Shown: piece after piece, positions 1 to 64,000 of the stretch
Numbering within the stretch: position 1 is the first letter of the stretch
Layout: each line of letters starts with the position of its first letter
NCBI GenBank assembly: GCA_016871445.1
Contig: VHDH01000004.1
Span: 4,435-68,434 of the forward strand
Length of the DNA stretch: 64,000 nt
Source: Verrucomicrobiota bacterium
Lineage (GTDB): Bacteria > Verrucomicrobiota > Verrucomicrobiia > Limisphaerales > SXTU01
Direction: 5' to 3'
Position numbers and translations under genes: made by a program
The notes under the pieces: model-generated
Database searches by the model: none
The model's input: only the letters and a program-made list of their open reading frames with translations
Told to the model about the DNA's origin: nothing

Positions 1-85
1 TACCCGCGAGTGCGGTCTGCGGCACAGCCAAGGCATAACGCTGGCCCAGGGCTTCGCCGGACAGGAGATGCTCACGCGTGCTCAT
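1..85 (-). CDS. possible 5' end of a gene running off the left edge (28 codons visible)
   Basis: ATG at 85-83 (minus strand) opens a GC3-rich frame, MSTREHLLSGEALGQRYALAVPQTALAG, that runs to the window edge. No diagnostic motif. Confidence 0.2.
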   Translation of the reverse strand, partial: MSTREHLLSGEALGQRYALAVPQTALAG

Positions 86-273
86 GCGAAAAGGTGAGAA
101 AGTGGGAGGCCAGAGTCGCGGAAAGGAAAAAATTTCTCCCGCCCACGCCCTTCTCCTGGCTGACTAAGGGGTGCCGATAGATAAGTGTCCGGCGAATCAG
201 TCCGCGCTGGCAGTTTGCACCCAGCAACAGGGAATTCGCATTCATTCGGGTGGTTCGTAAGCGAGTTTGCAAT

Positions 274-1812
274 CTAAGACTGCGGCCGTGGGGTGACAGT
301 TTGGGCTTCGCTGGGGAGCGGCTGGAAGGCACGGCGTTGGGCGAAGAACCACTTCAGGTTTAACACCACACCAAGCGTTGCAAGCAGAAGCGCAAAGATG
401 AGATGGTAAGGAAAGGAAGAATGGTTAGTCATGACAAAGACGTTGAAGACATTGCCCAACTGCCGGTCTTGAAGCGCATCCCATGAGAGTTTGTTGAACA
501 AAAGCAGCACAAGGTTTGGCACAATGGCCCACAACGCAGCCAGCGCGAGGGCAATCATCGCGGCGACGATGGGCGAACGGTGGGCTAGAAAACGGCGGTG
601 AATTACGAGACCGAAAAGGGAATAGGCAAACACGTAAAGCAAGGTCGCGGAAAGATAAATGGTGGATAACTCTTTTATACTCGCCCGCCTGATGCGCCCA
701 CCGCCAAGCCAAGGTGACATCGAGTCGAGTACTGAACTCTGCGTCAGCACCCAAGTTGCCCCTATAGTGGTAGCGGCGAGCAACACGGTCCAGGCCAACC
801 CGCCCGCTGTGCCGCTATAAAAGAGAAACGCCAGCGCGCGCTTCGGGCCCGACTCGGGAATGGTGCGGCGAATACGAACGCTCTGATCGTCGCCCTCGGC
901 AATTGCGATGAGCAGTGCGAGGACGAGTAGGCCCGTGGTGAAAGCCGCCCACGCGACCACAGGCCCGGTGTGTGACTCGTTGACCGCCCACACCAAGGAC
1001 ACCGCCAATGTTACCAGCCAAGTACCTGTCACGTAGCTCCGCAGCGGCAGCGCGCGATTGGCTGACGGCGAGGAGATGAGCGCGATAGCTCCGAGGTGAA
1101 AAAAGCCAAACAGCAACAATCCGAAAAAAAACAGGCTCAGGGTTGGCCCCCAAAAGTTCCACGCTCCCAACCGACTACCGGCGCCCTCGCGCAGCAAATC
1201 ATACGAGAAGTTCGCCATCAAGCCGACTAACGCCATCATGACGCCGCCACCAGAAAACCCGACGAGGAGCTTCAGCCCCCTGCTCGTTGACAAGCACGAG
1301 AGGAAAATCGCCGCCTGTAAGGACAGGATTGACACAAGGAATGCCACGACCAGCAGCATGAAGACCGTCGGCAGGTCAATGCCGCGCAGCAGATTCGTGA
1401 AAACCATGAACGGCGCACACACGCTAAAAAACAACACCGTAAGATACACACCGCAAAGCAGCTTGCCCCGAATGATGCGCGCAGCAGACAGGGTAGTGAT
1501 GTAAAGCATATCCACATTACCCTCCTGTCGCTCCGCCATGAGCCGTCCGCCGACATAGAGCGGGATGAAGCTAAAGCTCACCACGCTTAAGATTGGCAGA
1601 AGGAACTGAAAAATATCCCGACCCAAAGCTTGGTTGGCATTTGATTGGATGGTCTGCCCGAGCAGATGAGAAACAACGACTAAAAACAAAATGCAAAGGA
1701 ACGCCAGTAGCACCCCCGTGACCGCCCAGCTCCGCACGGCTTGGCGAAGCTCTTTGACGACAATGGGATTAGGCTCCCAAGTGCGCCATTTGGAGAGAGT
1801 AAGAAAGTTCAT
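274..1812 (-). CDS. polytopic membrane protein, ABC-2-type permease-like
   Basis: 512 aa with about 12 hydrophobic segments. It lies 85 nt downstream of an ABC ATPase on the same strand. The N-terminus, NPIVVKELRQAVRSW followed by a TM, is typical of ABC-2 permeases. Confidence 0.7.
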   Translation of the reverse strand: MNFLTLSKWRTWEPNPIVVKELRQAVRSWAVTGVLLAFLCILFLVVVSHLLGQTIQSNANQALGRDIFQFLLPILSVVSFSFIPLYVGGRLMAERQEGNVDMLYITTLSAARIIRGKLLCGVYLTVLFFSVCAPFMVFTNLLRGIDLPTVFMLLVVAFLVSILSLQAAIFLSCLSTSRGLKLLVGFSGGGVMMALVGLMANFSYDLLREGAGSRLGAWNFWGPTLSLFFFGLLLFGFFHLGAIALISSPSANRALPLRSYVTGTWLVTLAVSLVWAVNESHTGPVVAWAAFTTGLLVLALLIAIAEGDDQSVRIRRTIPESGPKRALAFLFYSGTAGGLAWTVLLAATTIGATWVLTQSSVLDSMSPWLGGGRIRRASIKELSTIYLSATLLYVFAYSLFGLVIHRRFLAHRSPIVAAMIALALAALWAIVPNLVLLLFNKLSWDALQDRQLGNVFNVFVMTNHSSFPYHLIFALLLATLGVVLNLKWFFAQRRAFQPLPSEAQTVTPRPQS

Positions 1813-1897
1813 CGGGAAAGTGGCGAATGGCTAATTGCGTTGGGGGATGCTGGTCGGGAGCGCTTGGACTGTCGATTTGCTTGGCGCTGTTCGCTAT

Positions 1898-2827
1898 TCA
1901 CTGCACGCCGCCTTTGGTAACGTTCATGAAAATGTCCTCCAAATTCGCCTTGCTCTGCTTGAACTCGGCGATCTTGAAACCCTTGCCTACGAGTACTGCA
2001 AGCAGGTCGCAGCCGGCAGATAGCTCACCTTCCAATTCCAGCAACACCTCGCCGCCGACCTCACGGGCACTAACGACGTGTGGCGTTTGCAGGAGTTCTT
2101 TGACTAGGACGGACGGCTCGCCCAGCACACGAATGGCGAAGGCCCGGTGCGGCGTGCTCATTTTCAAGACCTCCGCCACGGTGCCGGACGCGAGTAGCTT
2201 GCCGCGCTCGACGATGACCACCCCGTTACAAATCTCCGTCAGCTCCGTGAGGATGTGCGAGCTGATGAGGATGGCTTTGTTCTGCGTGGCGAGGACGGTC
2301 AGCAACTCGCGTAACTCGACACGTGCCCGCGGGTCCAGTCCAGCGGCGGGTTCGTCGAGGATGAGTACGTCGGGGTTGTGGATGAGCGCGCGGCCCAGCG
2401 TGACGCGCTGCTTCATGCCCTTGGAGAGCGCCTTGAGATGCTTGTCGAGGATGCCCGTGACGCCGGTGAATTCCTCCACCGCACCAACCGCCTCGCGCCG
2501 CTTCGCGCCCTGCAAGCCGTAAGCCCGCCCGTAGAAATCCAGATACTCGTGCACGGTTACGTCGTTGTGCGCGGGCAGCGAATCGGGCACGTAGCCGACC
2601 ATGCGGCGCGCATACTCCGGTTCCTCGCGCACGGAGACGCCGTTGATTAGCACGTCGCCCGCAGTCGGCTCCTCGAGCGTGGCGATGACGCGCATCGTGG
2701 TGGTCTTGCCCGCCCCGTTCGGCCCAACGAACCCGAAGACGTGGCCGTTGTCGAAGGAGAACGTGAAGTTGTCCACCGCGACGGTTTTACCGAAGCGTTT
2801 GTGGAGGTTGCGAACTTGAACCTTCAT
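1898..2827 (-). CDS. ABC transporter ATP-binding protein (ABC-2/NatA-like)
   Basis: Walker A GPNGAGKTT, signature LSKGMKQR, Walker B LILDEP. Start trimmed from a TTG at 2866 to the ATG at 2827 (MKVQVRNLHKRFG). Confidence 0.93.
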   Translation of the reverse strand: MKVQVRNLHKRFGKTVAVDNFTFSFDNGHVFGFVGPNGAGKTTTMRVIATLEEPTAGDVLINGVSVREEPEYARRMVGYVPDSLPAHNDVTVHEYLDFYGRAYGLQGAKRREAVGAVEEFTGVTGILDKHLKALSKGMKQRVTLGRALIHNPDVLILDEPAAGLDPRARVELRELLTVLATQNKAILISSHILTELTEICNGVVIVERGKLLASGTVAEVLKMSTPHRAFAIRVLGEPSVLVKELLQTPHVVSAREVGGEVLLELEGELSAGCDLLAVLVGKGFKIAEFKQSKANLEDIFMNVTKGGVQ

Positions 2828-3101
2828 GAAAAACGCGGGGTAAAGAACGAGAATTGCAGAGTGCAACGCGCGCGAGCGCAGCTGACCGCAAAATGCCGCC
2901 CAGGGGACATGCTACGTCGCCTCTCATTACCCCGGCTCGCTCCCTGAAGAGAGAGCGCATAGCAGCTATTCTTTAACGAAGAAGAGTGCGCGGGTTTTGT
3001 GGATGCGGGGTAGGTTTCGTCCTGCTCCAAAGGGAGCGGGCCGTGATCGGGGTGAAGAGATAAGACACGCCCCAGCGCCCTCAAATGGAAAAGGCCCTGC
3101 T

Positions 3102-5411
3102 TCACTTCACGTCCTCCGAGGCGAGCACACCGATAATGGTTTGCCGGGCGCGAGTGTGACCGGGCTTGGCAAGACCTACCTCGATGAATGGGGCTTCAGC
3201 CATGACGGCGAGGTAAGTGCGATTTCCGAGGTAAGTATCTGGGCCAGTGACCAAGGCATCATGTGCTGCGATCCACGACCCGTGGTAAAGGCCAGATAAT
3301 TTATCTGGCAGCGGATTAATTGAGGCACCTCCTGCGTGTAACGCCAGTGTCGCATTTTGTCCCGCTTTCAACCCTTCGCCCTTGAACAGCCGCCCATTTT
3401 CATCGCGCAGCCAGAGCGTCAGGATGTCCCCACCGAGGCCATTGAGCACGTTTACGCGGCCGTCGGCTTGGCGCTGGACTTGCAGGCGCTCGCGGCGCGT
3501 CTCGGATTTGCGGAGCGCGAAGTGCGCTGGGACGCGCGCCGTGACCCAGCCGCGCGTGAGGTGCTGGGCTTGCGACAACTCCAATTCGCGCGCGTTACCG
3601 CCATTGTAGAGGTCAACATCCACGAGCGGCGTAACCTCAGTGTCGTGACTGTACCGGAAGCCGTCGCCAGGCGTAAGAGGCGTGTAGAACGCCTGCCGTG
3701 CGAGCGTGGTAGCACGGTGCGCGGCTTGGTCGAGAAACGTCACCGCCTCCGTGCGCGTGGTGGGCGTGATACCCTCGCTCATCAGCGTGTAACCAAAGAC
3801 AATGGCGCAGGTTACGAAAGAAATCAGTGGGATGGTCCAGAGCATGGCGATGCGGCGGTTGGCGCGAGCGCAAAAGAAGAGGTTAAGCGGTCCGACGATG
3901 AGGATGAATGCTAGCATGATAAACACGATGCCACGCACGGGGATGCGGGTATCCTCAATGACGGGGAACTCGGTATTCGCGCCGGATTCTTTGGGCATGG
4001 ACTGCCAGACTTGACCAGATTCTTGGGCTATCTGTCGCATAGCATCCACTTGAGCGCGGTCCAATAGCGCGATTGAAGGCGAACTCAGGAGGAGGTATTG
4101 GCCAAACCCGGCAACGAACCGTAGAGCGCCGGCATTACGAGGGAAGACGTCACGTTTTATGGCGCTGCTGAGCCACGCATTTGGCAACTCCGCCTGTCCA
4201 AGCACAGCCAACCCTCCGCCCGATTCCACATAACTTCGCAGCGCGTTTTGCTGCGCCGCGTTCATCGCCGCTAGATCGCCGCGCGCGAGTACCACCAAGT
4301 CAAAGCACGTATAAGCCAGCCATGATTCGCTCCAGCTCGCTGCCTCTAACTCACTCCGCAGCACCGTTGGCCCGTCATACGCGGTAGAGCTGGTGCTTGA
4401 CGAGAACCGCGTCGCATACGTGCTGCTCGCACGCGCGTCCGCAGCGAACGTGCTGGTGGAGCCGTCGTTTAACTCCACAGCGTCCACGCTGACCATCCCG
4501 CCGGAGCTGCCCGCATCCACGTTCAACCGCACGGTGGCTACCGCGTTGGTGAGCAAGGGCAACGGCACGGCGAGGATGCTCAAAGTGAAGCTGCGGTTGA
4601 CCGCGTTGGTGATGGGCAGGGTGGCCAACTCCATTCCGTCAGCGGCTTTGAGCACGACGCTCTTGAATGCTTGGTCCCAAGCCAGCTTGTGAATGCGAAG
4701 GCTCTTTGCGCCGGTGCGCGCCGGCTTGAAATCCACTTCCAGCCACTCCGGACCAGGCGCACCGACGCGGTCAGGGGACCAAGCCTGCGCTGACATGCCG
4801 CTCAAGCGAGAGCCAACATTGGGAGCACCGGTTGCTTGCGCGGCCGTGTAATTTCCCCTTGTTATCTTGAGGGACGCTCCGCCCTTAAAGGCCTTGTCCA
4901 AGTCATCGCTGTTTAAGCTGCGGCTCACGAGCACCGCGCGCGGGCCACCGGGGATGCCTGAGTGCGCGTGCCGCTGCATGTGCTGATTATTGCCGCTGCG
5001 CGTGACCGTCCCGCGAAACCGCCCATCCACGAGGACGTCCACCTGATTGTCGCCGTTGAGCAAGAGCGGCGGCTGCCAGAGGGTGATATTGACCGTGGTG
5101 CCGGGGCTGACGGTCACGGTGCGCTCGACGCGCCGAAGGTTATTACCAGATCCGTAAGCCTTATGCGGTGCGACAAGCGTGACGCGGCGAGTGCGGTCGG
5201 GGGATTGATTCTCCACCATGAAGCGCATCTCCACGTAGCCGTGGTAGGTCTGGCCTTGGAAGAAAACCTGCGGGGATACCACCACGTCATCAAACCGCTC
5301 CGCTGCGCTGACCACATGAGCGAGGACGTAAACCAACGAAAAAATTGCTACCCAATACGCCGGTCTGACGAAAGTGACAAAGCGGAGGTTCCTTGAAAAG
5401 GCGTTTACCAT
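3102..5411 (-). CDS. large membrane protein with a discoidin-like (galactose-binding-like) segment and a GATase1-like/DUF4159-like segment
   Basis: 770 aa from ATG 5411 (MVNAFSRNLRFVTFVRPAYWVAIFSLVYVL, an N-terminal TM). It contains PEWLEVDFKPARTGAKSLRI, resembling the W-[IL]-x-V-D-[LF] core of F5/8 type C domains. LVVLARGDL...YVESGGGLAVLG is followed by 2-3 further TMs. Confidence 0.75.
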   Translation of the reverse strand: MVNAFSRNLRFVTFVRPAYWVAIFSLVYVLAHVVSAAERFDDVVVSPQVFFQGQTYHGYVEMRFMVENQSPDRTRRVTLVAPHKAYGSGNNLRRVERTVTVSPGTTVNITLWQPPLLLNGDNQVDVLVDGRFRGTVTRSGNNQHMQRHAHSGIPGGPRAVLVSRSLNSDDLDKAFKGGASLKITRGNYTAAQATGAPNVGSRLSGMSAQAWSPDRVGAPGPEWLEVDFKPARTGAKSLRIHKLAWDQAFKSVVLKAADGMELATLPITNAVNRSFTLSILAVPLPLLTNAVATVRLNVDAGSSGGMVSVDAVELNDGSTSTFAADARASSTYATRFSSSTSSTAYDGPTVLRSELEAASWSESWLAYTCFDLVVLARGDLAAMNAAQQNALRSYVESGGGLAVLGQAELPNAWLSSAIKRDVFPRNAGALRFVAGFGQYLLLSSPSIALLDRAQVDAMRQIAQESGQVWQSMPKESGANTEFPVIEDTRIPVRGIVFIMLAFILIVGPLNLFFCARANRRIAMLWTIPLISFVTCAIVFGYTLMSEGITPTTRTEAVTFLDQAAHRATTLARQAFYTPLTPGDGFRYSHDTEVTPLVDVDLYNGGNARELELSQAQHLTRGWVTARVPAHFALRKSETRRERLQVQRQADGRVNVLNGLGGDILTLWLRDENGRLFKGEGLKAGQNATLALHAGGASINPLPDKLSGLYHGSWIAAHDALVTGPDTYLGNRTYLAVMAEAPFIEVGLAKPGHTRARQTIIGVLASEDVK

Positions 5412-5526
5412 TTGGTGTTGAGAATCTGCGAAGGCATTGAGCCGGAAAATTAAGCAAGGGGTCAATGAGAAGATGCGTGAATGCACACGCGGGCCATTTT
5501 TTGCTGCGGCTCGCGCTCCACAAGGC

Positions 5527-6348
5527 TCAACGAATGGTAAGTTTGGTTGAAGATAGAGAGCCGCTGCGGTTCCTGGCCCGCGTTTGCTCTAACAGCCATG
5601 TGTAGAGCGCGTCGGTGCCGTAGGCGTCATCCCAACAGTTGTGGCCCACGCCGGGATATTCCGTATATTTCGCATTCGCACCGGCCATGGTGAGTGCCTC
5701 GTGCATGGTGCGATTTGCCTTCACCGTGCTTTCCCGATCCTTGTCGCCGCAGAAATTCCAGATCGGCAATCGCGCGGCGGCGAACTTCGCCGCGTTCGCC
5801 GTGTCCGGCCCTGAGCACATCGGCACAATGGCCGCCCACGCGGACGGATCCTTCGCCGCGATGCTCCAAGTGCCGCTGCCGCCCATCGAGAGGCCGGTGA
5901 GGTAAACGCGATCAGGATCGGTGCTGAACTCTTTTTCTATCTGCCGTAGCATTGCCAAGGCCCACTTCGCATCGGGCCCCTCAGCGAGCCAGTTCGATCC
6001 GGTGCGGCACTGCGGAATGACGGTAACAAATGGAAAGGTGCTTTTTCGCTTCCAGATCGCTGGCCCGATACCGACCATGGTTGGGTCAATGTTGTTCGTG
6101 CCCCGCTCACCCGCTCCGTGGAGGAAGAGCATCACCGGCGGCTGGCTGCCCGACTCGTATCTCGCAGGCACGAAGATGACAAAGGGGTGCTGCTTTCCTT
6201 GCATATCGGTAAAAACGCGATGCTGAAACCCACGCGCCAAGGCAGGTTTAGCGGCAGCCGGCGTAGGCAACTCGGTGACCGACGAACAACCAACAAGAAA
6301 CGCGGTACCCATGACTGCAAACGCAACGCCATGTAAAACGGGCTTCAT
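5527..6348 (-). CDS. alpha/beta-hydrolase esterase lipoprotein (phospholipase/carboxylesterase or PHB-depolymerase-like)
   Basis: Lipobox signal MKPVLHGVAFAVMGTAFLVGCSS, nucleophile elbow GLSMGG, C-terminal GVGHNCW. Start trimmed to ATG 6348. Confidence 0.8.
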   Translation of the reverse strand: MKPVLHGVAFAVMGTAFLVGCSSVTELPTPAAAKPALARGFQHRVFTDMQGKQHPFVIFVPARYESGSQPPVMLFLHGAGERGTNNIDPTMVGIGPAIWKRKSTFPFVTVIPQCRTGSNWLAEGPDAKWALAMLRQIEKEFSTDPDRVYLTGLSMGGSGTWSIAAKDPSAWAAIVPMCSGPDTANAAKFAAARLPIWNFCGDKDRESTVKANRTMHEALTMAGANAKYTEYPGVGHNCWDDAYGTDALYTWLLEQTRARNRSGSLSSTKLTIR

Positions 6349-6461
6349 GTATTGAACGCTGAATAAGCCTTCCCGCTGAGGCAAGTTGGAAAGTTCAATC
6401 GCAATGGCTGCCCAAACATTCGCGTCACGCATCGCACTTAGGACGACGGAGTCTCTCGCGT

Positions 6462-8531
6462 TTACCTTCGCAGGTGCTGGTCCAGAAAATTGTATGCCAC
6501 TTTGCGGGCATCCTCGGGAAAAGCGTGCGGGCCTTTGGGGTAATAGCCAACCAAGTCCCCTGCCCTGCCGTGAAGTTCATAAACTTTGCGCGCGGCTTCA
6601 AGGACGTCGCGCACGCCAGAAACGTCAAAATCACTGTCGCCTTCAGCCGAGCAGGTGAGAAAAGGCCGCGGAGCAAAAGCGGCGACAATTTCCGGAAAGT
6701 CGAAGGGCACCTTCGCGGCATCGTTACCAAATTCCCCAGCGATGCGCGGCATGTAGACCTTACCGGTCCAACTCGGCAGGTCGTCCTTACGGAAGGTGGT
6801 AAAGCCGCAGCTAGACACAATGACGCGCAGGCGCGGCTCGAAGACAGCGGTGAACATGGCGTTGTGCCCGCCGAGCGAATGGCCGATGACGCCGAGGCGC
6901 GCAGCGTCCACCTCAGGGAGTGATTCAAGTAGGTCCACGGCGCGAACATTGTCCCAGATGGCTTTCATGGTACCACTGGCATAGCCGTGACGCGGGTGGA
7001 AGTCGTATTTGGAATCACCAAAGCTCGGATAGTCGGGCGCGAAGGTCACGTAGCCGCGTTGAGCAAGGTGGAGGGCATATTGCTTGGGGTTTTCCACAAG
7101 GCCAGCGGACTCGGCCTTACCCAGCCTGGCGGTCTGATGCAGGCAGAGTACGGCGGGTAGTTTTGCCTTGGCGGTTGCTTCGGGGAGGAAAAGGTAAGCG
7201 GCGACGCGGTCGGTGGCGTCACTCTGATAGGTCAGCTTACGGCGGAGCAAACCACCTTCGAGCTTCACTTCTTCCAGCACTTTCACGTCAAGGGCGACGC
7301 GCTTGGCGGGATTCGGAAAAGTTCCCATCACGCGCTCTAACGCAGGGAGGATGTGTCGGCGGCGTGATTCCCAATCAGCCACTGACTTAGCCGAAGTGAT
7401 CTTGCCGTCTGTGCCATTGACACGCAACACGTCGAAACGATCCGGATAACTCGGCGCCCCGGGCGCTGGCTCGAAGCGGCCAACGGGAAAGCCTCGCGCA
7501 TAAGAGATGACAAATGCGCCGTCAGTCGTGGGGTAACGAATGTCTTCGCGCCGCTCGAAGTCAGTGAGTGTCTTGCGTTCCAGCGCGTCGGCGCTGTCGG
7601 CACGGAGAAATTTTCCGGCGACATGGCCGGGGATGAGCGTACGATTGCCCAGCGCGTGGCCGGTGGTGGTGAAGACTTTGCCGTCCACCATTTCCTTCGT
7701 GACCCATACGGGCATGATATCGAGACCAGCGCGCATCATGTTGGCGGCCATTTCTTGGCCGTCGCCGAGGCAGGTTTTGTCGTCGAGGCCGTGGACAGAA
7801 AAGATCTTCGCCGTAGATCCAAGTCGCTTCATTTCGGCAAGGTGCGCCGGATGGCCCACAAACCGAATCTCCTGCGCACCGGCCGTGAGAAAGCTGGCGC
7901 TGGCGGGTTCACGGCTCCAGCGAGCGTTGAGGCCATTGGCGGCGGGGAGGTTGTAAGCCAGCGCATCGCTGAGCTTTTTCATTCCGCACATGTCTACTAC
8001 GGCCGTGAAAGTACGCGGGGCGAGCTTGTTCGCCATGAGCGTTACGTTGCCGCCGCCCGAACCGCCCGTGGCAAAGAGGCGGCCTCTCGCGAAGGGGATC
8101 TTGGCCGAGTCGAGTTCATGAAAGACCAACCACAGCGCACGCAGAGCGTCGAGGCCTTGCAGCCAGCCAAAGTCATATGGCTCCGGGCCTTCAATGGAAT
8201 CTTTCGGTCCGCTTTGGAGGTAATTCACGCAAAGCGCGACGCAGTTGAACTCGCGAGCCAGCGCAACTGGGTTAGCCGTGCCGGCGCAATCGGTGCCGCC
8301 CCAGTTGTGCAACGTGAGGAAAATACCCGTCCGCGGCCTAATGCTCCCGCGCGTGCCGTCGGGATAACTTATCAACACGCGTACCTCGCGTGCGCCAGGA
8401 CGCGCCGGCCATTCTTGCGCCGGGATCACAACAGGACCATCGCGCTCGGGCAGCTTGGGCCATGGAACTTCAGCGGCTGACAACCCTAGGCCCATCAAGG
8501 CCACGGCAAGAACAACAACTAGTCGGTGCAC
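6462..8531 (-). CDS. secreted two-domain alpha/beta hydrolase (C-terminal dienelactone-hydrolase/acetyl-esterase-like)
   Basis: GTG start, signal MHRLVVVLAVALMGLGLSAAE. The N-half carries GGSGGG and the C-half carries GHSLGG. Confidence 0.8.
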   Translation of the reverse strand: MHRLVVVLAVALMGLGLSAAEVPWPKLPERDGPVVIPAQEWPARPGAREVRVLISYPDGTRGSIRPRTGIFLTLHNWGGTDCAGTANPVALAREFNCVALCVNYLQSGPKDSIEGPEPYDFGWLQGLDALRALWLVFHELDSAKIPFARGRLFATGGSGGGNVTLMANKLAPRTFTAVVDMCGMKKLSDALAYNLPAANGLNARWSREPASASFLTAGAQEIRFVGHPAHLAEMKRLGSTAKIFSVHGLDDKTCLGDGQEMAANMMRAGLDIMPVWVTKEMVDGKVFTTTGHALGNRTLIPGHVAGKFLRADSADALERKTLTDFERREDIRYPTTDGAFVISYARGFPVGRFEPAPGAPSYPDRFDVLRVNGTDGKITSAKSVADWESRRRHILPALERVMGTFPNPAKRVALDVKVLEEVKLEGGLLRRKLTYQSDATDRVAAYLFLPEATAKAKLPAVLCLHQTARLGKAESAGLVENPKQYALHLAQRGYVTFAPDYPSFGDSKYDFHPRHGYASGTMKAIWDNVRAVDLLESLPEVDAARLGVIGHSLGGHNAMFTAVFEPRLRVIVSSCGFTTFRKDDLPSWTGKVYMPRIAGEFGNDAAKVPFDFPEIVAAFAPRPFLTCSAEGDSDFDVSGVRDVLEAARKVYELHGRAGDLVGYYPKGPHAFPEDARKVAYNFLDQHLRR

Positions 8532-8597
8532 GACCGCAGCATGGGAAGTCTAGAACCGTTTGGCAACCGCCCGTGAGTCAGAGCGAGCGCCGAGCGG

Positions 8598-9407
8598 TCA
8601 AATCTCCACGCGGCCGTTAAAGACAAAGTCCGCCGGGCCGTTGAGCTGCACGTCGGAGAAGCCTTCGCCAACGGTGTTAAATGCGACCTCCAGCGTATCG
8701 CCGCCTTGCACTTGCACCTTGATGGGCGAGGTAAAACCGTGGACGCGGGCCGAAATCATCGCCGCCGCGCTGACGCCGGTGCCGCAGGCTAACGTCTCGC
8801 CCTCGACACCGCGCTCGTAGGTGCGCACGCGAATGTGATTCGGTCCGAGCACCTGCGCGAAGTTGACGTTGGTCCCCTTGGGTTTGAAGTGCGCATGGTA
8901 ACGAACCTCTGCCCCGACCTGATTGACCATTGCCCCGGTGGCGTCCGGAACAAAGATCACAGCGTGTGGTACGCCGGTGTTAAGCGAGTGGATAGCCGTT
9001 GCCCCGCCAGCTAGCGGCACGGACTCGGCCAAGCGCAGGCTGTGCGGCGGGGTGAGGTTCACGGTCACGCGTGCGCCGTGGAAGTTCGCAGTGATGACGC
9101 CCGCGACGGTCTCAAAGGTCAGCGCACCCGGCGCGCCCGTAAGCCGCTGGATGTACCGGGCAAAGCAGCGTGCTCCATTACCACACATCTCGGCACGGCT
9201 GCCGTCGCTATTCCAAAATTCCCACGCCCAATCAGCCTTTCCCGAGGCGCACGGCACTAGGAGCATCAGTCCGTCGGCCCCGATACCGCGCTGACGGTGG
9301 CAGAGGCGCGCAACCTGCTCGGACGTGATCTGGATGTGGCTGGTGCGGTTATCCGCGAGGATGAAGTCGTTGCCCGCTCCGTTCATTTTGGTGAATTCCA
9401 AAATCAT
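8598..9407 (-). CDS. dapF: diaminopimelate epimerase
   Basis: N-terminal FTKMNGAGNDFI, catalytic-Cys motifs MCGNGARC and ACGTGVSA. Start trimmed to ATG 9407 (MILEFTKMNG). Confidence 0.9.
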   Translation of the reverse strand: MILEFTKMNGAGNDFILADNRTSHIQITSEQVARLCHRQRGIGADGLMLLVPCASGKADWAWEFWNSDGSRAEMCGNGARCFARYIQRLTGAPGALTFETVAGVITANFHGARVTVNLTPPHSLRLAESVPLAGGATAIHSLNTGVPHAVIFVPDATGAMVNQVGAEVRYHAHFKPKGTNVNFAQVLGPNHIRVRTYERGVEGETLACGTGVSAAAMISARVHGFTSPIKVQVQGGDTLEVAFNTVGEGFSDVQLNGPADFVFNGRVEI

Positions 9408-9454
9408 GAAACGCGAAGGTAACGGCCATGCACGGCGGCGCAAGCGCGGAACGA

Positions 9455-10612
9455 CTAACTCAGCAAAGCTTTCGCTAACGCCGCGAGCTGCGCGCGGGTG
9501 TGCTCACTGCTAATCACGAGGCGGAAGTAGCCGCCCTCCGGACCACCGGGGTAACGAATTAGTGGCGGGTGTATGCCAGCAGCAACAAGACGGCGCTTAA
9601 GTTGCGCCGCTTCGGCAGGCGATCGCGGGATTACGGGGACGATGGGCCCGGGCGCATCAGGCAAGGTCAGACCGCCAGCCCGCAAGCGGGCTTTGAGCCA
9701 GACCGCGTTCGCATGAAGCCGTGTCTGCATCTGCGGCTTCGTTCGGAAGACACGTAACGATGCTATCGCTCCTGCGGCCAATGGCAGCGGCACGGGCGTA
9801 GCGCCCGTGAAACAACGGCTCTTGGTCAGAACCGCTTCTGCCACGGCGCACGAGCCGAGGATCGCTCCGCCGAACGCGCCGAAAGCCTTACTTAAAGTCA
9901 CGGTTTGGATCACGCGTTCGTCCTGTACCCCGCAATGCGACGGCGTCCCCTGCCCTGCCCGACCAAGCACCCCCGCACCGTGGGCGTCATCCACAAGCAG
10001 CGCGGCGCGCGTGGGCAACACAGCGAGATAATCCGCGAGCGGGGCAACCGAGCCGTCGTGCGAAAACATACCATCGGTGAAGACAAATGGTCGCGCACTC
10101 CGGCCCAGTCTGCGTAGTTGCTGACGAAAGCTCGCCCCGTCGCGATGGGCAAAGTGCACGATCTTCGCGCCGAGCAGTTCCGCCGCATCTGCCAAGCACG
10201 AATGCGAGCGTGCATCCATCAGCACATGACTGAACTCGCCTCGAAACGCCTGCGCGACGGCGAGGTTGGTCATGTAACCGTTGTCCACCAGCACAGCACG
10301 TTGGGCGTGAAAGAACTTAGCCAACTCACGCTCAAGCTGCTCGTAGAGGGCATGGTTACCCGTGGTTTTGCGTGAGGAAGCGACGTTTAGCCCATAATTT
10401 TGCAACCCGCGCCGCACCGCTGCGAGCACCCGCGGGTGGCTGGCCAGCCGATAATAATCACACCCTGCGAAATACAATAGCCGCTGACCGCGCCAGCGGA
10501 CGAAAACGCGGTCAACTTGCTGCAACGGGTCAGCGATATGGTTCACGATCGACGACATTTTAGCGGACGCTAGCCGAGCTGTCCAATCCGCGCGCTTCTC
10601 CACGGTTGACAT
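9455..10612 (-). CDS. PLP-dependent alpha-oxoamine synthase family enzyme (BioF/Kbl-like)
   Basis: TLSKAFG PLP-lysine motif, DDAHG, and class-II aminotransferase layout. The start is ambiguous between ATGs at 10612 and 10558. Confidence 0.8.
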   Translation of the reverse strand: MSTVEKRADWTARLASAKMSSIVNHIADPLQQVDRVFVRWRGQRLLYFAGCDYYRLASHPRVLAAVRRGLQNYGLNVASSRKTTGNHALYEQLERELAKFFHAQRAVLVDNGYMTNLAVAQAFRGEFSHVLMDARSHSCLADAAELLGAKIVHFAHRDGASFRQQLRRLGRSARPFVFTDGMFSHDGSVAPLADYLAVLPTRAALLVDDAHGAGVLGRAGQGTPSHCGVQDERVIQTVTLSKAFGAFGGAILGSCAVAEAVLTKSRCFTGATPVPLPLAAGAIASLRVFRTKPQMQTRLHANAVWLKARLRAGGLTLPDAPGPIVPVIPRSPAEAAQLKRRLVAAGIHPPLIRYPGGPEGGYFRLVISSEHTRAQLAALAKALLS

Positions 10613-10653
10613 GCCCCGTGCTGCCACGCCCAATGGCGGTGCTTCGCATGCCC

Positions 10654-11517
10654 ATGAAACTTTGCCGCTTCAAGAGCAGTTCTACCTGCCATCACATTCG
10701 CATCGGCCTGACCACGGACGATGTCACGGTGCTCGATCTCACCGCCATCGGGGTGAAGTCGCTTACCGCGCTGTTGGAAGGCGAGCAACCGTCTGCCATC
10801 TTGAGCGCCCTGATGACATTGCCGATGCCACGCCATTCCCTCGCCGAAGTCACACTGCTCGCGCCCATCGAGCAGCAAGAAATCTGGGCGGCGGGCGTCA
10901 CGTACTTGCGCAGCAAGAAGGCACGCATGGATGAGTCCGAGTTCAGCGCCAGCGCCTACGACCGCGTGTATGAGGCTGAGCGCCCGGAGATTTTCTTCAA
11001 ATCGCTGCCGGAAAAAGTCGTTGCCACCGGCGGCGAGGTGGGCATCCGCAAAGACGCGAAGTGGAATGTGCCAGAGCCAGAGCTGGCGTTAGTGTGTAAT
11101 TCCCGCGGCCAAGTCGTCGGCCTGGCGATTGGTAACGATATGAGTTCACGCGATATCGAGGGCGAGAACCTCCTCTACCTCCCACAAGCCAAGACTTACC
11201 TTAAATCCTGCGCCATCGGGCCGTTTATCGCTATCGGTGTGGAAGAGACGGAGGCACGCGGCTGGACGATTGGCGTGGAAATTCTGCGCGCTGGACAGTC
11301 GGTCTTTCGCGGCGAGACTTCTGTTGGCCAAATCAAGCGCTCATTCGACTCACTCGCCGAGTTTCTGTTTCGCTGCCAGAATTTCCCGCACGGCGCGGTG
11401 CTGCTGACCGGCACGGGCGTGGTGCCTCCAGACAACTTCACCCTCGCCGCCGGCGATCGCGTGCGCATCCGCATCTCGGGCGTCGGCACGCTAGAAAACC
11501 CGGTGGCCGTGGTGTGA
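10654..11517 (+). CDS. fumarylacetoacetate hydrolase (FAH) family protein
   Basis: 288 aa from ATG 10654 (MKLCRF). It contains EPELALV, GLAIGNDMSSRD and GTGVVPPD, a typical FAH-fold pattern. Confidence 0.85.
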   Translation: MKLCRFKSSSTCHHIRIGLTTDDVTVLDLTAIGVKSLTALLEGEQPSAILSALMTLPMPRHSLAEVTLLAPIEQQEIWAAGVTYLRSKKARMDESEFSASAYDRVYEAERPEIFFKSLPEKVVATGGEVGIRKDAKWNVPEPELALVCNSRGQVVGLAIGNDMSSRDIEGENLLYLPQAKTYLKSCAIGPFIAIGVEETEARGWTIGVEILRAGQSVFRGETSVGQIKRSFDSLAEFLFRCQNFPHGAVLLTGTGVVPPDNFTLAAGDRVRIRISGVGTLENPVAVV

Positions 11518-11693
11518 TGCATCGGCGGCGCTGCAGAGCGTCTTATCTCCTCAATGTCTGGCGAATTGTTGCGCCTCCCCGAAGATTAGTGTGTCTCCCA
11601 AACGACTCAACTTTGTTGGGTGTCATTCCACTTGACCGCTGATCAGCGAAGGCGGAATTTCTCGAGCTAAGTTAAACGGTTGCTCAGCTTATC

Positions 11694-12791
11694 GTGAAAT
11701 CTCACTTGGCCAATTTTTTTGCCTTGGCCCTGCTGATCGTCCCTCTCGCAGCCCAAGTAGCTCCAACCAACCGCCCGACAACCTTACCCGCTCGCCTTTC
11801 CGCCGAGCCTTACATGCGCGTGACCAACAGCGCGACGGGTGCGGTGGAACTGCAGGTAGCGGTGCGCAAGTTCGTGCCGACCAACGGCACTGGACCGGTC
11901 ATTTGGCTCGCTGGTGCGTCGCACATAGGCGAGACCAACTACTACGCACAGCTTCAGCAGCACCTCGATGCCCAGGCGCTCGTACTCTTCGAGGGCATTC
12001 ACGCTAACCACGAACCGAGGGCGCCCAACACTTCCGCGGCCAAGCCAGATGCCATCCTAAAAAATTCTTCGCCGGCCGAGCCGATTGCTAAGGCCGCTGA
12101 TCGAACCTCGCTACAAAAAGAACTCGCCGAATCGCTTGGCTTGGTATTCCAGCTCGAGGCCATCAACTACCGCGGCACCAATTTTCGCAACAGTGACCTT
12201 TCCTTGCGAGAGTTGAAGGAATTCATGGAGAAAGGTGACGAGCCGGGCGCGCCGGACTCGCCCAAAGAGAAACGTAAGAACGAGGCCTTTGACACCCTGC
12301 TCAAAGCAATGGAGGGCAACTCATTTTTCGGAACGCTTCTTAAGGCCGGCTTTAAGTTGGTCGGAAGCAACCCGAAGCTTCAAGCCACTGTGAAGCTCGG
12401 ACTGATCGAGGCGCTGGGCAGTATTCGTGGTGACCTCTCTCGCATGAGGAGCCTGCCCGAGGACGTGCAGCGCCTCATGGAAGTTCTCATCCAGTCGCGT
12501 AACGACGCAGTGTTGAAAGACCTTCGCATCGAGCTGAAGCGCCCCCGCCCGCCCGCCAGCATCAGTGTCTTCTATGGGGCTGGTCACATGGACGACCTGG
12601 AACGCCGCGTCTGCCGCGAGTTCGGCTACCGTGCGGACAAGGATCTTTGGCTGCCTGCCTTCACGGTGGATTACACCACCGCTGGCATCAGCCTCCTCGA
12701 AGCCACGTTACTGCGAACAATGGTACGCCAACAGATGGAGGAATTGCTGCCCAGCGAAGCTCCGCCCGACAAGGTAGAAAAGGCCCGTTAA
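11694..12791 (+). CDS. secreted TraB/GumN-family-like protein
   Basis: GTG start and signal peptide. WLAGASHIGE...LVLFEG near the N-terminus and VFYGAGHMDDL near the C-terminus match the GumN/TraB pattern. Confidence 0.5.
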   Translation: MKSHLANFFALALLIVPLAAQVAPTNRPTTLPARLSAEPYMRVTNSATGAVELQVAVRKFVPTNGTGPVIWLAGASHIGETNYYAQLQQHLDAQALVLFEGIHANHEPRAPNTSAAKPDAILKNSSPAEPIAKAADRTSLQKELAESLGLVFQLEAINYRGTNFRNSDLSLRELKEFMEKGDEPGAPDSPKEKRKNEAFDTLLKAMEGNSFFGTLLKAGFKLVGSNPKLQATVKLGLIEALGSIRGDLSRMRSLPEDVQRLMEVLIQSRNDAVLKDLRIELKRPRPPASISVFYGAGHMDDLERRVCREFGYRADKDLWLPAFTVDYTTAGISLLEATLLRTMVRQQMEELLPSEAPPDKVEKAR

Positions 12792-13107
12792 CGAGCCCGA
12801 TCCGACATCGATATGATGTCCTGCACATAACAGTTTGGAGGCAGCGACTTTGACCTGAGCTGACCGCCCGCTGTCTTATGAGGCGCACATTATTTTTCAA
12901 ATTCCAGGAAACTGTAGGCCTCCCTCTAAGGGTTGACACTCAAACCCGACGCGGTTCTGAGTTACAATGATGAAAACCATCATCATTCCATTCCGGATCA
13001 GATCTTAATTAGCCGGGTAACCGTAAACCGGCGCGTACAGCGATTCTCTGTGAGAAGGCTTCTTACGGACTAAATCCTTGAGAGACCTATCCATCTTGAA
13101 CGTGGTG

Positions 13108-13128
13108 AAGCCCCAGAGGCGGGGCTTT
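13108..13128. terminator. GC-rich hairpin between convergent genes (possible bidirectional terminator)
   Basis: AAGCCCC-agaggc-GGGGCTT, a 7-bp stem, sits 10 nt beyond the stop of the dehydrogenase gene. The U-tract is weak on both strands. Confidence 0.35.
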
Positions 13129-13138
13129 CGCTAGGGCG

Positions 13139-14095
13139 TTAGGCGGCATTGACCACGTTTACAGGCTGGCCCGCCAAAAACGCCCTCACGTTCGCCACGG
13201 TTGTCTCCATCAGCCGCGAACGAGCGGCCTTGGCCGCCCATGCCTGATGCGGGGTGATCAAGCAATTCTTCGCTGACAGCAGAGGATTGTCGGCCTTCGG
13301 CGGCTCGGTGGACAGCACGTCTAACCCGGCGGCGGCGAGGCGACCACTGTTCAACGCGGCGGCGACGGCAGCCTCGTCCAGCAGCGGGCCGCGGCTGGTG
13401 TTGAGCAGGAAGGCCGTGGGCTTCATCAGCGCCAGGCGCGAGGCGTTGACGAGGCCTTTAGTTTCCGGTGTAAGTGGACAATGCAAGCTTACAACGTCCG
13501 CGCGGCGAAAGACTTCATCCAAGGCCAAGAATTCAACTTCATCCGGCGGTGGTTTGGCCGAACGGCTTGCGGCGATAATCTTCATCCCCATCGCGCGAGC
13601 GATGTCCGCCGTGGCCTGCCCGATGCGGCCCCAACCCACTACGCCGAAGGTTAGCCCGTCCAGTTCGAGCAGCGGAGTGCGCGCGTAGCACCAGTCCGCC
13701 GACTTCACCCAGTCGCCCGCGCGCACCGAATCCGCATGCGCGCCGACGTGGTGGCAAAGCTCCAGCAACAACGCGATGGTGAACTGCGCGACCGCGCGCG
13801 TGCCGTAGAGCGGAACGTTGCTCACTGGAATGCCGCGTTCCTTGGCAGCGGCAGCGTCCACGATGTTGAAGCCCGTGGCGGTGACGGCGATGAAGCGCAG
13901 CCTCGGCATCGCGGCGATGATCTCGCGCGGCACGAGTGCCTTGTTGGTGATGATAATCTCGGCGTCCGCGCAGCGCGCGGCGACTTGCTCCGGCAGCGTG
14001 CGGTCGAACAACGCAACTTCACCCAGCGCCCGTAAGGCATCCCAGCTCAGATCGCCAGGGTTGAGGGTGTGACCGTCGAGGACAACAATCTTCAT
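13139..14095 (-). CDS. D-isomer-specific 2-hydroxyacid dehydrogenase (glycerate dehydrogenase-like)
   Basis: MKIVVLDGH start (ATG 14095), NAD fold GVVGWGRIGQATA, LNTSRGPLLDE, ITPHQAW. Confidence 0.88.
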   Translation of the reverse strand: MKIVVLDGHTLNPGDLSWDALRALGEVALFDRTLPEQVAARCADAEIIITNKALVPREIIAAMPRLRFIAVTATGFNIVDAAAAKERGIPVSNVPLYGTRAVAQFTIALLLELCHHVGAHADSVRAGDWVKSADWCYARTPLLELDGLTFGVVGWGRIGQATADIARAMGMKIIAASRSAKPPPDEVEFLALDEVFRRADVVSLHCPLTPETKGLVNASRLALMKPTAFLLNTSRGPLLDEAAVAAALNSGRLAAAGLDVLSTEPPKADNPLLSAKNCLITPHQAWAAKAARSRLMETTVANVRAFLAGQPVNVVNAA

Positions 14096-14259
14096 GGACG
14101 AAATTGAAGCGGAGTAATCGCAGGGGCGAAAGGCAGAAACCTTTGAGCAAAAGTTTTGCGTAAGTGTTTTGAAATGTATCAGTCCTTTGGCACTGTCCCG
14201 ATGCGTTTGAAGCATCAGAGAAGTAGCGCGCGCTCAAACTTGGCGGCCCAACCAACCCC

Positions 14260-14970
14260 TCACTTGCTCAGCACGCGCAGCTTCACGTTACGGAAGCAGC
14301 ACTCGTCGTTGTGATCGGTCAGCAGGATGTGGCCGGTGACTTTGGTGCCGAAGTCGCCGATGTTCTTGAACTTGCTCTTGGCGACAGCCTCCCTCACGGC
14401 CGCGCTGCCCAGCTCGTATTCGAGTGCCTTCGCGCCGTTGAGCCAGTGCTGGACGGTGCTGCCCTTCACGACGATCCGGGAGTGGTTCCACTCACCCACA
14501 GGCCGGGAGGTCTTATCCTTTGCGGGCGGCAGCACGTCGTAGAACGAGGCGGTCTGGCGGTGCGCGCCGACTTTGCCGTCGGGGTGGCCGTTGTCGTCGA
14601 GCAACTGATACTCGTGGCCGAGCGTGCCCTTGCGCGCCTCGGTGATGAAATACTTCACGCCGTTGTTGCCCTTCTCGGCGATGCGCCATTCCCACGACAG
14701 TTCCCAATCCGCCGTGGCCGGGATGGGCTGCTCGGTCATGATGTCGCCACCGGAAATCTTCGCCTGCTTTTTTAGCAAGCCACCCTCCACGATCCAACCC
14801 GCGCCGATCTTGCCGCCTTCCTTGTAGGTGCGCCAGCCGGCGAGCGATTTGCCGTCGAAGAGAAGTTTCCAACCGTCCTTCTGCTCGGCGGCGGAAAGCG
14901 TATTGAGCTCGGCGGCCTGGGCAAGGGCGGCGCAGGTGACAAGCGTGAGGAAAGAGGCGAGCGCTTTCAT
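14260..14970 (-). CDS. secreted DUF1080 (3-keto-disaccharide hydrolase-like) protein
   Basis: Signal MKALASFLTLVTCAALAQA. WRTYKE..GW, NNGVKYF, EYQLLDD, HWLNG and FRNVKLR follow the DUF1080 layout. Confidence 0.85.
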   Translation of the reverse strand: MKALASFLTLVTCAALAQAAELNTLSAAEQKDGWKLLFDGKSLAGWRTYKEGGKIGAGWIVEGGLLKKQAKISGGDIMTEQPIPATADWELSWEWRIAEKGNNGVKYFITEARKGTLGHEYQLLDDNGHPDGKVGAHRQTASFYDVLPPAKDKTSRPVGEWNHSRIVVKGSTVQHWLNGAKALEYELGSAAVREAVAKSKFKNIGDFGTKVTGHILLTDHNDECCFRNVKLRVLSK

Positions 14971-15003
14971 AGGAGAAAGGAATGAGATGGTAAGCTGGGC
15001 GAA

Positions 15004-15699
15004 TCAGAGTTTTCTCACGCGGATATTCCGAATCCAAAACTCTTCGCCGTGATGCTGGAAGACGATGTGGCCTTCCGGCTCGGCCATGAAGCGTGGCTTG
15101 TCGGCGAACTTGCTCTTGGCGGCGAGCGCCTTCACCGCATCGCTGCCCCAGGTGTATTCCACGATCTTCGCCCCGTTAAGCCAATGCTCCACCTTGTTGT
15201 CCTTGAACACGATCTTCGCCGCATTGAACTCACCGACCGGCTTGAGCTTCCGCTGCTCGCCCGGTGCAATCAGACCGTAGAGCGCGCCGGCGGAGGTCAA
15301 CGGATTCTTGCCGTCGGGATGCTTCGAGTCGTCGAGAATCTGCATCTCCGGGCCGGTGAACCACGCGGGGCCGTTGGGCAGCTCGGCCACGCGATACATC
15401 ACCCCGCTGTTACCGCCGGGCGTTACCTTCCACTCCAGCTCCAGCTCGAAGTCCTTAAACTTGTCCACGGTGATCAGGTCCGTGACCTGACCGCCGGCTG
15501 AGCGAGGCACGGTCTTCAGCGCACCCTGGTCTTTGACCCAAGCCTTGCTGGGAAAGCCTTCGCCCTTGAAGGCGCGGAGGCCCTTGGGCTCGTTGCCATC
15601 GAAAAGCACCTGCCACTCGCCGGGCTTGTCGGCGGCCGGGGCAAGCAAGGCGGCAAAGGAGAATGCAGTGGTGAGGAGGACGCAGAGGTTTGTTTTCAT
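15004..15699 (-). CDS. secreted DUF1080 protein (paralogue of the neighbour)
   Basis: Signal MKTNLCVLLTTAFSFAALLAPA. NSGVMYR, EMQILDD, HWLNGAKIVEY and IRNIRVRKL run in parallel with the adjacent gene. Confidence 0.85.
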   Translation of the reverse strand: MKTNLCVLLTTAFSFAALLAPAADKPGEWQVLFDGNEPKGLRAFKGEGFPSKAWVKDQGALKTVPRSAGGQVTDLITVDKFKDFELELEWKVTPGGNSGVMYRVAELPNGPAWFTGPEMQILDDSKHPDGKNPLTSAGALYGLIAPGEQRKLKPVGEFNAAKIVFKDNKVEHWLNGAKIVEYTWGSDAVKALAAKSKFADKPRFMAEPEGHIVFQHHGEEFWIRNIRVRKL

Positions 15700-15744
15700 A
15701 TGCGAGCAGTTGAACGATTGAATGGTGAACAAAGTGACAGCACC

Positions 15745-16197
15745 TCAGGGCTTGGGCCGCGACAGCTGAAATGTGCCGTGGTCAAAAGAAGCCTTGTAAG
15801 TGGAGAAAAAGTTAGTGGCCGAAGCCTTGCCCTCATAGCGATAGACGCCGTAGGGCTTGCCCAAATCTTCCGCACCGCTGAACTGCCACAGCCCACCGGC
15901 GGGCTGCACGTCAAGCTTCACCTGCATCCCGAAGCGGAGGATCACGCCATAGGTGGCGAGGAACCGCGTCTCATACTGGCCGTTGTCCAACTTGCGAACC
16001 AGCGCGCGGAGCTGGCCGTTATGTCCGTTGTGGTCACTCAACCACTTCCCTTCCCAGCGGCCTTCGATGGAGTTGGCCGGCATCGGCGCAGTGGCGGCGG
16101 CCTTCCAGTCCCGGTTGAAAGTCGAGCACCCGCTGAACCCAAGCAGCGCCGCGAGCGCAACGGCGCGAACGGACCAAGTTCTCAAGCCATGAAGCAT
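15745..16197 (-). CDS. small lipoprotein, unknown function
   Basis: Lipobox MLHGLRTWSVRAVALAALLGFSGC followed by a beta-rich 125-aa body. Same strand as the DUF1080 pair, 45 nt upstream of it. Confidence 0.65.
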   Translation of the reverse strand: MLHGLRTWSVRAVALAALLGFSGCSTFNRDWKAAATAPMPANSIEGRWEGKWLSDHNGHNGQLRALVRKLDNGQYETRFLATYGVILRFGMQVKLDVQPAGGLWQFSGAEDLGKPYGVYRYEGKASATNFFSTYKASFDHGTFQLSRPKP

Positions 16198-16568
16198 GAG
16201 GGAAATCCGACGCTATCCGCCTGTCCGCGTCAAGCTGGCAAGCGTCGCCCCGTGCAGATGTTGTTGGCGGTGAACGGCGGCCCGTAGTGGTTGGCGACCG
16301 AGTCGCCACAAACCAAAACGAGCCGTGTTGAAACGCCCGGGTCAATCGTGCCTCGCCCACGAGCACCTCCTAGGCGACGTTGATGGCGCGAAGTTTGTCC
16401 TCGCGAGTTTCTGCTGCGCGGAATCGTGCGCGAACTGATTCGGATGCCAGGGCTTCACCAGCGCAAGTTAAGCGCGCTTCAAATGCTCGGGGGATGCACC
16501 CTACGCGAATCCGAGAGATTCAAAATGCCTTGGATCTTGACTGCTCATGCCGTCAGCGGCGCCTTCAC

Positions 16569-17198
16569 TTAGGAGCTGCTTGCGGTAGGGCAAATCCTCT
16601 TCAAGGACGCATCGTGCCAGCGACTCAACAGCGCCAGCGCGCAGGCGGCCCCGACCGTCGCGAGGAACATGTCCCACTGCGTGTCCCACGGATCGCCCTG
16701 CGTCCCGAGGAAATCACTGGCCGCCTCACCCGTGAGCGCAGCGGTCCACCACTCGAAGAACTCGTAACACGCGCTGAATGCAAGGCACACGCAGACCACA
16801 AGGAAGTTCAGCCAGCCGCCACGAGTCAAAGGCGTTTGCCGCAACAGCAGCTCCCGCACAAAAATGGCGGGGATGAAACCCTGGGCGAAATGTCCGACGC
16901 GGTCGTAGTGGTTGCGCGCCAGCCCAAAGGCGTCGCGCACCCAGTCGCCCAGCGGCACCTTCGCATAGGTGTAATGCCCGCCCAGCGCGAGGATGAGTGA
17001 GTGAATCGCAAACAGGTGCAGGCACAGGGCGGACAACGGAAAGCGGCGGTGGGTGAACGCGAGCGCGATGACGCCCACCCACACGGGACCGTTCTCCAGC
17101 GCCCAAGTCAGGCGATCCGCTTTAGGCGAAATTCCCAACGCCACCTGCGCCGCCAGCACGATCATGAGGAGCCAAGAGAGAGGCATGTGTCCACTCAT
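16569..17198 (-). CDS. YjdF/DUF2238-family inner-membrane protein
   Basis: 209 aa with 6 TMs and RNHYDRVGHFAQGF plus YEFFEWW motifs. Its ATG (17198-17196) overlaps the argD stop in an ATGA. The ORF-track 405-aa version is an out-of-frame overlap with argD and was rejected. Confidence 0.75.
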   Translation of the reverse strand: MSGHMPLSWLLMIVLAAQVALGISPKADRLTWALENGPVWVGVIALAFTHRRFPLSALCLHLFAIHSLILALGGHYTYAKVPLGDWVRDAFGLARNHYDRVGHFAQGFIPAIFVRELLLRQTPLTRGGWLNFLVVCVCLAFSACYEFFEWWTAALTGEAASDFLGTQGDPWDTQWDMFLATVGAACALALLSRWHDASLKRICPTASSS

Positions 17199-18493
17199 GC
17201 GATGGCTTTTGCGATGCCGGCGATCAGGGCCACGCCCTCCGCGGCTTCGGCGCGCGAAAGATTCAGCGCAGGCAGGAACCGCACTACCTGCGTTCCGCTC
17301 GGCACCGTGAGCACGCCGGCATCGTGCAGGCGGTTGACGAAGTTGAGCGAAGCCACTTTTCCCGTGCTCGCGAAAGCCGGGATGTTCTCCGCCAGCTCGA
17401 TGCCCAACATGAAACCCAATCCCCGCACGGACTTGATGACTTGCGGATATTGCGCAGCGAGTTTTTCCAACTCCCGCTTCATCCACTCGCCCGTCTCGCG
17501 CACGTTGTCCGCGAGCCGATCCCGTTCGATGACCTCGAAGACTTTGTTCGCGACCGCGCAGCCGAGCGGCGTGCCACCATAAGTCGTCGCGTGCGTGCCC
17601 GGCCCAAGCAGGTCGCACAGCTTCACGCCGTAATGCTCCTCGCGCACCCAAAACGCGCCGATGGGAAACCCTCCGCCTAACGACTTCGCCATCGAGACGC
17701 CGTCGGGCAGAAACTTTTCCGCGCCGGAAACGTTTTCGAGCAACCGCTGGAAACTCTGGAAGCGACCGGTGCGGAAGTGTCCGCACTGCACGCCGTCCAT
17801 CAGCAACAGAATTCGCCGCTCATCGCAGAGTTGCCGGAGGCCGAGCAGATACTCCACCGAGGCCGGCGCGATGCCTCCCTCGCCCTGCACACCTTCGATG
17901 AGAACAGCCGCCGTCGCCGGCGAAAGGGCGTCGCGCATGGCTTGCAGGTCGTTGAAAGGCACGTGCTTGAAGCCCGGCACCGCCGGTTCAAAGCCCTTTT
18001 TCACTTTCTCTTGCCCCGTCGCCGCGATGCCCGCGAGCGTGCGCCCGTGGAAAGAGTTCAGCGCCGTGATGATTTCGTAACGCCCCTCGTCGTGGCCGAA
18101 CTTGCGCGCGAGCTTGTAAAGCCCCTCGTTCGCTTCCGCGCCGGAGTTGCTGAAGAACACCTTGCCCGGCGCGAGATGCCGAACAATCTGTTGCGCCAGC
18201 CGTCCTTGCGGCTCGTGATAGTAGAGGTTCGAGATGTGAACCATCCGGCGCGATTGCTCGATGAGCGCCTCGGTGATCTCCGCGTTCGCATGGCCCAGCG
18301 AGCACACGGCGATGCCGCCGCCGAGATCGAGGTAGCGCTTGCCATTCACGTCCCAAAGTTGACTCCCCTGTCCGCGCGCGAGCACCAGCTCGAAGCGCCC
18401 GTAACTGGGCACGACGTATTTCTGGAACAGGCCAAGGACGGCTTGTTGCTCGTTATGGACAATCGCGGGCGGTGTCGGAACGATCTCTTTCAT
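17195..18493 (-). CDS. argD: acetylornithine aminotransferase
   Basis: Class-III aminotransferase with SNSGAEANE, DGVQCGHFRTG and MAKSLGGGFPIG (PLP-Lys region). It sits in an arg gene cluster. Confidence 0.9.
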   Translation of the reverse strand: MKEIVPTPPAIVHNEQQAVLGLFQKYVVPSYGRFELVLARGQGSQLWDVNGKRYLDLGGGIAVCSLGHANAEITEALIEQSRRMVHISNLYYHEPQGRLAQQIVRHLAPGKVFFSNSGAEANEGLYKLARKFGHDEGRYEIITALNSFHGRTLAGIAATGQEKVKKGFEPAVPGFKHVPFNDLQAMRDALSPATAAVLIEGVQGEGGIAPASVEYLLGLRQLCDERRILLLMDGVQCGHFRTGRFQSFQRLLENVSGAEKFLPDGVSMAKSLGGGFPIGAFWVREEHYGVKLCDLLGPGTHATTYGGTPLGCAVANKVFEVIERDRLADNVRETGEWMKRELEKLAAQYPQVIKSVRGLGFMLGIELAENIPAFASTGKVASLNFVNRLHDAGVLTVPSGTQVVRFLPALNLSRAEAAEGVALIAGIAKAIA

Positions 18494-18568
18494 TCAACAC
18501 GGGGATTTAGCCGCGAAAGGGCAAAAACGTCACAGAGAAAATATGCGACAAGAGGTAAAGTTGGTTCG

Positions 18569-19450
18569 TCATGCCACCACTTCAGTGCCCACGCCTTCGT
18601 CCGTGAAAATCTCCAACAGCACAGCATGATTCACCCGGCCGTCCACGAACGAGACTTTCTCCACGCCGGACTGAAGGGCAGTGACTGCGCTGTCCACTTT
18701 GGGAATCATTCCTTTATCCACGATCCCGGCAGCCTTGAGCGCAGGGACTTCAGCCACCTCCAGATGCGTAATGAGCGAAGCCGGGTTCTTCGGATCGCGA
18801 AGGAGGCCAGGCACATCCGACATAAAGACGAGCCGCCGAGCCTTGAGTGCAATGGCAGCTTGCGCAGCGGCCACGTCGGCGTTGCAGTTGTAAATCTTCC
18901 CGTCCTCGCCGCGCGCGGTCGGGCTGATGACCGGCGTAATGCCATGAGCAATGCACTCCAGCAGCGGTGTGGTGTTCACGCTCACGACCTCGCCCACGAA
19001 GCCGATGTCGATCTTGCTTCCCGGCTTGTCCTTGTCGTCGAGCCACAGCTTGCGGCAGGTGAAGATGTCCGTGCCGGCAAATCCCCGCGCCTTGCCGCCG
19101 AGGGACTCGATGGTGCGGACGATCTCCGGGTTGATCTCGCGCGAAAGCACTTGGTCCACGACGCCGACGGTCGCTTCGTCGGTCACGCGCATGCCCTGGA
19201 TGAAGTTCGCCTTCAACCCGGCGGCGTCCATCGCGCGCGTGATGGCTTTGCCGCCGCCGTGGACGACCACGGGGTTGATCTCCACCGCCTCGAGGAACAC
19301 GACATCTCGGGCGACGCCATCTCGCACAGCAGGATCGGACGAGTCCATGAAGCTACCGCCGTATTTTACGACGAACGTCGCGTGGCTGAACTTCTGGATG
19401 TAGGGCAACGCTTCAAGCAGCGTCGCGGCTTTGGCAATGAGGTCTTGCAT
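18569..19450 (-). CDS. argB: acetylglutamate kinase
   Basis: VVKYGGS, VVVHGGG, NADVAA and typical AAK-family length (293 aa). Confidence 0.92.
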   Translation of the reverse strand: MQDLIAKAATLLEALPYIQKFSHATFVVKYGGSFMDSSDPAVRDGVARDVVFLEAVEINPVVVHGGGKAITRAMDAAGLKANFIQGMRVTDEATVGVVDQVLSREINPEIVRTIESLGGKARGFAGTDIFTCRKLWLDDKDKPGSKIDIGFVGEVVSVNTTPLLECIAHGITPVISPTARGEDGKIYNCNADVAAAQAAIALKARRLVFMSDVPGLLRDPKNPASLITHLEVAEVPALKAAGIVDKGMIPKVDSAVTALQSGVEKVSFVDGRVNHAVLLEIFTDEGVGTEVVA

Positions 19451-19550
19451 CAGGTCACGGAATTGTTAGCCGCGGATTGAAGAAGGTTGAATACAGAATT
19501 TTGCGACCACGACTTCAGTGTTTACTCCGAGCTTCATATGTGGCTCGACT

Positions 19551-20885
19551 CTAGCCACCGAGCGTGGTCGGGTCGGTCACGTCACCCTTGTTATAGTCGA
19601 CGTAGGCCTCTGTCAGGTCGGCCGCATACATGAGTGCACTGGCTTTACCAAGGTTCAAACGAATGTGGAGGTCGAATTCCTTGGGAGCGGCAGCATTGCA
19701 AAGCTGCTTGAACGTGGCTTTCGTCGGCTGGCCGCGCCTGAGGCTCCAGAGAATTTTCTGGCTGCCGGGCGCGCTGTAGCCGATGTCCACCTTGTCTTCC
19801 ATAACGGTCGCAGCGCTATAGCCAAGCGCGTCAATGATGCGGCCCCAGTTCGGGTCGCCGCCGTGCCAACTCGTCTTCACCAGCGCGCTGTTCGCCACGG
19901 AGCGTGCGGCGGCATCGGCATGCTGAACCGTCTTCGCGCCTTCGACGCGCACGGTCACAACGCGGTGCACACCCTCGCCATCCCGCACGATCATCTTGGC
20001 CAGTTCGAGGCAGACGTGCTGAAGCGCTGCTTGGAAAGTCTTCAATTCCGCACTCCGCATTCCGCACTCCGCATTTCCGGCGAGCCCATTCGCCAGCACG
20101 AGCACCGTGTCGTTGGTGCTCATGTCGCCGTCCACGGTGATGCGGTTGAAACTGTGGGCCACGGCCTCGCGCAGGCAGGCTTGCAACGCCTTCGCCTCAA
20201 TCGCTGCATCGGTGGTGATGAAGCAAAGCATCGTCGCGTGCAAACCTTGCGGCAGCGCGGCGGGTCGCGCCCCGGTCGCGCTCATGCCGGGCTGAATCAT
20301 CCCCGCGCCCTTGCACATGCCGCCAATGCGAACGGTTCGGCCACCCAGCTTGAACTCGATGGCGATCTGCTTGGGCCGCGTGTCGCTAGTCATGATGGCC
20401 TCGGCGGCGTGGTCGGCACTGGCGTGCTCGCGGTTGAGCAAGCGCTCAGCGGCGACGATACCTGCGCGGACGTTACCCATCGGCATCGTGACGCCAATGC
20501 GCCCGGTACTGGCGACAAAGACACTCCCCTCGCTCATGTGGAGTTGCTTCGCCGTCAGCGCGGTCATGGCGAGCGCGTCCTTTTTGCCCTGTTTGCCGGT
20601 GCAGGCGTTGGCGTTGCCCGAGTTGACGACGATTGCTTGAGCCACGCCCGATTTTAAACGGGCGGCGCATACCTTGACCGGAGCGGCGCAAATTTGATTC
20701 GTCGTGAACATTCCCGCGACGGTTGCGGGTGCTTCGGAGACAAGCAGCGCAAGGTCGCGTTTTTGGCCCTTGTTCGAACCCTTGCCAGTACCGAGGCGCT
20801 TGATATCGCAGAAGACGCCGCTAGCAAGAAATCCTTTAGGCGCGACAACCCCACCGGGAATTACTTTAAACATCAGTTTGCTCAT
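19551..20885 (-). CDS. argJ: bifunctional ornithine acetyltransferase / N-acetylglutamate synthase
   Basis: Autoprocessing-site context ATMLCFITTDA, GMIQPGM, and C-terminal YVDYNKGDV. Start trimmed from a TTG to ATG 20885. Confidence 0.9.
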   Translation of the reverse strand: MSKLMFKVIPGGVVAPKGFLASGVFCDIKRLGTGKGSNKGQKRDLALLVSEAPATVAGMFTTNQICAAPVKVCAARLKSGVAQAIVVNSGNANACTGKQGKKDALAMTALTAKQLHMSEGSVFVASTGRIGVTMPMGNVRAGIVAAERLLNREHASADHAAEAIMTSDTRPKQIAIEFKLGGRTVRIGGMCKGAGMIQPGMSATGARPAALPQGLHATMLCFITTDAAIEAKALQACLREAVAHSFNRITVDGDMSTNDTVLVLANGLAGNAECGMRSAELKTFQAALQHVCLELAKMIVRDGEGVHRVVTVRVEGAKTVQHADAAARSVANSALVKTSWHGGDPNWGRIIDALGYSAATVMEDKVDIGYSAPGSQKILWSLRRGQPTKATFKQLCNAAAPKEFDLHIRLNLGKASALMYAADLTEAYVDYNKGDVTDPTTLGG

Positions 20886-21030
20886 GTCAGCGCCGAACGG
20901 AAACAACTCGCCGAGCGGGTGTCAATCACGAGGTCGCATCCGAATAGTTCGACAATTCATAGTCGATAACCAGGACGCGAATAACGCCCAGAAGGCGACA
21001 TTGGAATATCGAGCTGCGACTGGCCGCACT

Positions 21031-22164
21031 TCACACCAATCGTTTTAGTTTCGCGTCTTCGGCCAGTCTTTTCACTAACTCCTTGATTTTCTGCGATTGG
21101 CTCTTGTGTGCAACAAGCGTGGCATCGTCGGTCTGAACGATGATGCTGTCGCGCAGACCAACGACGCATATGGGCGTACGATGGTCCTTGCTGCGGGCGT
21201 CGTAGATAATGTTGCGCGCGGCATCCACATGGAGGAAATCGGCGATGGCGCAGTTGCCCTCGGGATCAGGCTTCACATGATGCGCGAGCGCGTTCCACGA
21301 GCCGAGGTCATCCCACGCGAAGGAGCCGTCCGCTACGACAACGTTCTGCGCTTTTTCCATCAGCGCGTAGTCAATTGAAACTTTCTTGATATCTGAGTAT
21401 TCCTTGGCGAGTAACTTGGCTAGTTTTCCGGGCGACTTCGCGGCCTGGAACCACCGCTGGCAGGCGGCGAACATCTCAGGCTGGTGCGCCTGCAGTCCGT
21501 TCGTCACCGTAACGAAGCTCCAGATGAACATTCCGGCGTTCCAGCGATACTGGCCGGAGTTCACGTATTCCAGCGCGGTCTCGTAGTTCGGTTTCTCCAC
21601 GAAGCGCTCCGCCTTGAACATCGCAGTTTTGTATTTCTTAGCGCCTGCCGGGGTAGGCAACTCGTTGCCCGTGTGAATGTAACCATAGCCCGTGGCGGGT
21701 TCGGTGGGCTTGATGCCGATAGTCACGATGGCCTGCCCGCGCGCCGCGAGATCGAAGCAATCGCCCAGCACAGTTTGAAATTTTTTCTCCTCGGGAATGA
21801 CATGGTCCGCCGGCAAGACGGCCATGACGCCCGTGGTCGAACGCGCGCCAACGATGGCCGCACCGAGTGTGACGGCGGCGCACGTATCGCGTCCGACTGG
21901 TTCAGCCACGACGTTTTCCTTGGGCAGCTTGGGCAATTGCTTCCGCACCTCGGGCGCCTGCACCTCGTTGGTGATGACGAAGATATTCTCGTGCGGCACG
22001 AGCGGCGAGACGCGCGCGACAGCCTGCTGGAGGAAGGAAGAGTCGCCGAGGAGCTTGATGAGCTGCTTAGGCGTTTTCTCGCGGCTGACGGGCCAGAAGC
22101 GCTCACCGCGCCCACCGGCCATGATAATGACAAAACGATCGTTGGTGCTTGAGGTTTTCTTCAT
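21031..22164 (-). CDS. mannose-1-phosphate guanylyltransferase-like nucleotidyltransferase
   Basis: IIMAGGRGERFWP nucleotide-binding loop and GYGYI. An alternative upstream ATG lies at 22230. Confidence 0.82.
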   Translation of the reverse strand: MKKTSSTNDRFVIIMAGGRGERFWPVSREKTPKQLIKLLGDSSFLQQAVARVSPLVPHENIFVITNEVQAPEVRKQLPKLPKENVVAEPVGRDTCAAVTLGAAIVGARSTTGVMAVLPADHVIPEEKKFQTVLGDCFDLAARGQAIVTIGIKPTEPATGYGYIHTGNELPTPAGAKKYKTAMFKAERFVEKPNYETALEYVNSGQYRWNAGMFIWSFVTVTNGLQAHQPEMFAACQRWFQAAKSPGKLAKLLAKEYSDIKKVSIDYALMEKAQNVVVADGSFAWDDLGSWNALAHHVKPDPEGNCAIADFLHVDAARNIIYDARSKDHRTPICVVGLRDSIIVQTDDATLVAHKSQSQKIKELVKRLAEDAKLKRLV

Positions 22165-22299
22165 CGGTAGAGGGATTTTAGCGAACCTAGCAAAGCCGTC
22201 AAATTCCTTGCGGGAGTCCCGGTAATCCATTATTTGCCTGCTATTCCGCTCCTAAATCGCAGCCGTTTGAAACGAGTTTAAAACTCACTCATAGAACTC

Positions 22300-23517
22300 A
22301 TGTCATTCACACTTTTCTCCCGTCTTTGGCTAATGGTGTTCCTCCACTACTTCGTTTGGGGCACTTGGTACGTAACAATGGGCACGTATCTAAACGCCAC
22401 GCTAAAGTTTGAAGGCTCTCAGATTGGCTTGGCCTATGGCAGTACGGCCATCGGGGCGATGGTTTCTCCCTTCTTCGCCGGGATCGTGGCGGACCGGTTC
22501 TTCGCGACCCAGCGGCTGCTTGGCGCATTGCACCTCATTGGCGCGGCGTTGCTTTGGTATGTCTCCACGCTGAAGAGTTTCGGGCAGTTCTACCCGGTGC
22601 TGATCGCCTACACGATCAGCTACATGGCGGGTCACGGCCTGACGAACGCGCTCACGCTGGCGCACTCTAAGAACCCGGCAAAGGAATTTCCGCTGGTCAT
22701 GCTGATGGGCAGCGTGGGCTGGATCTGCGCGGGCCTCGCGGTCAGCGCGCTGAAGTTCGAGGACAACGCCGGGATGTTCCGGCTCGCGGCGGGCGCGGCG
22801 CTCGTCATGGGCCTCTACTCCTTCACCCTGCCGCATACGCCACCCAAGGGCGCGGGCGCGCCCGTCAACGCCCGCACCATGCTCGGCCTCGACGCCCTGC
22901 GCCTCATGCGCGACCGCTCGTTCGCCACCTTCATCATCTGCTCCTTCCTCATCTGCGTGCCTTTGAGCTTCTACTTCAGTTGGATGAACGCCTTCATGAA
23001 CGAGCTGAAGATTCCCAACGCGGCGGCCAAGATGACCATCGGCCAGGTCTCCGACGTCGTTTTCCTCCTGCTGCTGCCGTTGCTGCTTAAGCGGCTTGGC
23101 GTGAAGGGTATTCTCATTCTTGGCATGGTCGCGTGGACTGTGCGCTTCGGCTTGCTCACGCAATTCCCCAAAGCGACCGACGCCGCTTGGATGCTCTTCG
23201 TGGCCATCGCGGTTCACGGCATGTGCTACGACTACATCTTTGTCATGGGGCGCATGTATGTGGACAACCGCGCCAGCGAGGACATCCGCGCGGCCACGCA
23301 GGGCTTTCATGCCTTCGTGACTCTGGGCGCGGGCATGTTTGTCGGTTCGTGGCTCTCGGGCGTCGTGGGGCAGCACTACACCACCAACGGAGGTGCGACC
23401 CACGCGTGGTCGGAAATTTGGCTGGTGCCGGCAGTAATGTCAGCGGCGCTCATCGTTGTGTTCGCGATCCTCTTTAGGGAGACTCCAGCCACCCTGCCCG
23501 CAAACGCCAAGAGATAA
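22300..23517 (+). CDS. nucleoside:H+ symporter family MFS transporter (NupG/XapB-like)
   Basis: 12 TMs. The N-terminus LWLMVFLHYFVWGTWYVTMGTYL is characteristic of the NHS family. Confidence 0.8.
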   Translation: MSFTLFSRLWLMVFLHYFVWGTWYVTMGTYLNATLKFEGSQIGLAYGSTAIGAMVSPFFAGIVADRFFATQRLLGALHLIGAALLWYVSTLKSFGQFYPVLIAYTISYMAGHGLTNALTLAHSKNPAKEFPLVMLMGSVGWICAGLAVSALKFEDNAGMFRLAAGAALVMGLYSFTLPHTPPKGAGAPVNARTMLGLDALRLMRDRSFATFIICSFLICVPLSFYFSWMNAFMNELKIPNAAAKMTIGQVSDVVFLLLLPLLLKRLGVKGILILGMVAWTVRFGLLTQFPKATDAAWMLFVAIAVHGMCYDYIFVMGRMYVDNRASEDIRAATQGFHAFVTLGAGMFVGSWLSGVVGQHYTTNGGATHAWSEIWLVPAVMSAALIVVFAILFRETPATLPANAKR

Positions 23518-23576
23518 TTTAGGTGGTGCTAAGACGCGACTTGCGACGATGGAATGGCTTCTCCTAGCCTCATTCA

Positions 23577-23927
23577 ATGTCACAAGACGACGCCCCAAAA
23601 CTTTTTGTCGAACTCATCCACATTACCGAGGCGTCGGACGCGCCGTCCCCTGGCCCAGGCAACGTCGCAGTAGTCCATTACACCGGCTGGCTTACTAACG
23701 GCACGAAGTTCGATAGCTCCGTGGACCGCGGCCAACCGTTTTCCTTCACCGTGGGGATGAACGAAGTGATCGCTGGCTGGGACATTGCCGTGGCGCGGAT
23801 GCGGGTGGGCGACAAGGTGAAACTGACCATCCCGCCCGAGCTCGGCTACGGCGAGGGTGGCTACCCGGGGGCCATCCCGCCAAACGCGACGCTCATCTTC
23901 GAAGTCGAGCTGCTGGAAGTGCAGTGA
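23577..23927 (+). CDS. FKBP-type peptidyl-prolyl cis-trans isomerase
   Basis: [36 protein letters not shown] and [14 protein letters not shown]. Confidence 0.93.
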
Positions 23928-23928
23928 G

Positions 23929-24852
23929 CTACTTCGCGTAGTCGCGCCAGATCCACCGCAGCGTATCGGGGAGAATCGCGCCGCCGTGCTTGCCGCTGTG
24001 GCCGCCATCGCCCATGACGAGTTGGGAGTCAATCTTTGCGAACTTAAGCGCAGCCTCCATCTCGCGGTTGGCCAACGGCCAATTACCGTGCAGGTTGTCG
24101 AGGTCATTGCTGCCTTCCTGAAGAAAAACGCGGAGCGCACGGCGCTGGGCGTGCTGCTTCTTCTCCACTTCAGTAGCTGTCGCAGGAAGATCCTTTGAGA
24201 GCGGCCGGATGAGCGCGGGATAAACATGTCCGCCACGGATGTTGGTAAAACTGCCGATGTGGCTGATGACTTTCCCAAAGGAGCCAGGGCGTTCCCAAGC
24301 AGCTGTGAAGGCGCAAATGCCGCCGGAGCTGATGCCGATAGTGCAGCGGCCGGCAGGGTCTTGAGTGACCTTCCACTTCTTCTCGACCTCGGGCAGGAGT
24401 TCTTCCAGCAAGAAGCGTGCGTAAGCGTCGCCTAGCGAGTCATACTCGAAACTGCGATTGCTGCGCGCTTTCTGGCCCGGCTCAGCCGGCGGCACGGAAC
24501 CGGGATTAATAAACACGCCAATGGTTACGGGCATCTCCTTGCGGTGAATGAGGTTATCCATCACGACGGTCGCGCGGAAGGAGCCGTTGGTGCTCTGGTA
24601 GCTGCCGCCATCTTGGAAGACCATCAGCGCGGCGGGCCTAGCAGGGTCGTGTTGTTTTGGCACATAAACCCAAAAGTCGCGCTCCGTGCCGGGATAAAGC
24701 TTGCTGGTCTTGAAGGTGAACTTTTCGACAGTGCCTTGCGGTACCCCGACCTGCGGCTGAGAATCGGGGCCGTGCTTATAGTCATCGGCGGCGATGGCGT
24801 GGAACAGGGAGCACGACAACAAAAGTACGAAAACAAACAGAGGGCGTTGCAT
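23929..24852 (-). CDS. secreted esterase (putative-esterase / enterochelin-esterase-like alpha/beta hydrolase)
   Basis: Signal MQRPLFVFVLLLSCSLFHAIA, nucleophile region GISSGG, and DGGHSGKHG near the C-terminus. Confidence 0.8.
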   Translation of the reverse strand: MQRPLFVFVLLLSCSLFHAIAADDYKHGPDSQPQVGVPQGTVEKFTFKTSKLYPGTERDFWVYVPKQHDPARPAALMVFQDGGSYQSTNGSFRATVVMDNLIHRKEMPVTIGVFINPGSVPPAEPGQKARSNRSFEYDSLGDAYARFLLEELLPEVEKKWKVTQDPAGRCTIGISSGGICAFTAAWERPGSFGKVISHIGSFTNIRGGHVYPALIRPLSKDLPATATEVEKKQHAQRRALRVFLQEGSNDLDNLHGNWPLANREMEAALKFAKIDSQLVMGDGGHSGKHGGAILPDTLRWIWRDYAK

Positions 24853-25030
24853 GGCAGAGGATTATGTCGGTACACCGCATGAAGGCAATCGCGGATGTGT
24901 TCCAAGTCAATTTCCTGCCCGTAAACCTAGTGCCGGGATTCCCTTTCCACTGCGAAGTGAAAATAAGGTTTGGGAAAAAGCGCACGGCTTACGCAATTTG
25001 ACAGCTGAAGCTAGGTGTGCGAAACACTGG

Positions 25031-25175
25031 CTCAGCAGCCGAATCGTGGCTTCGTCCCGAAACCGCGAGCGGGGAACCCAACATCCGGGCGACCGGACCG
25101 GGGCGAACGGCGTAAACGCCGGGGCTACTTTCCTAGCCTAGCCCGACAGCTAACCTCGCAGGCATGGGAAAGGGC
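25031..25175 (+). promoter_or_regulatory. c-di-AMP riboswitch (ydaO-yuaA / kimA-leader class) in the kup 5' leader
   Basis: On the plus strand, in order: CCGAAUCG, GAGCGGGGAACCCA, CCGGGGCGAAC, and GCCCGACAGCUAACCUCGCAGGC. These match, in order and spacing, the conserved blocks of the Bacillus ydaO element as I recall it (GAAUCGC, GAGCGGGGGACCCA, GGGGUGAAUCC, CCCGUCAGCUAACCUCGUAAGCG). The downstream gene is a K+ transporter, the classic regulon. Confidence 0.78.
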
Positions 25176-25425
25176 GATCCTCTGGGGCGCATATGCGTTA
25201 CCCGTGTTCACCCAAGCAACTTGTTCTTTTAGGACAGCACTGGGCGTTTTTGCCCCGTCATGCTGGAATCAAATACGGCCATGAAAATTAGAGTTGGTAT
25301 GTATTACGGGCGAAGTGCGGTTGATTTTGAATATCGTGACTACGACTGCGCTCCCCGCAGCCAAACCGTAGCGACGGAATTGGATCGTCCTGCATCTCCG
25401 CATCCACCACACTCTCCCGACTGAC

Positions 25426-27318
25426 ATGGATAGTAGCGACACAACTCGCCCCGCGCTTGGCGCGCTCACTCTCGCCGCGCTTGGGGTTGTGTTTGGGGAT
25501 ATCGGCACTAGTCCGCTCTATGCGATGCGCGAGTGCTTCAACCCAACCAGCGCCCACCCACTCCCGGTCACGCCAGCAAATGTCATGGGCGTGCTTTCGC
25601 TCATTTTCTGGTCGCTCATCATCATCGTCAGCGTGAAATACCTCGGCTTCGTAATGCGGGCCGACAATCGCGGCGAGGGCGGGATCCTCTCGTTGCTGGC
25701 GCTGGCATTTCCTGACCGCGACCAGCCAACGCAAAAACGTGGGTGGCTCTTAGCTGGAGGAGTTTTTGGTGCAGCCCTTCTGTATGGGGATGGGATGATC
25801 ACGCCCGCTATGACCGTAACGAGTGCGGTGGAGGGACTGGCGGTCGCCGCCCCGTGGATGGGCAAGCTCGTGCCGCTTATCGCCGTGGGTATCTTGGTGG
25901 GCCTATTCAGCCTGCAACGACTCGGCACTGGACGCGTGGGTGGGATGTTCGGACCGGTGATGGTGTTGTGGTTCCTGACTATCGCGGGGTTGGGCTTGTC
26001 CGCCGTGTGGCGCAAGCCCGAGGTGCTTATGGCCTTCAACCCTTGGCATGGCGCGCTATTGCTGCTTAACAATGGTCAACTCGGCTTCGCTATCATCGGC
26101 GCGGTTTTCCTCGTGGTAACGGGCGGCGAAGCGCTCTACGCGGATATGGGGCACTTCGGGGTGCGGCCCATTCGGCGCGCATGGTTCGGCATCGTGCTGC
26201 CCGCGCTCTTCCTTAATTACCTCGGTCAAGGCGCGCTGCTGCTGGCCGACCCCAGCCCGGAAAACGCCTCCAACCCGTTCTTTCGCCTCGCACCGGCTTG
26301 GGCGCTTTACCCGTTGGTGGCGCTATCCACGGCCGCGGCATGTATCGCCTCGCAGGCGCTCATCTCGGGAGCCTTTTCGCTTACGATGCAGGCCATCCAA
26401 CTTGGCTATCTGCCCCGTATGCTCATCCGCCACACCAGCCAGCACGAGCGTGGGCAAATCTACATGCCGCATGTGAACTGGGTGCTTATGATCGCCTGCA
26501 TTGGACTGGTGCTAGGTTTTGGCAACTCCTCCCACCTCAGTGCTGCTTATGGCGTAGCCGTAGCTGGCACCGAAATCATCACCACCTCACTTTTCTACTT
26601 CGCCGCACGACGGCTGTGGGGTTGGTCACCCTGGCAAGCGGGCGGGCTCTGCGGCTTGTTGCTCATGATCGAATTGTCATTTTTTACTTCGAACTTGCTT
26701 AAAGTTCCCCACGGGGGCTGGTTCCCACTTGTAGCCGGGGCGGGCATCTTCGCCATCATGGCGACGTGGAAGACTGGCCGCCGCCTCGTTTGGGAACGCA
26801 TTAAGGACGCTACCCTCCCGCGGGACTTGTTCTTCGCGGACATCGAAGCCAACCCGCCAGAGCGCGTGCCGGGCACAGCAATTTTCATGGCGGGCAACCC
26901 AAACGGCACCCCGGTCGCGCTACTGCATAATCTCAAGCACAATAAAATCCTCCATCAACGCAACATCTTGCTGACCATCATCACAGCTGAAGAGGCACAC
27001 GTGCCAAAGACCGAGCGCGTGCGTGTCGAGCAACTTCCTGCCGGGTTCCAACGCGTGGTGGGACGTTACGGCTTCATGGAAGAACCGAATATCATGAAAT
27101 TACTGGCTGAGACGCCGCTGGCCGGTGGGCCGGTTGACGTGGCTAAAACGACTTTCTTCCTCAGCCGCGAGACCATTCTTCACACTGGCAAGACGCAAAT
27201 GATGCGCTGGCGCAAATGGCTATTTGCTGTGCTCGCGCGCAACGCCTCTACTGCTACCAGCTACTTCGGCCTGCCCGCTAATCGCGTCGTCGAATTAGGC
27301 ATGCAGGTAGAAATCTGA
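25426..27318 (+). CDS. kup: KUP/HAK/KT family potassium transporter
   Basis: GVVFGDIGTSPLY, GGEALYADMGHFG, 12 TMs and a cytoplasmic C-domain; 630 aa. Confidence 0.93.
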   Translation: MDSSDTTRPALGALTLAALGVVFGDIGTSPLYAMRECFNPTSAHPLPVTPANVMGVLSLIFWSLIIIVSVKYLGFVMRADNRGEGGILSLLALAFPDRDQPTQKRGWLLAGGVFGAALLYGDGMITPAMTVTSAVEGLAVAAPWMGKLVPLIAVGILVGLFSLQRLGTGRVGGMFGPVMVLWFLTIAGLGLSAVWRKPEVLMAFNPWHGALLLLNNGQLGFAIIGAVFLVVTGGEALYADMGHFGVRPIRRAWFGIVLPALFLNYLGQGALLLADPSPENASNPFFRLAPAWALYPLVALSTAAACIASQALISGAFSLTMQAIQLGYLPRMLIRHTSQHERGQIYMPHVNWVLMIACIGLVLGFGNSSHLSAAYGVAVAGTEIITTSLFYFAARRLWGWSPWQAGGLCGLLLMIELSFFTSNLLKVPHGGWFPLVAGAGIFAIMATWKTGRRLVWERIKDATLPRDLFFADIEANPPERVPGTAIFMAGNPNGTPVALLHNLKHNKILHQRNILLTIITAEEAHVPKTERVRVEQLPAGFQRVVGRYGFMEEPNIMKLLAETPLAGGPVDVAKTTFFLSRETILHTGKTQMMRWRKWLFAVLARNASTATSYFGLPANRVVELGMQVEI

Positions 27319-27473
27319 GGCAAGCAAGACGGTTTGAGCCCAGCAGAGTTTTCCACTGCGAAGTTGGAACAGACAGCTCTTAGACGCTTTAAACGATACA
27401 ACGCACAGCGCAAACGATATCCTGTCTGGCGCGATCTTGAATCGCGTCCGTCTGCCCGCTACAACCGGCGCGC

Positions 27474-28883
27474 ATGAACTCGAATCGCGGCCTTCTGCTG
27501 CCTGCCCCGCGCGTCACGCCGGCACTGGATGCCGCTTTCCGGCCTGCCGTGCTAGCTACACGCGCCTTCCGCGAGGCCGTGCACGCGACCGGTTCGGCCA
27601 GGCCCGTGACGCTCGCGCTCGAACAAGCCGACGGCTCGATCTTCCACTTCCGCACCGAACTCGCGCCCGTCGGCCACGCGCTCGCAGCGGCGAACTTCAG
27701 CCACATCGAGCGACTCGCGAAGTTTCTGCTCTGGCAACGCGGCGGCTGGCGATTTTACTTCACTGGCCCGGAGGCAATCGCGGCACAGTTGCAAGCGCAC
27801 TTCCGCGACACAGCTACTGGCAAGTTCGACTCAAACCTAATCGGCGAGCGCGTCTATGACCGGCCCATCGTAGTCCGGGCATGCGATTCAGCCAGCCTCC
27901 CAACTGAGCGCGCCAAAGTTCAAGCGCTCGGCCGCAACCTCGACGGATGCCGCATCGGCTTCGACCTCGGCGGCAGCGACCGCAAAGTCGCTGCCGTGCA
28001 AGACGGCAAAGTAGTCTTCAGCGAGGAAACCGTGTGGGACCCCTATTTTCATCCCGACCCGCAATACCACTTCGACGGCATTATGGACTCGCTGCGGAAG
28101 GCGGCGGCGCACCTACCCCGCGTGGATGCCATTGGCGGCAGCGCGGCCGGCGTGTATGTGAACAACCGGGTGAAAGTCGCCTCGCTCTTCCGAGGTGTCG
28201 CGCTGGACCTTTTCAATACGCGGGTAAAAGACCTTTTTTTTGAGGTGCAACGCGCGTGGAACGGCGTGCCTCTCGAAGTCGCCAACGACGGCGAAGTCAC
28301 CGCGCTCGCGGGCTCCATGTCGCTCGGGGTCAACGGCGTGCTCGGCATCGCGATGGGCACTAGCCAGGCCGTCGGCTACGTCACGCCCAGCGGGAATATC
28401 ACCACATGGTTGAGCGAGCTGGCCTTCGCGCCGGTGGATTATCACCCCGCCGCCGCGTGCGACGAGTGGAGCGGCGACTATGGTGTGGGCGCACAATACT
28501 TCTCGCAACAGGCTGTCGGACGGCTACTGCCCGTTTCGGGCATCGAGGTGGATCCGAAGCTGGCGCTGCCGGAAAAACTCAAGCTGGTGCAAGGCCTGAT
28601 GAAGTCCGGTGATTATCGCGCGCGGAAGATTTACGAGACCCTCGGCACCTACCTCGGCTACGCGGTGGCGCATTATGCGGACTACTACGATTTTTGCCAC
28701 TTACTCATCTTGGGCCGCGTGACGAGCGGTGAGGGTGGCAATGTCATCATGGCTGGCGCGAAACACGTGCTGGAGGTGGAGTTTCCCGAGTTGGCCCAGC
28801 GCATTCATTTCCACTCGCCCGACGAGCAGGACAAACGCCACGGACAGGCCGTTGCGGCGGCAAGCCTACCGACGCTGCACTGA
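27474..28883 (+). CDS. ROK-family sugar kinase/regulator-like protein with a roughly 150-aa N-terminal extension
   Basis: IGFDLGGSDRKVAAV (ATPase phosphate-1 loop), ANDGEVTALAG, GIAMGTS. Confidence 0.7.
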   Translation: MNSNRGLLLPAPRVTPALDAAFRPAVLATRAFREAVHATGSARPVTLALEQADGSIFHFRTELAPVGHALAAANFSHIERLAKFLLWQRGGWRFYFTGPEAIAAQLQAHFRDTATGKFDSNLIGERVYDRPIVVRACDSASLPTERAKVQALGRNLDGCRIGFDLGGSDRKVAAVQDGKVVFSEETVWDPYFHPDPQYHFDGIMDSLRKAAAHLPRVDAIGGSAAGVYVNNRVKVASLFRGVALDLFNTRVKDLFFEVQRAWNGVPLEVANDGEVTALAGSMSLGVNGVLGIAMGTSQAVGYVTPSGNITTWLSELAFAPVDYHPAAACDEWSGDYGVGAQYFSQQAVGRLLPVSGIEVDPKLALPEKLKLVQGLMKSGDYRARKIYETLGTYLGYAVAHYADYYDFCHLLILGRVTSGEGGNVIMAGAKHVLEVEFPELAQRIHFHSPDEQDKRHGQAVAAASLPTLH

Positions 28884-28935
28884 ATTTTCCCGAAGCGAAG
28901 TGCCTCAGCGCGTCACGGTTAGCTGGCAAATTTAC

Positions 28936-29085
28936 TCACCTCGCGGACGAGGAGAGCAAACAGCGACTAAGGGTGCGCTTCGCAAATTTCACCCCGAGGT
29001 CGGTGGTCTTATTTTGAGGCATAGCGAAGCTTGTGCCGGTGAGGACGCCGGTGACTTGGGTTTTGGTGTTGGGGATTTTCGCCAT
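28936..29085 (-). CDS. possible 49-aa small ORF downstream of the porin gene
   Basis: ATG 29085; MAKIPNTKTQVTGVLTGTSFAMPQNKTTDLGVKFAKRTLSRCLLSSSAR. GC3-rich in the first half. It falls below the ORF-track length cut-off and has no motif. Confidence 0.2.
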   Translation of the reverse strand: MAKIPNTKTQVTGVLTGTSFAMPQNKTTDLGVKFAKRTLSRCLLSSSAR

Positions 29086-29139
29086 GTGAACCCGGGCCCA
29101 TTTCTGGGCGAGCACAACGAGCGTGTCGGAGCCTTTTCC

Positions 29140-30609
29140 TCAGAAATTGACCTGCACCTGCACGCCCACGCGATTCGCGTCCTCGGTGTTGTTGTAGGGG
29201 AACGTGCGGGTGTTCGTGCGCTCGAAGGTGCGCGTATAAACCAACGTGAGTTCCACCTCGGGCCACGGCGACCACTCGAGGCCGAGGTCGAGCTCGTTGA
29301 CCTTCGAGGCGGGGGCGTTGCCGCCGAACTTCCGGCCGCCGTCGTAGAAATTCCACCGCGTGAACGGGAAGAACACGCCGTAGCTCGTGGCCGCGCGGTA
29401 GTTCAACTGCACATAGCCGCCGTGGAGAAACTCCGAGGTGATATTGCGCTGGTTGAGGTTCAACTCCGGGCCTTCGCCCACCATCCATTCGGCTTCGACG
29501 CCGAACGGCTGCGGATACCACACCGCCGTCACGCCCGCCCGCCGGTCCACCACGCCGCCCGCCGCTGCTGTCGGAGTGAAGGCCGGCGTGCCGATGGCCG
29601 AAGTCGTCGGCACGAACCGCCCGTGATAGCCCTGCAGGCCCAACTCGAAGTATTGGCCGTTATCCAACTTGAACGGATACGCCGCGCGCGCCAGCCAGTG
29701 CGGCTCGCCGTTGGCATCCGACCGGTTCGGCCCTTGCCCCGAGTAAGCGCCCACCGTCAACACGCCGTAGTCGCCAGAGCCCTTCAACCCAAGCCGCACG
29801 AGGTCACGGAAACGCTGCCGCGCTTCCGTGGGCGCCCACATGAAGAAGACGCCGACATCGCGCTCGCCCTCTGCCGCGCTGTTGAGGGCATCGGGCCGTT
29901 CCAGCGGCCCGCGGTTCTGGCTGGATTGCAGGTTTACCCAGCCGAAGGGCACCTTGCTCTGGCCCACGCGGAAGCGGAATTCCTTGTCCTTGTCCACCGC
30001 GATGTCGCCATACAGGTCGCGCATCTGGAGGCCCAAATCGCCCGTGCCGCCGACCAACGAATTAAAGTCCGACTGCGCATAAAGGAAGAGGTGATCCGTC
30101 ACGTCGCCGCTGAAAATCATGCGCCCGCGCCGGATGAGAAACGACTCCACCTCGCGCACCGAGCGGTCCGCCGGCACGTCGAGCTCTGGGCCGTTCCTGG
30201 TGAACACATGGTTAAAGCGGAACTGCACGTAGCCGCGCAGGCTGATGCGCTCATACCACTTGTCCTTGAGCGCGCCCTTGATGAGCGCGGAGGAAGTGCC
30301 GTCCGTAAGCCCCTTGAGTTCCGTGAACGCCTGCCGCTGCTTCGTCAAATCGGATTCCAGCCGCTGAATCATCCGCTCATCCGCCGAGAGCCGGTCGGTG
30401 ATGGTGTTGGTGGAAGTGGAGCCGGCAGCGGCGTTGGATTTGATTAGATTCTGATACTCCTGCTCGGTGAGATTGCCCCGTTCGCGCAGAATGGTTAACA
30501 GGCGGAACAGTGTGTCATCCGCGCTAGCGGCGGCAGCCACAGCGATGCTTCCGGCGCAGAGCAACAGGCGGCAATTACGGCGCAGTTGAGTCAGGAAGAC
30601 TGGATTCAT
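29140..30609 (-). CDS. outer-membrane porin, phosphate-selective porin O/P (OprO/OprP) family
   Basis: Signal MNPVFLTQLRRNCRLLLCAGSIAVAAAASA (ATG 30609; the ORF-track start is a TTG). FRVGQSKVPFGWVNLQSSQNRGPLERP matches the family core (GQxKxPF..E...S....ER). Alternating beta pattern and C-terminal VQVQVNF. Confidence 0.82.
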   Translation of the reverse strand: MNPVFLTQLRRNCRLLLCAGSIAVAAAASADDTLFRLLTILRERGNLTEQEYQNLIKSNAAAGSTSTNTITDRLSADERMIQRLESDLTKQRQAFTELKGLTDGTSSALIKGALKDKWYERISLRGYVQFRFNHVFTRNGPELDVPADRSVREVESFLIRRGRMIFSGDVTDHLFLYAQSDFNSLVGGTGDLGLQMRDLYGDIAVDKDKEFRFRVGQSKVPFGWVNLQSSQNRGPLERPDALNSAAEGERDVGVFFMWAPTEARQRFRDLVRLGLKGSGDYGVLTVGAYSGQGPNRSDANGEPHWLARAAYPFKLDNGQYFELGLQGYHGRFVPTTSAIGTPAFTPTAAAGGVVDRRAGVTAVWYPQPFGVEAEWMVGEGPELNLNQRNITSEFLHGGYVQLNYRAATSYGVFFPFTRWNFYDGGRKFGGNAPASKVNELDLGLEWSPWPEVELTLVYTRTFERTNTRTFPYNNTEDANRVGVQVQVNF

Positions 30610-30663
30610 CAGTGAGTGCGGTTGCGATATTGGTTTCAACGACGCGACCGTTTTGCACCACTA

Positions 30664-30703
30664 CTGTGACCGTAGTATGTCCTTATTGTTACGTTCCTGT
30701 GAC
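30664..30703. promoter_or_regulatory. four 11-bp-phased direct repeats (Pho-box-like / OmpR-family response-regulator site) upstream of the porin gene
   Basis: Plus strand reads CTGTGAC-cgta-GTATGTC-ctta-TTGTTAC-gttc-CTGTGAC, an exact 11-bp period. The gene strand reads GTCACA/GTAACA/GACATA/GTCACA. The repeats lie 55-95 nt upstream of ATG 30609. Confidence 0.4.
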
Positions 30704-30781
30704 GAAGGATTCTTCAACAACAAGGGCAAAATTGCAACGATACCTCCCACGATTATCAGTTCGTTTACGCTTTGGTAACCT

Positions 30782-31750
30782 TCAACGAGGGACGGCTAAC
30801 ACGCGGAAGCCGAGATCGTCATCGTAACCCACGGGATAGAGAAAATCGCGCGAGCTGGCGGTGCATTGCGCAGGATGGTCATTCCATCCGCCGCCGCGGA
30901 ACACGCGGCCCACTGCTTTACCCGGGCCTTTCGGATCCTTCAGCGGGGCTTGGCCGTAGGCGGCGAACCAGTCCGCGCACCACTCCCTCACGTTGCCATG
31001 CATGTCATACAAGCCCCATGCGTTGGCCTTCTTCGTTCCCACCGGATGCGTGGACTTGCCTGAGTTGAGAATGAACCACGCGTGCTGGCCCAATTCCTCC
31101 TCTGCCGCGCCAAATGTGAAGCGCTCCAAACTGCCCGCCCGACAGGCGAACTCCCACTGGGCCTCCGTAGGCAGGGTGAAATTCCAATTGGTCTGCCGAG
31201 TGCCAAGCCGGGCAAGAAACAACTGGCACTTTTCCCAACTGACCCGCTCTACCGGGTGCCGAGGGTCCTGATACAAACTGGGATTGTCCCCCATGAGCGC
31301 CAGCCACTGAGCCTGTGTCACCTCGCAGCGGCCCAGAAAAAAGGGCTGGGTGAGCTTTACTTCATGCACCGGATACTCGGTCGTCGCGCCGTTTTCAGCA
31401 CCGCGCATAAACAGACCCGAGCGGATGAGCACAAAGTCCATGGTAAGACCTTGGCCTAGGTCCATCGACAACTCGCCCTTCGCAAGGCCAAAAGCCAGCG
31501 GAACAGCCGTCTGCTTCGGCTGAGGTTCGGGCACAGGAACCGACTGGGGAGCGGGGGCCAATTTCACTGGCTCGGAGGCGACGGGCGCTAACTGCGGAGC
31601 GGCTGATTTTCCCGCCGGTGGTGAACACCCTGCCCCGCCTAAGCCCACTGCAAAGGTAATAACGAGTCCCAACCACGCTCCGACGAACCTGTGCAAACTG
31701 CCACGCAGCGTGGTGCGCGGGTGCCGGCGGAGCGTATGAATCAGCACCAT
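30782..31750 (-). CDS. lipoprotein with an FGE-sulfatase (SUMF1) fold domain, probably not a true FGE
   Basis: Lipobox LGGAGCS, HPVERVSWEKCQLF, GLYDMHGNVREWCADW and FRGGGW. The C-x4-C catalytic pair is absent (only QCTASSRDF). Confidence 0.8.
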   Translation of the reverse strand: MVLIHTLRRHPRTTLRGSLHRFVGAWLGLVITFAVGLGGAGCSPPAGKSAAPQLAPVASEPVKLAPAPQSVPVPEPQPKQTAVPLAFGLAKGELSMDLGQGLTMDFVLIRSGLFMRGAENGATTEYPVHEVKLTQPFFLGRCEVTQAQWLALMGDNPSLYQDPRHPVERVSWEKCQLFLARLGTRQTNWNFTLPTEAQWEFACRAGSLERFTFGAAEEELGQHAWFILNSGKSTHPVGTKKANAWGLYDMHGNVREWCADWFAAYGQAPLKDPKGPGKAVGRVFRGGGWNDHPAQCTASSRDFLYPVGYDDDLGFRVLAVPR

Positions 31751-31885
31751 GAACGCCGCGCACCTACGCTGCTGTAAAAGTTTGGATTCAGTTTTCAATC
31801 TTAATACGACTACTTAATTCCCAGCCTCGGGTGTGTCTGCCGCCGGCCGCCTAGACTAAAAAAAACTGCAGTAAACGCCAGCCGA

Positions 31886-33487
31886 TTACTTTTCTTCCTT
31901 CTTGGCCGCGCCGCCGAGGGTGACATCAACGCCATATTTAAGGGAGAGATCCTGGTGTGCCTGGCCGGCCCACGAGGTATTGAGGTAAACCTTACAGACC
32001 GTCTTGAGAGTGCGGATGGCAGCCTCCTTGTCGCCCTTCGCCGCGTAGTGGCCGGCGATCTTGTATTGGGCCTCAGCGGCGGAGCTCTTGAAGAAGTTCA
32101 GCACGCCCACCAGGGTCTGGATCGCGACATCATGCTGTTTGAGGGAGCCTTGGCATTCAGCAATGCGAAAGAGGGATTGGGGCTCGCGGTTCGCTTGGTT
32201 GTAGCAGGCGATGGCTTCCTTGTATTGACCGGTCCGGTTGAAGACCTCGCCCAGCCGCCATTGAATCGCATCCGCATGTTGCGGGTGCTTGTTCAGCATC
32301 GCCTGATAAGCCTCGATGGTGCTCTTCCAATTATTTTCCTCGCCATACGTTTCGGCGATCTCGGTGTCAGCCACGTATTGGTTCTTTAGTTCACGGTAAA
32401 CGAGGCGAGCTTCCCCGCGTTTGCCGCTGGCCCGCAGGTAGGCGGCGTATTCGCCCCGAAAGGTGTCGTTGTCCGGGTGCTTTCTGGAGAGGGCGGCAAA
32501 GCGCTCCGTGGCGCGAGGCACATCGCCTGCATAGGCAAAGATTCGGGCGCACCAGTGCTCGATGGCTTTCTTCTCATCCGCGTCCGCCGTGGCCTGCTTT
32601 TCGATGAAGAGAACGGCGTTGGTGGCGATGGTGGTGCGGAGCTTCCGGCCCTTCTCGCCGTAGTAACTGGGAATGTGGTTTCCTTGGAGCGCGTCAGCAG
32701 TCCATTGGGCGAAGGTGAGCAGGTAATCCTTCTTGCGGGCGGATTGGATGAGTTCAAAGCCGCTGGCAATTTTGTTCTCAACGAGCCGGTGCATGAGCAC
32801 CCGATGCTGCGCGCCGCTGCGGAGGTTGTTGCCGGGATCCTGGTAGCTGCCGGTGGCCAAATACTCGATGTGGGGAAGCCACTTATCGGTTTTCTCAAGG
32901 CGCCAGTAAATTCGGCAGGCCTCGCTGCGGGCCAGCGCGCCGAAGTCATTGGTGGGCCACTTGGCGATGACCTTCTCGAAGGATTTCAAAGCCTCTTCAG
33001 CGTCACCGGTCTGCGTCTGGCAGACGCCGATGGAGTATTGCGCGCTGCCGGCGTCCACGGCGTCGGGAAAATAGTCAATCACGTTGCGGAACTCGCCGAT
33101 GGCGGTGTTCACTTGTCCGAGTCGGCGGGTGCATTCCGCGAACATGAGCTGGGCATAGGAGGCGACCTCGGACTTGGTGTGAAGCTGGAGGAAGAGCTCG
33201 TATTCCGAACGGGCGGACTTCCAGTTGCTCTGCTCGGCGTAACGTTCCGCGCGCGTAAGTTGGTGCCGTTCCTCCTCCGTGAGACGGACCCAGCGATCGG
33301 CGGCGAGCTTGGCGTGGGAGGAACCGACGGTCAGCAGCAGGGCGGCGAAAGCTCCAAATCCCAGGCTCCAAATCCCAAAGAAGTTCCAAGCTCCAAATCC
33401 CAAACGAGTCGGGCGAGACGGCTCGGATTTGGAGCTTGGAAGTTGGAGCTTCTTTGGCGCTGGGAATTTGGAATATGGAATTTTCAT
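31886..33487 (-). CDS. TPR-repeat protein (533 aa), last gene of the motor/TPR block
   Basis: Multiple TPR-like helical pairs (AEQSNWKSARSEYELFL, AIACYNQAN, AQYKIAGHYAAKGDKEAAIRTL). Its ATG overlaps the exbD-like stop (ATGA at 33484-33487). The first 45 or so codons lie in a palindromic repeat element, so the true start is uncertain. Confidence 0.75.
   Translation of the reverse strand: MKIPYSKFPAPKKLQLPSSKSEPSRPTRLGFGAWNFFGIWSLGFGAFAALLLTVGSSHAKLAADRWVRLTEEERHQLTRAERYAEQSNWKSARSEYELFLQLHTKSEVASYAQLMFAECTRRLGQVNTAIGEFRNVIDYFPDAVDAGSAQYSIGVCQTQTGDAEEALKSFEKVIAKWPTNDFGALARSEACRIYWRLEKTDKWLPHIEYLATGSYQDPGNNLRSGAQHRVLMHRLVENKIASGFELIQSARKKDYLLTFAQWTADALQGNHIPSYYGEKGRKLRTTIATNAVLFIEKQATADADEKKAIEHWCARIFAYAGDVPRATERFAALSRKHPDNDTFRGEYAAYLRASGKRGEARLVYRELKNQYVADTEIAETYGEENNWKSTIEAYQAMLNKHPQHADAIQWRLGEVFNRTGQYKEAIACYNQANREPQSLFRIAECQGSLKQHDVAIQTLVGVLNFFKSSAAEAQYKIAGHYAAKGDKEAAIRTLKTVCKVYLNTSWAGQAHQDLSLKYGVDVTLGGAAKKEEK
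33351..33473. repeat. TCCAA/TTGGA-rich palindromic repeat element
   Basis: GCTCCAAATCCCA occurs three times (33351, 33365, 33390). Arm 33375-33400 pairs with 33425-33457 as perfect 17-bp and 9-bp helices separated by a 7-nt bulge, with a 24-nt loop. Confidence 0.85.
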
Positions 33488-33891
33488 TTATCCACTTCCG
33501 TGGCGAGTACAATGGCCGCATCGCACTGGTTCACGATGTCCATGAGCTTGACCGCCGCGCCGTATTCCACGCCGCGATCAATGTTGATGACCACGGCGCG
33601 ATCCTTGGTGCCGACCAGTTTGGCGGTAATCCCAGCCTTGAGTTGGTCCCAGTTGGATTTTTCGCCGTTGAGGAAGACGTCCTTCTGCATGTTCAGCTGG
33701 ACGGTGACGCTCTTGTTCTCGGCGTTCTTGCTGGTGGCGGCCTTGGGCAACTTGAGGTCGATGCCGGTCACGTTCACAAACGTGGTGGCGACCATGAAGA
33801 TGATGAGCAGCACCAGGCTGATATCAATCATCGGGATGAAGTTGATGGCCGCAATCGGCTCATCCGAGTCGTCTTGAACATCCATTGCCAT
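33484..33891 (-). CDS. ExbD/TolR-family biopolymer transport protein
   Basis: INFIPMIDISLVLLIIFMV (TM with the conserved Asp) followed by a periplasmic domain. 135 aa from ATG 33891. Confidence 0.9.
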   Translation of the reverse strand: MAMDVQDDSDEPIAAINFIPMIDISLVLLIIFMVATTFVNVTGIDLKLPKAATSKNAENKSVTVQLNMQKDVFLNGEKSNWDQLKAGITAKLVGTKDRAVVINIDRGVEYGAAVKLMDIVNQCDAAIVLATEVDK

Positions 33892-33914
33892 AAGTTTCAG
33901 GGGCAAGATTACAA

Positions 33915-34541
33915 TTACTTCTGTGCGGATGGAAGTTGCTGCCGAAGATCGCGGTACGCCTGGAAGGCCTGCGATTCCAGCTCCAACGCCATATTCGAGA
34001 TAGCCTTGCTAAAATAGTTGTAAAACATCAGCGCCGGTATGGCGACGAGCAAACCCGTGGCCGTGGCGACCAGCGCCTCGGAGATTCCGGCGGCGATGAC
34101 GCTGGGACCGCCCATGCCCTGCGTGGCAATGTCAGAGAAGGCGGCGATGATGCCCTTACAAGTTCCGAATAGGCCAACGAACGGCGCGATGGAAGCGATA
34201 GTGGCTAACATCGGCAAGTATTGCTTCAGTCGCGACAATTCGCCGCGCAGCGTGAGCGCCATAACTCGTTCGGCATCGGCACTCTCGGCATCACGGCCCG
34301 AGGCGGCCTCAGCCAAGATCATCGCGGCCAGCGGCGACTCGCTTTGGCGGCAGCGTTCGAGCACCAGATCGTGCTGCTTTTTCTCCAAGGCAGTGGCGAT
34401 GTCCGTCCGCAACGCCGCTGTGGCCAAGCGGATTTGCTTAAAGAAGGCCAGGCGCTCCAGCACCACGCCGATGCTTACGATCGAGAGAAAGATGAGCGTG
34501 GCCATCGTCATCCCACCCGCAACTATCCATTCCCACAACAT
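33915..34541 (-). CDS. MotA/TolQ/ExbB-family proton channel
   Basis: 3 TMs; PFVGLFGTCKGII and SEALVATATGLLVAIPALMFYNYF are the family signature regions. Confidence 0.9.
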   Translation of the reverse strand: MLWEWIVAGGMTMATLIFLSIVSIGVVLERLAFFKQIRLATAALRTDIATALEKKQHDLVLERCRQSESPLAAMILAEAASGRDAESADAERVMALTLRGELSRLKQYLPMLATIASIAPFVGLFGTCKGIIAAFSDIATQGMGGPSVIAAGISEALVATATGLLVAIPALMFYNYFSKAISNMALELESQAFQAYRDLRQQLPSAQK

Positions 34542-34644
34542 AGGTTTCCTTTTGGTTAACAGTTCATTGACGCATCCAAGACAAAATCCGTGAAATCAAA
34601 TTTCCGGGGCATATTACCCAACGGTTCGACGAAACAGTTCCGGC

Positions 34645-35703
34645 TCATTTCTTCGGCCCTTTCCCGTCGAGCATCATCTTCCATTCGCTATAGCCAGCCA
34701 TCGCCTGCGCGAGGATGTTCACGCCTAGTTGGTAGGCCTGCTCGGCGGATTCTGCACTGGTCCCGCCGTGAGTGTCCTTCCAGGCATCGGAGATCGAGCC
34801 TTGATGGTAGAAGGCGACCCACCGGCCATCCTTTTTCCAGCCTAAGGCACGGGTGCCGCTATGCGCCCAAAGCGGCGGCGCGCCATTAAGCGGATACGGT
34901 GCTTGGAAGATGGGGTCGTCATCCGGAATCTCGACAGCGACTACCTCGGGCAGGACGGACTGCATCAACCGGAGGAAAACGCTGTGGAATTGGTTGCCGC
35001 CGTTGTCGGCGAAAATCATGCCGCGGTTGTCCAGCAGGTAACTGCGGACCGCCTTGATTTCCCGCTGCTCGAACCGGAAGGGATAGCTGCCCACCATGAA
35101 CACCACCGGCGGCGCGCGGCCCTTCACGTAGCGGCCCAACTCCGCCAGCGTGACATCCTGCGGGATGGTGGAGACGGGCATCTTGGCGCGGCGGCCAAAT
35201 TCCTTGGTCATGTTCTCATCGGCGCCGTTGCGAAGGTTGAAATCCCAGTTGCCGCCGTCGTAACGGACACGGACGAAGATAAAACGCGCGCCCTCGCGGC
35301 CAGCGGCGTAACCGGCGGGGCCGGCCCCTTCGCCCTGCCCGATCTTATATTCGTTGGCGGTGACCTCCTTGAGGTTGAGCGGGGTCAATTCCAGCGGCGG
35401 CACCTCGAAGACGACGGGGCTGTTCGGGTTCACCAGCACCCGCTTGCGCTGCACCTTTTTCACCTCGACCTTCATCTGCTTGATCATGGCCTTGGGCTTA
35501 CCGGAGCCCTTGACGAGATCGTAGGTCTTTTTGCAGCCAGGAATGAGCGGCATCAGGACAATCATCACCAACACACTGGCGTGGCCAAGGAACGACCAAG
35601 TAATGAAACGCCGCAGCCGGCCATGCTTGCCCTGCCAATACGCCGCATCGCGCCGGAAGGGATTCCAGACGCGGGAGGCAGGTTGGGGCGCAACGGGGGG
35701 CAT
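34645..35703 (-). CDS. single-TM protein with a periplasmic DUF4159-like (GATase1-like fold) domain
   Basis: ATG 35703 (the ORF-track start is a TTG). TM FLGHASVLVMIVLMPLI. FIFVRVRYDGGNWDF...PPVVFMVGSYPFRFEQREIKAVRSYLLDNRGMIFADNGG...DDDPIF...DGRWVAFYHQGSISDAW follows the DUF4159 pattern as I recall it. Confidence 0.7.
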   Translation of the reverse strand: MPPVAPQPASRVWNPFRRDAAYWQGKHGRLRRFITWSFLGHASVLVMIVLMPLIPGCKKTYDLVKGSGKPKAMIKQMKVEVKKVQRKRVLVNPNSPVVFEVPPLELTPLNLKEVTANEYKIGQGEGAGPAGYAAGREGARFIFVRVRYDGGNWDFNLRNGADENMTKEFGRRAKMPVSTIPQDVTLAELGRYVKGRAPPVVFMVGSYPFRFEQREIKAVRSYLLDNRGMIFADNGGNQFHSVFLRLMQSVLPEVVAVEIPDDDPIFQAPYPLNGAPPLWAHSGTRALGWKKDGRWVAFYHQGSISDAWKDTHGGTSAESAEQAYQLGVNILAQAMAGYSEWKMMLDGKGPKK

Positions 35704-35713
35704 CGAAGGGGAA

Positions 35714-35806
35714 ACGTCCAACGCTCAACGTTGAACTTCCAACTTCCAACAATACCGAACCGCAAGAACCCCAGTCCCTGAACGTTGAATGTTGAGCGTT
35801 GGACGT
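35714..35806. repeat. intergenic inverted repeat with 16-bp perfect arms, AACGTT palindromes and a GTTGGAA tandem in the loop
   Basis: ACGTCCAACGCTCAAC (35714-35729) pairs with GTTGAGCGTTGGACGT (35791-35806). TCAACGTTGA palindrome at 35725-35734. GTTGAGCGTT is duplicated at 35791 and 35805. The loop carries CTTCCAACTTCCAAC. Confidence 0.85.
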
Positions 35807-35813
35807 TGAGCGT

Positions 35814-36236
35814 TCACTTCAAATCCTTTAACAAATCGTCGTTCTTGGAGGAGAACGGGCTCTTGGGCAGGTCGCCGGGTTTGGCGATCTTGTCGATGCC
35901 CAAGGCTTTTTCCGCCTCGGCTTGGCGGTTGGTGGTGGCGGGCGTGGGCACAGCGGTGAGCGGACCGGAGGGGGGCGCGGCGGGAGCATTGGTCACGCCC
36001 ACAGGCGGCGCATTGGTGGCGGCCTTTGCGGCATCCTCGGCCTCTTTCTTCTTTAACGCGGCATCTTCGGCGGCAGCCTTGGCCTGCCGGGCGGCCTCGG
36101 CCTTTTGGTGGTTCATGTAGCTAAGGCCGCAGAGCGCACCGATGCCAAGCACGTGCAGAGCGGTGGACACACCGGTCCATTTCCAAAGCACTTTGAGTGG
36201 CACGGGAACGCGAACCTGATCAGGATTAGTTTGCAT
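35814..36236 (-). CDS. 140-aa single-TM protein with a TolA-like Ala/Lys/Glu-rich helix and a Pro-rich tail
   Basis: TM TGVSTALHVLGIGALCGLSY, then QKAEAARQAKAAAEDAALKKKEAEDAAKAA, then PPVGVTNAPAAPPSGPLTAVPTPA. No TonB or TolA C-terminal domain. Confidence 0.7.
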   Translation of the reverse strand: MQTNPDQVRVPVPLKVLWKWTGVSTALHVLGIGALCGLSYMNHQKAEAARQAKAAAEDAALKKKEAEDAAKAATNAPPVGVTNAPAAPPSGPLTAVPTPATTNRQAEAEKALGIDKIAKPGDLPKSPFSSKNDDLLKDLK

Positions 36237-36310
36237 GAGGAAAGGAGAGGGTCGTGAATAATTTCATGCGAGCGGGGGCGACCCAGCGGTCACACCCTCG
36301 TGTGGGTTGC

Positions 36311-39300
36311 TCATTGCTGCACGTCCCGGTCGGCAATGTTGACCATTTCGGGCAGCACCAATTTGCCACGCGCGAACTTCGCCGCATCGCTCTCGGGATA
36401 ATCCCAAGTGGCGCGCTTGTAGCGGCGGTAGGCAAACTCGAGCTGGTTGCCGCTGCGGTAGGACTCGCCGGCCCAGAAGATGGCATCGGGGCGGAACTTG
36501 CTGCGCGGGTAGTTCTCCACGAGCAGGTCAAACTCCTTGCCGGCTTTCTGGAACTGCTCGGCCTTGAACCAGCACTGGGCGGACCGGAACAGCATCCGCT
36601 CGGCCCATTCGTGCTGCGGGAAACGATCCACGAACTTTTTCGAGACCTCGGCCGCGGTCGGATACTCCTTCTTGTTGTAGAAGTATTCCGCGATGCGGAC
36701 GACGACGTTTGCCACGAGCGGGTTCTCCGGCCAGGTGTAGGCCAAGGTCACGTATTCCGCGCTGGCGGCGTCCATGTCATTCTTCTCCTCGTGGCACTGG
36801 CCCAGCTTGTATTGGGCATCCGGCGCAAGCGGGTGATCTGAATGGTTCTGGACGATGCGTTTGTAGTAGCTGATGGCCTCGTCGTATTTCTTCAACTCCT
36901 GCGCGAACTGGCCGAGCAGGTAATCCGTGCGGGCCTCGTATTGCTTGCTGGGGTAATCGTTGCTCAGTTCCTTGAGCAACTGCATGCCCTCGTTCAGCGC
37001 GTTGGTCGCGGCCGGTAGCTGCTTGAGCGCGCGGAAATTCTTGAACAGCTCGAAGTAAGCCTCGGCCATCCGGAACTGCGATTCGATGGCCACCTTCTCC
37101 GTCGCATACTTCTTCTCAAACACCAGCAGGTTGCCATCGGTGCCCTTCACCACGTTGATCATCTTCTCAAACTTCGCAGTCGCATCGGTCTTGCTGAGGT
37201 AGGTGAGGGTGATGGGGTCACCAAACCACCCCTCCATCCGGTCGTCGGCCGGCATGGGCTTTTCCCCGGCGACCAGCGGGAAGCTGCCGCTGAACTCGCC
37301 GCTGTGGCTCAAGGTCTCCTGCAGCTTGGCGGTGAACTTCTCGCCGCGCGGGCTGGTCAGGGTGACCTCCACGCTGTCCCGCTCATTCGAGGCGTCCGCG
37401 GTGAGATCCTTTACCACCACGAAAATCTTATCGCCGATGTAGAGGTTGGTGACTGGCTTGTCATAGCCACTGTCGGTGAACTCGACGCTGGCCGGCACAG
37501 ACAACCGGGCCTGATCCTTGAACTCCTTCTCACCCACTTTGTAGGTAAGCGTGATCACGTCCTGCCCATTGAGGTTCAGCACCGGCACCACATTGGCCAG
37601 TTGCTGCTCCCCCCCCCCGGTCGGGTTGCGGCGTCCCACCAACGAGCGCGTGTCACCGGGCTCCAGCACGATGGTCGGGGGTGAATCCTTGTCGCCCAAG
37701 TTCATGAAGATCTGCCCGACGAAGCGGCCGATCTCCAAGGCATCGTCCACTACTTTGCGTTTGGCCTGCTTGCCTCCGGCCAAGGAGGAAAGCGGGCAAA
37801 TGACCTCGACGGTGCTGCCCCCGGAGGTGGTGAGCGTGGCTTTGACTTCACTGAAGGAATCCTTGGCCGCCGCCGGGTCGATGATTTCAAACGTGAGAGG
37901 CGGGCGGAAGGCGACCGACTTGATGGCGGGGGCATTGGTGTCCAACGAGGAGGTGAACTCGAAGACCTCAGTGCCCGCCTTGTTGGCGATGGCGCGCGAT
38001 TGCACGAAGGCAACCATCACCTCACCGGGCGCAACGGCCTCCAAGTGCGTAGTCCGCAGCGTGGGCGCTCCAGGGTCGGTGTTCTGCTCATCGAGATACA
38101 TAGCCTCCAGCAAGGCACCAGGTGCCAGCTTAAAGCCGTTAGTGCGCTGCGGGGACCAGATGTCGAACTCCTTGGTGAACACACCCGTGAACGGCTCAGT
38201 CTCCGTGGCCTCCAATTTCACCGTCTCGCCGTCGGATACCTTGAGGGTAAACTTGACCTTGTCCCGCTTGTCCGTGGTGTCGGCATCGTAATCCGTCACC
38301 CGGATGATGACCCGTTGGCCAGGATCCACTCGGCGCACCTGCTTGATATAGGTGTTCGGAATCGATTGGCCAACGTTGGCTTTGAAGTCGTAAGCAATGA
38401 AACCAATCGTAGCATCAAAATAGGTGGCGACGATGTTCTGCGAGAGGTTGCGGGGCTTGCCCTGCGAAACCATGCTCGTCTCGTCCTCGTAGATGGCGGT
38501 GATGCGGTCACTCGGCGTGAGCCGTAGCGCGTCTACCGCTGCCACTTCAGTCTCGGTCTTGACGGGCAGCAGGACCGTCCCGGTAGCGTCAGTCACCTCG
38601 AACTCGGCGATGCGCGGTGCGGTGCCACTGAACTTCTCGATGAACAGCCGCACGTAGCGGCCTGAGGCGTTGGTGAGTTGGATGGTGGCAGCGGCAAAGT
38701 TGCCTGAATTTGTGGACGCGATGCGCGTGCGCTGGGCAGCGGTGGACCCGGTAAAGTTCGTGGTCGCCGCCACCGTGGTCCAGTCCGTGAGGTTGGTGGA
38801 CACCTGGATGGCATACTCGACGGGCAACTTGTCTTTGAAAACCCCGTCGTTGCTCCACTTGAGCGAGCCCAACTGTTTGTCCTGCTTAAGGTCCACGGCG
38901 ATGAACTTCGGCGCCCGACTGTCGTTCAGACCTTCCCACGCCGTCTTCGGATTATTGTCAATCGCCCGCACCGCCTCGTTGCCGGCCGAGCGGTCGCTGG
39001 CGAAGATGTTGGCCGCGATCTCCACCGTCGCAAGCGTGCCCCGGAAGATTCCTGTGTGCGGCCCCGTCTCGGTGAGGGTGGCGGTCACTTTGCTGCCACT
39101 CGAGGCAGAGACGAGCACCTTGATGGTGTCGGCGTCCTTGCTCACATCGCGATCGGCGTCCTTGACTTGAAGGTAGATATTATTGCCGGGCTTGAGGGAG
39201 TTGCCGCTGCGAAACTCCTGGCGGAACTCCAACCCGGCCTGTTTGCCTGAACGCTGCCGCTGCTCGCGCAGTTTCTCTTCAAAGCTTACTTCCTCCTCGT

Positions 39301-42300
39301 CTTTAATTTCCGTGGCCGAAAGCTTGAACTCCCCGTCAGTAGCGAGCCGGATGTTTGAGCGCGGCTTGGCGATGCTGGTGAACTGCTTCTTGAAATCATC
39401 CGGGTAATCGTAGGTGATGGTGTCGGAACCGTTGACTTGGAGGACATTGTCGCCCGCTTTCGGGTCACCTAGTTCAGTTGCCAGCTCGGCGCGGAAAAAC
39501 CCTTTGCCCGCTGAACCGCTCTCCAACCGCACCACTTCCCGATCGCCGCTGGTGGTCGTGACCACGACGGGCACGTAGCTCTGCCCGCGGCTGACCCCAA
39601 GGTCGGCATCCTGAATCACAATGTTCAGCGGCAGGCCGGGCGGATGCCATTGCTTGGCGTTGCTGCCAATCAGCCCAATGCTGCGGAGTAACATCAACTC
39701 GTCGCGGAAGCGGTTCTCCTGGCCGTAGAGCTCAGACAAGCGGTAGAGGATGCCGTCCGCCACGTCGCTCGAAGGCGCGAGGTCCATGACGTTGCGGAAG
39801 CGCGCCTTCGCGTCGTCCACGTCGCCGCGCTGCTGCGCGAGCACGCCGAGCAGAAACTCGCCCCGGCTTGCCGCCAGCTTGTCCTTCGACTTTGCCATCT
39901 TCTCGAAGACCTTCGCGGCATCCACATACATCTTCTGCTGAAGGTAGCACTCGCCGATGCGGAACTGTGCGTCCACGGCCTCCGCCGTCGTGGGGAAGCG
40001 ATTGAGCAACGAGGTGCATTCCGAGCGCGACAGGTCGTAACGCAGGGTCTTGAAGTAGTAGTCTGCCAGCGCCAGCTGGGTCTTGGCCTTCTCCTCGATG
40101 GGCACGACCGTCGAGGTTTCGTTGGCGATGACCCACCGGCGGAGAATCTTCTCCGCCAAATCGCGCGAGGCCTCGTCATCGCGTTGGAGCAGGCGGTCGG
40201 AAGTCCAGCGGATGTAGTCGGCGGGCAGCTTATCTTCGTGCTTGGCGAAGAGCGGCTCATTTGCCTGAAACGCCTTCCACGCGGCGATGGGGTCGCCCAT
40301 GCGCAGGCTCATGGCGGACTTAAGCAACGGAGCCCATTCAAGCTTCTCATCGATTTCGGCGGCAGAGAAGCCGTGCTTGTTGCTCAAGCTGAACAGCGCC
40401 TGACTCGCTTGCGCGCGCAGTTTTGCGTCCACGCCAGTGAAACGGTTCACCGCCGCGCGCAGCACGAGGCCAGATAGCTCGGGCTTGCCGAGCGAGGCGA
40501 GCTGCTGCGCCCACGGGATGTAATAGTTGGCGAGCCAGTTCCCGTCGTTTGGATTCACGCCCACGGTGATGCGGTTAACCGTGTGCGTGCAGTCGAGAGC
40601 CTTGCCTATCTGCGCCTGCCGCACGAGCAAGGCTGGCATCCAGTGTCCCCAAACCTGCACCGCGCCGAGCGACGTGATGATGTCCGCGAGGAACTGCACG
40701 TCTGCCGGCTTGGCGTCCTCGGGCTTCGCACTGGCAACGGTCTGCAAGAGAGTTTCGCCCCACTGCCACGGCACGCTGCCGGCAGTCCACGCGAAGTCAG
40801 CTGGCCGCGCGGCAGCGAGCTGAAGCGCCTTCGCTGCGGAGTTCGTGTCCTTCTTTTCTGTAAGCAGCAAGTGGCCGCGCAAGAGTTGAATGCCGCCTTG
40901 CTGCGGGCCACGATTGGCACGGGCAAGATACGCGTCGAGCGCCGGCAGCGCCCAGTCGGCCGCATTGGTGAACGAGGTGGCGATGGTGTGCAACGTGGCG
41001 GGCTCGCTGGCCGTCGGCTGCGCGGCCTTCAAAGCGGCGAGCAAGGTCTGCTTCGCCGCGTCGTTCTGCCCGAGCGTGGCCTGCATCGCGCCGATGCGGC
41101 GCTGATATTCGAGCAAACCCGGGTGGGCGGGATACAAGGCCGCCAACTTCTCATACTCCGCGCTCATGTCCGTGGCGGAGCGGCCCTGCTCGGCGACGGT
41201 GAACGTGTATTGGCGGACATGGCTCCAGCCATCGTGCGGCCAGTAGCTGCCGCCGGATTTCCCCACGGCGTCGTCCACCAGTGCAACCACGTCCTTGTTC
41301 TTCGGCGCACCAAGCTGGTAGGCGCAGAGCGAAAGGTAATACAGCACGCCGGACGCGCCCGGATGCTTGGCCAGAATCTGCTTCGCCACGTTTAAGCCCT
41401 TCTCGTAATGGCCCGCTTGATACATCGCTGCCAACACGTCGACGCCACCTTCGAGCGCGAGCGCCGGACCGCCTTCGAGATACTTCGGCAGAAGCGACTC
41501 GCCGGCGTTGCTGGCCTTCGCCCACTGACTGGCGGTGCGCGCCGTCTGGAAGTTCGCCAGCGCCGGCTTCACCAAGTCATGCTGCCGCACGCGCAGAAGC
41601 AACTCGTTGAGCTTCTTCTGCTCGCCCGGGAAGGCCCGCGGCGGGAAGTGCGGCTTAAATGCCGTGTCCACCGAGGCCAGCGCGCCGCCCCAAGGAATCG
41701 TGCGCGTGAGATACTTCTCCAAGGCCGGCAGCACCGCGTCGAACTTCGCCACGGACTTGGCCCGCGTTTCGTCCAGCGTCTTTTGTGCCGCGTCAGCCTT
41801 GACCTGGGCTTTGTCGAGCGCATCTTTGGCGGCGGCAACGGCTTTCTCGGCGGCTTCCTTCGCGGCGGGTGGCGTCTGCGCTTTCTTTGCGTCGGCGGTG
41901 GCCTTTTGGTGGTTCACCTTGGCCGTCTTCAGCGCCTCCGCGGCGGCGTCGTCCGCCTTGGTGGCCTCAGGAAATCCGGCAAAGGCGGCGTCGGCCGCGA
42001 GTTTGATGACCTGCGGCCCGTAGCTGGACATGCCGTCCTTGTCGAGGAACTGCGCAGCGAACTTGCCGACTGCCGCGTAATCCGACCGATTCCACGCGGC
42101 TTGCGTGAGCCGATAGGAAATTTCTCCCTGCGCGGCAAGGCGGAGGCTGAGGTTCTTCTGCGCGGCAAGCTTGGGCGCGGTTTCCTCCAGCAACTTCACG
42201 TGCGCCTCGGGACGCTTGAGCAGGCTGGTCATTTCGGCATGGCGGTCCCACGCGGTGCCGCTCGCAGGGTCTATCGCCAGCAACGCGATGAGCTGCTTCT

Positions 42301-43282
42301 CTGCCTCCTCAAACTGATTCGCACGGCGCAGCGCGTAGGCGTGCGCAAGGCGGACGCGCGGCCCCCACGCGGAGTTGGCGAGCTTCGGCAGGAGTTGACC
42401 GCCGAGCGCGATGGCCTGGTTGGTCAACGCCAGGTCCGGCAGCCATTCGAGCGCGAGCACTTGGAACTGCGGGTCGCCGGTGAGCTTCGCGAATTCGTCC
42501 GCGAGCGGCGCGATGAGTGCGTAGCCGTTGGTGTGGCGGCGCAGCGCCTCGATGGCAGAGTTCGCAATGCTGGCGTTCAACGTGAAGGTCGGCAGCTTGC
42601 GCTCCGCCTCGTAGGCCACGAGCGCCGCGGCGTGATCGCCCGCCGCCGAGTGGTGGTAAAACTCCGTGAACGCCGCGCCAGCGGGGTCCTGCGGAAAGGC
42701 GGCCTTGAAGCGATGTGCCGCATCCGCCGCGCCGCGATGGTCATTCTGCGCCGCGCGCATGCGATACAACCGCAACAAGAAATCGCGCGCGCGCGGATCC
42801 TGCGGGAAGGACTCACCAAAGTCCGCAAGGCAGCGCTCGACCATGTTGTTGTTGCTCAGGAGCGACGCGGCGCGAACGCAATCCGCCAACGCGTCGGCGC
42901 GCTCGGGCACGGCGGGCATCTGCTCGGCAATGGTGCGGTAAAGCGAAATGGCCTCGGCAATGTTTCCACCGGCTTCGCGGAGCCGGGCGTTCAGGTAAGC
43001 CATCGCGTTCTTCTGCGGATCGTTGGGCGACTCGCGCAGGAAGCGCTCAACGGTCTGCTGGGCCGAGATGAGCCGGCCAGCGGCAACCTGTGCGCGGGCC
43101 AGTTCAACAGTCGCCGCAGGCTTGCTCGCCCCGCCCGCGCGGACGGCGGCTTCGAGTTGGGTGATGGCCTCATCCAGCTTGCCCGCCTGCACGAGCGCCT
43201 TGGCTTCATCGAGCGCGGCGGCCCGGGCGGTGAGAGAAGCCGCTAGGAGCGCGGCGAGGGGGAATAGGGAAGGGATTTTCAT
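36311..43282 (-). CDS. giant (2323 aa) secreted TPR / beta-repeat / discoidin-domain protein
   Basis: Signal MKIPSLFPLAALLAASLTARAA (ATG 43282; the ORF-track start is 96 nt upstream). About 1150 aa of N-terminal TPR/helical repeats include an Ala/Lys coiled stretch. Five beta-type modules and an F5/8-type-C-like domain follow. The C-terminal roughly 330 aa are TPR (YEARTDYLLGQFAQELKKYDEAISYYKRIV...). Confidence 0.88.
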   Translation of the reverse strand: MKIPSLFPLAALLAASLTARAAALDEAKALVQAGKLDEAITQLEAAVRAGGASKPAATVELARAQVAAGRLISAQQTVERFLRESPNDPQKNAMAYLNARLREAGGNIAEAISLYRTIAEQMPAVPERADALADCVRAASLLSNNNMVERCLADFGESFPQDPRARDFLLRLYRMRAAQNDHRGAADAAHRFKAAFPQDPAGAAFTEFYHHSAAGDHAAALVAYEAERKLPTFTLNASIANSAIEALRRHTNGYALIAPLADEFAKLTGDPQFQVLALEWLPDLALTNQAIALGGQLLPKLANSAWGPRVRLAHAYALRRANQFEEAEKQLIALLAIDPASGTAWDRHAEMTSLLKRPEAHVKLLEETAPKLAAQKNLSLRLAAQGEISYRLTQAAWNRSDYAAVGKFAAQFLDKDGMSSYGPQVIKLAADAAFAGFPEATKADDAAAEALKTAKVNHQKATADAKKAQTPPAAKEAAEKAVAAAKDALDKAQVKADAAQKTLDETRAKSVAKFDAVLPALEKYLTRTIPWGGALASVDTAFKPHFPPRAFPGEQKKLNELLLRVRQHDLVKPALANFQTARTASQWAKASNAGESLLPKYLEGGPALALEGGVDVLAAMYQAGHYEKGLNVAKQILAKHPGASGVLYYLSLCAYQLGAPKNKDVVALVDDAVGKSGGSYWPHDGWSHVRQYTFTVAEQGRSATDMSAEYEKLAALYPAHPGLLEYQRRIGAMQATLGQNDAAKQTLLAALKAAQPTASEPATLHTIATSFTNAADWALPALDAYLARANRGPQQGGIQLLRGHLLLTEKKDTNSAAKALQLAAARPADFAWTAGSVPWQWGETLLQTVASAKPEDAKPADVQFLADIITSLGAVQVWGHWMPALLVRQAQIGKALDCTHTVNRITVGVNPNDGNWLANYYIPWAQQLASLGKPELSGLVLRAAVNRFTGVDAKLRAQASQALFSLSNKHGFSAAEIDEKLEWAPLLKSAMSLRMGDPIAAWKAFQANEPLFAKHEDKLPADYIRWTSDRLLQRDDEASRDLAEKILRRWVIANETSTVVPIEEKAKTQLALADYYFKTLRYDLSRSECTSLLNRFPTTAEAVDAQFRIGECYLQQKMYVDAAKVFEKMAKSKDKLAASRGEFLLGVLAQQRGDVDDAKARFRNVMDLAPSSDVADGILYRLSELYGQENRFRDELMLLRSIGLIGSNAKQWHPPGLPLNIVIQDADLGVSRGQSYVPVVVTTTSGDREVVRLESGSAGKGFFRAELATELGDPKAGDNVLQVNGSDTITYDYPDDFKKQFTSIAKPRSNIRLATDGEFKLSATEIKDEEEVSFEEKLREQRQRSGKQAGLEFRQEFRSGNSLKPGNNIYLQVKDADRDVSKDADTIKVLVSASSGSKVTATLTETGPHTGIFRGTLATVEIAANIFASDRSAGNEAVRAIDNNPKTAWEGLNDSRAPKFIAVDLKQDKQLGSLKWSNDGVFKDKLPVEYAIQVSTNLTDWTTVAATTNFTGSTAAQRTRIASTNSGNFAAATIQLTNASGRYVRLFIEKFSGTAPRIAEFEVTDATGTVLLPVKTETEVAAVDALRLTPSDRITAIYEDETSMVSQGKPRNLSQNIVATYFDATIGFIAYDFKANVGQSIPNTYIKQVRRVDPGQRVIIRVTDYDADTTDKRDKVKFTLKVSDGETVKLEATETEPFTGVFTKEFDIWSPQRTNGFKLAPGALLEAMYLDEQNTDPGAPTLRTTHLEAVAPGEVMVAFVQSRAIANKAGTEVFEFTSSLDTNAPAIKSVAFRPPLTFEIIDPAAAKDSFSEVKATLTTSGGSTVEVICPLSSLAGGKQAKRKVVDDALEIGRFVGQIFMNLGDKDSPPTIVLEPGDTRSLVGRRNPTGGGEQQLANVVPVLNLNGQDVITLTYKVGEKEFKDQARLSVPASVEFTDSGYDKPVTNLYIGDKIFVVVKDLTADASNERDSVEVTLTSPRGEKFTAKLQETLSHSGEFSGSFPLVAGEKPMPADDRMEGWFGDPITLTYLSKTDATAKFEKMINVVKGTDGNLLVFEKKYATEKVAIESQFRMAEAYFELFKNFRALKQLPAATNALNEGMQLLKELSNDYPSKQYEARTDYLLGQFAQELKKYDEAISYYKRIVQNHSDHPLAPDAQYKLGQCHEEKNDMDAASAEYVTLAYTWPENPLVANVVVRIAEYFYNKKEYPTAAEVSKKFVDRFPQHEWAERMLFRSAQCWFKAEQFQKAGKEFDLLVENYPRSKFRPDAIFWAGESYRSGNQLEFAYRRYKRATWDYPESDAAKFARGKLVLPEMVNIADRDVQQ
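37609..37618 (-). repeat. G10 homopolymer (C10 on the plus strand) inside the giant gene
   Basis: Plus strand reads ctgctCCCCCCCCCCggtc. It encodes Gly-Gly-Gly in NPTGGGEQQ, at about residue 1889 of 2323. Confidence 0.95.
38590..39010 (-). other. F5/8 type C (discoidin)-like domain within the giant protein
   Basis: AVRAIDNNPKTAWEG...PKFIAVDLKQDKQLGSLKW...GRYVRLFIEKFSGTAPRIAEFEV carries the canonical W..., [FW]hxVDL and hxEhEV landmarks. Confidence 0.8.
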
Positions 43283-43328
43283 ACGACAATTCAGAGCGGG
43301 GTTGGGTGGGGCGGGCCGACGCAGGCGA

Positions 43329-45542
43329 CTAGTTGGCGGTGCCACCAGCGGTTTTGCGCTTCTCGATCGCTTCCACAATCTTCTGCGCGTTCGCCACCAT
43401 CTTGCTGTTGGGATAGGTGGAGATGAGCTGGTTGAACTTCACCACCGCCTCGTCGAGTTTCTTCATTTTCACGAGGCAGCGGCCGTAGTTGTAAAGCACC
43501 ACGTCGATGAACTTGCTGTCCTGATACTGCTGGAGCGCCTCCTCGTAGAGGTCCAGCGCGCGGGTGAAGTCCTCCTTGCTGTAGTAATACTCCGCCATCT
43601 TCGAGAGTGCGTCGCCGGCCTGGTTCGAGTTCGGGAATTTCTCGAAGCAGCCCTTAAATGCCAAGAACGCTTCGTCGTAATAGATTTTGTTTTTGGTCGT
43701 GGTGCCGAGTTCCTCGAAACACTCGCCAATGGCGTATTGGGCGGCAGGCGCAAGCGGCGAGTTCTTCAGCGCGGACAACCGGCGAAAGACGCCGATAGCC
43801 TCCTGAAACTTGCCCTGTTTCTGGCTGACTTGGCCCATGAGCAGGAGGGCATCGTCCACGAATGGGCTTTCCGGGAAGCGGCGTTGGAGTTCGAGACACA
43901 TTTGCGCGGCGCGCCCGAGGTCATCCATTGCGTAGTAAATCTTCCACATCTGCACGTAGGTCTGCTCGAGGAGTCGCTGGTTGAGCGCGCCATAACTGCG
44001 CGCGACCTGCTCGGTCTCCGTGAGGGCCTGCTTGTATTTGTCCGTGGCCTGCTTGGTGAGGCCCAGTTCCTTGTAGATGTTGCCAATGTTCTTCAGGGCC
44101 TCGCTGGTCTTGAGCGCGGTTTTGAACTTCAATTCCTCGTCATTGATTTTGGCATTGGCCACCTGAAGCGGGTTCAAGTTTCCCTCAATCACCCGGGCAG
44201 TCGTGCGACGAGCCACCGGCTTGGCCTCCAGGCTGATTTCGTCCTGATACTCAATCTCCAGCAGGTCACCGACCTGCGCGACCACGGCGCCAGGGTTGGG
44301 CGTCTCGCCTTGGCGGGCCATCTGGATGGTGCCAACGAAGACACCGGTGTGAACCGCTCCGCCCGGGGCCGCGCCGTCCAGGGGTTTTTCCACCAGCTTG
44401 ACCTTCTTCTCGTCAATCACCTTGAAAACGGGCTCGGCTTTCTCCAGCGCCTCAAGCGCGGCGGTGGCATTGGCGGCGGGTTTCTCAGCTTTTTCGGTAT
44501 CCGGATTCTCCTCCACGGCGCGCTTGGTGCGGACGATGACTTCAATCTCGTCGGACTTGCCCGAGATGTCGCGGTCCGAGTCCTGGATGAGAAGGAAGGA
44601 GGGTTTGTCCAGCACCACGGCCCCGACGGCCTCCGCGAACGCTCCGTCCACGACCTTCACGCGAGCGTTGCCCACCACCTTGATGTCTTTGGTGCGAACG
44701 ACGTTGAGCTGGGCCTGTGCGGTTTGCTTGTCGGTGTAGGTGACCTTGATTTTGTCAGTGCCGATGAGTTGGACGACGCCGTCGCCAGGCTTGGCATCCC
44801 CCAACTGCGTGCGGAGGCTGCCCATGAGGATGGTCGCCCCGGGGGTAACCGGAAAGCAGGTGACGGACTCCTTGTCGCCCGCGGTGGTCTCGATGCTGAC
44901 GACCACCCCGGACTCACTGGCTTGGGCGGACAGATCCTTGTCATCAATCTTCACGTAGAGCCGCTTGCCGGCGTCGAGCTTCTCGGCCTCCTGCGCCTGC
45001 GGGTCAATCGAGGTGCCGACATTCTTGAAGGCCTCGATGGCGTTCGCGAAGCGGCCCATCTTAAAGTGCGCTTGGCCGATGTAATAATAGGCGTCATTGG
45101 AGTAAGGCGTGCCCGGATGCTGCTTGATGACCTTGCGCAACTCGCCGAACGCCTCCTCAAACTTGCCCATCTCGAAGAAGCAGATGCCCACCTGCAGGCT
45201 CGCGTCCCCGCGCTGATCGTCATCCTTGTTCTCCTCCACGGCCACCCGGCGGAACTGGTCCAGCGCGAGATCGAACTTCTTTTCCTTAAGGAACTGCTTG
45301 CCCATCTTGAGCCGCGCCAGGAAGCGCCAGCGGGAGATTGGGTAGCGGTCGATCACCGCCTTGTAGAGGTCCATGGCCGCGGGCAGTTCGCCGGCCTCGA
45401 ACCGCGCGTCCCCCGCATCAATGAGCGCCTTGGCCTTCTTGTCATCCACCAAGTTCGCCGCGCCACCGCCGACCTGCGCGTGGCCGAACGGCTGACTGTG
45501 GATGACCACCGCAACACCCAGCGCCAAAATCAATTTCCTCAT
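43329..45542 (-). CDS. secreted TPR protein (737 aa) carrying two copies of the same beta-type module as the giant protein
   Basis: Signal MRKLILALGVAVVIHSQPFGHAQ (ATG 45542). TPR pairs at both ends (YYIGQAHFKMGRFANAIEAFKNV; VLYNYGRCLVKMKKLDEAVVKFNQLI). The central modules end in KVTYTDK and IEYQDE. Confidence 0.88.
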   Translation of the reverse strand: MRKLILALGVAVVIHSQPFGHAQVGGGAANLVDDKKAKALIDAGDARFEAGELPAAMDLYKAVIDRYPISRWRFLARLKMGKQFLKEKKFDLALDQFRRVAVEENKDDDQRGDASLQVGICFFEMGKFEEAFGELRKVIKQHPGTPYSNDAYYYIGQAHFKMGRFANAIEAFKNVGTSIDPQAQEAEKLDAGKRLYVKIDDKDLSAQASESGVVVSIETTAGDKESVTCFPVTPGATILMGSLRTQLGDAKPGDGVVQLIGTDKIKVTYTDKQTAQAQLNVVRTKDIKVVGNARVKVVDGAFAEAVGAVVLDKPSFLLIQDSDRDISGKSDEIEVIVRTKRAVEENPDTEKAEKPAANATAALEALEKAEPVFKVIDEKKVKLVEKPLDGAAPGGAVHTGVFVGTIQMARQGETPNPGAVVAQVGDLLEIEYQDEISLEAKPVARRTTARVIEGNLNPLQVANAKINDEELKFKTALKTSEALKNIGNIYKELGLTKQATDKYKQALTETEQVARSYGALNQRLLEQTYVQMWKIYYAMDDLGRAAQMCLELQRRFPESPFVDDALLLMGQVSQKQGKFQEAIGVFRRLSALKNSPLAPAAQYAIGECFEELGTTTKNKIYYDEAFLAFKGCFEKFPNSNQAGDALSKMAEYYYSKEDFTRALDLYEEALQQYQDSKFIDVVLYNYGRCLVKMKKLDEAVVKFNQLISTYPNSKMVANAQKIVEAIEKRKTAGGTAN

Positions 45543-45886
45543 GAGACGTAATGCATTTTTACCCGAAACTTCCGTGAACCTTCTAGCGACTTCATTGTGC
45601 CGGATGCTATTCAGCTTTCCCGGTGCCGGTCGAGGAAGCGTTGAGCGGCTCTGGAAAGGCAATCCGCGCGCGCTGCTCGTCACGGTGACTGTGCGCGTGA
45701 CTCGGCGGCAGCCGGCTTTCAACCACTGTTCCCAGTCCACCAGAAAGAGGCCCAGGCAGGCTCCGAAGGAATGCTCCGGAATGATAGGCGGGCTTCCTCG
45801 TCACTTTTTTCGAATCGGAAATTCTTCGCTGGCGGGCAGGAAACAGATTCCCTCATCCTTACGCCGTGCCGAAGAAAACCGTTGCC

Positions 45887-46861
45887 ATGCCGCAATCACG
45901 TCCGCCGCTGGAGCGGATGCAGCGCATTCACCAAGCGCTGCACGCGGGCGGTCACCCGAACGCAAACACGCTGGCGGCGGAACTGGAAGTAACGACGAAG
46001 ACAATTTACCGCGACGTGGAGTTCATGCGGGACCGACTGGGTCTACCCATCAACTTTGACAAGCTGCGCAATGGCTACTTCTACTCTGAGGAGGTCGGCG
46101 CGTTTCCCACCTTCCAAATCACAGAAGGCGAGCTCTTCGCCTTGATCGTGGCGGAAAAGGCGCTTCATCAGTATCGCGGCACGAGCTTCGAGAAGCCGCT
46201 GCTCTCGGCGATCCGGAAGATGGAGCAAGGTCTGCCAGACACGATCTCGCTCAACCTCGCGGACGTGGAGCAGACGATCTCGTTCCGCACGACAGTGGAG
46301 CCGGTGCTGGATCTCGCAGTCTTTGACACGCTGGCGAAGGCCACGGCCGCGCGCCATCAGCTTGAACTCACCTACCGTAAGCCGGGTCAGGCCGCGCCCG
46401 AACGGCGCGTGGTGGACCCGTATCACTTCGCAAACATTAACGGCGAGTGGTTTCTCTTCGCCCACGATCATGGGCGAAAGGATGTGCGGACGTTCGTGCC
46501 GGCGCGGATCGTTGCGGTGCGGGAGACGGGCCGGAGCTTCCCTCGGCCGCAAAAGTTCTCGCTGGAGAAGCGGCTGCGCGACAGCTTCGGCGTCCACTCG
46601 GCGGAGGGAGAGTTTGACGTTTGCATCCGGTTCGATGCATCGGTGGCAGACTACATACGCGAGAAGCGCTGGCATGCGTCACAGCAGGTGACGAACCAGC
46701 CCGACGGCGGGCTTGAGCTGCGGATGAGGCTGTCGAGTCTGGTAGAAGTAGAGCGCTGGGTGTTGGCCTGGGCGGGCCGTGCGGTGGCGGTGTCGCCGCC
46801 AAAACTGGTAGCCGCGGTGCGCGCCGGAGCGGCGAAGCTGATGGGCCGACATGGGGGCTGA
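45887..46861 (+). CDS. HTH + WYL-domain transcriptional regulator (YafY/PafBC-like)
   Basis: N-terminal RMQRIHQALHAGGHPNANTLAAELEVTTKTIYRDVEFMRDRLGLPI (HTH_11/DeoR-like). Central RVVDPYHFANINGEWFLFAHD (WYL beta-core). C-terminal WCX-like tail. Divergent from the TPR block. Confidence 0.85.
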   Translation: MPQSRPPLERMQRIHQALHAGGHPNANTLAAELEVTTKTIYRDVEFMRDRLGLPINFDKLRNGYFYSEEVGAFPTFQITEGELFALIVAEKALHQYRGTSFEKPLLSAIRKMEQGLPDTISLNLADVEQTISFRTTVEPVLDLAVFDTLAKATAARHQLELTYRKPGQAAPERRVVDPYHFANINGEWFLFAHDHGRKDVRTFVPARIVAVRETGRSFPRPQKFSLEKRLRDSFGVHSAEGEFDVCIRFDASVADYIREKRWHASQQVTNQPDGGLELRMRLSSLVEVERWVLAWAGRAVAVSPPKLVAAVRAGAAKLMGRHGG

Positions 46862-46981
46862 AAACCGAGAGAGTATTCAGTTTTCAGTTAACCTAGTTCG
46901 GTGTCTATTGGTATGTGGTTAGGGTAAGCAACCCCGAGTTGTGGCACTAAAATTTACGAACTGAATCTGAACGCAACGAAC

Positions 46982-48130
46982 ATGAGCCAAGCGCCCGAGC
47001 CCAACCCGCATCACGTCAGCACCTGGAAGTTTCTCGTGGCGCTGGTCGTAGTGCTCGCGCTGGTGGGACTCGGCTCATGGCTAGCCATGCGTAAGGCAGA
47101 AAAAGATTACGCGCGGCGTAACGACGCGCCCAAGGGTCTGGGTCACGCAGCTCCTGCGTCAAAAAATCCCGTCAGCCCGGCCGCGAGCAACCAGAATAAT
47201 CACTCGTGGACCAACGGCATGAAGTGGATTCCGGGCGGCAGATTCTTGATGGGTTCCGAGGAAGGCCAACCGGACGAAAAGCCCGTGCATGAAGTTACCG
47301 TGGACGGCTTTTGGATGGACACCTACGAGGTTACGAATGCGGAGTTTGAGAAGTTTGTGAAAGCCACGGGCTATATCACCATCGCCGAGCGCAAGCCCCG
47401 GCAGGAGGATTTCCCCGACGCACCGCCCGAGGCGTTGGTGCCGGGATCTATCGTCTTCACCCCGCCGCCCGGCGAGGTGCCGCTGCACAATCACATGGCT
47501 TGGTGGCGCTATGTGCCCGGCGCAAGCTGGCGGCGTCCCGAAGGCCCAGACTCGACGATTCAGGGCCGGGAGCAGCATCCCGTGGTACAGGTAGCGTGGT
47601 TCGACGCGATGGCCTACGCGAAGTGGGCTGGGAAGCGTTTACCAACCGAGGCCGAGTGGGAGTTCGCCTCGCGTGGCGGCAAGGAAAAGCTCACTTACAC
47701 TTGGGGCAACGACAAGACGCCCGACGGCAAGTGGCTGGCGAACATCTGGCAGGGCAGTTTCCCAAACGGCAACACCTTGCAGGATGGGCACAAGCTCCAG
47801 TCCCCCGTCGGCACCTACGCACCCAACGGTTACGGCCTCCACGACATGGCGGGCAACGTGTGGGAGTGGACGGGCGACTGGTATATGCCGGATTACTACG
47901 CCAAGAGTCCCAAACTCAATCCCCAAGGCCCGCAGGAAAGCTATGATCCGAACGAGCCCGGCGTCTGGAAGCGCATCACGCGCGGCGGCTCCTACCTCTG
48001 CACCGAGGCCTACTGCTGGGGCTATCGACCTGCAATGCGCATGAAGACCTCGCCCGACACGGGCTTGAACCACACGGGCTTCCGCTGCGTGCGAAATGGT
48101 CCCCCTGCTCCCAATCCCCCCGGCAAGTAG
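46982..48130 (+). CDS. formylglycine-generating enzyme (SUMF1/FGE), membrane-anchored
   Basis: N-terminal TM, HEVTVDGFWMDTYEVTNAEF, HPVVQVAWFDAMAYAKWAGKRLPTEAEWE, GLHDMAGNVWEW, and RGGSYLCTEAYCWGYR with the catalytic C-x4-C pair, then GFRCV. Confidence 0.88.
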   Translation: MSQAPEPNPHHVSTWKFLVALVVVLALVGLGSWLAMRKAEKDYARRNDAPKGLGHAAPASKNPVSPAASNQNNHSWTNGMKWIPGGRFLMGSEEGQPDEKPVHEVTVDGFWMDTYEVTNAEFEKFVKATGYITIAERKPRQEDFPDAPPEALVPGSIVFTPPPGEVPLHNHMAWWRYVPGASWRRPEGPDSTIQGREQHPVVQVAWFDAMAYAKWAGKRLPTEAEWEFASRGGKEKLTYTWGNDKTPDGKWLANIWQGSFPNGNTLQDGHKLQSPVGTYAPNGYGLHDMAGNVWEWTGDWYMPDYYAKSPKLNPQGPQESYDPNEPGVWKRITRGGSYLCTEAYCWGYRPAMRMKTSPDTGLNHTGFRCVRNGPPAPNPPGK

Positions 48131-48162
48131 GGTTGCCGCGGCGCAAGCTTCCTGCCGAGAAG

Positions 48163-48684
48163 CTACCTGCCCGACGACGACAGAAACCGCCGCAGCATCT
48201 CGCGCACGGAGTCGAAGGCGATTTCTTCCAGCGCAATCTCTTCGCGCCGAATCCAGCAAACTTCGCTGACCTCGGCGGGATCGGTTTGCACGGCTTTCGC
48301 AGTGACTCGCCCGAGGAAAAAGAAATCCAGCACCTGATACGTCACGCCGCCATAGTGGTAGCTGTTCGGCAGCGAGCAGAAGTAATCGAGACGCTCGACC
48401 GACAATCCGACTTCCTCGCGGATCTCCCGGCGCAGGGCGTCCTCCGCGATTTCGCCCGCGTCAATGAAGCCGCCGGGCACGGTGAGCTTGCCCCGGTGCG
48501 GATCTTTCGCGCGACGGACGAGGAGGACGGTGTCGTCCGGCGCGAGGAGGACTGCCCCAGACGCGATGGCGGGATTGAAGTAAAAGAGGAAGCCGCACGC
48601 GGCACAGTGGAACGGCGCGTTGCCCGGCTGTGCGGCGGGCTGGCCACACTGCGGGCAATGGCGAAATACGTCAGCGGGCTTCAT
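48163..48684 (-). CDS. NUDIX hydrolase with an N-terminal C4 zinc ribbon
   Basis: CPQCG...CAACG followed by Nudix box GGFIDAGEIAEDALRREIREEVGL. ATG 48684 overlaps the upstream rlmM-like stop by 14 nt. Confidence 0.85.
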   Translation of the reverse strand: MKPADVFRHCPQCGQPAAQPGNAPFHCAACGFLFYFNPAIASGAVLLAPDDTVLLVRRAKDPHRGKLTVPGGFIDAGEIAEDALRREIREEVGLSVERLDYFCSLPNSYHYGGVTYQVLDFFFLGRVTAKAVQTDPAEVSEVCWIRREEIALEEIAFDSVREMLRRFLSSSGR

Positions 48685-49744
48685 CTGTGATTGTAACGGT
48701 GGACGCGGGCGCAAGGGCAACGCTACCCGCCACGCATGCCTCGTTCTTGTTGGCACACAGCCGCACGAGGAAAAACTCTTCCGCCAACGTCGGCAAGGCG
48801 TGTTTCAAGGGATCAAGTTTCGCGTAATCGGCCTGGCCCTTAAACTTGATGGTAACGATGAAGCGGCGGCAACGGCGGGCGCGAAGCCAGTCCAGCAACA
48901 GTCCGACGCTACGCTCCGGCGCGGCGATTACGTCGCAGAGCAGCCAATCCACCGGCATCTCGGGCGCGAACTTAAACGCATCGCCTTGCTGGAAGGTGAC
49001 GAGCGGGTTCGCCATCATGTCCTCGCGTAAGGGCGAGCGATCCACGGCAATGACGTGCGCGCCCCGGTTCACGGCCACGTAAGTCCAGCTCCCGGGGCAC
49101 GCGCCAAGATCCACGCACGTCTCGCCCGCCGCGATGCGTTGCCCGAGCCGCAATTCGGCTTCAAGCAACTTCGCAAAAGCGCGGCTAGGCGCGGCCTTGT
49201 CGACAGCGACCGGAACCTCGCCCTTTACGAACGGCCAGACGCACCGGCGCCAGTGCCACGGTTGCGGCGCGGTGGCAATGGATAGAAACCCCGCATCGGG
49301 TGCAGTAAGCAACAATTGCACGAGCGAAGTCTTCGCGTGAAACGGACCTTCCTCCTCCTCCCAGAAGCGCAACAAATGCCGGCGCTTCCTCCGCAGCAGC
49401 TCACGGAATGCGTCGCGGATGAAGCACATCCGGTTGGCACCCGCCCCTTCCCCGCCGTAGTGCGACGCAAGATGCAGCCGCCACGGCTGGCTCTCTGGCA
49501 GCCGCGCGACGGTCGCTTCGAACAGCCGCTCGCTCCACTCGCGAATGGACACGGCGCTAACGGGCGTCGCGTACGGCAGCGTCTGACGTGCAAAGGCCAG
49601 CAGAGGCGCGGGCGCAGATTGCAACGTCACTGACGACCGCACCAGCTCCGGGGCAAGCAACTCCGTCTCTGCGCCCGCGAAAAAGCGCTTCAACTCGTCG
49701 GCGAGGGGCGATTCGTCGCCCGGTTCAGTGAGAAAGAGATGCAT
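48671..49744 (-). CDS. rlmM: 23S rRNA (cytidine-2'-O)-methyltransferase RlmM-like
   Basis: CVDLGACPGSWTYVAVNRGAHVIAVDRSPL...FQQGDAFKF parallels E. coli RlmM (VDLGACPGGWTY..V.SVDNGPM...DGFKF). N-terminal THUMP-like half. Start trimmed to ATG 49744. Confidence 0.75.
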   Translation of the reverse strand: MHLFLTEPGDESPLADELKRFFAGAETELLAPELVRSSVTLQSAPAPLLAFARQTLPYATPVSAVSIREWSERLFEATVARLPESQPWRLHLASHYGGEGAGANRMCFIRDAFRELLRRKRRHLLRFWEEEEGPFHAKTSLVQLLLTAPDAGFLSIATAPQPWHWRRCVWPFVKGEVPVAVDKAAPSRAFAKLLEAELRLGQRIAAGETCVDLGACPGSWTYVAVNRGAHVIAVDRSPLREDMMANPLVTFQQGDAFKFAPEMPVDWLLCDVIAAPERSVGLLLDWLRARRCRRFIVTIKFKGQADYAKLDPLKHALPTLAEEFFLVRLCANKNEACVAGSVALAPASTVTITDEAR

Positions 49745-49846
49745 AACAGGCTGCGGGCTGTGTGCTGGCCGCGTAACCATACGGAGGAAGCCCGACGCGG
49801 CGCCACTTCGCACTCACTGCGGCTTTCGCGCGATCCCGCTCGAGGC

Positions 49847-51157
49847 TCACGCCAGTTCCAGCCCCCGCATCGTGCCGGTGCTGCTGGCGAACTTGTTGAC
49901 CTCGATGCCGAGGCGATGCAGCACGGAGACATAAAGGTTCGCTAGCGGGTAATTCTGCTTCTCGTCAAAGGCGAGATGCTGCCCGTGCTTGAAGCCGCCG
50001 CCGATGAGCAGCATCGGCATGTTCTTCGTGTCGTGGCTCGACGCGTTGCCAAGGTTTGAGCCGTAAAGCACCGAGGTGTTGGCCAGCAAGTCGGAGCCGG
50101 ATTCCTTCGACGCCTTAAGCTTCGCGATGAAACCCGCGAGCAGCTTCATCTGCTCCAGCTCGATGATGCGGAGCTGGGCGAGCTTCTCTGGGTCTTTGCC
50201 GTGATGCGAGAGATTGTGCCAGTCAATCGTGATGCCCTTCACCGGCGGCACGCTGTTGTGGCCTGCGATGGCAAGCGTGATGATGCGTGTGGAATCGGTT
50301 TGGAGCGCGAGGTGCGCAAGGTCGAACATCAACTGCGTGCGCGCCACGAAGTCCGCGGCATTCTGCACGTCGGTCGGCGGCGGGACGTTTACAGAAGGCT
50401 TTGGCTTCTGCGCCCACGCCTCGGCGAGCTTCAGGCGTTGCTCCACCTCGCGGACCGACGTGAAATACTCGTCAAGCTTGTCGCGGTCACGCGCGGTCAC
50501 GCGGGTGGCGGGACGCCTCGCATCGCCGGCCACGGTGTCCATGATGCTCTGCCCGTCGCGGAGGCGTTCACTCTGCTGGGAAACGTCCTTGGCCGTGCCA
50601 TTTACGAAAAGCTTCTTGAACACCTCGCTCGGACGATAGTCTGCTGGCACCTTCACGCCACTGCGCGAGACAGATAGGCCGACGTCGCCGTTGCCGGTGT
50701 TCAGCACGAGGCTCCCGAAGCGCATCGCGGGCGGGAGTTTTTCCAACACGAACTGGTCTAGGGAAATCTTATTGCGAAAACTGCTGGCGCCAGAATGCGG
50801 TGCTGCGCTGAGGAAACTCGCCTCGCTTGAGTGCCCGCCGTCTACCTCGGGGTGCGAGACGCCCAAGAAAATCGTCAGGTCATGGGAAAAGTCTTTCAAC
50901 GGCTCCAGATAAGGCGTCAGCGCGAAGCCGCGCCCTGCTTGCTTGGGGAACAGATTCTCTCCGTGGATACCCAGTGTGGTGCAGCAAGCCAACCGGCGAA
51001 TTGGTTTATCGGCGGACGCGGCGCGTGTGGCGGACGTGAAGGATTCCAACGCCAGCAGCGCGAGTGAAACGCCAGCGGCGCGGAGGAATGAGCGACGACA
51101 GTGCGTTCTCACGGGTGGTATGTGCAGGGAAGACACAGGCGTGTCAACTGCGCTCAC
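49847..51157 (-). CDS. DUF1501 (sulfatase-like, alkaline-phosphatase superfamily) protein with a Tat signal
   Basis: GTG start and twin-arginine CRRSFLRAAGVSLALLALES. SHPEVDGGHS, HHGKD and LLIGGGFKHGQHL follow the DUF1501 layout. Confidence 0.82.
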   Translation of the reverse strand: MSAVDTPVSSLHIPPVRTHCRRSFLRAAGVSLALLALESFTSATRAASADKPIRRLACCTTLGIHGENLFPKQAGRGFALTPYLEPLKDFSHDLTIFLGVSHPEVDGGHSSEASFLSAAPHSGASSFRNKISLDQFVLEKLPPAMRFGSLVLNTGNGDVGLSVSRSGVKVPADYRPSEVFKKLFVNGTAKDVSQQSERLRDGQSIMDTVAGDARRPATRVTARDRDKLDEYFTSVREVEQRLKLAEAWAQKPKPSVNVPPPTDVQNAADFVARTQLMFDLAHLALQTDSTRIITLAIAGHNSVPPVKGITIDWHNLSHHGKDPEKLAQLRIIELEQMKLLAGFIAKLKASKESGSDLLANTSVLYGSNLGNASSHDTKNMPMLLIGGGFKHGQHLAFDEKQNYPLANLYVSVLHRLGIEVNKFASSTGTMRGLELA

Positions 51158-51200
51158 GATTGGATTTACAATGCATTCGAACTAATCGCTAAGCCAGCCA

Positions 51201-53153
51201 CTACTTGATTTCCACGATGCAATCAAACAACTCACCCAGGCGCTTGCCGCCGCGCGTAATATCGAAGGCCACGTGACGGATGCCGGGCGGAGCGTCCGCA
51301 GCAGCGGCGAGACGGAGAGTGAACTGCGTGCGGCTTTGCGCCGGCACCGTGCTGGCCCAGCGGCCCGACGTGGCGGACAAGCCCGGTGGCGCGTGCGACA
51401 GGATGTCGAAGGCCACCGGCTTGGCTTCGAAGTTGCGCACGTTCACCGTCACCTCGACCGTCTCGCCGCGCTTCACAGACATGCGATGTGGATCGGCGCG
51501 CACCCAGAACGGGTCGAACCACCAGCGATACTCCGGCTCACTACTCAAACCACGAAACGCATCGCGCATTTCATAGCTCCACTTGCGATAGCGCTCGATG
51601 AACGCCGCGGGCTTGTCCATCACGTAGCTGTGGCCACCGAGCAGGATGTCCGGCTTGAGCTTGGTGAGATACTCGGCGGCAACGATGTAACCTTCCTCCA
51701 GCACGCTGCTCGTGCGCGAGGACATCGCTTCGTGACCATTCTGCGTTGGGTCAGCAGGGTTGCCGAAAATATTGTCGCCCGTGAACGCGACTTTGCGTCC
51801 GTCCACCGCCCCTGTCAGGCACAGCGCGAACTCCGTCTGGCCCGGCATCCAGTCCACCGTGAAGCGCGTGCCCTCCCAAGTAAACTGCTCACCTGGTTTG
51901 AACAGCCGGTCAAACTTAATACGCTCGACGCCGTTGCCGTAAGCCTGAATTGGTGCCGCATAGTCGAAGGCTTCCGGCCGTTCACACATCGGAGCCATCA
52001 TCTCCAGCGCCCAAAGCTGCGCGCCCCACTTCTGCTTGAGATGCGGGGCTTGCAAGAAGTGGTCGCCATGCATGTGGGTAAGCACCATCGCATCAATCGC
52101 TTTTAACCCATAATGCTGACGCAAGCCTTCGATGGCACTGTCGAGCACGTTGGTTTGCAGCAGCCCGCAATCCACTACCAGCCCGCGCCCACTGTCGGAG
52201 AGCACGAGATAGAAATTTGGGAAAAAGCCTGGCCCGCGAAATTTGAAAATGTGCGGCGAAACTTGCCAGACGTTCGGTACTTTTGTCGGGGTGGAAGTTT
52301 TATCCTGCACCGCGCCGGCGAAGGTCGTTACCGGATAGCCGCGCACGAGCAGGCGCTCAAGTTTGAAGAGCTTTTGCTGGAACTCTTCGAGCTGCGTCTT
52401 TGCTTTGGGGAGGGGCGGCCCGTGCGCTGGCAACAGCCAAGCGGGGTCATACGCGGCGACCTGCGCGGCGGAGTTAGCAATGGCCCAGATACCAGCGGCA
52501 AAACCGTAATCCCAATCCGTGTCAAACCACGTGTGCATCTTGGCGCCGTCCACCATCAGGTCACCAGAAAAAGCCAGCCAACGGCCACCATCGTTAAGCA
52601 GGTAGGACATCCCGCCGGGGGAATTACCGCGTGTGTCCAGGCAGCGGAACTCGCGCCCACGCCACGTGAACGTGTCCATCTTCCCAAACGTCTGGTCGAG
52701 CTTGATGGCTTCGACCGGCGGGCGCACGAAGCTTGACCCATGCACGGTGAAGGCGTCCCCGAGGCGCACGTTCATTTTGCGGAAGCTCGTGGGATTCTCA
52801 AAGAGCGCGCGCTCGGCGTCGGGCGCGGCGAGCTTCACACCGCGACCGGCGAGCTTGGGCGCACCCTGGCACTGCTCGCGGTGATGATGCGTGAACAGCA
52901 CCCACTCGACGCGCTTCACGCCTATTTCGGCGAGATGGTCCAGCACACTGCCGTCGCCCAAGTCAATCAGCAGCGCGGCATCGCCATCGCGGATGATGTG
53001 AACATTGCAGGTGTCGGTCCAAGTGAAGAGGTTTGGGTGGCGCGCGGCATCCGGCTGAGTGAAGCGCGGGGCGCCAACCGCCATCAGCGCCGAGGCAACC
53101 AAGAAAAGCGTGGTCAGGTGAACTAGAAGGAAGTTTTGGCGAGAAGAATTCAT
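51201..53153 (-). CDS. secreted tandem metallo-beta-lactamase-fold protein
   Basis: Signal peptide. The first MBL motif is degenerate (FTHHHREQCQG), the second canonical (LTHMHGDH). Beta-sandwich-like C-terminal roughly 100 aa. Confidence 0.8.
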   Translation of the reverse strand: MNSSRQNFLLVHLTTLFLVASALMAVGAPRFTQPDAARHPNLFTWTDTCNVHIIRDGDAALLIDLGDGSVLDHLAEIGVKRVEWVLFTHHHREQCQGAPKLAGRGVKLAAPDAERALFENPTSFRKMNVRLGDAFTVHGSSFVRPPVEAIKLDQTFGKMDTFTWRGREFRCLDTRGNSPGGMSYLLNDGGRWLAFSGDLMVDGAKMHTWFDTDWDYGFAAGIWAIANSAAQVAAYDPAWLLPAHGPPLPKAKTQLEEFQQKLFKLERLLVRGYPVTTFAGAVQDKTSTPTKVPNVWQVSPHIFKFRGPGFFPNFYLVLSDSGRGLVVDCGLLQTNVLDSAIEGLRQHYGLKAIDAMVLTHMHGDHFLQAPHLKQKWGAQLWALEMMAPMCERPEAFDYAAPIQAYGNGVERIKFDRLFKPGEQFTWEGTRFTVDWMPGQTEFALCLTGAVDGRKVAFTGDNIFGNPADPTQNGHEAMSSRTSSVLEEGYIVAAEYLTKLKPDILLGGHSYVMDKPAAFIERYRKWSYEMRDAFRGLSSEPEYRWWFDPFWVRADPHRMSVKRGETVEVTVNVRNFEAKPVAFDILSHAPPGLSATSGRWASTVPAQSRTQFTLRLAAAADAPPGIRHVAFDITRGGKRLGELFDCIVEIK

Positions 53154-53166
53154 GCGTGAGCAACGA

Positions 53167-54279
53167 CTATGGATTGCCGTGCTTGTTTTTCAACCATCGC
53201 AGCGCATCCAGCTCTCCGTGGAGCTTCAACCGGTCGAAGTAGATGAGCGCCTCACGCTCTGGGATGCGGGCGAGCATGTCCGTGAGAGGCGTGAGCTCCC
53301 GTATGGACTGACGATGTGCATCCAGTTCCGCCAACCGGTCTCGCACCGTTCGGCCATCGCTGCCGAACGCTGAATCAGGGGATTGTGAGGCGAGAAAATT
53401 TCTCTCAATGGACATTCCCATCAATTCACCCACGAGCGTTCGTCCCGACTGGCCCTCCATCTGCCACGCCAGATTGAGCCCGATTTGACTGACGGCTTGT
53501 GCTGAGTTGGCGTCGCCTGCCTGGGCGTATTGTTTCCGCAACTCGGTCATCTGCGGGACGAGTTCCCGCAACGATTTAAGATGGGGCAACTCCACGCCGA
53601 ACATGGCGGCTGCCTTCGACTCGAGCGCTCCATATCCGGCTGAAAGGAATGCCTCCTCGGCGCTCTGGGCATGGTCGTGCGTGTAGTCCTGGAGACGGTT
53701 CTTCCCGCCCACCTGCAACAGGTCTTTCACTCCGTCATCCGTGCGGCCGGACTTGAAGTGGTCGAGCGCGGACAAGTAGTCGCCGAGCGGATTGTCGCGT
53801 GCGAGCTGTCGAAAGGCATCGAGCGCCTTGCGTTTCTCCTCGGGGGTTGTGCCGCGCAGGGCGAGGTCCAGTTGCACACGCGGGTCGTTGGGAAACCTTT
53901 CCGCGGCCTCGCGTAACAGACTAAGGTTGCGGGTCAGGCGCGCCGCCGCCAGAAGCGCCTCGGCGCTGCGTTTGTTCTGCTGGAGATAAGCCTCGGCCTG
54001 TTCCGGCGTTAACTTCAAAACCTCGCCTTTCAACAATTTGGCCAACGGGTTGGGCACGGCTGCTTCTGGCACGGACTCGCCTGGCCCAGGCGTCTGAGGC
54101 AAGCGCGGTGCAGGCAACCGAGGACGCCGCGGTTCGTGAAGCGTAGCGTTGGTGGTGGGCTTCGACTCCGGCTTCGAGCTGGCAGGGCTAACTTCGGCGG
54201 GAGGACGCCGCGTAACCATCACCACTGCCATGCCAAGCAACAGCCCCACCGCCATCATCGTAAATGATCGTGAATTCAT
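53167..54279 (-). CDS. membrane-anchored helical protein, unknown function
   Basis: ATG 54279; TM MMAVGLLLGMAVVMV, then a Pro-rich linker and a roughly 280-aa helical body. 13 nt upstream of the MBL gene on the same strand. Confidence 0.6.
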   Translation of the reverse strand: MNSRSFTMMAVGLLLGMAVVMVTRRPPAEVSPASSKPESKPTTNATLHEPRRPRLPAPRLPQTPGPGESVPEAAVPNPLAKLLKGEVLKLTPEQAEAYLQQNKRSAEALLAAARLTRNLSLLREAAERFPNDPRVQLDLALRGTTPEEKRKALDAFRQLARDNPLGDYLSALDHFKSGRTDDGVKDLLQVGGKNRLQDYTHDHAQSAEEAFLSAGYGALESKAAAMFGVELPHLKSLRELVPQMTELRKQYAQAGDANSAQAVSQIGLNLAWQMEGQSGRTLVGELMGMSIERNFLASQSPDSAFGSDGRTVRDRLAELDAHRQSIRELTPLTDMLARIPEREALIYFDRLKLHGELDALRWLKNKHGNP

Positions 54280-54443
54280 GTTCGGTAGAGTGCCCGTGCG
54301 GCCAAATGGTTCATTTGGACTGGAAGGTCGGCGAGGCAACCACCTCGTGAATCAGCGCCCGATGGCCCCAGTCGCGAGCACAGTCAGCACGGCAAACCCA
54401 ACTAGGTGCAACGAAAAAGACAACCAGCCACTTTCAAGGTTAT

Positions 54444-55043
54444 TCAGTGGTCGAGGCGGACAACGCTACCTATGAGTTTTAGCAAAGCGCTTCTCCCCTC
54501 GTGAGCCGTGGCCGAGCTGCTGAACATCTCGGGCACTCGCTCGAACCGCGCGGCCATCTCAGCGCGGAATAGTTTCATGTGAAGGGCCAACTTTGTTTTC
54601 GAAACTGCATCTGACTTAGTGAACACGACCAAGAACGGTACCTCGGCGTCTGCCAGCCAGTCCACAAACTCCAAGTCGAGCCTTTGCGGCTCGTGGCGCG
54701 AGTCAATGAGCAGGAAGACCAGTTCGAGGCTTTCACGCTTGGTAAGGTAATCTGCCACAAATGCGCTAAACTTACTTCGGTCCTCGCGGGCGACCTTGGC
54801 GTAGCCGTAACCCGGCAGGTCCACGAGATACCACGCGTCATCGACACGAAAGAAGTTGATAAGCTTGGTGTGACCGGGTGTGGCCGAGACGTGCGCGAGG
54901 TTCTTGCGCCCAGCCAGCAGGTTGAGCAGCGACGACTTGCCGACGTTCGAGCGACCGATAAAAGCAAATTCCGGCAGCGAAGGTTCTGGGCAGGCCGCCA
55001 GGCTCGGCGCGCTAGTTTCAAACTGGGCCTTTTTGAGCTGCAT
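54444..55043 (-). CDS. engB: ribosome-biogenesis GTPase YihA/EngB
   Basis: G1 GRSNVGKSSLLN, G3 DLPGYG, G4 TKSD. 199 aa from ATG 55043. Confidence 0.92.
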   Translation of the reverse strand: MQLKKAQFETSAPSLAACPEPSLPEFAFIGRSNVGKSSLLNLLAGRKNLAHVSATPGHTKLINFFRVDDAWYLVDLPGYGYAKVAREDRSKFSAFVADYLTKRESLELVFLLIDSRHEPQRLDLEFVDWLADAEVPFLVVFTKSDAVSKTKLALHMKLFRAEMAARFERVPEMFSSSATAHEGRSALLKLIGSVVRLDH

Positions 55044-55310
55044 TCGCACAGCCTAGCCAGTCGCACAACCGGGCACGATGCTTTTCTATTTGGTGCGAGG
55101 GCAAATTTATTTCCCCCCCTTGGCGGTTGTTTCACGGGTAACAGACTCTGCCCAAGTCAAACTGCTTGCCCATGATGGCATTTTTAAACCGCGTCGCTCT
55201 GCACTGCCGACTGGCTGCGGTTGCACGGTCTGATGGCGGAGTGAGTAGCGAGCTAACTGCATCTCAGTTGTTCGTTGCCACCCGTTACTGCCTCGTTAAC
55301 CTTCGCAACC

Positions 55311-56483
55311 ATGAAGCAGATGATGTCAATACTGGTTGGCTCAGCGCTCTTGGTGCTCCCAGCGCAGGCAGATTTAAAGTCCGATGTCGCCGCCATTCGA
55401 CAAGTCGGTGGCGAAGGCAAGGGCAACGTCCAGGCCGCCGCCGCGTGGCAGTCGCTCGCGAAGGGCGGCGCGCAAACGCTCGTGCCGCTGCTGGCCGCGA
55501 TGGATGACGCCAACGACTTCGCCGCGAATTATCTCCGCTCCGCCGTGGACGCCATCGCTGACCGCGAACTGGCCGCCGGGCGCAAACTGCCGCAGGACGA
55601 CTTGGAGAAATTCCTCGCCGACACGAAGCACAATCCCCGCGCGCGCCGACTGGCCTACGAGTTGGTTGCACGCATCGCCCCCGCGGCCGGCGAGAAGCTG
55701 CTGCCCACGTTTCTCAACGACCCGAGCATCGAGTTGCGACGCGATGCCGTGCAGCGGCTCATTGACGCGGCGGACAAGGCGCTCGCCGCGCAGGACCAAG
55801 CCGCCGCCACGAAGGAGTTTTCCAACGCGCTGACCTACGCGCGCGACGAGGCGCAAATCAAGAAGGTCGCCGGCGAATTGCGGAAGCTCGGGCAGGAGGT
55901 GGACTTGCCGAAGCACTTCGGTTTCCTCACGCACTGGAAGCTCATCGGCGCGTTCGATAACACCAAGCTCGTGGGCTTCGACACCGCGTATCCGCCGGAG
56001 CAGGCCGTGGACCTCGCGGCGAGCTATCCCGGCAAACTAGAGACCGCGCGCTGGGTGGACGTGGCCACGCCGAACGACTACGGCATGGTGGATTTCAACA
56101 AGCCCTTCGGCGACATGAAGGGCGTGACCGGCTACGCCTACACGGAGTTTAACGCGGCGACGGCGCGGCCGGCTGAGTTGCGGCTGGGCTGCAAGAACGG
56201 CTGGAAAGTCTGGTTCAACGGCAAGCTGCTCTTCGGGCGCGACGAGTATCATCGCGGCGCGCGCATTGACCAATATCGGCTGCCGGTCGAGCTGAAGGCG
56301 GGCAAGAACACCATCCTCGTGAAGGTCTGCCAGAACGAGGAAGTTAAGGACTGGACGAAAGAATGGGAGTTCCAGCTCCGCGTGTGCGACGCGACCGGCA
56401 CGGCGATCCTGGCGAAAGACCGGCCAGCGACGCCGAAGGGGCCGGTGAGCGCGAAGAAGGCGGAGGCAAAGCAAGCGAAGTAG
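55311..56483 (+). CDS. secreted protein: HEAT-like helical N-half plus jelly-roll (galactose-binding-like) C-half
   Basis: Signal MKQMMSILVGSALLVLPAQA. The C-half reads LRLGCKNGWKVWFNGKLLFGRDEYH...KAGKNTILVKVCQNE...EFQLRV. Confidence 0.7.
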   Translation: MKQMMSILVGSALLVLPAQADLKSDVAAIRQVGGEGKGNVQAAAAWQSLAKGGAQTLVPLLAAMDDANDFAANYLRSAVDAIADRELAAGRKLPQDDLEKFLADTKHNPRARRLAYELVARIAPAAGEKLLPTFLNDPSIELRRDAVQRLIDAADKALAAQDQAAATKEFSNALTYARDEAQIKKVAGELRKLGQEVDLPKHFGFLTHWKLIGAFDNTKLVGFDTAYPPEQAVDLAASYPGKLETARWVDVATPNDYGMVDFNKPFGDMKGVTGYAYTEFNAATARPAELRLGCKNGWKVWFNGKLLFGRDEYHRGARIDQYRLPVELKAGKNTILVKVCQNEEVKDWTKEWEFQLRVCDATGTAILAKDRPATPKGPVSAKKAEAKQAK

Positions 56484-56509
56484 CTAGTTCGTCGATTCAT
56501 CTGAGCCGC

Positions 56510-56857
56510 ATGAGTTCCGAAGACGTCAAAAAGCGCCGGTGGCGAATCTTTGCGACGGTTTGCCTTGCCGGTTACGTCGGGACGCATTTCGCACTGTCAA
56601 GGATTTCATGTCTGCGGGTGCAGCGTGACTGGGGCATTCGGGACAGTTTCATCCACCTACCGGTGAAGCCAGATTTGCTGGCCGACCACGAGCGTCCGTT
56701 GCTCTACATCCATCATGCGCAGCGTTGGTTCTTCCTTCCAATTTGGAAACTCGACAATTTTATCCTCGGCGGGCCATACCCTATGAGGAGTATTTCAATC
56801 AGAAGTTTGGACGGAAGCTCGCATTCCAGCAAATCTGCTCCTCGTTGGACCGCTTAA
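56510..56857 (+). CDS. possible 115-aa single-TM protein
   Basis: ATG 56510; MSSEDVKKRRWRIFATVCLAGYVGTHFAL. It fills the gap between two same-strand genes and has no motif. Confidence 0.35.
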   Translation: MSSEDVKKRRWRIFATVCLAGYVGTHFALSRISCLRVQRDWGIRDSFIHLPVKPDLLADHERPLLYIHHAQRWFFLPIWKLDNFILGGPYPMRSISIRSLDGSSHSSKSAPRWTA

Positions 56858-56873
56858 TCGAAATCGATTTCCC

Positions 56874-58082
56874 ATGAAACCTAGTCCCACATCCCTCCTC
56901 GCCGCCATTCTGTTCGCCTCCGCCGCGTTCGCCTCCGCCGCTGACTGGCTCCAGTTCCGCGGCCCGGGCGGCACGGGGATTTCGCCCGAGGCAAACTTGC
57001 CTGTGCAGCTTGGCGAGAAGTCCGTCACGTGGAAGGCCGCGTTGACCGGGCGCGGGTTGTCCAGCCCGGTCATCGTCGGCGACCGAGTGTTCCTCACGGC
57101 GTCGAGCGGCGTGGAGCAGGATCGCTTGCACGTGGTCTGCCTCAGCGCGAAGGACGGCAGGAAACTTTGGGAGCGGCAGTTCTGGGCCACAGGCCGCACG
57201 ATGACGCATCCCAAGACCTGCGTGGCTGCCAACACGCCGTGCAGCGATGGAAAGCGGCTGTTCTGCCAGTTCTCCTCGAACGACATTCTCTGTCTCGACC
57301 TCGACGGCAACGTGCTTTGGCTGCGCGGCCTTGGGCGCGATTACCCCAACGCGAGCAACAGCCTCGGCATGGCGGCGTCGCCTATCGTCGTGGGCGACAC
57401 GCTCGTGGTGCCCGTGGAGAACGACAGCGAGTCCTTCAGCGCGGGGCTCGACGTGGCGACAGGCGCGACGCGTTGGAAGCGCGAGCGGCCCAAGCTCGCG
57501 AGCTGGGCGTCGCCGGTCGCGCTGCCCGGCGCGGCGGGTCCGCTCGTGCTGCTGCAATCCGGCCCCGGCCTGAGCGTCGTGGACGCGCGCACCGGCCAGG
57601 AGGCGTGGTATTACACCGACGGCGCTTCCACGATGTCTTCCTCCGTCTTCACCGGGGGCATTCTCTACGTGCCGACGAAGGGCATGGCCGCGATGAAGCC
57701 GGGCGCAGCCGGCGCGCATCCCGAAGTGCTGTGGCAGAACAACCAACTCACGCCGTCCACCGCCAGCCCGGTCGTGCTCGCTGGCAAAGTCTTCACGCTA
57801 AACAACGCGGGCATTCTCAGTGCCGCCGACGCGAAAGACGGCAAGCGACTTTGGCAACTCCGCACCACGGGGCCTTACAGCGCCACGCCCATCGGCTTCG
57901 GCAAACACCTCTACCTCGTCAGCGAGAAGGGCCTTGTGCAAGTCGTGGACGTGACCGCGCCGGAAGGCAAAGTGGTCAGCACGCTGGACCTAAAGGACAC
58001 CATCATCGGCACACCGAGCATCGCGGGTGGCGCGGTCTATGTGCGGAGTGACAAGCTGTTGGTAAAACTGGGCGGCACGTGA
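56874..58082 (+). CDS. secreted PQQ-like beta-propeller repeat protein (BamB-like fold)
   Basis: Signal MKPSPTSLLAAILFASAAFASAADW. Recurring SSPVIVGDRVF / ASPIVVGDTLV / ASPVVLAGKVF / GTPSIAGGAVYV blades. Confidence 0.82.
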   Translation: MKPSPTSLLAAILFASAAFASAADWLQFRGPGGTGISPEANLPVQLGEKSVTWKAALTGRGLSSPVIVGDRVFLTASSGVEQDRLHVVCLSAKDGRKLWERQFWATGRTMTHPKTCVAANTPCSDGKRLFCQFSSNDILCLDLDGNVLWLRGLGRDYPNASNSLGMAASPIVVGDTLVVPVENDSESFSAGLDVATGATRWKRERPKLASWASPVALPGAAGPLVLLQSGPGLSVVDARTGQEAWYYTDGASTMSSSVFTGGILYVPTKGMAAMKPGAAGAHPEVLWQNNQLTPSTASPVVLAGKVFTLNNAGILSAADAKDGKRLWQLRTTGPYSATPIGFGKHLYLVSEKGLVQVVDVTAPEGKVVSTLDLKDTIIGTPSIAGGAVYVRSDKLLVKLGGT

Positions 58083-58184
58083 GGTTCATGGTCGCGTGCC
58101 ATCGCGTCACCCTGACTCGGCCACCGCGAGTGCTCCCAAACAAACGGGGTTGATTGACGTTGAGCCGAGACCCATCGGCCTGCC

Positions 58185-59651
58185 TCACAACAGCCGTGCT
58201 TGCAACTCGTCCTTTGCGAGTGCCTCGCCGAGGCTTTCTACCCGAGCACGGCGGCGTTCCATGATGTTCTTCTCCAGCTTGGAATCGTAGGCCACGGGAT
58301 AATTGCCGTCATAACAGGCCATGCAGAAGCCGGCACGCGGATGGCCCGTGGCCTTCACCATGCCGTCCAGCGAGAGGTAGTGCAATGAGTCAGCGTTAAG
58401 ATACTTACGGATCTCGTCGAGCGAGTGATTCGCAGCCATCAGCTTATTGCGGTCAGGAAAATCTATGCCGTAAACACACGGGTGCATGTGTGGCGGGCAG
58501 GAAACTAGCACATGAACCTCCTTCGCCCCGGCCTCCTTGAGATTGTTGACGCGCGCCTTGCAAGTGGTGCCGCGCACGATGGAGTCGTCGACAATGATGA
58601 CGCGTTTGTTCCGCACCATCTCCGTGATCAAATTAAGTTTCACACGGACATTGAAGTCACGGATGAGCTGCGAAGGTTGGAGGAAACTGCGGCCAACGTA
58701 ATGGTTGCGGACGAAGGCCATCTCGAAAGGAATGCCGCTCTCGAGTGAGTATCCCAGCGCCGCGCAGTTCCCGCTGTCTGGGACGGGCACCACGATGTCC
58801 GCCGCGATGGGATGCTCGCGTGCGAGTTGCCGACCCATTTCGACGCGGGTTCGATAAACGTTACGCCCGTCAAGATTCGAATCCGGCCGCGCGAAATAGA
58901 CGTATTCGAAGATGCAAAATGCGCGCCGCTCTTGCGCCGGGAAGGCTTGGACGCTGCGCACGCCATCCTTGCTGATGATGACCACCTCGCCAGGCGCAAT
59001 GTCGCGCACGAATTTGGCGTGGATGAGGTCAAAGGCGCAGGTCTCGCTGGATAGCACCCACGCATCCCCAACCTTGCCAAGCGATAATGGCCGAAAGCCG
59101 TGCGGGTCGCGCACGCCGATCAACTCATGCTCTGTCATGATGACCAGCGAAAACGCTCCCTCTATGCGGCGGACGGTATTAATGAGAGAGCTTTCGCCAC
59201 GCGGGTCGTTGGGCTGCGCCATTAGGTGCAAAATAATCTCGCTGTCCACCGTGGTTTGGAAGATGGAGCCTTTGGCTTCCAACTCCTCGCGTAGCTGAGC
59301 GGCGTTAGTCAGGTTGCCGTTGTGAGCCACGGCAATCTGACCGCGCGCACAATCCACGGTCAGCGGCTGGGCGTTGCGTATATGCGAGGAGCCTGTGGTA
59401 GAATAACGGGTGTGGCCCACGGCCATATCGCCCACAAGCTTATGCAAGATGGAACCTTGAAAAATCTGCGGCACCAGACCCATGCCCTTGTGCTCGCGAA
59501 ACTGGCGGCCGTCGCAAGTAACGATGCCCGCACTCTCCTGCCCGCGATGCTGAAGCGCATAGAGGCCGTAATAAGTAAGCTCTGCGGCGTTCGGATGACC
59601 GAAGATGCCAAAAACTCCGCAGTAATGTTTCGGGTGGTCGGGTGACTGCAT
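58185..59651 (-). CDS. purF: amidophosphoribosyltransferase
   Basis: N-terminal CGVFGIFGH (Ntn Cys after a short propeptide), PRTase loop VIIVDDSIVRGTT, and a Cys-rich C-terminal region. Start trimmed to ATG 59651. Confidence 0.93.
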   Translation of the reverse strand: MQSPDHPKHYCGVFGIFGHPNAAELTYYGLYALQHRGQESAGIVTCDGRQFREHKGMGLVPQIFQGSILHKLVGDMAVGHTRYSTTGSSHIRNAQPLTVDCARGQIAVAHNGNLTNAAQLREELEAKGSIFQTTVDSEIILHLMAQPNDPRGESSLINTVRRIEGAFSLVIMTEHELIGVRDPHGFRPLSLGKVGDAWVLSSETCAFDLIHAKFVRDIAPGEVVIISKDGVRSVQAFPAQERRAFCIFEYVYFARPDSNLDGRNVYRTRVEMGRQLAREHPIAADIVVPVPDSGNCAALGYSLESGIPFEMAFVRNHYVGRSFLQPSQLIRDFNVRVKLNLITEMVRNKRVIIVDDSIVRGTTCKARVNNLKEAGAKEVHVLVSCPPHMHPCVYGIDFPDRNKLMAANHSLDEIRKYLNADSLHYLSLDGMVKATGHPRAGFCMACYDGNYPVAYDSKLEKNIMERRRARVESLGEALAKDELQARLL

Positions 59652-59766
59652 CGGCGCGCGGCGAGACTCAAGCGGACGCCCCGCGGGTTGGCAAGCGGAG
59701 AAGTGACCGGAACCTTTTTGACTTCGCGCGCAGCTTCCCGTTCCCTTACTCCTCGTTCGCGCAATC

Positions 59767-60747
59767 ATGCCCACCATCGAAGTCCAAGGCCTCACCAAGA
59801 CCTTCCGTACCTATAAAAAGCAGCCTGGATTCGCAGGTGCAGTGCGCGGGCTATTCCGCCGCGATTACCAGCAGACGGTTGCGGCTAAAGACGTGAGTTT
59901 CGCCATTGAGGAGGGTGAACTAGTCGGCTTCCTGGGTCCCAACGGCGCCGGTAAAACCACCACGTTAAAAATGCTCGCCGGGCTGCTTTATCCCACCAGC
60001 GGCCAAGCGCGGGTGCTGGGCCACGTGCCATGGGAGCGCGCGGACGGCTACCGCCGGCAATTCGCCCTGCTGCTCGGGCAGAAGAACCAGCTTTGGTGGG
60101 ATTTGCCGGCGCGTGAATCGCTGGAGCTGAACGCAAAAATTTACGGGATTGAGCGCAGCGTATTTGAGCAAACCATAAACGAGCTTACCGAATTGCTCGA
60201 CGTTAAGGACAAGTTAAACGTCATGGTGCGCGAATTGTCATTGGGCGAGCGCATGAAACTGGAATTAACTGCCGCGCTGCTACACCAGCCCAAGGTGCTC
60301 TTCCTCGACGAGCCGACCATCGGGCTTGACGTCGTATCCCAGAAGCGGGTTCGGGAGTTTCTCCGCCACCATAATGCGACCCGCCGAACAACCATTTTGC
60401 TCACGAGCCACTACATGGCGGATATCCAGGAGCTGTGTCAACGCGTCATCATCATCGACCGCGGTACAATCTTCTTTGACGGAAAGTTGAGCGCAGTGTT
60501 GGACCGTTTTGCCGACTTCAAGCTCGTAACCATCGAGTATGATCCTAGCGCAGTGGATGCGGCGGACAAGCTGAGCCAACACGGCGAGGTGGTCGAACGC
60601 ACAACCGGTGCCGTGAAGTTGAAGGTGAAACGCAAACACGTAGTGGCTGTCTGCCAAAGAATCTTTGACACCGTACCCGTGCACGACATTGACATCGAGG
60701 AGGTTCCCATTGAGGACATCATTCGCGAGTTGTTCGCGCGCAAATGA
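59767..60747 (+). CDS. ABC transporter ATP-binding protein (ABC-2 type) with a C-terminal extension
   Basis: Walker A GPNGAGKTT, signature LSLGERMK, Walker B LFLDEP. Confidence 0.9.
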   Translation: MPTIEVQGLTKTFRTYKKQPGFAGAVRGLFRRDYQQTVAAKDVSFAIEEGELVGFLGPNGAGKTTTLKMLAGLLYPTSGQARVLGHVPWERADGYRRQFALLLGQKNQLWWDLPARESLELNAKIYGIERSVFEQTINELTELLDVKDKLNVMVRELSLGERMKLELTAALLHQPKVLFLDEPTIGLDVVSQKRVREFLRHHNATRRTTILLTSHYMADIQELCQRVIIIDRGTIFFDGKLSAVLDRFADFKLVTIEYDPSAVDAADKLSQHGEVVERTTGAVKLKVKRKHVVAVCQRIFDTVPVHDIDIEEVPIEDIIRELFARK

Positions 60748-60816
60748 GCCAGACAACTACTTGCCCACGACATTTTCCCGTTGCGTGGTCGGGAACGTGG
60801 TTTAAGTTGACAATTG

Positions 60817-61632
60817 ATGAACGGTTTTAAGGAATTATTTCAGTTACGCGCGAGTGGCGAGGGAGCCGGTGCGGTTCAAGGCGGAGATTACGTGGCGGTA
60901 TTCATGCTGGGGCTGCTTTTGCTCATACTATGTGTAGGCGCCTTATTCGTCTGGATGGCAACTCGTCATTCGCGCGAACGTCGAGCCTGGGCCGAAGCGG
61001 AATTGCTCCGCCGTTCAAACAGCCGTTTAGCGGAAAACAACAAATTCAGGCCGGAGTATTTTGAATCACCGTGCCGCTGGATCGCTGTGCGTACAACCGA
61101 GCCGCGCGCGGTGCAAAAAGCTCTCAAGCTGGTCAACCCTACGCTCTGCACCTGGGCCGAAGGCATGGCCGAGGCGCGCGACCACCGAATCTTCATAACA
61201 CCGCCCATCGGCGAGTGGGTACTCGTGGTCGGACCTGGCTTGCCCGACCCCGGCGACGATGTGGACGAATGCTTCTATCTGCTTACCGAGCTGAGCCGCA
61301 AGCTCGGCCTGGTGCAGTTTTTCAGTCTGAATCGCGCTGTAGGACACCATGCTTGGGCGCGGCTCGACTCCGGAGAGGTGCTACGCGCCTATGCATGGGT
61401 TGGACATGTCGCGTGGAACCAGGGTCCGGCTAGCCCGGCAGAACTGGGCCTTGGGCTGAACTGTTTTGAGTATCATGAGCAACCAGAACGCCAGTGGAGC
61501 AACGCTCCCGATCCGCTCTTACAAAACCTCGAACGTTTGCCCATGCTAGCCGCACGCTGGAGCGTGGATCCGGCCGCGCTCGACGAGCGGCATTTCACGT
61601 CAGGTAATGGAATTGTCGGAGAAATCACCTGA
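60817..61632 (+). CDS. single-TM protein, unknown function
   Basis: TM VAVFMLGLLLLILCVGALFVWM followed by a roughly 200-aa soluble domain with no motif I recognise. Confidence 0.55.
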   Translation: MNGFKELFQLRASGEGAGAVQGGDYVAVFMLGLLLLILCVGALFVWMATRHSRERRAWAEAELLRRSNSRLAENNKFRPEYFESPCRWIAVRTTEPRAVQKALKLVNPTLCTWAEGMAEARDHRIFITPPIGEWVLVVGPGLPDPGDDVDECFYLLTELSRKLGLVQFFSLNRAVGHHAWARLDSGEVLRAYAWVGHVAWNQGPASPAELGLGLNCFEYHEQPERQWSNAPDPLLQNLERLPMLAARWSVDPAALDERHFTSGNGIVGEIT

Positions 61633-61667
61633 ACGCCGCTTCACGCGTGGCTCCAACCCAACCAACC

Positions 61668-62249
61668 ATGTCACTCGAATCCGCCCTCGACGAGTATCCC
61701 AAGGCCCTGATGCTGCGCGACGGCCTCGTCTGCCAGGCGCGCCCGTTAGAACCAGGCGACCACGCGGCCTTCCATAAGTTCTTCACCTCGCTCAACCCGC
61801 CCGAGTTACTCTACATCAAGCATCGCGTCACCGAGCCGGAGGTGGTGCGCGCGTGGTGCGGGCAGATTGACCTTGGCCGCAACCTGCCCCTGCTCGCGTG
61901 GAGCGGCGGTGACATTGTGGGAGTCTGCACGCTGCACCAGTCGCTCGGCGGCTGGAAACGCCACATCGGCCGTGTGAGTGTGCATGTGCATCCGCAGTTT
62001 CGCGGGCGCGGCCTCGCGCAGGCACTCGTGGGGGAGACGGTGGAAATCGCGCGCGCTTGCAGCTTGGAAAAAGTGGAGGCCGAGTTCATCGGCATGCAGA
62101 AGGGCGCCATCAAAGTCTTTGGGCTGCTCGGCTTCAGTGAGTTGATCCGCCTGCCCGACTACGTGAAGGACATGCAGGCCATCACGCACGACTACGTGAT
62201 CATGGGCCTCGACCTGCTCACGGACGACGAATACGCCGGGATGGGCTAA
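61668..62249 (+). CDS. GNAT-family N-acetyltransferase
   Basis: Acetyl-CoA motif A HPQFRGRGLAQALV. A GTG alternative start lies at 61647. Confidence 0.8.
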   Translation: MSLESALDEYPKALMLRDGLVCQARPLEPGDHAAFHKFFTSLNPPELLYIKHRVTEPEVVRAWCGQIDLGRNLPLLAWSGGDIVGVCTLHQSLGGWKRHIGRVSVHVHPQFRGRGLAQALVGETVEIARACSLEKVEAEFIGMQKGAIKVFGLLGFSELIRLPDYVKDMQAITHDYVIMGLDLLTDDEYAGMG

Positions 62250-62329
62250 ATAAGGAAGCTCCCCCCAACCAAACCCAAACCTTAGACGCACGATAGCGAG
62301 CCCATAATTACTCGCGGCTTGAAACCAAT

Positions 62330-63355
62330 TCACCGATCGCCGCGCGGATCAAACGCGTCGCGCAGGCCGTCGCCAAAGAAGTTGAGCGCCAACAACGTGC
62401 TAACCAGCACCGCACCGGGGAAAACCAGTAGCCACCAGTAGATGCGGATGGGGTTGATCTGTGCCGCGCCATCCGCAATCAGGGAGCCGAGGCTTGCCTG
62501 GGGCGGCTGCACGCCGAGGCCAAGGTAGCTCAGGAAGGACTCGTAAAGCACGATGGCCGGCACCAAGAGCATCAAATACACGATGATGATGCCGGTGATG
62601 TTCGGCAGTATGTGACGGAGCAAAATGCGAGCGTGCGTCGCGCCCAGCGCCCGGCTGGCATCCACGAATTGCCGCGTGCGGAGCGTGAGCACCTGCCCGC
62701 GCACGATGCGCGCCATCGTCAACCACGACACCGCGCCCAAGCCGGCGAAGAGGCCGATGAACTTCGCGTTGCGGCTCCACTCCGGCGTGAGGTTGCCGGC
62801 GGCCTGGAGCTTGTCCAAGACGCCGTGCAACGTCGTGATCAGCACAATGACGAAAATAATGCTCGGCAGCGAGTAAAGCACGTCCACCACGCGCATCATC
62901 AGGCTGTCCCAACGTCCACCGAGGTAACCCGCCAGCGCGCCCCACAAAACGCCAATGACCAGGCTCACGCACGCACCCACAGCACCCACGAGCAACGACA
63001 CCCGCGCGCCGAACAGTACGCGGCTTAACAAGTCCCGCCCGTGCACGTCCGTGCCGAACCAGTGTCGGGCGGACGGCGGTTGAAATTGCGCATCCGAATG
63101 TTCGTCCGGCTGGTGAAAAACGGACTTCACTGCATCCGGCATGACGCCTGTTACCTTTGGGTGCGCCAGCACTGGCCAGAGCAAGATTGCACCGAGCAAA
63201 CCGGCCAGGAATACGGCGCATCCTGCGGCGAAGGAATTCTTCCGGAAGCGACGCCACGCGCGTTGATTGGGGCTGAGATGGATCTGCCCCAGCAATTCAT
63301 CCGACTCTGCCGCCGTACCCTGAAGCTTGGAGCCGGAAGCCTCTGTGCTACTCAT
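62330..63355 (-). CDS. ABC peptide/nickel transporter permease (OppC/DppC-like)
   Basis: Six TMs and the EAA-like loop VDASRALGATHARILLRHILPN. Its ATG 63355 overlaps the upstream permease stop by 8 nt. Confidence 0.85.
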   Translation of the reverse strand: MSSTEASGSKLQGTAAESDELLGQIHLSPNQRAWRRFRKNSFAAGCAVFLAGLLGAILLWPVLAHPKVTGVMPDAVKSVFHQPDEHSDAQFQPPSARHWFGTDVHGRDLLSRVLFGARVSLLVGAVGACVSLVIGVLWGALAGYLGGRWDSLMMRVVDVLYSLPSIIFVIVLITTLHGVLDKLQAAGNLTPEWSRNAKFIGLFAGLGAVSWLTMARIVRGQVLTLRTRQFVDASRALGATHARILLRHILPNITGIIIVYLMLLVPAIVLYESFLSYLGLGVQPPQASLGSLIADGAAQINPIRIYWWLLVFPGAVLVSTLLALNFFGDGLRDAFDPRGDR

Positions 63356-64000
63356 ACTTAACCCTCCGATCCAAATAGCTATAGGCCACATCCACGAGCA
63401 GATTTAACACAAGCAGCAGCACAGCGTAGAGTAACACCAAACCCACAACCATCGGGTAATCTCGGTTCAACGAGCTGTTCACCATGAACACACCGATGCC
63501 GGGGATGCGGAATAAATTCTCCACGACGAACGAGCCGGTGAGCAGGTCTGCCAACAGCGGACCGGAATAGGACACCACCGGCAGGATGGCGATACGCAAT
63601 GCATGCTTCAGCAGCACCGCCGTATCCCCTAGACCCTTGGCACGCGCGGTGACGATGAACTGGTCGTGCAGCGTCCCGAGCATCCCTTCGCGCATCAGTC
63701 GTGCGACGCGCCCCGCGAAGTAAAGCCCGAGGGTCACTGTTGGCAGCACGACATGCCACGGCGTCTCCCACAGCCCTACCGGAAATATTCGCCAATGAAT
63801 CGCCAACCCCATCACCAGCAATGGCCCGACTACCAGCGCTGGGACACACACCGCCAGAATAGCGATGAAACTGCCCGCGTAGTCGCCGAACTGTCCCTTG
63901 CGCACGGCAGCATAGAAACCCACAGGAATCCCCAACCCTAGAGCAAGCGCAAACGCCGCCAACCCGAGTGTGATTGAAACGGGCAACCCTTGCGCGATGA
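63348..64000 (-). CDS. ABC peptide transporter permease (OppB/DppB-like), 5' end beyond the window
   Basis: FIVTARAKGLGDTAVLLKHALRIAILPVVSY EAA loop and C-terminal YSYLDRRVKYE. The reading frame stays open to the window edge. Confidence 0.85.
   Translation of the reverse strand, partial: IAQGLPVSITLGLAAFALALGLGIPVGFYAAVRKGQFGDYAGSFIAILAVCVPALVVGPLLVMGLAIHWRIFPVGLWETPWHVVLPTVTLGLYFAGRVARLMREGMLGTLHDQFIVTARAKGLGDTAVLLKHALRIAILPVVSYSGPLLADLLTGSFVVENLFRIPGIGVFMVNSSLNRDYPMVVGLVLLYAVLLLVLNLLVDVAYSYLDRRVKYE

Follow-up and report, generated by a model that had tools for sequence, protein, structure and literature searches.

Organisation of the operon

Analysis of a 64,000-nucleotide stretch of a Verrucomicrobiota contig, here called the window, revealed seven co-directional open reading frames on the minus strand between positions 31886 and 45542. 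An ORF check placed all seven exactly where an earlier sequence-only reading of this DNA had put them, with the same short gaps and overlap. The genes start with ATG at 45542, 43282, 36236, 35703, 34541, 33891 and 33487. The intergenic gaps from the TPR-737 gene to exbD are 46, 74, 110, 103 and 23 nt, and exbD overlaps the TPR-533 gene in an ATGA, which predicts translational coupling of TPR-533 to exbD. Housekeeping genes lie on both flanks of the operon within the window. Profile searches returned the families that the sequence-only reading had anticipated, giving the following gene set:

43329..45542, minus strand: TPR-737, predicted exported scaffold; Pfam TPR families; TIGR02795 at 145.7 bits (cutoff 90.1)
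36311..43282, minus strand: giant 2323-aa predicted exported scaffold; F5_F8_type_C (E = 2.7e-10) and TPRs; TIGR02795 at 135 bits
35814..36236, minus strand: 140-aa headless TolA-like protein; N-terminal transmembrane helix with S24-H28-L35-S39, Ala/Lys/Glu-rich segment, Pro-rich spacer and C-terminal peptide LGIDKIAKPGDLPKSPFSSKNDDLLKDLK
34645..35703, minus strand: 352-aa TonB-like candidate transducer with a DUF4159 head; PF13709, E = 5e-28
33915..34541, minus strand: ExbB/TolQ-type proton-channel subunit, 208 aa; PF01618 MotA_ExbB, E = 8e-32
33484..33891, minus strand: ExbD/TolR-type subunit, 135 aa; PF02472, E = 1.5e-27; ATGA overlap with the TPR-533 gene
31886..33487, minus strand: TPR-533, predicted exported TPR protein; TPR families; TIGR02795 at 96.1 bits (cutoff 90.1)

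The motor and its candidate transducers

TolQ was the top match of the ExbB-type subunit in both NCBIfam and the PDB profiles (TolQ, 76 bits; ExbB, 65 bits), and the protein scored below all NCBIfam equivalog cutoffs (tolQ, 125 vs 221; exbB, 92 vs 206). Its GLFGT and EAL-ATA-GL channel motifs, which hold the channel Thr and Glu residues, align with solved TolQ/ExbB structures. The transmembrane Asp of the ExbD-type subunit is D23, within PMIDISLVLL, and aligns with the Asp of solved ExbD; PDB matches were higher to ExbD (48 bits) than to TolR (24 bits), and neither the exbD nor the tolR equivalog cutoff of NCBIfam was reached.

The 140-aa protein, which matched no Pfam family, carries the full S-H-L-S spacing of TonB and TolA (S24-H28-L35-S39), and the S-x3-H part of this motif is present in nine of ten sequences from the window's clade (alignment A5). 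The Ala/Lys/Glu-rich segment is probably helical, judging by its composition. The C-terminal motif LGIDKIAKPGDLPKSPFSSKNDDLLKDLK is kept in 19/19 sequences of the 140-aa type, including those from Planctomycetota and Akkermansiaceae (alignment A5), and is the sole conserved periplasmic feature of the protein.

The DUF4159 protein consists of a transmembrane helix (residues 29-53, with S37-x3-H41), a strand motif (Y61...G66), a Lys/Pro-rich linker (approximately 70-135) and an alpha/beta/alpha domain (140-345). Its AF2 model has a pLDDT of 81.5 overall and below 50 in the linker, which is disordered. The modelled arrangement of transmembrane helix, short strand on Y61/G66, disordered linker and globular head appears TonB-like. 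Y61 and G66 are invariant in all clades (57 DUF4159 sequences), and this post-helix strand fits the 'motor box' definition of Williams-Jones et al. 2025 (PMC12204202). A Foldseek search with the modelled head returned 4i66 (E = 4e-11, TM 0.82) followed by glutamine-amidotransferase domains, with vWA domains only at E ~0.2, pointing to a class-I glutamine-amidotransferase-like fold rather than a TonB or vWA domain. Within the head, R145, D233, D262 and H300 are invariant and H281, D306 and H312 nearly so across the same 57 sequences, and a Cys nucleophile is absent, the elbow reading FADNGGG.

Both single-pass proteins are likely, from these sequence features, to be the TonB/TolA-type transducers of the motor. 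The sequence-only reading had called the motor an orphan, which overlooks these two probable partners. The S-x3-H of both anchors is conserved across the window's clade and in three more distant loci (L002, L004 and L005). Both anchors lack the His in the largest clade (Planctomycetota and Akkermansiaceae; about 40 motor-linked loci, false pattern matches left out), where the DUF4159 anchor reads QS...SYS, indicating that SHLS-type docking is not a universal mode of coupling. The expected correlation of the anchor motif with motor linkage was not found among related loci.

TPR scaffolds

All three TPR proteins scored above the curated threshold of TIGR02795, a TPR model for CpoB/YbgF, and also showed BamD/YfiO-type matches in NCBIfam. 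TPR-737 begins after ATG 45542 with MRKLILALGVAVVIHSQPFGHAQ, which by eye resembles a signal peptide, and contains two beta-sandwich copies (residues 188-273 and 308-436), with CpoB/YbgF- and BamD/YfiO-type TPR blocks on either side of them towards the N- and the C-terminus; an orthologue was found in relatives. The giant protein likewise starts, after ATG 43282, with MKIPSLFPLAALLAASLTARAAALDE, judged by eye to be signal-peptide-like. Its N-terminal ~970 aa form a variable TPR solenoid, whereas the C-terminal ~1350 aa are conserved (alignment A3) and comprise about five beta-sandwich modules, the second with an inserted discoidin/CBM32-like module, and end in a TPR block of the CpoB/YbgF type. 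The F5_F8_type_C match lies at residues 1462-1582 (numbering of the 2355-aa ORF), and PDB profile matches included CpoB (6g5s, 9e-12) and the CBM32 modules 2rva, 4zz5 and 4a4a. The discoidin module is kept in distant orthologues, with PA14 in its place in a planctomycete locus (L005); this constancy argues against a substrate-specific, PUL-like role in uptake.

The sequence-only reading had also stated that none of the canonical partners of such motors is visible here. TonB_C, TolB, Pal/OmpA and TonB-dependent receptor domains were indeed absent from the operon (Pfam) and from ~37 other longer ORFs of the window, but with three CpoB/YbgF-type TPR proteins and two TonB/TolA-type anchors present the statement was too strong.

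Conservation of the gene set

Comparison of 85 related loci across Verrucomicrobiota and Planctomycetota revealed gene association far above chance: counted over testable loci, linkage was found for ExbB in 49/51, for the giant gene in 30/32 and for a TPR533-like gene, the most faithfully linked TPR partner in the family and located beside the DUF4159 gene, in 45/48. The same gene set occurs at 70% identity (L001), at 47% in another order (L002), at 41% (L004), at 36% in a planctomycete (L005) and in cultured Haloferula (L087). Gene order is rearranged from clade to clade, reading ExbB-ExbD-ExbD-small-DUF4159-TPR in Akkermansiaceae, and aquatic Akkermansiaceae genomes are among those that carry the cluster. 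One locus (L003) has a DUF4159 gene without the motor, and ten planctomycete loci have an extra HEAT-plus-discoidin-like lipoprotein. Despite the reordering, linkage of the motor to the TPR and DUF4159 genes persists in two phyla at identities as low as 32-36%, which upholds the synteny expected by the sequence-only reading and supports its proposal of a pmf-driven stator with a non-canonical, conserved TPR/discoidin partner set.

Also in keeping with that proposal, no tonB or tolA-tolB-pal set was ever seen beside the motor in orthologous loci; in none of the related loci examined was the cluster linked to TolB, Pal or an OmpA-like peptidoglycan-binding domain, and no TonB-dependent receptor or TonB C-terminal domain was found in those examined. 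The flanking genes are not conserved among related loci, so the unit consists of these genes; neither CAZymes nor envelope functions recur consistently among the neighbours, and some loci adjoin glycoside hydrolases. In sum, the operon is a real, tightly conserved seven-gene unit in Verrucomicrobia and Planctomycetes, and linkage assigns to it a predicted complement of an ExbB/ExbD motor, two TonB/TolA-like anchors and, as secreted scaffolds, three large TPR proteins.

Relation to known systems

A prediction of non-TonB ('vWA') transducers that have an SHLS anchor and are encoded next to tolQ, tolR and TPR genes was published for PVC bacteria by Williams-Jones et al. 2025 (Mol Biol Evol; PMC12204202), the type locus being that of Tichowtungia aerotolerans. 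Those loci resemble the cluster in combining ExbB/TolQ, ExbD/TolR and TPR genes with single-pass proteins that have S-x3-H, a motor box, a disordered linker and a non-TonB head. However, the Tichowtungia transducer is unlike the DUF4159 protein in sequence (BLASTP E = 3.7; no Pfam match; PF13709 absent from its 107 homologues), and the head of the latter resembles 4i66 and amidotransferase folds, not vWA. Nothing at the Tichowtungia locus is homologous to the small protein, the giant protein or the beta-modules; the similarity there is of a generic TPR and motor kind.

The mucin utilisation locus MUL1 of Akkermansia muciniphila (Amuc_0543-0548; Davey et al. 2023, as cited in PMC12570417, PMC12418764 and PMC13174399) is likewise a verrucomicrobial MotA/TolQ/ExbB and ExbD/TolR operon with uncharacterised partners and no TonB. 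Its annotated order (ExbB, hypothetical, ExbD, small hypothetical, Mul1A, Amuc_0543) parallels an ExbB-ExbD-ExbD-small-X-Y arrangement, and it is the only system of its kind with a phenotype, mucin uptake and use: according to these papers, mul1A mutants cannot use mucin (PMC12570417), MUL genes are required for intracellular mucin accumulation (PMC12418764) and nine CAZymes are associated with Mul1A. MUL1 differs in lacking the giant gene, in having partners annotated only as hypothetical and in its reported absence of synteny, according to one paper, in aquatic Akkermansiaceae. Homology of the cluster to MUL1, compared by gene order and annotation, or to the Williams-Jones loci is not shown beyond the motor.

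The Ton system shares with the cluster an ExbB/ExbD-type stator with the conserved Asp, and the modelled DUF4159 protein has a three-part architecture like that of TonB; unlike Ton, the cluster has no TonB C-terminal domain or TonB-dependent receptor in scanned window ORFs or related loci, and its motor subunits score below the equivalog cutoffs for exbB and exbD.

Proposed mechanism and alternatives

We propose, with a probability of roughly 0.6, that the seven gene products form a single PVC-specific machine, powered by pmf, that spans the periplasm and transmits work from a stator through two anchors to an exported scaffold for the handling of glycan polymers. An ExbB/ExbD-type 5:2 stator in the inner membrane would convert proton flow into mechanical work, and the two single-pass proteins would dock on it as TonB and TolA do and take up this work. 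The headless TolA-like protein would plug its free C-terminal peptide into a CpoB/YbgF-type TPR domain, while the second, TonB-like anchor would carry its DUF4159 (glutamine-amidotransferase-like) head in place of the TonB C-terminal domain. Together the anchors would pull or reposition a large scaffold formed by TPR-737, the giant protein and TPR-533, in which the giant protein would display the invariant discoidin/CBM32-type sugar-binding module; the energy would most likely be spent on handling a polymer that contains glycans, either in the periplasm or at the outer membrane. We regard the pmf-driven envelope machine as real and as a variant of a recently recognised kind, not unprecedented. 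The sequence-only reading had called it a candidate uncharacterised machine; Williams-Jones et al. 2025 (PMC12204202) and MUL1 had in part foreshadowed the idea.

Two more specific outputs, TonB-independent glycan capture or import as by MUL1 and envelope maintenance resembling Tol-Pal, rank about level. We tentatively consider that the cluster could be orthologous to MUL1, its motor powering the passage of polysaccharides or glycoproteins through the outer membrane into the periplasm ('selfish uptake'), with the TPR scaffolds serving to arrange binding modules and enzymes. The parallel between the MUL1 and Akkermansiaceae gene orders, the mucin phenotypes and CAZymes of MUL1, the CBM32 or PA14 modules in the cluster, the glycoside hydrolases adjoining some loci and the selfish uptake carried out by PVC bacteria are consistent with such an engine. 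It is harder to reconcile with the annotation of Mul1A and Amuc_0543 as hypothetical rather than DUF4159, with the lack of a giant gene upstream of exbB in MUL1, with the presence of the cluster in the aquatic Akkermansiaceae reported to lack MUL1 synteny, with the absence of A. muciniphila from the best 120 DUF4159 matches, with the constancy of the lectin module, and with the absence of an outer-membrane channel gene linked to the cluster. Alternatively, and just as possible though doubtful, the cluster could be a PVC counterpart of Tol-Pal, or its missing TolQRA-CpoB half, in which the TolA-like protein and CpoB-type TPRs couple the motor to coordination of peptidoglycan and outer membrane in growth or division and the discoidin module binds a constant self-glycan, such as peptidoglycan. 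Here the TolQ-like motor, the SHLS anchor with a segment resembling TolA domain II, the CpoB/YbgF and BamD/YfiO matches, the constancy of architecture and discoidin module in two phyla, the housekeeping flanks of the window and the heterogeneous neighbours elsewhere all fit, as does a report that Planctomycetes have no pal while Lentisphaerae and Kiritimatiella have tolB-pal but 'No TolA found' (MBE 2025 supplement). Nevertheless, TolA domain III, TolB, Pal and OmpA-like peptidoglycan-binding domains are not linked to the cluster, ExbD is nearer ExbD than TolR, and the motor scores fall far short of the equivalog cutoffs for tolQ and tolR; the TPR proteins are 2-9 times the size of CpoB, lack its architecture and add beta-modules and the discoidin module, whose peptidoglycan role is hypothetical.

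Far less probable is an Agl-Glt-type apparatus for gliding or adhesion, with the motor driving surface adhesins via TPR-rich periplasmic proteins. In the Myxococcus system, a TolQ/TolR-family motor does work alongside TonB-like anchors and periplasmic proteins rich in TPRs. Discoidin domains can mediate adhesion, and weak NCBIfam similarity to GltC, GltE and Tgl was detected (E = 2e-3 to 6e-8), but at 17-32 bits against cutoffs of 225-450, and no Glt outer-membrane barrel, GltG/J-type TonB_C or MglA-type regulator gene is linked in related loci. Many of the host lineages are not known to glide. Williams-Jones et al. 2025 (PMC12204202) speculated about gliding for vWA transducers; the surface-directed and motility outputs raised by the sequence-only reading found no specific support. 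Finally, given its many invariant or nearly invariant polar residues, the DUF4159 protein could be a membrane-tethered periplasmic enzyme instead of a grip, its TonB-like anchor incidental and only the 140-aa protein coupled to the motor. The predicted class-I amidotransferase fold, the loss of the anchor His in most clades and the motorless DUF4159 gene agree with this idea, which we nonetheless regard as unlikely, since the Cys nucleophile is absent, the architecture appears TonB-like, the Y61/G66 strand motif is invariant in every clade and linkage to ExbB/ExbD is near-universal.

Architecture and chromosomal setting of the cluster

The seven minus-strand ORFs that the sequence-only reading had described between positions 31886 and 45542 were recovered with exactly the boundaries it had assigned, in the order TPR-737, a giant protein of 2323 aa, a 140-aa small protein, a 352-aa DUF4159 protein, ExbB, ExbD and TPR-533. 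Successive intergenic gaps measured 46, 74, 110, 103 and 23 nt, and exbD and the TPR-533 gene share an ATGA overlap; by manual reading, signal-peptide-like sequence follows both ATG 45542 and ATG 43282. Pfam searches matched the families that had been proposed, namely ExbD (1.5e-27), MotA_ExbB (8e-32), DUF4159 (5e-28) and, within the giant protein, a discoidin F5/8-type-C domain (2.7e-10), with TPRs abundant, while the 140-aa protein matched no Pfam family. A scan of 28800-47000 for promoters and terminators returned signals no more frequent than in shuffled sequence and was thus uninformative on operon structure.

The flanks consist of ordinary chromosomal genes, for the synthesis of arginine, lysine and purines and for a Kup transporter. 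The names given to close homologues point to a source among the Limisphaerales (Verrucomicrobiota). A plasmid origin was rejected, since PLSDB gave no near match and the base composition of the window is uniform throughout. Four neighbours of the cluster were noted:

29140-30639, minus strand: gene for a porin of the phosphate-selective O/P family, the second gene downstream of TPR-533
30782-31798, minus strand: gene with an FGE-sulfatase (SUMF1-like) domain
45866-46861, plus strand: HTH_11-WYL-WCX transcriptional regulator, divergent from the operon 5' end
46982-48130, plus strand: gene with an FGE-sulfatase (SUMF1-like) domain, on the other side of the cluster

Neither FGE-sulfatase-like gene is conserved beside the cluster in relatives, the sole exception being an FGE-domain match about 1.3 kb downstream in one related locus (L009), and the porin gene is not conserved there either. 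The WYL regulator is likewise not conserved adjoining the cluster, and it is therefore probably not a dedicated regulator.

Conservation of the gene set across two phyla

Related loci (numbered with the prefix L) were sampled outward from the DUF4159 protein at falling identity, and four of them illustrate the rearrangements encountered.

Gene order in related loci (identity of the DUF4159 protein)
L001, 70%: gene order as in the window
L002, 47%: ExbB-ExbD-ExbD-small-DUF4159-TPR-TPR-giant
L004, 41%: TPR-giant-ExbB-ExbD-small-DUF4159-TPR
L005, Planctomycetota, 36%: giant-TPR-TPR-ExbB-ExbD-ExbD-small-DUF4159

With each species represented by one genome, a scan yielded at least 530 relatives, the best 80 of which span two phyla: Verrucomicrobiota (Limisphaerales, Chthoniobacterales, Opitutaceae, Akkermansiaceae and Verrucomicrobiaceae) and Planctomycetota (Pirellulales, Planctomycetaceae and Phycisphaerae). 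When six-frame ORFs of related loci with enough flank were searched with the window's proteins, the DUF4159 gene was linked to ExbB in 49 of 51 testable loci, to a TPR533-like gene in 45 of 48 and to the giant gene in 30 of 32. In a cultured Haloferula the full set of eight genes is present, either packed together or overlapping. The conservation of gene neighbourhood on which the claim of a single system depended was thus found. That the genes have stayed together in two phyla despite changes of order argues strongly, as judged by synteny, for the cluster being one functional unit. The 78 flanking genes of related loci contained no consistent family that could represent a further conserved partner. 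A single locus lacked every partner gene: the DUF4159 gene at L003:10001-11389, which is of the His-free type (see below) and adjoins a DUF2330 gene, has neither motor nor TPR genes less than 10 kb away.

A predicted stator that belongs to neither Tol nor Ton

ExbB scored 110 bits against PF01618 (cutoff 22.9), and its GLFGT...GISEALvATAtGL segment aligns with E. coli TolQ, the Thr and Glu channel motifs of TM2/TM3 being kept. ExbD scored 96.6 bits against PF02472, and its D23, which lies in PMIDISLVLL of the single TM helix, aligns with the ExbD Asp of 7ajq. At the level of sequence, the pair is therefore of ExbB type and ExbD/TolR type within the MotA/TolQ/ExbB - MotB/TolR/ExbD stator family, and proton-driven activity and a 5:2 stoichiometry are predicted for it.

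Comparison with the Ton and Tol motors gave mixed affinities. On the Ton side, the window proteins fell below the NCBIfam equivalog cutoffs for exbB (92 versus 206) and for three ExbD models (57-63 versus 123-216), and on the Tol side below those for tolQ (125.5 versus 221) and tolR (78.5 versus 127.3). In direct comparison, ExbB leans towards TolQ (76 bits, versus 65 to ExbB) and ExbD towards ExbD (48 bits, versus 24 to TolR). Because the two subunits lean in different directions and every equivalog cutoff is missed, the motor is, on these scores, neither Tol nor Ton.

The canonical partners were also missing from the loci surveyed. A TonB_C domain occurs in none of the seven proteins or the scanned window ORFs, and about 37 other window ORFs (the longer ones) searched with Pfam contained no TonB, TolB, Pal or TonB-dependent receptor. 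No TonB-dependent receptor was found among the 78 flanking genes of related loci, and the TolB propeller and Pal, the OmpA-like peptidoglycan-binding lipoprotein, were absent from all related loci inspected. A canonical tonB or tolA-tolB-pal set beside the motor, the arrangement that the sequence-only reading had named as speaking against its proposal, was not seen in any of these loci.

Two candidate force-transducing anchors

The SHLS anchor-helix motif of TonB comprises S16, H20, L27 and S31, and TolA has the same arrangement. The helix of the 140-aa protein carries S24, H28, L35 and S39, reproducing exactly the +4, +11 and +15 spacing of this motif (described in PMC12204202), and is followed by an Ala/Lys/Glu-rich segment, probably helical given its composition, a Pro-rich spacer and the tail LGIDKIAKPGDLPKSPFSSKNDDLLKDLK-COOH. 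Set against TolA, the small protein shows the SHLS spacing and a domain-II-like Ala/Lys/Glu-rich segment, and only a conserved 30-residue peptide stands in place of globular domain III. An alignment of 19 orthologues showed S-x3-H, the first part of the motif, in nine of the ten sequences from the window's clade as well as in L002 and L004, with L005 keeping the His behind Ala (A-x3-H), and the C-terminal peptide in all 19, Planctomycetota and Akkermansiaceae included. A conserved free C-terminus encoded beside three TPR proteins suggests that the peptide docks into a TPR domain.

Planctomycete versions of the small protein are longer (264-303 aa, as at L005:9059-9970) and start with a cytoplasmic segment, absent from the window's protein, that resembles a CxC...CxxC zinc ribbon. 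In Ca. Auribacter fodinae, an unassigned hypothetical protein adjoining a TPR gene (PMC12204202 supplement) has an S-x3-H helix and a tail reading ...NILKQWDDLEKKK / ...PEPLNSNLENNILKQWDDLEKKK, which is similar to the tail conserved in the window's protein, so the small-protein family may reach beyond the PVC phyla sampled.

The DUF4159 protein matched PF13709 at 98.3 bits (cutoff 25.9) over profile positions 2-201 of 202, and its anchor helix carries S37-x3-H41, conserved in the window's clade. An AlphaFold2 model built from a 57-sequence alignment (pLDDT 81.5) comprises a helix at 29-53, a short strand at residues 59 and 64-65 on a Y61...G66 motif that is invariant in 57 of 57 sequences, a disordered Lys/Pro-rich linker, in which pLDDT drops below 50 over residues 75-88 and 106-119, and an alpha/beta/alpha globular domain at 140-345. 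As modelled, the protein follows the three-part plan of TonB and TolA, including the post-helix motor-box strand defined in PMC12204202. Foldseek matched the head best to 4i66, a DUF4159 crystal structure (E = 4e-11, TM 0.82), and then to glutamine-amidotransferase domains; given its invariant polar residues, the head may be catalytic. The only mention of DUF4159 that we found in the literature was a general Pfam database description. Akkermansiaceae and Planctomycetota proteins of this family (L051:9602-11020 and similar loci) total 470-640 aa, compared with 352 aa in the window, and carry an N-terminal extension of about 120-280 residues before the anchor helix, with several added hydrophobic segments that are probably membrane-spanning.

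We rejected the idea that S-x3-H in the DUF4159 anchor tracks linkage to a motor, because about 40 motor-linked loci have a His-free anchor. The raw count gave 44 pattern-negative loci, with about ten unscorable where the post-helix landmark was not found, and several raw pattern matches (e.g. SQKLH and SRKLH) fell outside the helix and were false positives. A large Planctomycetota/Akkermansiaceae clade is motor-linked with an anchor that reads 'QS...SYS' without His; its small protein likewise lacks the His, and its loci usually hold two ExbD paralogues. Since His-free anchors remain linked to the motor and both clades keep an invariant Y61/G66 strand, the conserved contact may be coupling to the ExbD periplasmic domain, with the helix-groove contact varying.

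TPR scaffolds with a discoidin-bearing giant protein

All three TPR proteins passed the cutoff of TIGR02795, the CpoB/YbgF TPR model (90.1 bits), with scores of 96.1 for TPR-533, 135.4 for the giant protein and 145.7 for TPR-737, a likeness to Tol-Pal that concerns the TPR unit only. They also resemble BamD/YfiO, and a profile from giant-protein orthologues matched the CpoB structure 6g5s at 9e-12. The full-length CpoB model PRK10803 gave 30-70 versus 383; by these searches the match is limited to the CpoB TPR unit, and the proteins are not CpoB orthologues. The sequence-only reading was right about the TPR content, which Pfam confirmed, and had missed the CpoB/YbgF-type character of the units.

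The giant protein consists of a variable N-terminal TPR region of about 970 residues and a strongly conserved C-terminal part of about 1350 residues, which contains about five copies of a beta-module of some 90 residues with the signature v-v-D-x-D-x-D ... GD-x-E ... ETG-x-x-TG-x-F-x-G. Two copies of this module occur in TPR-737, and the discoidin module, which resembles CBM32 sugar-binding modules, sits inside the second of the beta-module copies in the giant protein. An AF2 model of the beta-module, built on the seven repeat copies of the window itself (pLDDT 72), had no Foldseek match below E = 0.025, Pfam offered no more than an MG2 hint below threshold, and a PDB profile search of the beta-module regions gave no match. 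As modelled, the module remains a generic beta-sandwich without a match to any known fold.

Some planctomycete loci encode an extra lipoprotein of about 550 aa after the TPR533-like gene (L037:12708-14366, L032, L035, L039, L048, L056, L057, L059, L068 and L069). On sequence inspection it has an FVGGCSS lipobox-like N-terminus, a HEAT-repeat-like helical middle and a discoidin-like C-terminal domain. The window encodes nothing equivalent to this clade-specific accessory.

Relation to published systems

The closest published parallel is the set of SHLS-anchored, non-TonB 'vWA' force transducers reported by Williams-Jones et al. (PMC12204202), with which the cluster shares an S-x3-H TM helix in both window anchors, albeit not in the Planctomycetota/Akkermansiaceae clade, and synteny with tolQ-like, tolR-like and TPR genes. 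Membership of the DUF4159 protein in that family was nevertheless rejected by sequence, fold and locus content. The Tichowtungia aerotolerans transducer (sequence from the PMC12204202 supplement) showed no BLASTP similarity to the DUF4159 protein (E = 3.7) and no Pfam match, and none of its 107 homologues contained PF13709. Unlike the Tichowtungia transducers, the DUF4159 head is not a vWA fold, Foldseek matches to vWA being weak (vWF A1 at E of about 0.2, TM of about 0.3). The Tichowtungia locus (L086; CP047593.1, 3743679-3765109) encodes a 781-aa vWA protein, TPR proteins of 904 and 938 aa, and proteins of 110 and 262 aa, each of the latter two with a signal-peptide-like hydrophobic N-terminus. 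It contains no small protein, giant protein or beta-modules of the window type, and its scaffold set is parallel but non-homologous. Because the layout is parallel and the shared content is limited to the motor and a generic likeness of the TPRs, we place the window cluster in the same class as a distinct family; it is a variant of a system type recognised only in 2025, and not categorically new.

A second parallel is MUL1, the mucin utilisation locus of Akkermansia muciniphila, an ExbB/ExbD operon without TonB, which is reported as needed for mucin use (PMC12570417) and for intracellular mucin accumulation (PMC12418764). Its gene run, in a published annotation table, is Amuc_0543 (hypothetical), Amuc_0544/Mul1A (hypothetical), a small hypothetical, ExbD/TolR, a hypothetical and MotA/TolQ/ExbB, which by annotation and order parallels the Akkermansiaceae version of the cluster. 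A. muciniphila was absent among the best 120 DUF4159 matches. MUL1 synteny is stated in one paper to be absent from aquatic Akkermansiaceae; these bacteria carry the window-type cluster.

Proposed mechanism and possible outputs

We propose, at a probability of about 0.8, that the cluster encodes a pmf-driven machine in which the ExbB/ExbD stator acts via the small and DUF4159 proteins on the exported TPR scaffold. The core of the interpretation made before any database search, a Tol/Exb-type motor within a candidate envelope machine, is supported, and the finding is real.

What such a machine would do is less clear-cut, with two outputs that we consider about equally plausible. Glycan handling or uptake would fit the CBM32 and PA14 modules, the extra discoidin-like lipoprotein of some Planctomycetes, the precedent of MUL1 and the unexplained selfish polysaccharide uptake of PVC bacteria. 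A Tol-like housekeeping role would instead account for the CpoB/BamD-type TPRs, the TolQ-like ExbB and the TolA-like small protein, and is consistent with an architecture and discoidin module that stay constant across phyla while the neighbours of the cluster are heterogeneous; it also suits reports that Planctomycetes have no Pal and that TolA is missing from other PVC lineages (PMC12204202 supplement). Gliding or adhesion, by analogy with Agl-Glt, draws no specific support from the cluster, and GltC, GltE and Tgl scored only 17-32 bits against cutoffs of 225-450. A far-reaching extension of the glycan reading, which we regard as unlikely, is that the cluster is a general TonB-independent pmf engine for periplasmic import of large glycans ('selfish uptake') in Planctomycetes and Verrucomicrobia, with MUL1 a reduced derivative, the DUF4159 head a new force-transducing and possibly catalytic module, and a headless TolA coupling via its C-terminal peptide in a TPR domain.

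To our knowledge, an understanding of ExbB/ExbD-type motors exists only for those that work with TonB, TolA or Glt proteins. A pmf-driven machine of the kind proposed would add a third or fourth partner set, conserved as a unit in two large, ecologically important phyla that include cultured and genetically tractable relatives. The parts list is concrete: two distinct anchors, of which one bears a head of new fold, plus three scaffolds that include one with a lectin module. The locus would also supply a function for DUF4159. The gene list makes testable both macromolecule import in PVC bacteria without the usual TonB-dependent transporters and coordination of outer membrane and cell wall in Pal-less Planctomycetes.

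Other features of the window

Six putative ORFs of 365-794 aa had no Pfam match (at E <= 1e-5, or E <= 1e-3 for 27474-28883), tandem paralogues of one hydrolase family were noted, and three long ORFs of 466-842 aa run antisense to the TPR genes:

274-1812, 3102-5486, 11694-12791, 27474-28883, 53167-54339 and 55275-56483: putative ORFs without a Pfam match
14260-14970 and 15004-15732, minus strand: tandem PF06439 (3-keto-disaccharide hydrolase family) paralogues
32477-33877, 41408-43246 and 43023-45551, plus strand: long ORFs antisense to TPR genes

The antisense ORFs are taken to be putative shadow ORFs, typical for DNA of about 60% GC, and not genes.

Follow-up and report, generated by a model that had tools for sequence, protein, structure and literature searches.

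Gene Content of the Locus

The window, by which is meant the whole stretch of 64,000 nucleotides analyzed here from contig VHDH01000004.1 of a Verrucomicrobiota bacterium, encodes two large TPR proteins, designated TPR-737 and the giant protein, together with the neighbors listed below.

43329-45542, minus strand: gene for TPR-737; modules T1 and T2 lie between the N-terminal TPRs, which follow a signal peptide, and C-terminal TPRs that are CpoB/YbgF-like (translation)
36311-43282, minus strand: gene for the giant protein (2323 aa); the signal peptide is followed by ~1200 aa of TPR/helical repeats and then by modules
35814-36236, minus strand: protein of 140 aa whose transmembrane helix is TolA/TonB-like and contains an SxxxH motif (translation and alignment)
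34645-35721, minus strand: DUF4159 protein (Pfam PF13709, 98 bits); N-terminal helix with SxxxH (WSFLGH)
33915-34541, minus strand: MotA/TolQ/ExbB proton-channel subunit (Pfam PF01618, 110 bits)
33484-33906, minus strand: ExbD/TolR subunit (Pfam PF02472, 96.6 bits)
31886-33487, minus strand: third TPR protein, 533 aa (Pfam TPR families)

Both TPR-737 and the giant protein have Sec signal peptides, and more than half of each consists of TPR, including CpoB/BamD-like units. TPR-737 is matched by Pfam TPR families and scores 146.8 bits with TIGR02795, a value inflated by its multiple TPR units; the C-terminal TPRs of both proteins exceed the cut-off of this CpoB model, with the same inflation. 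In the giant protein, five Ig-like modules and a nested discoidin domain precede the C-terminal CpoB/YbgF-like TPRs (Pfam, NCBIfam). No outer-membrane sorting signal, such as the T9SS C-terminal domain, was recognized in either protein. In the 140-aa protein, the helix leads into a linker rich in Ala/Lys/Glu and in Pro, and the C terminus is a conserved peptide (...DDLLKDLK), as seen in an alignment of 16 orthologues and the 114-aa protein of a Planctomycetota locus (L030); neither the translation nor the ortholog alignment contains a globular C-terminal domain.

An initial annotation of the window had suggested that the genes for TPR-737 and the giant protein are paralogues, and sequence alignment identifies them as such: residues 34-337 of TPR-737 align with 1063-1391 of the giant protein (E 1e-18) and residues 222-719 with 1863-2267 (E 1e-21). 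TPR-737 is therefore collinear with the giant protein minus approximately residues 1392-1949. Orthologues of TPR-737 number 25, in Verrucomicrobiota MAGs, and its gene always precedes that of the giant protein in the orthologues of the latter (56-83% identity).

Seven Copies of One Module

The initial annotation also described seven copies of a beta-type module in the two proteins. The peptides that it quoted lie where it had placed them, on the minus strand, and the segments that it delimited contain the core strands A' to F but neither strand A nor the final strand, G. The full module comprises about 115 aa in 8-9 strands and is delimited as follows; the independent HMM was built from 36 family members, all from outside the window.

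44670-44996, minus strand: T1, full domain, aa ~183-291 of TPR-737 (independent HMM 66 bits; G1 is closest)
44187-44645, minus strand: T2, full domain, aa ~300-452 of TPR-737 (independent HMM 46 bits, split between two pieces)
39317-39658, minus strand: G1, full domain, aa ~1209-1322 of the giant protein (independent HMM 64 bits)
39020-39208, minus strand: G2, N-terminal half, aa ~1359-1421 of the giant protein (independent HMM 71.5 bits)
38633-38995, minus strand: F5/8 type C (discoidin) domain within G2, aa 1430-1550 (PF00754, 40.9 bits against a cut-off of 28.2)
38423-38533, minus strand: G2, remaining strands, C-terminal to the insertion, aa ~1584-1620, LRLTPSDRITAIYEDE... (model strands, residues 382-415)
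38033-38413, minus strand: G3, full domain, aa ~1624-1750 of the giant protein (independent HMM 63 bits)
37499-38020, minus strand: G4, full domain, divergent and containing two insertions, aa ~1755-1928 of the giant protein (hhalign, orthologues, AlphaFold)
37145-37495, minus strand: G5, full domain, aa ~1930-2046 of the giant protein (independent HMM 86 bits)

The seven segments are homologous. Six are linked by phmmer (G1-T1, 6e-12; G2-G5, 1.6e-8; G2-G3, 5e-7; G2-G1, 4e-5; G2-T2, 1e-3), and none of these six queries matched any of 2,100 shuffled decoy sequences. The same six score between 46 (T2) and 86 bits (G5) with the independent HMM, G2 reaching 71-81 bits. In hhalign comparisons T1 pairs with G1 at 99.6% (E 1e-23), and T2, which has a charged insertion of ~45 aa between its second and third core strands, pairs with G5 at 97.9% and with G2 at 97.4%. 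In G1, the AlphaFold model has strands at model residues 15-118, followed by a charged helical linker (helix 130-145).

The segment originally assigned to G2 was correctly located but represents the N-terminal half only, because an F5/8 type C domain interrupts the module. On its own, the C-terminal piece aligns with HMM positions 76-102 (9.7 bits, E 3e-5), and splicing of the two halves raises the score from 71.5 to 80.8 bits, a gain of ~9 bits. The discoidin region has galactose-oxidase matches in Foldseek, and an F5/8 type C domain is also listed for the distant homologues P0070 and P0112. G4 has no pairwise match in phmmer and is weak with both the six-module HMM (iE 0.81) and the independent HMM (3.4 bits), but it is assigned to the family on three lines of evidence: profile-profile comparison of ortholog alignments (hhalign; 97.7% with G1, E 2e-12, and 97.4% with G5), direct detection of the module at the corresponding position in distantly related orthologues (iE 1.8e-8 in L028 and 5e-5 in L030), and an AlphaFold model in which it is a beta-sandwich with a low-confidence loop. 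A six-frame scan with the six-module HMM found no further copies elsewhere in the window, the 533-aa TPR protein included.

Conserved Residues

The signature of the family begins hxVxVxDxD(L/x)(N/D) ... D ... VxVxhxS..GDxE..hxLxETG and continues ..(T/S)GxFxGxh ... DG.L.h..GD.h.h.Y.D. In 1,244 instances, conservation is 83% for D11, 61% for D13, 68% for N/D15, 85% for D/E33, 88% for E41, and 94% for F49. The DxDxD pattern noted earlier is complete in G2, G3, and T2; G1, T1, and G5 have part of it, and G4, which has lost most signature residues, has none. Among 26 giants (numbering of the 841-aa segment, residues 1205-2045 of the giant protein), Asp171, Asp181, Glu201, Gly207, and Phe209 of G2, Asp396 of the YxD motif in its C-terminal piece, and Asp462, Asp464, Glu490, Phe498, and Asp527 of G3 are invariant; in giants down to 25% identity, the counterparts of the above family positions show little or no variation in G2, G3, and G5. 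Judging from strand order only, the acidic residues would sit at either end of the sandwich.

The best conserved stretch of the family, E41-T42-G43...G47-x-F49-x-G51, is invariant across distant giants and might be taken for the binding site of a glycan, peptidoglycan, or protein ligand on the ETGxx(T/S)GxF face, with the discoidin domain nested in G2 as a second sugar site; F5/8 type C domains bind carbohydrate and lipid. Such a function is unlikely. Phe49 most likely belongs to the hydrophobic core and Gly47 to a tight turn, arrays of 16-43 near-identical copies typify stalks or lattices rather than binding sites, and Pfam detected no similarity of the modules to carbohydrate-binding families in the window or tandem-array proteins.

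Fold and Structural Neighbors

Profile-profile comparison and the strands of the AlphaFold models agree with the beta-type character first proposed for the module, whereas the suggestion that its fold might be new is not sustained, the Foldseek results indicating an ordinary Ig-like/MG-like sandwich. G5 alone (pLDDT 94, pTM 0.86) is modeled with nine strands, and its top Foldseek match is an Ig-like domain of NmSLP (8C8K, E 1.5e-5, TM 0.71), followed by the MG2 domain of A2M (2P9R). The model of residues 1205-2045 of the giant protein (pLDDT 83.5, pTM 0.66) has NmSLP and complement/A2M MG chains as its best matches. The predicted structures place the module in the Ig-like beta-sandwich class.

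MG2 domains of A2M and complement (PF01835; 2P9R) share this fold class (TM 0.54-0.66) and a faint sequence signal; MG2 is the sole Pfam match on the module and recurs faintly in tandem-copy proteins. These matches, and those in Foldseek to A2M MG2, complement C3/C5, ECAM, and CD109 chains, might suggest that the giant protein is an alpha-2-macroglobulin-like protease trap with the modules as MG domains. This proposal is largely refuted and highly improbable: in TPR-737 and the giant protein alike MG2 fails to reach its gathering score (14.8 against 32.8 bits), thioester, bait-region, CUB, and receptor-binding domains were not found with Pfam and NCBIfam, the architecture of thioester proteins is missing, whole-chain TM-scores are only 0.13, and NmSLP fits the sequence signature far better.

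A Family Shared with S-layer Proteins

A 37-member profile detects 8c8k_A among PDB sequences at E 3e-25, with the best stretch at residues 1517-1603 (2.4e-13) and 13 stretches carrying the same motifs. This identifies the module as a homologue, at the level of sequence profiles, of the S-layer protein of Nitrosopumilus maritimus, NmSLP (Nmar_1547; 8C8K/8C8L/8C8M; PMC11153153), in which the motifs VxDxDxN, LxETGxxTGxF, and GDxhxhxYxD recur along the chain, although identity with G5 is only 14%. The domains of NmSLP are likewise acidic, and EGTA strips its lattice (PMC11153153; von Kugelgen et al. 2024). However, NmSLP is archaeal and extracellular and consists solely of Ig-like domains, ten in number, which assemble into a hexagonal lattice, whereas TPR-737 and the giant protein are bacterial and Sec-exported, have two and five domains, respectively, between TPR solenoids, and are encoded beside ExbBD. 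A second relative is the Kustd1514 S-layer glycoprotein of anammox Planctomycetota (NCBIfam NF052345), which G2 matches at 5e-6 and tandem-array proteins at 8e-86 to 9e-65; model positions ~981-1303 correspond to the same repeat. The domain is common to both but the protein family is not, since TPR-737 and the giant protein reach just 24 bits where the family cut-off is 1400. The Kustd1514 homologue Brosi_A1236 is predicted to contain Ig-like domains of ~100 aa and forms sheets upon addition of Ca2+ (PMC7482068). By analogy with these proteins, divalent cations probably stabilize the modules, and the DxDxD turn, for which the initial annotation suggested Ca2+ binding, is a putative site.

The initial annotation did not assign the module to a named family, and Pfam-A indeed does not cover it, not even where a protein contains 16-19 copies in tandem, but the relationships to NmSLP and Kustd1514 show that it is not without family. 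Among proteins clustered at 50% identity, the six-module profile retrieves 2,543 clusters (E<=1e-3), with 30-43 tandem copies in some proteins and a maximum of 43 stretches per protein; named members include a T9SS-sorted protein of Psychroserpens, an "Ig-like domain-containing protein" of Hyphococcus, and Actinomycetota MAG proteins. The module belongs to a large, widespread Ig-like family that lacks a Pfam model and also forms long cell-surface stalks in Bacteroidota, Alphaproteobacteria, and Actinomycetota.

The characterized and named relatives found are all surface proteins (NmSLP, Kustd1514, and the T9SS-sorted protein), and the pTM of the multidomain model (0.66) hints at packing rather than beads on a string. 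On this basis TPR-737 and the giant protein might make up or anchor an S-layer-like lattice on the cell surface that depends on Ca2+, with ExbBD serving export or anchoring. We regard this as improbable, given that the two proteins have Sec signal peptides only, with no recognized outer-membrane sorting signal, that over half of each is TPR, including units of a kind usual in factors of the periplasm or associated with the outer membrane, and that they have only two and five modules as opposed to long arrays.

A Conserved Gene Set of a Proposed Envelope System

The gene set is conserved in Verrucomicrobiota and Planctomycetota. The Planctomycetota locus L030 shares TPR-750, giant (27% identical to that of the window), ExbB, ExbD, SxxxH-anchored protein, DUF4159, and TPR-550 genes; a TPR-573 protein occupies the place of the 533-aa TPR protein, with the DUF4159 gene also present. 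Giants with 41% and 27% identity are flanked by the same genes, and two modules are present in each of their TPR-750 partners.

Ig-like or discoidin domains are not known from the small TPR protein CpoB, from GltD/GltE, or from the TPR proteins of PVC clusters. TPR scaffolds linked to TolQR/ExbBD (CpoB/YbgF; GltD/GltE, PMC11761067; PVC clusters, PMC12204202) nevertheless offer the closest parallels in context, as the window genes adjoin ExbB/ExbD and encode C-terminal TPR units similar to those of CpoB (YbgF) from Tol-Pal. In the Agl-Glt machine of Myxococcus, GltD/GltE, compared here by description and gene context, have TPR and helical domains in their structural model, with no beta-sandwich described (PMC11761067). 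The PVC clusters comprise a [quoted passage not shown] (PMC12204202); similarly, two window neighbors have SxxxH helices followed by disordered linkers, and the window gene set is also conserved across PVC phyla. The window transducer candidates have DUF4159 or no globular domain in place of a TonB C-terminal or vWA domain.

We favor, as reasonably probable, a model in which TPR-737 and the giant protein are Sec-exported periplasmic scaffolds with acidic, probably cation-stabilized Ig-like spacers, coupled to a proton-driven motor. A periplasmic location is suggested by the signal peptides and TPR content, whereas the characterized relatives of the module are all extracellular. In both proteins the modules would link the N-terminal TPR solenoid to the C-terminal CpoB/YbgF-like TPR domain as rigid, acidic spacer and assembly elements. 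Coupling, to which synteny points, would involve an ExbB/ExbD proton motor acting on the system by way of the SxxxH-anchored, transducer-like 140-aa and DUF4159 proteins. The function of the PVC clusters has been reported as unknown (PMC12204202). The gene cluster is of more interest than the module itself, and TPR-737 and the giant protein may be the periplasmic scaffolds of a conserved envelope system of the PVC (Planctomycetota-Verrucomicrobiota-Chlamydiota) bacteria.

Homology of the Modules and Paralogy of Their Host Genes

The modules lie in two adjoining genes, the products of which carry TPR families at both ends (Pfam, NCBIfam).

43329-45542, minus strand: TPR-737 (T), with a Sec-type signal peptide at its start and no lipobox cysteine
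36311-43282, minus strand: the giant (G), 2323 aa, adjoining TPR-737, with a Sec-type signal peptide and no lipobox cysteine
38633-38995, minus strand: F5/8 type C (discoidin) domain, PF00754, inside module G2, 40.9 bits against a gathering score of 28.2

The initial annotation recognized seven copies of a beta-type module, five in the giant (G1 to G5) and two in TPR-737 (T1 and T2), and all seven peptides that it quoted are present where it placed them. When the segments were compared by phmmer with a target set consisting of the segments themselves and 2,100 shuffled decoys, six were linked to one another (G1-T1, 6e-12; G2-G5, 1.6e-8; G2-G3, 5e-7; G2-G1, 4e-5; G2-T2, 1e-3) and matched none of the 2,100 decoys, which rules out chance or low-complexity similarity. 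G4 had no pairwise partner in this set and reached an iE of only 0.81 under an HMM of the six modules, which detected no further copies in any frame of the window. With per-module alignments of 26 giants (25-69% identity) and 23 TPR-737 orthologues, significant profile-profile similarity (hhalign) joins all seven modules, G4 matching G1 at 97.7% (E 2e-12) and G5 at 97.4%, and T2 matching G2, G3, and G5 at 96-98%. The position of G4 is also recognized directly in distant homologues. Under an independent HMM, constructed from 36 family members none of which is from the window, the six clear modules reach 46-86 bits and G4 reaches 3.4 bits. The count of seven homologous copies is therefore correct, and G4 is a strongly diverged copy.

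The proposal that the two genes are paralogues is also upheld. Two stretches of TPR-737 align with the giant in BLASTP, aa 34-337 with aa 1063-1391 (E 1e-18) and aa 222-719 with aa 1863-2267 (E 1e-21); the best module pairings in profile-profile comparisons are T1 with G1 and T2 with G5, and TPR-737 is, as judged from these alignments, collinear with the C-terminal half of the giant minus aa 1392-1949. Besides the TPRs, the single Pfam or NCBIfam domain is the F5/8 type C domain at aa 1430-1550 of the giant. The C-terminal regions match the CpoB/YbgF model TIGR02795 (136 and 147 bits against a cut-off of 90.1), but it should be noted that these scores sum several TPR units and that the architecture and operon are unlike those of CpoB, a small periplasmic protein of the tol-pal operon; no TolB or Pal gene adjoins the cluster.

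Fold and Boundaries of the Module

An AlphaFold2 model of aa 1205-2045 of the giant, generated from an alignment of 25 distant homologues, has a mean pLDDT of 83.5 and a pTM of 0.66, and G5 modeled alone (aa 1928-2050) is an Ig-like beta-sandwich of nine strands (pLDDT 94, pTM 0.86). The spans originally delineated extend from strand A' to strand F and leave strand A and the last strand, G, outside; with these two outer strands, which are part of every domain, the unit measures about 115 aa, in agreement with the 117-aa period seen in tandem arrays of other proteins. In G2, the discoidin domain interrupts the module after the fourth core strand, and the remaining strands are found at approximately aa 1584-1620 (LRLTPSDRITAIYEDE...SQNIVATYF), restarting about 30 aa past the insert. 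By itself, this C-terminal piece covers positions 76-102 of the HMM, its YxD has an Asp that is invariant in the 26 giants, and splicing of the two halves raises the score of the independent HMM from 71.5 to 80.8 bits. The discoidin domain is listed also in two distant homologues of the giant (P0070 and P0112), and in the five-domain model this part resembles galactose oxidase (Foldseek). T2 has a charged insertion of about 45 aa, and G4 has two insertions, one of which is modeled with low confidence.

The top Foldseek match of G5 is an Ig-like domain of the Nitrosopumilus maritimus S-layer protein, NmSLP (E 1.5e-5, TM 0.71), followed by an MG2 domain of A2M, a Leptospira protein of unknown function, and a DUF4785 protein; the best matches of the five-domain model are NmSLP and complement/A2M MG chains. 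An alpha-2-macroglobulin-type protein is nevertheless excluded, because no A2M-specific or thioester-protein domains were found in the proteins of the window (Pfam, NCBIfam).

Family Identity and Breadth

Apart from a sub-threshold match of MG2 (PF01835) to G5 (14.8 bits, E 0.038; gathering score 32.8), Pfam-A gave nothing over the module at E<=0.1 on the window proteins, the named bacterial Ig-like, CARDB, PA14, cadherin, and Calx-beta families included, and the repeat is without a Pfam-A model even where a protein carries 16-19 tandem copies. In an exhaustive search of 1.84 billion representative proteins, the six-module profile matched 2,543 clusters (50% identity) at E<=1e-3 and 978 at E<=1e-10; word-indexed searches gave only four matches (T1-T2 segment) and five (six-module profile), all close and fragmentary. 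Among the best 150 of these clusters, two architectures prevail: giants 2,200-2,900 aa long (about 80), in which the region corresponding to aa 900-2320 of the giant is shared at 24-63% identity, and, for the remainder, tandem arrays containing 10-43 copies; the array proteins that could be named include a T9SS-sorted protein (Psychroserpens), an "Ig-like domain-containing protein" (Hyphococcus), and proteins of Actinomycetota MAGs.

NF052345, the full-length model of the anammox S-layer glycoprotein Kustd1514, matches G2 weakly (E 5e-6), and the tandem arrays match it at E values down to 8e-86 over model positions 981-1303; the anammox glycoprotein therefore has the same repeat. This relationship does not extend to membership as whole proteins, the giant scoring 24.1 bits where at least 1400 are required and TPR-737 giving no match. 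A publication on Kustd1514 glycosylation is silent on domains. Among PDB sequences, a profile of 37 diverse full-length modules identified one convincing solved structure, NmSLP (8c8k_A, E 3e-25; best stretch, residues 1517-1603, 2.4e-13), in which the VxDxDxN, LxETGxxTGxF, and GDxhxhxYxD motifs repeat across 13 stretches. Only this extended profile reached NmSLP; the six-sequence core profile matched nothing in the PDB sequences. The profile match to a solved structure and its agreement with Foldseek thus identify the module as an Ig-like/MG-like sandwich; the large Ig-like family to which it belongs has a solved S-layer relative and lacks a Pfam model. The interpretation in the initial annotation was partly right: no Pfam family covers the module, but it is homologous to the Ig-like domains of NmSLP and Kustd1514 and is neither a new fold nor an orphan.

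Conserved Residues and Possible Cation Binding

Conserved positions of the module in 1,244 family instances
Position 11: D, 83%
Position 13: D, 61%
Position 15: N or D, 68%
Position 21: D, 51%
Position 32: G, 79%
Position 33: D or E, 85%
Position 35: E, 67%
Position 41: E, 88%
Position 42: T, 77%
Position 47: G, 85%
Position 49: F, 94%
Position 79: Y, 57%
Position 81: D, 53%

In G2, G3, and G5, the counterparts of these residues vary little or not at all among giants down to 25% identity; the full DxDxD is present only in G2, G3, and T2. From the strand order of the G5 model we infer two putative acidic clusters, one at each end of the sandwich, of which one would comprise the DxDxN loop, the ETG loop, and the GD turn and the other the GDxE hairpin, the DG loop, and YxD. 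Such a two-ended arrangement is used by the inter-domain Ca2+ sites of other tandem Ig-like arrays. Two relatives of the module require Ca2+ for lattice integrity: the NmSLP layer is stripped by EGTA (PMC11153153), and Ca2+ induces the formation of sheets by Brosi_A1236, a homologue of Kustd1514 (PMC7482068). Cation binding by the acidic loops, as previously suggested for the DxDxD turn, is therefore a plausible prediction. The ETG...GxF face might alternatively be a ligand-binding site, a possibility that fits less well with arrays of dozens of copies.

Operon Neighbors and Conservation of the Cluster

Six more genes follow the giant on the same strand, encoding, in order, a 140-aa protein, a DUF4159 protein, ExbB, ExbD, a 533-aa TPR protein that lacks the module, and a putative FGE-sulfatase-like lipoprotein. 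Features of this region and of the other flank are as follows.

35814-36236, minus strand: 140-aa protein, transmembrane helix with a conserved VSxxxH
34645-35721, minus strand: DUF4159 protein, N-terminal helix with SxxxH (WSFLGH)
30782-31798, minus strand: FGE-sulfatase-domain protein at the operon end, possible lipobox GAGC
45866-46861, plus strand: regulator with HTH, WYL, and WCX domains, divergent from the TPR-737 gene
46982-48130, plus strand: second FGE-sulfatase-domain protein, on the other flank of the cluster
49847-51157, minus strand: DUF1552 (HXXSHH) protein

The DUF1552 family is typical of Planctomycetota and Verrucomicrobiota, and its presence here would be consistent with the taxonomy assigned to the window. 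The possible lipobox of the operon-end FGE-sulfatase protein is like that of the GldJ/GldK-type lipoproteins of gliding/T9SS systems.

The 140-aa and DUF4159 proteins are candidate transducers of the TonB/TolA type, in which the SxxxH helix and linker are present and conserved; a TonB/TolA C-terminal domain was not found in either (Pfam). The VSxxxH helix of the former is as in TolA and TonB, and it is followed by a variable linker, Ala/Lys/Glu-rich and Pro-rich, and, in place of a globular C-terminal domain, by a conserved peptide (...PKSPFSSKNDDLLKDLK; consensus ...LGIDKVAKPG.PKSPFS..DDLLKDLK). The 140-aa protein may be a minimal force transducer with a tail that docks into a TPR groove. The helix of the DUF4159 protein resembles those of the SHLS-anchored vWA "new force transducers" of PVC bacteria (PMC12204202); the literature found on DUF4159 is just a Pfam paper.

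The TPR-737 gene is present in 26 loci of Verrucomicrobiota MAGs, and wherever the contig is long enough, the giant comes after it. Six records are titled "Klebsiella" (L003, L005, L008, and L015) or "Proteobacteria bacterium" (L007 and L009), with TPR-737 orthologues 87-91% identical to that of the window; the remaining matching records are all from Verrucomicrobiota MAGs, and these six organism labels look wrong. In locus L024 (approximately 12370-19345) the giant orthologue is split, across different frames, into seven or more ORFs that overlap, which looks like assembly indel errors and not a real pseudogene. At greater distance, one locus that carries hallmark genes of Planctomycetota (giant, 41% identity) has TPR-780, the giant, and then ExbB, and the Planctomycetota locus L030 (giant, 27% identity) has TPR-754, the giant, ExbB, two ExbD, a 114-aa SxxxH protein, DUF4159, and TPR-573. 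Both have two modules in the shorter TPR protein and four or five in the giant; the FGE-sulfatase-domain protein of the operon end is not adjacent in L030.

A 2025 survey described a PVC motor-driven class of unknown function (PMC12204202), and the present cluster fits that class, to which it contributes the largest components; no described planctomycete giant TPR/ExbBD system was found in the literature.

Proposed Roles of the TPR Proteins and Implications

Synteny and domain content lead us to infer a periplasmic scaffold role for TPR-737 and the giant, by analogy with CpoB-TolA and with GltD/E-GltG/J of Agl-Glt (PMC11761067). Their TPR ends would bind extended segments of the transducers, their Ig-like strings would form a rigid acidic spacer, and the discoidin domain of the giant may hold glycan. 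Because the characterized relatives of the module are all extracellular, the two proteins may instead have a role in a surface lattice, but the absence of a sorting signal and the TPR-rich architecture speak against it.

The domain family extends to more than 2,500 clusters in bacteria and archaea, with up to 43 copies per protein, and takes in S-layer proteins of nitrogen-cycle organisms. It lacks a Pfam model, so thousands of giant proteins stay annotated as hypothetical, which definition of the domain would fix. More interesting than the module itself is its recruitment into a deeply conserved ExbBD-linked cluster of the PVC superphylum, where an outward-facing lattice domain is found within TPR proteins; these Ig-domain TPR proteins are concrete parts for a class of PVC motor-driven systems. 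With the scaffold role as the preferred reading, we suggest, with low confidence, that the TPR-750/giant pair, the two SxxxH proteins, ExbB/ExbD, and the third TPR protein could constitute a PVC-specific trans-envelope machine, in which the proton motor would pull or remodel a cation-stabilized S-layer-type Ig scaffold and the 140-aa protein would dock by its short, conserved C-terminal peptide into a TPR groove. If this is true, the machine would function analogously to Tol-Pal or Agl-Glt, and its shaft would differ from theirs in being partly beta-sandwich.
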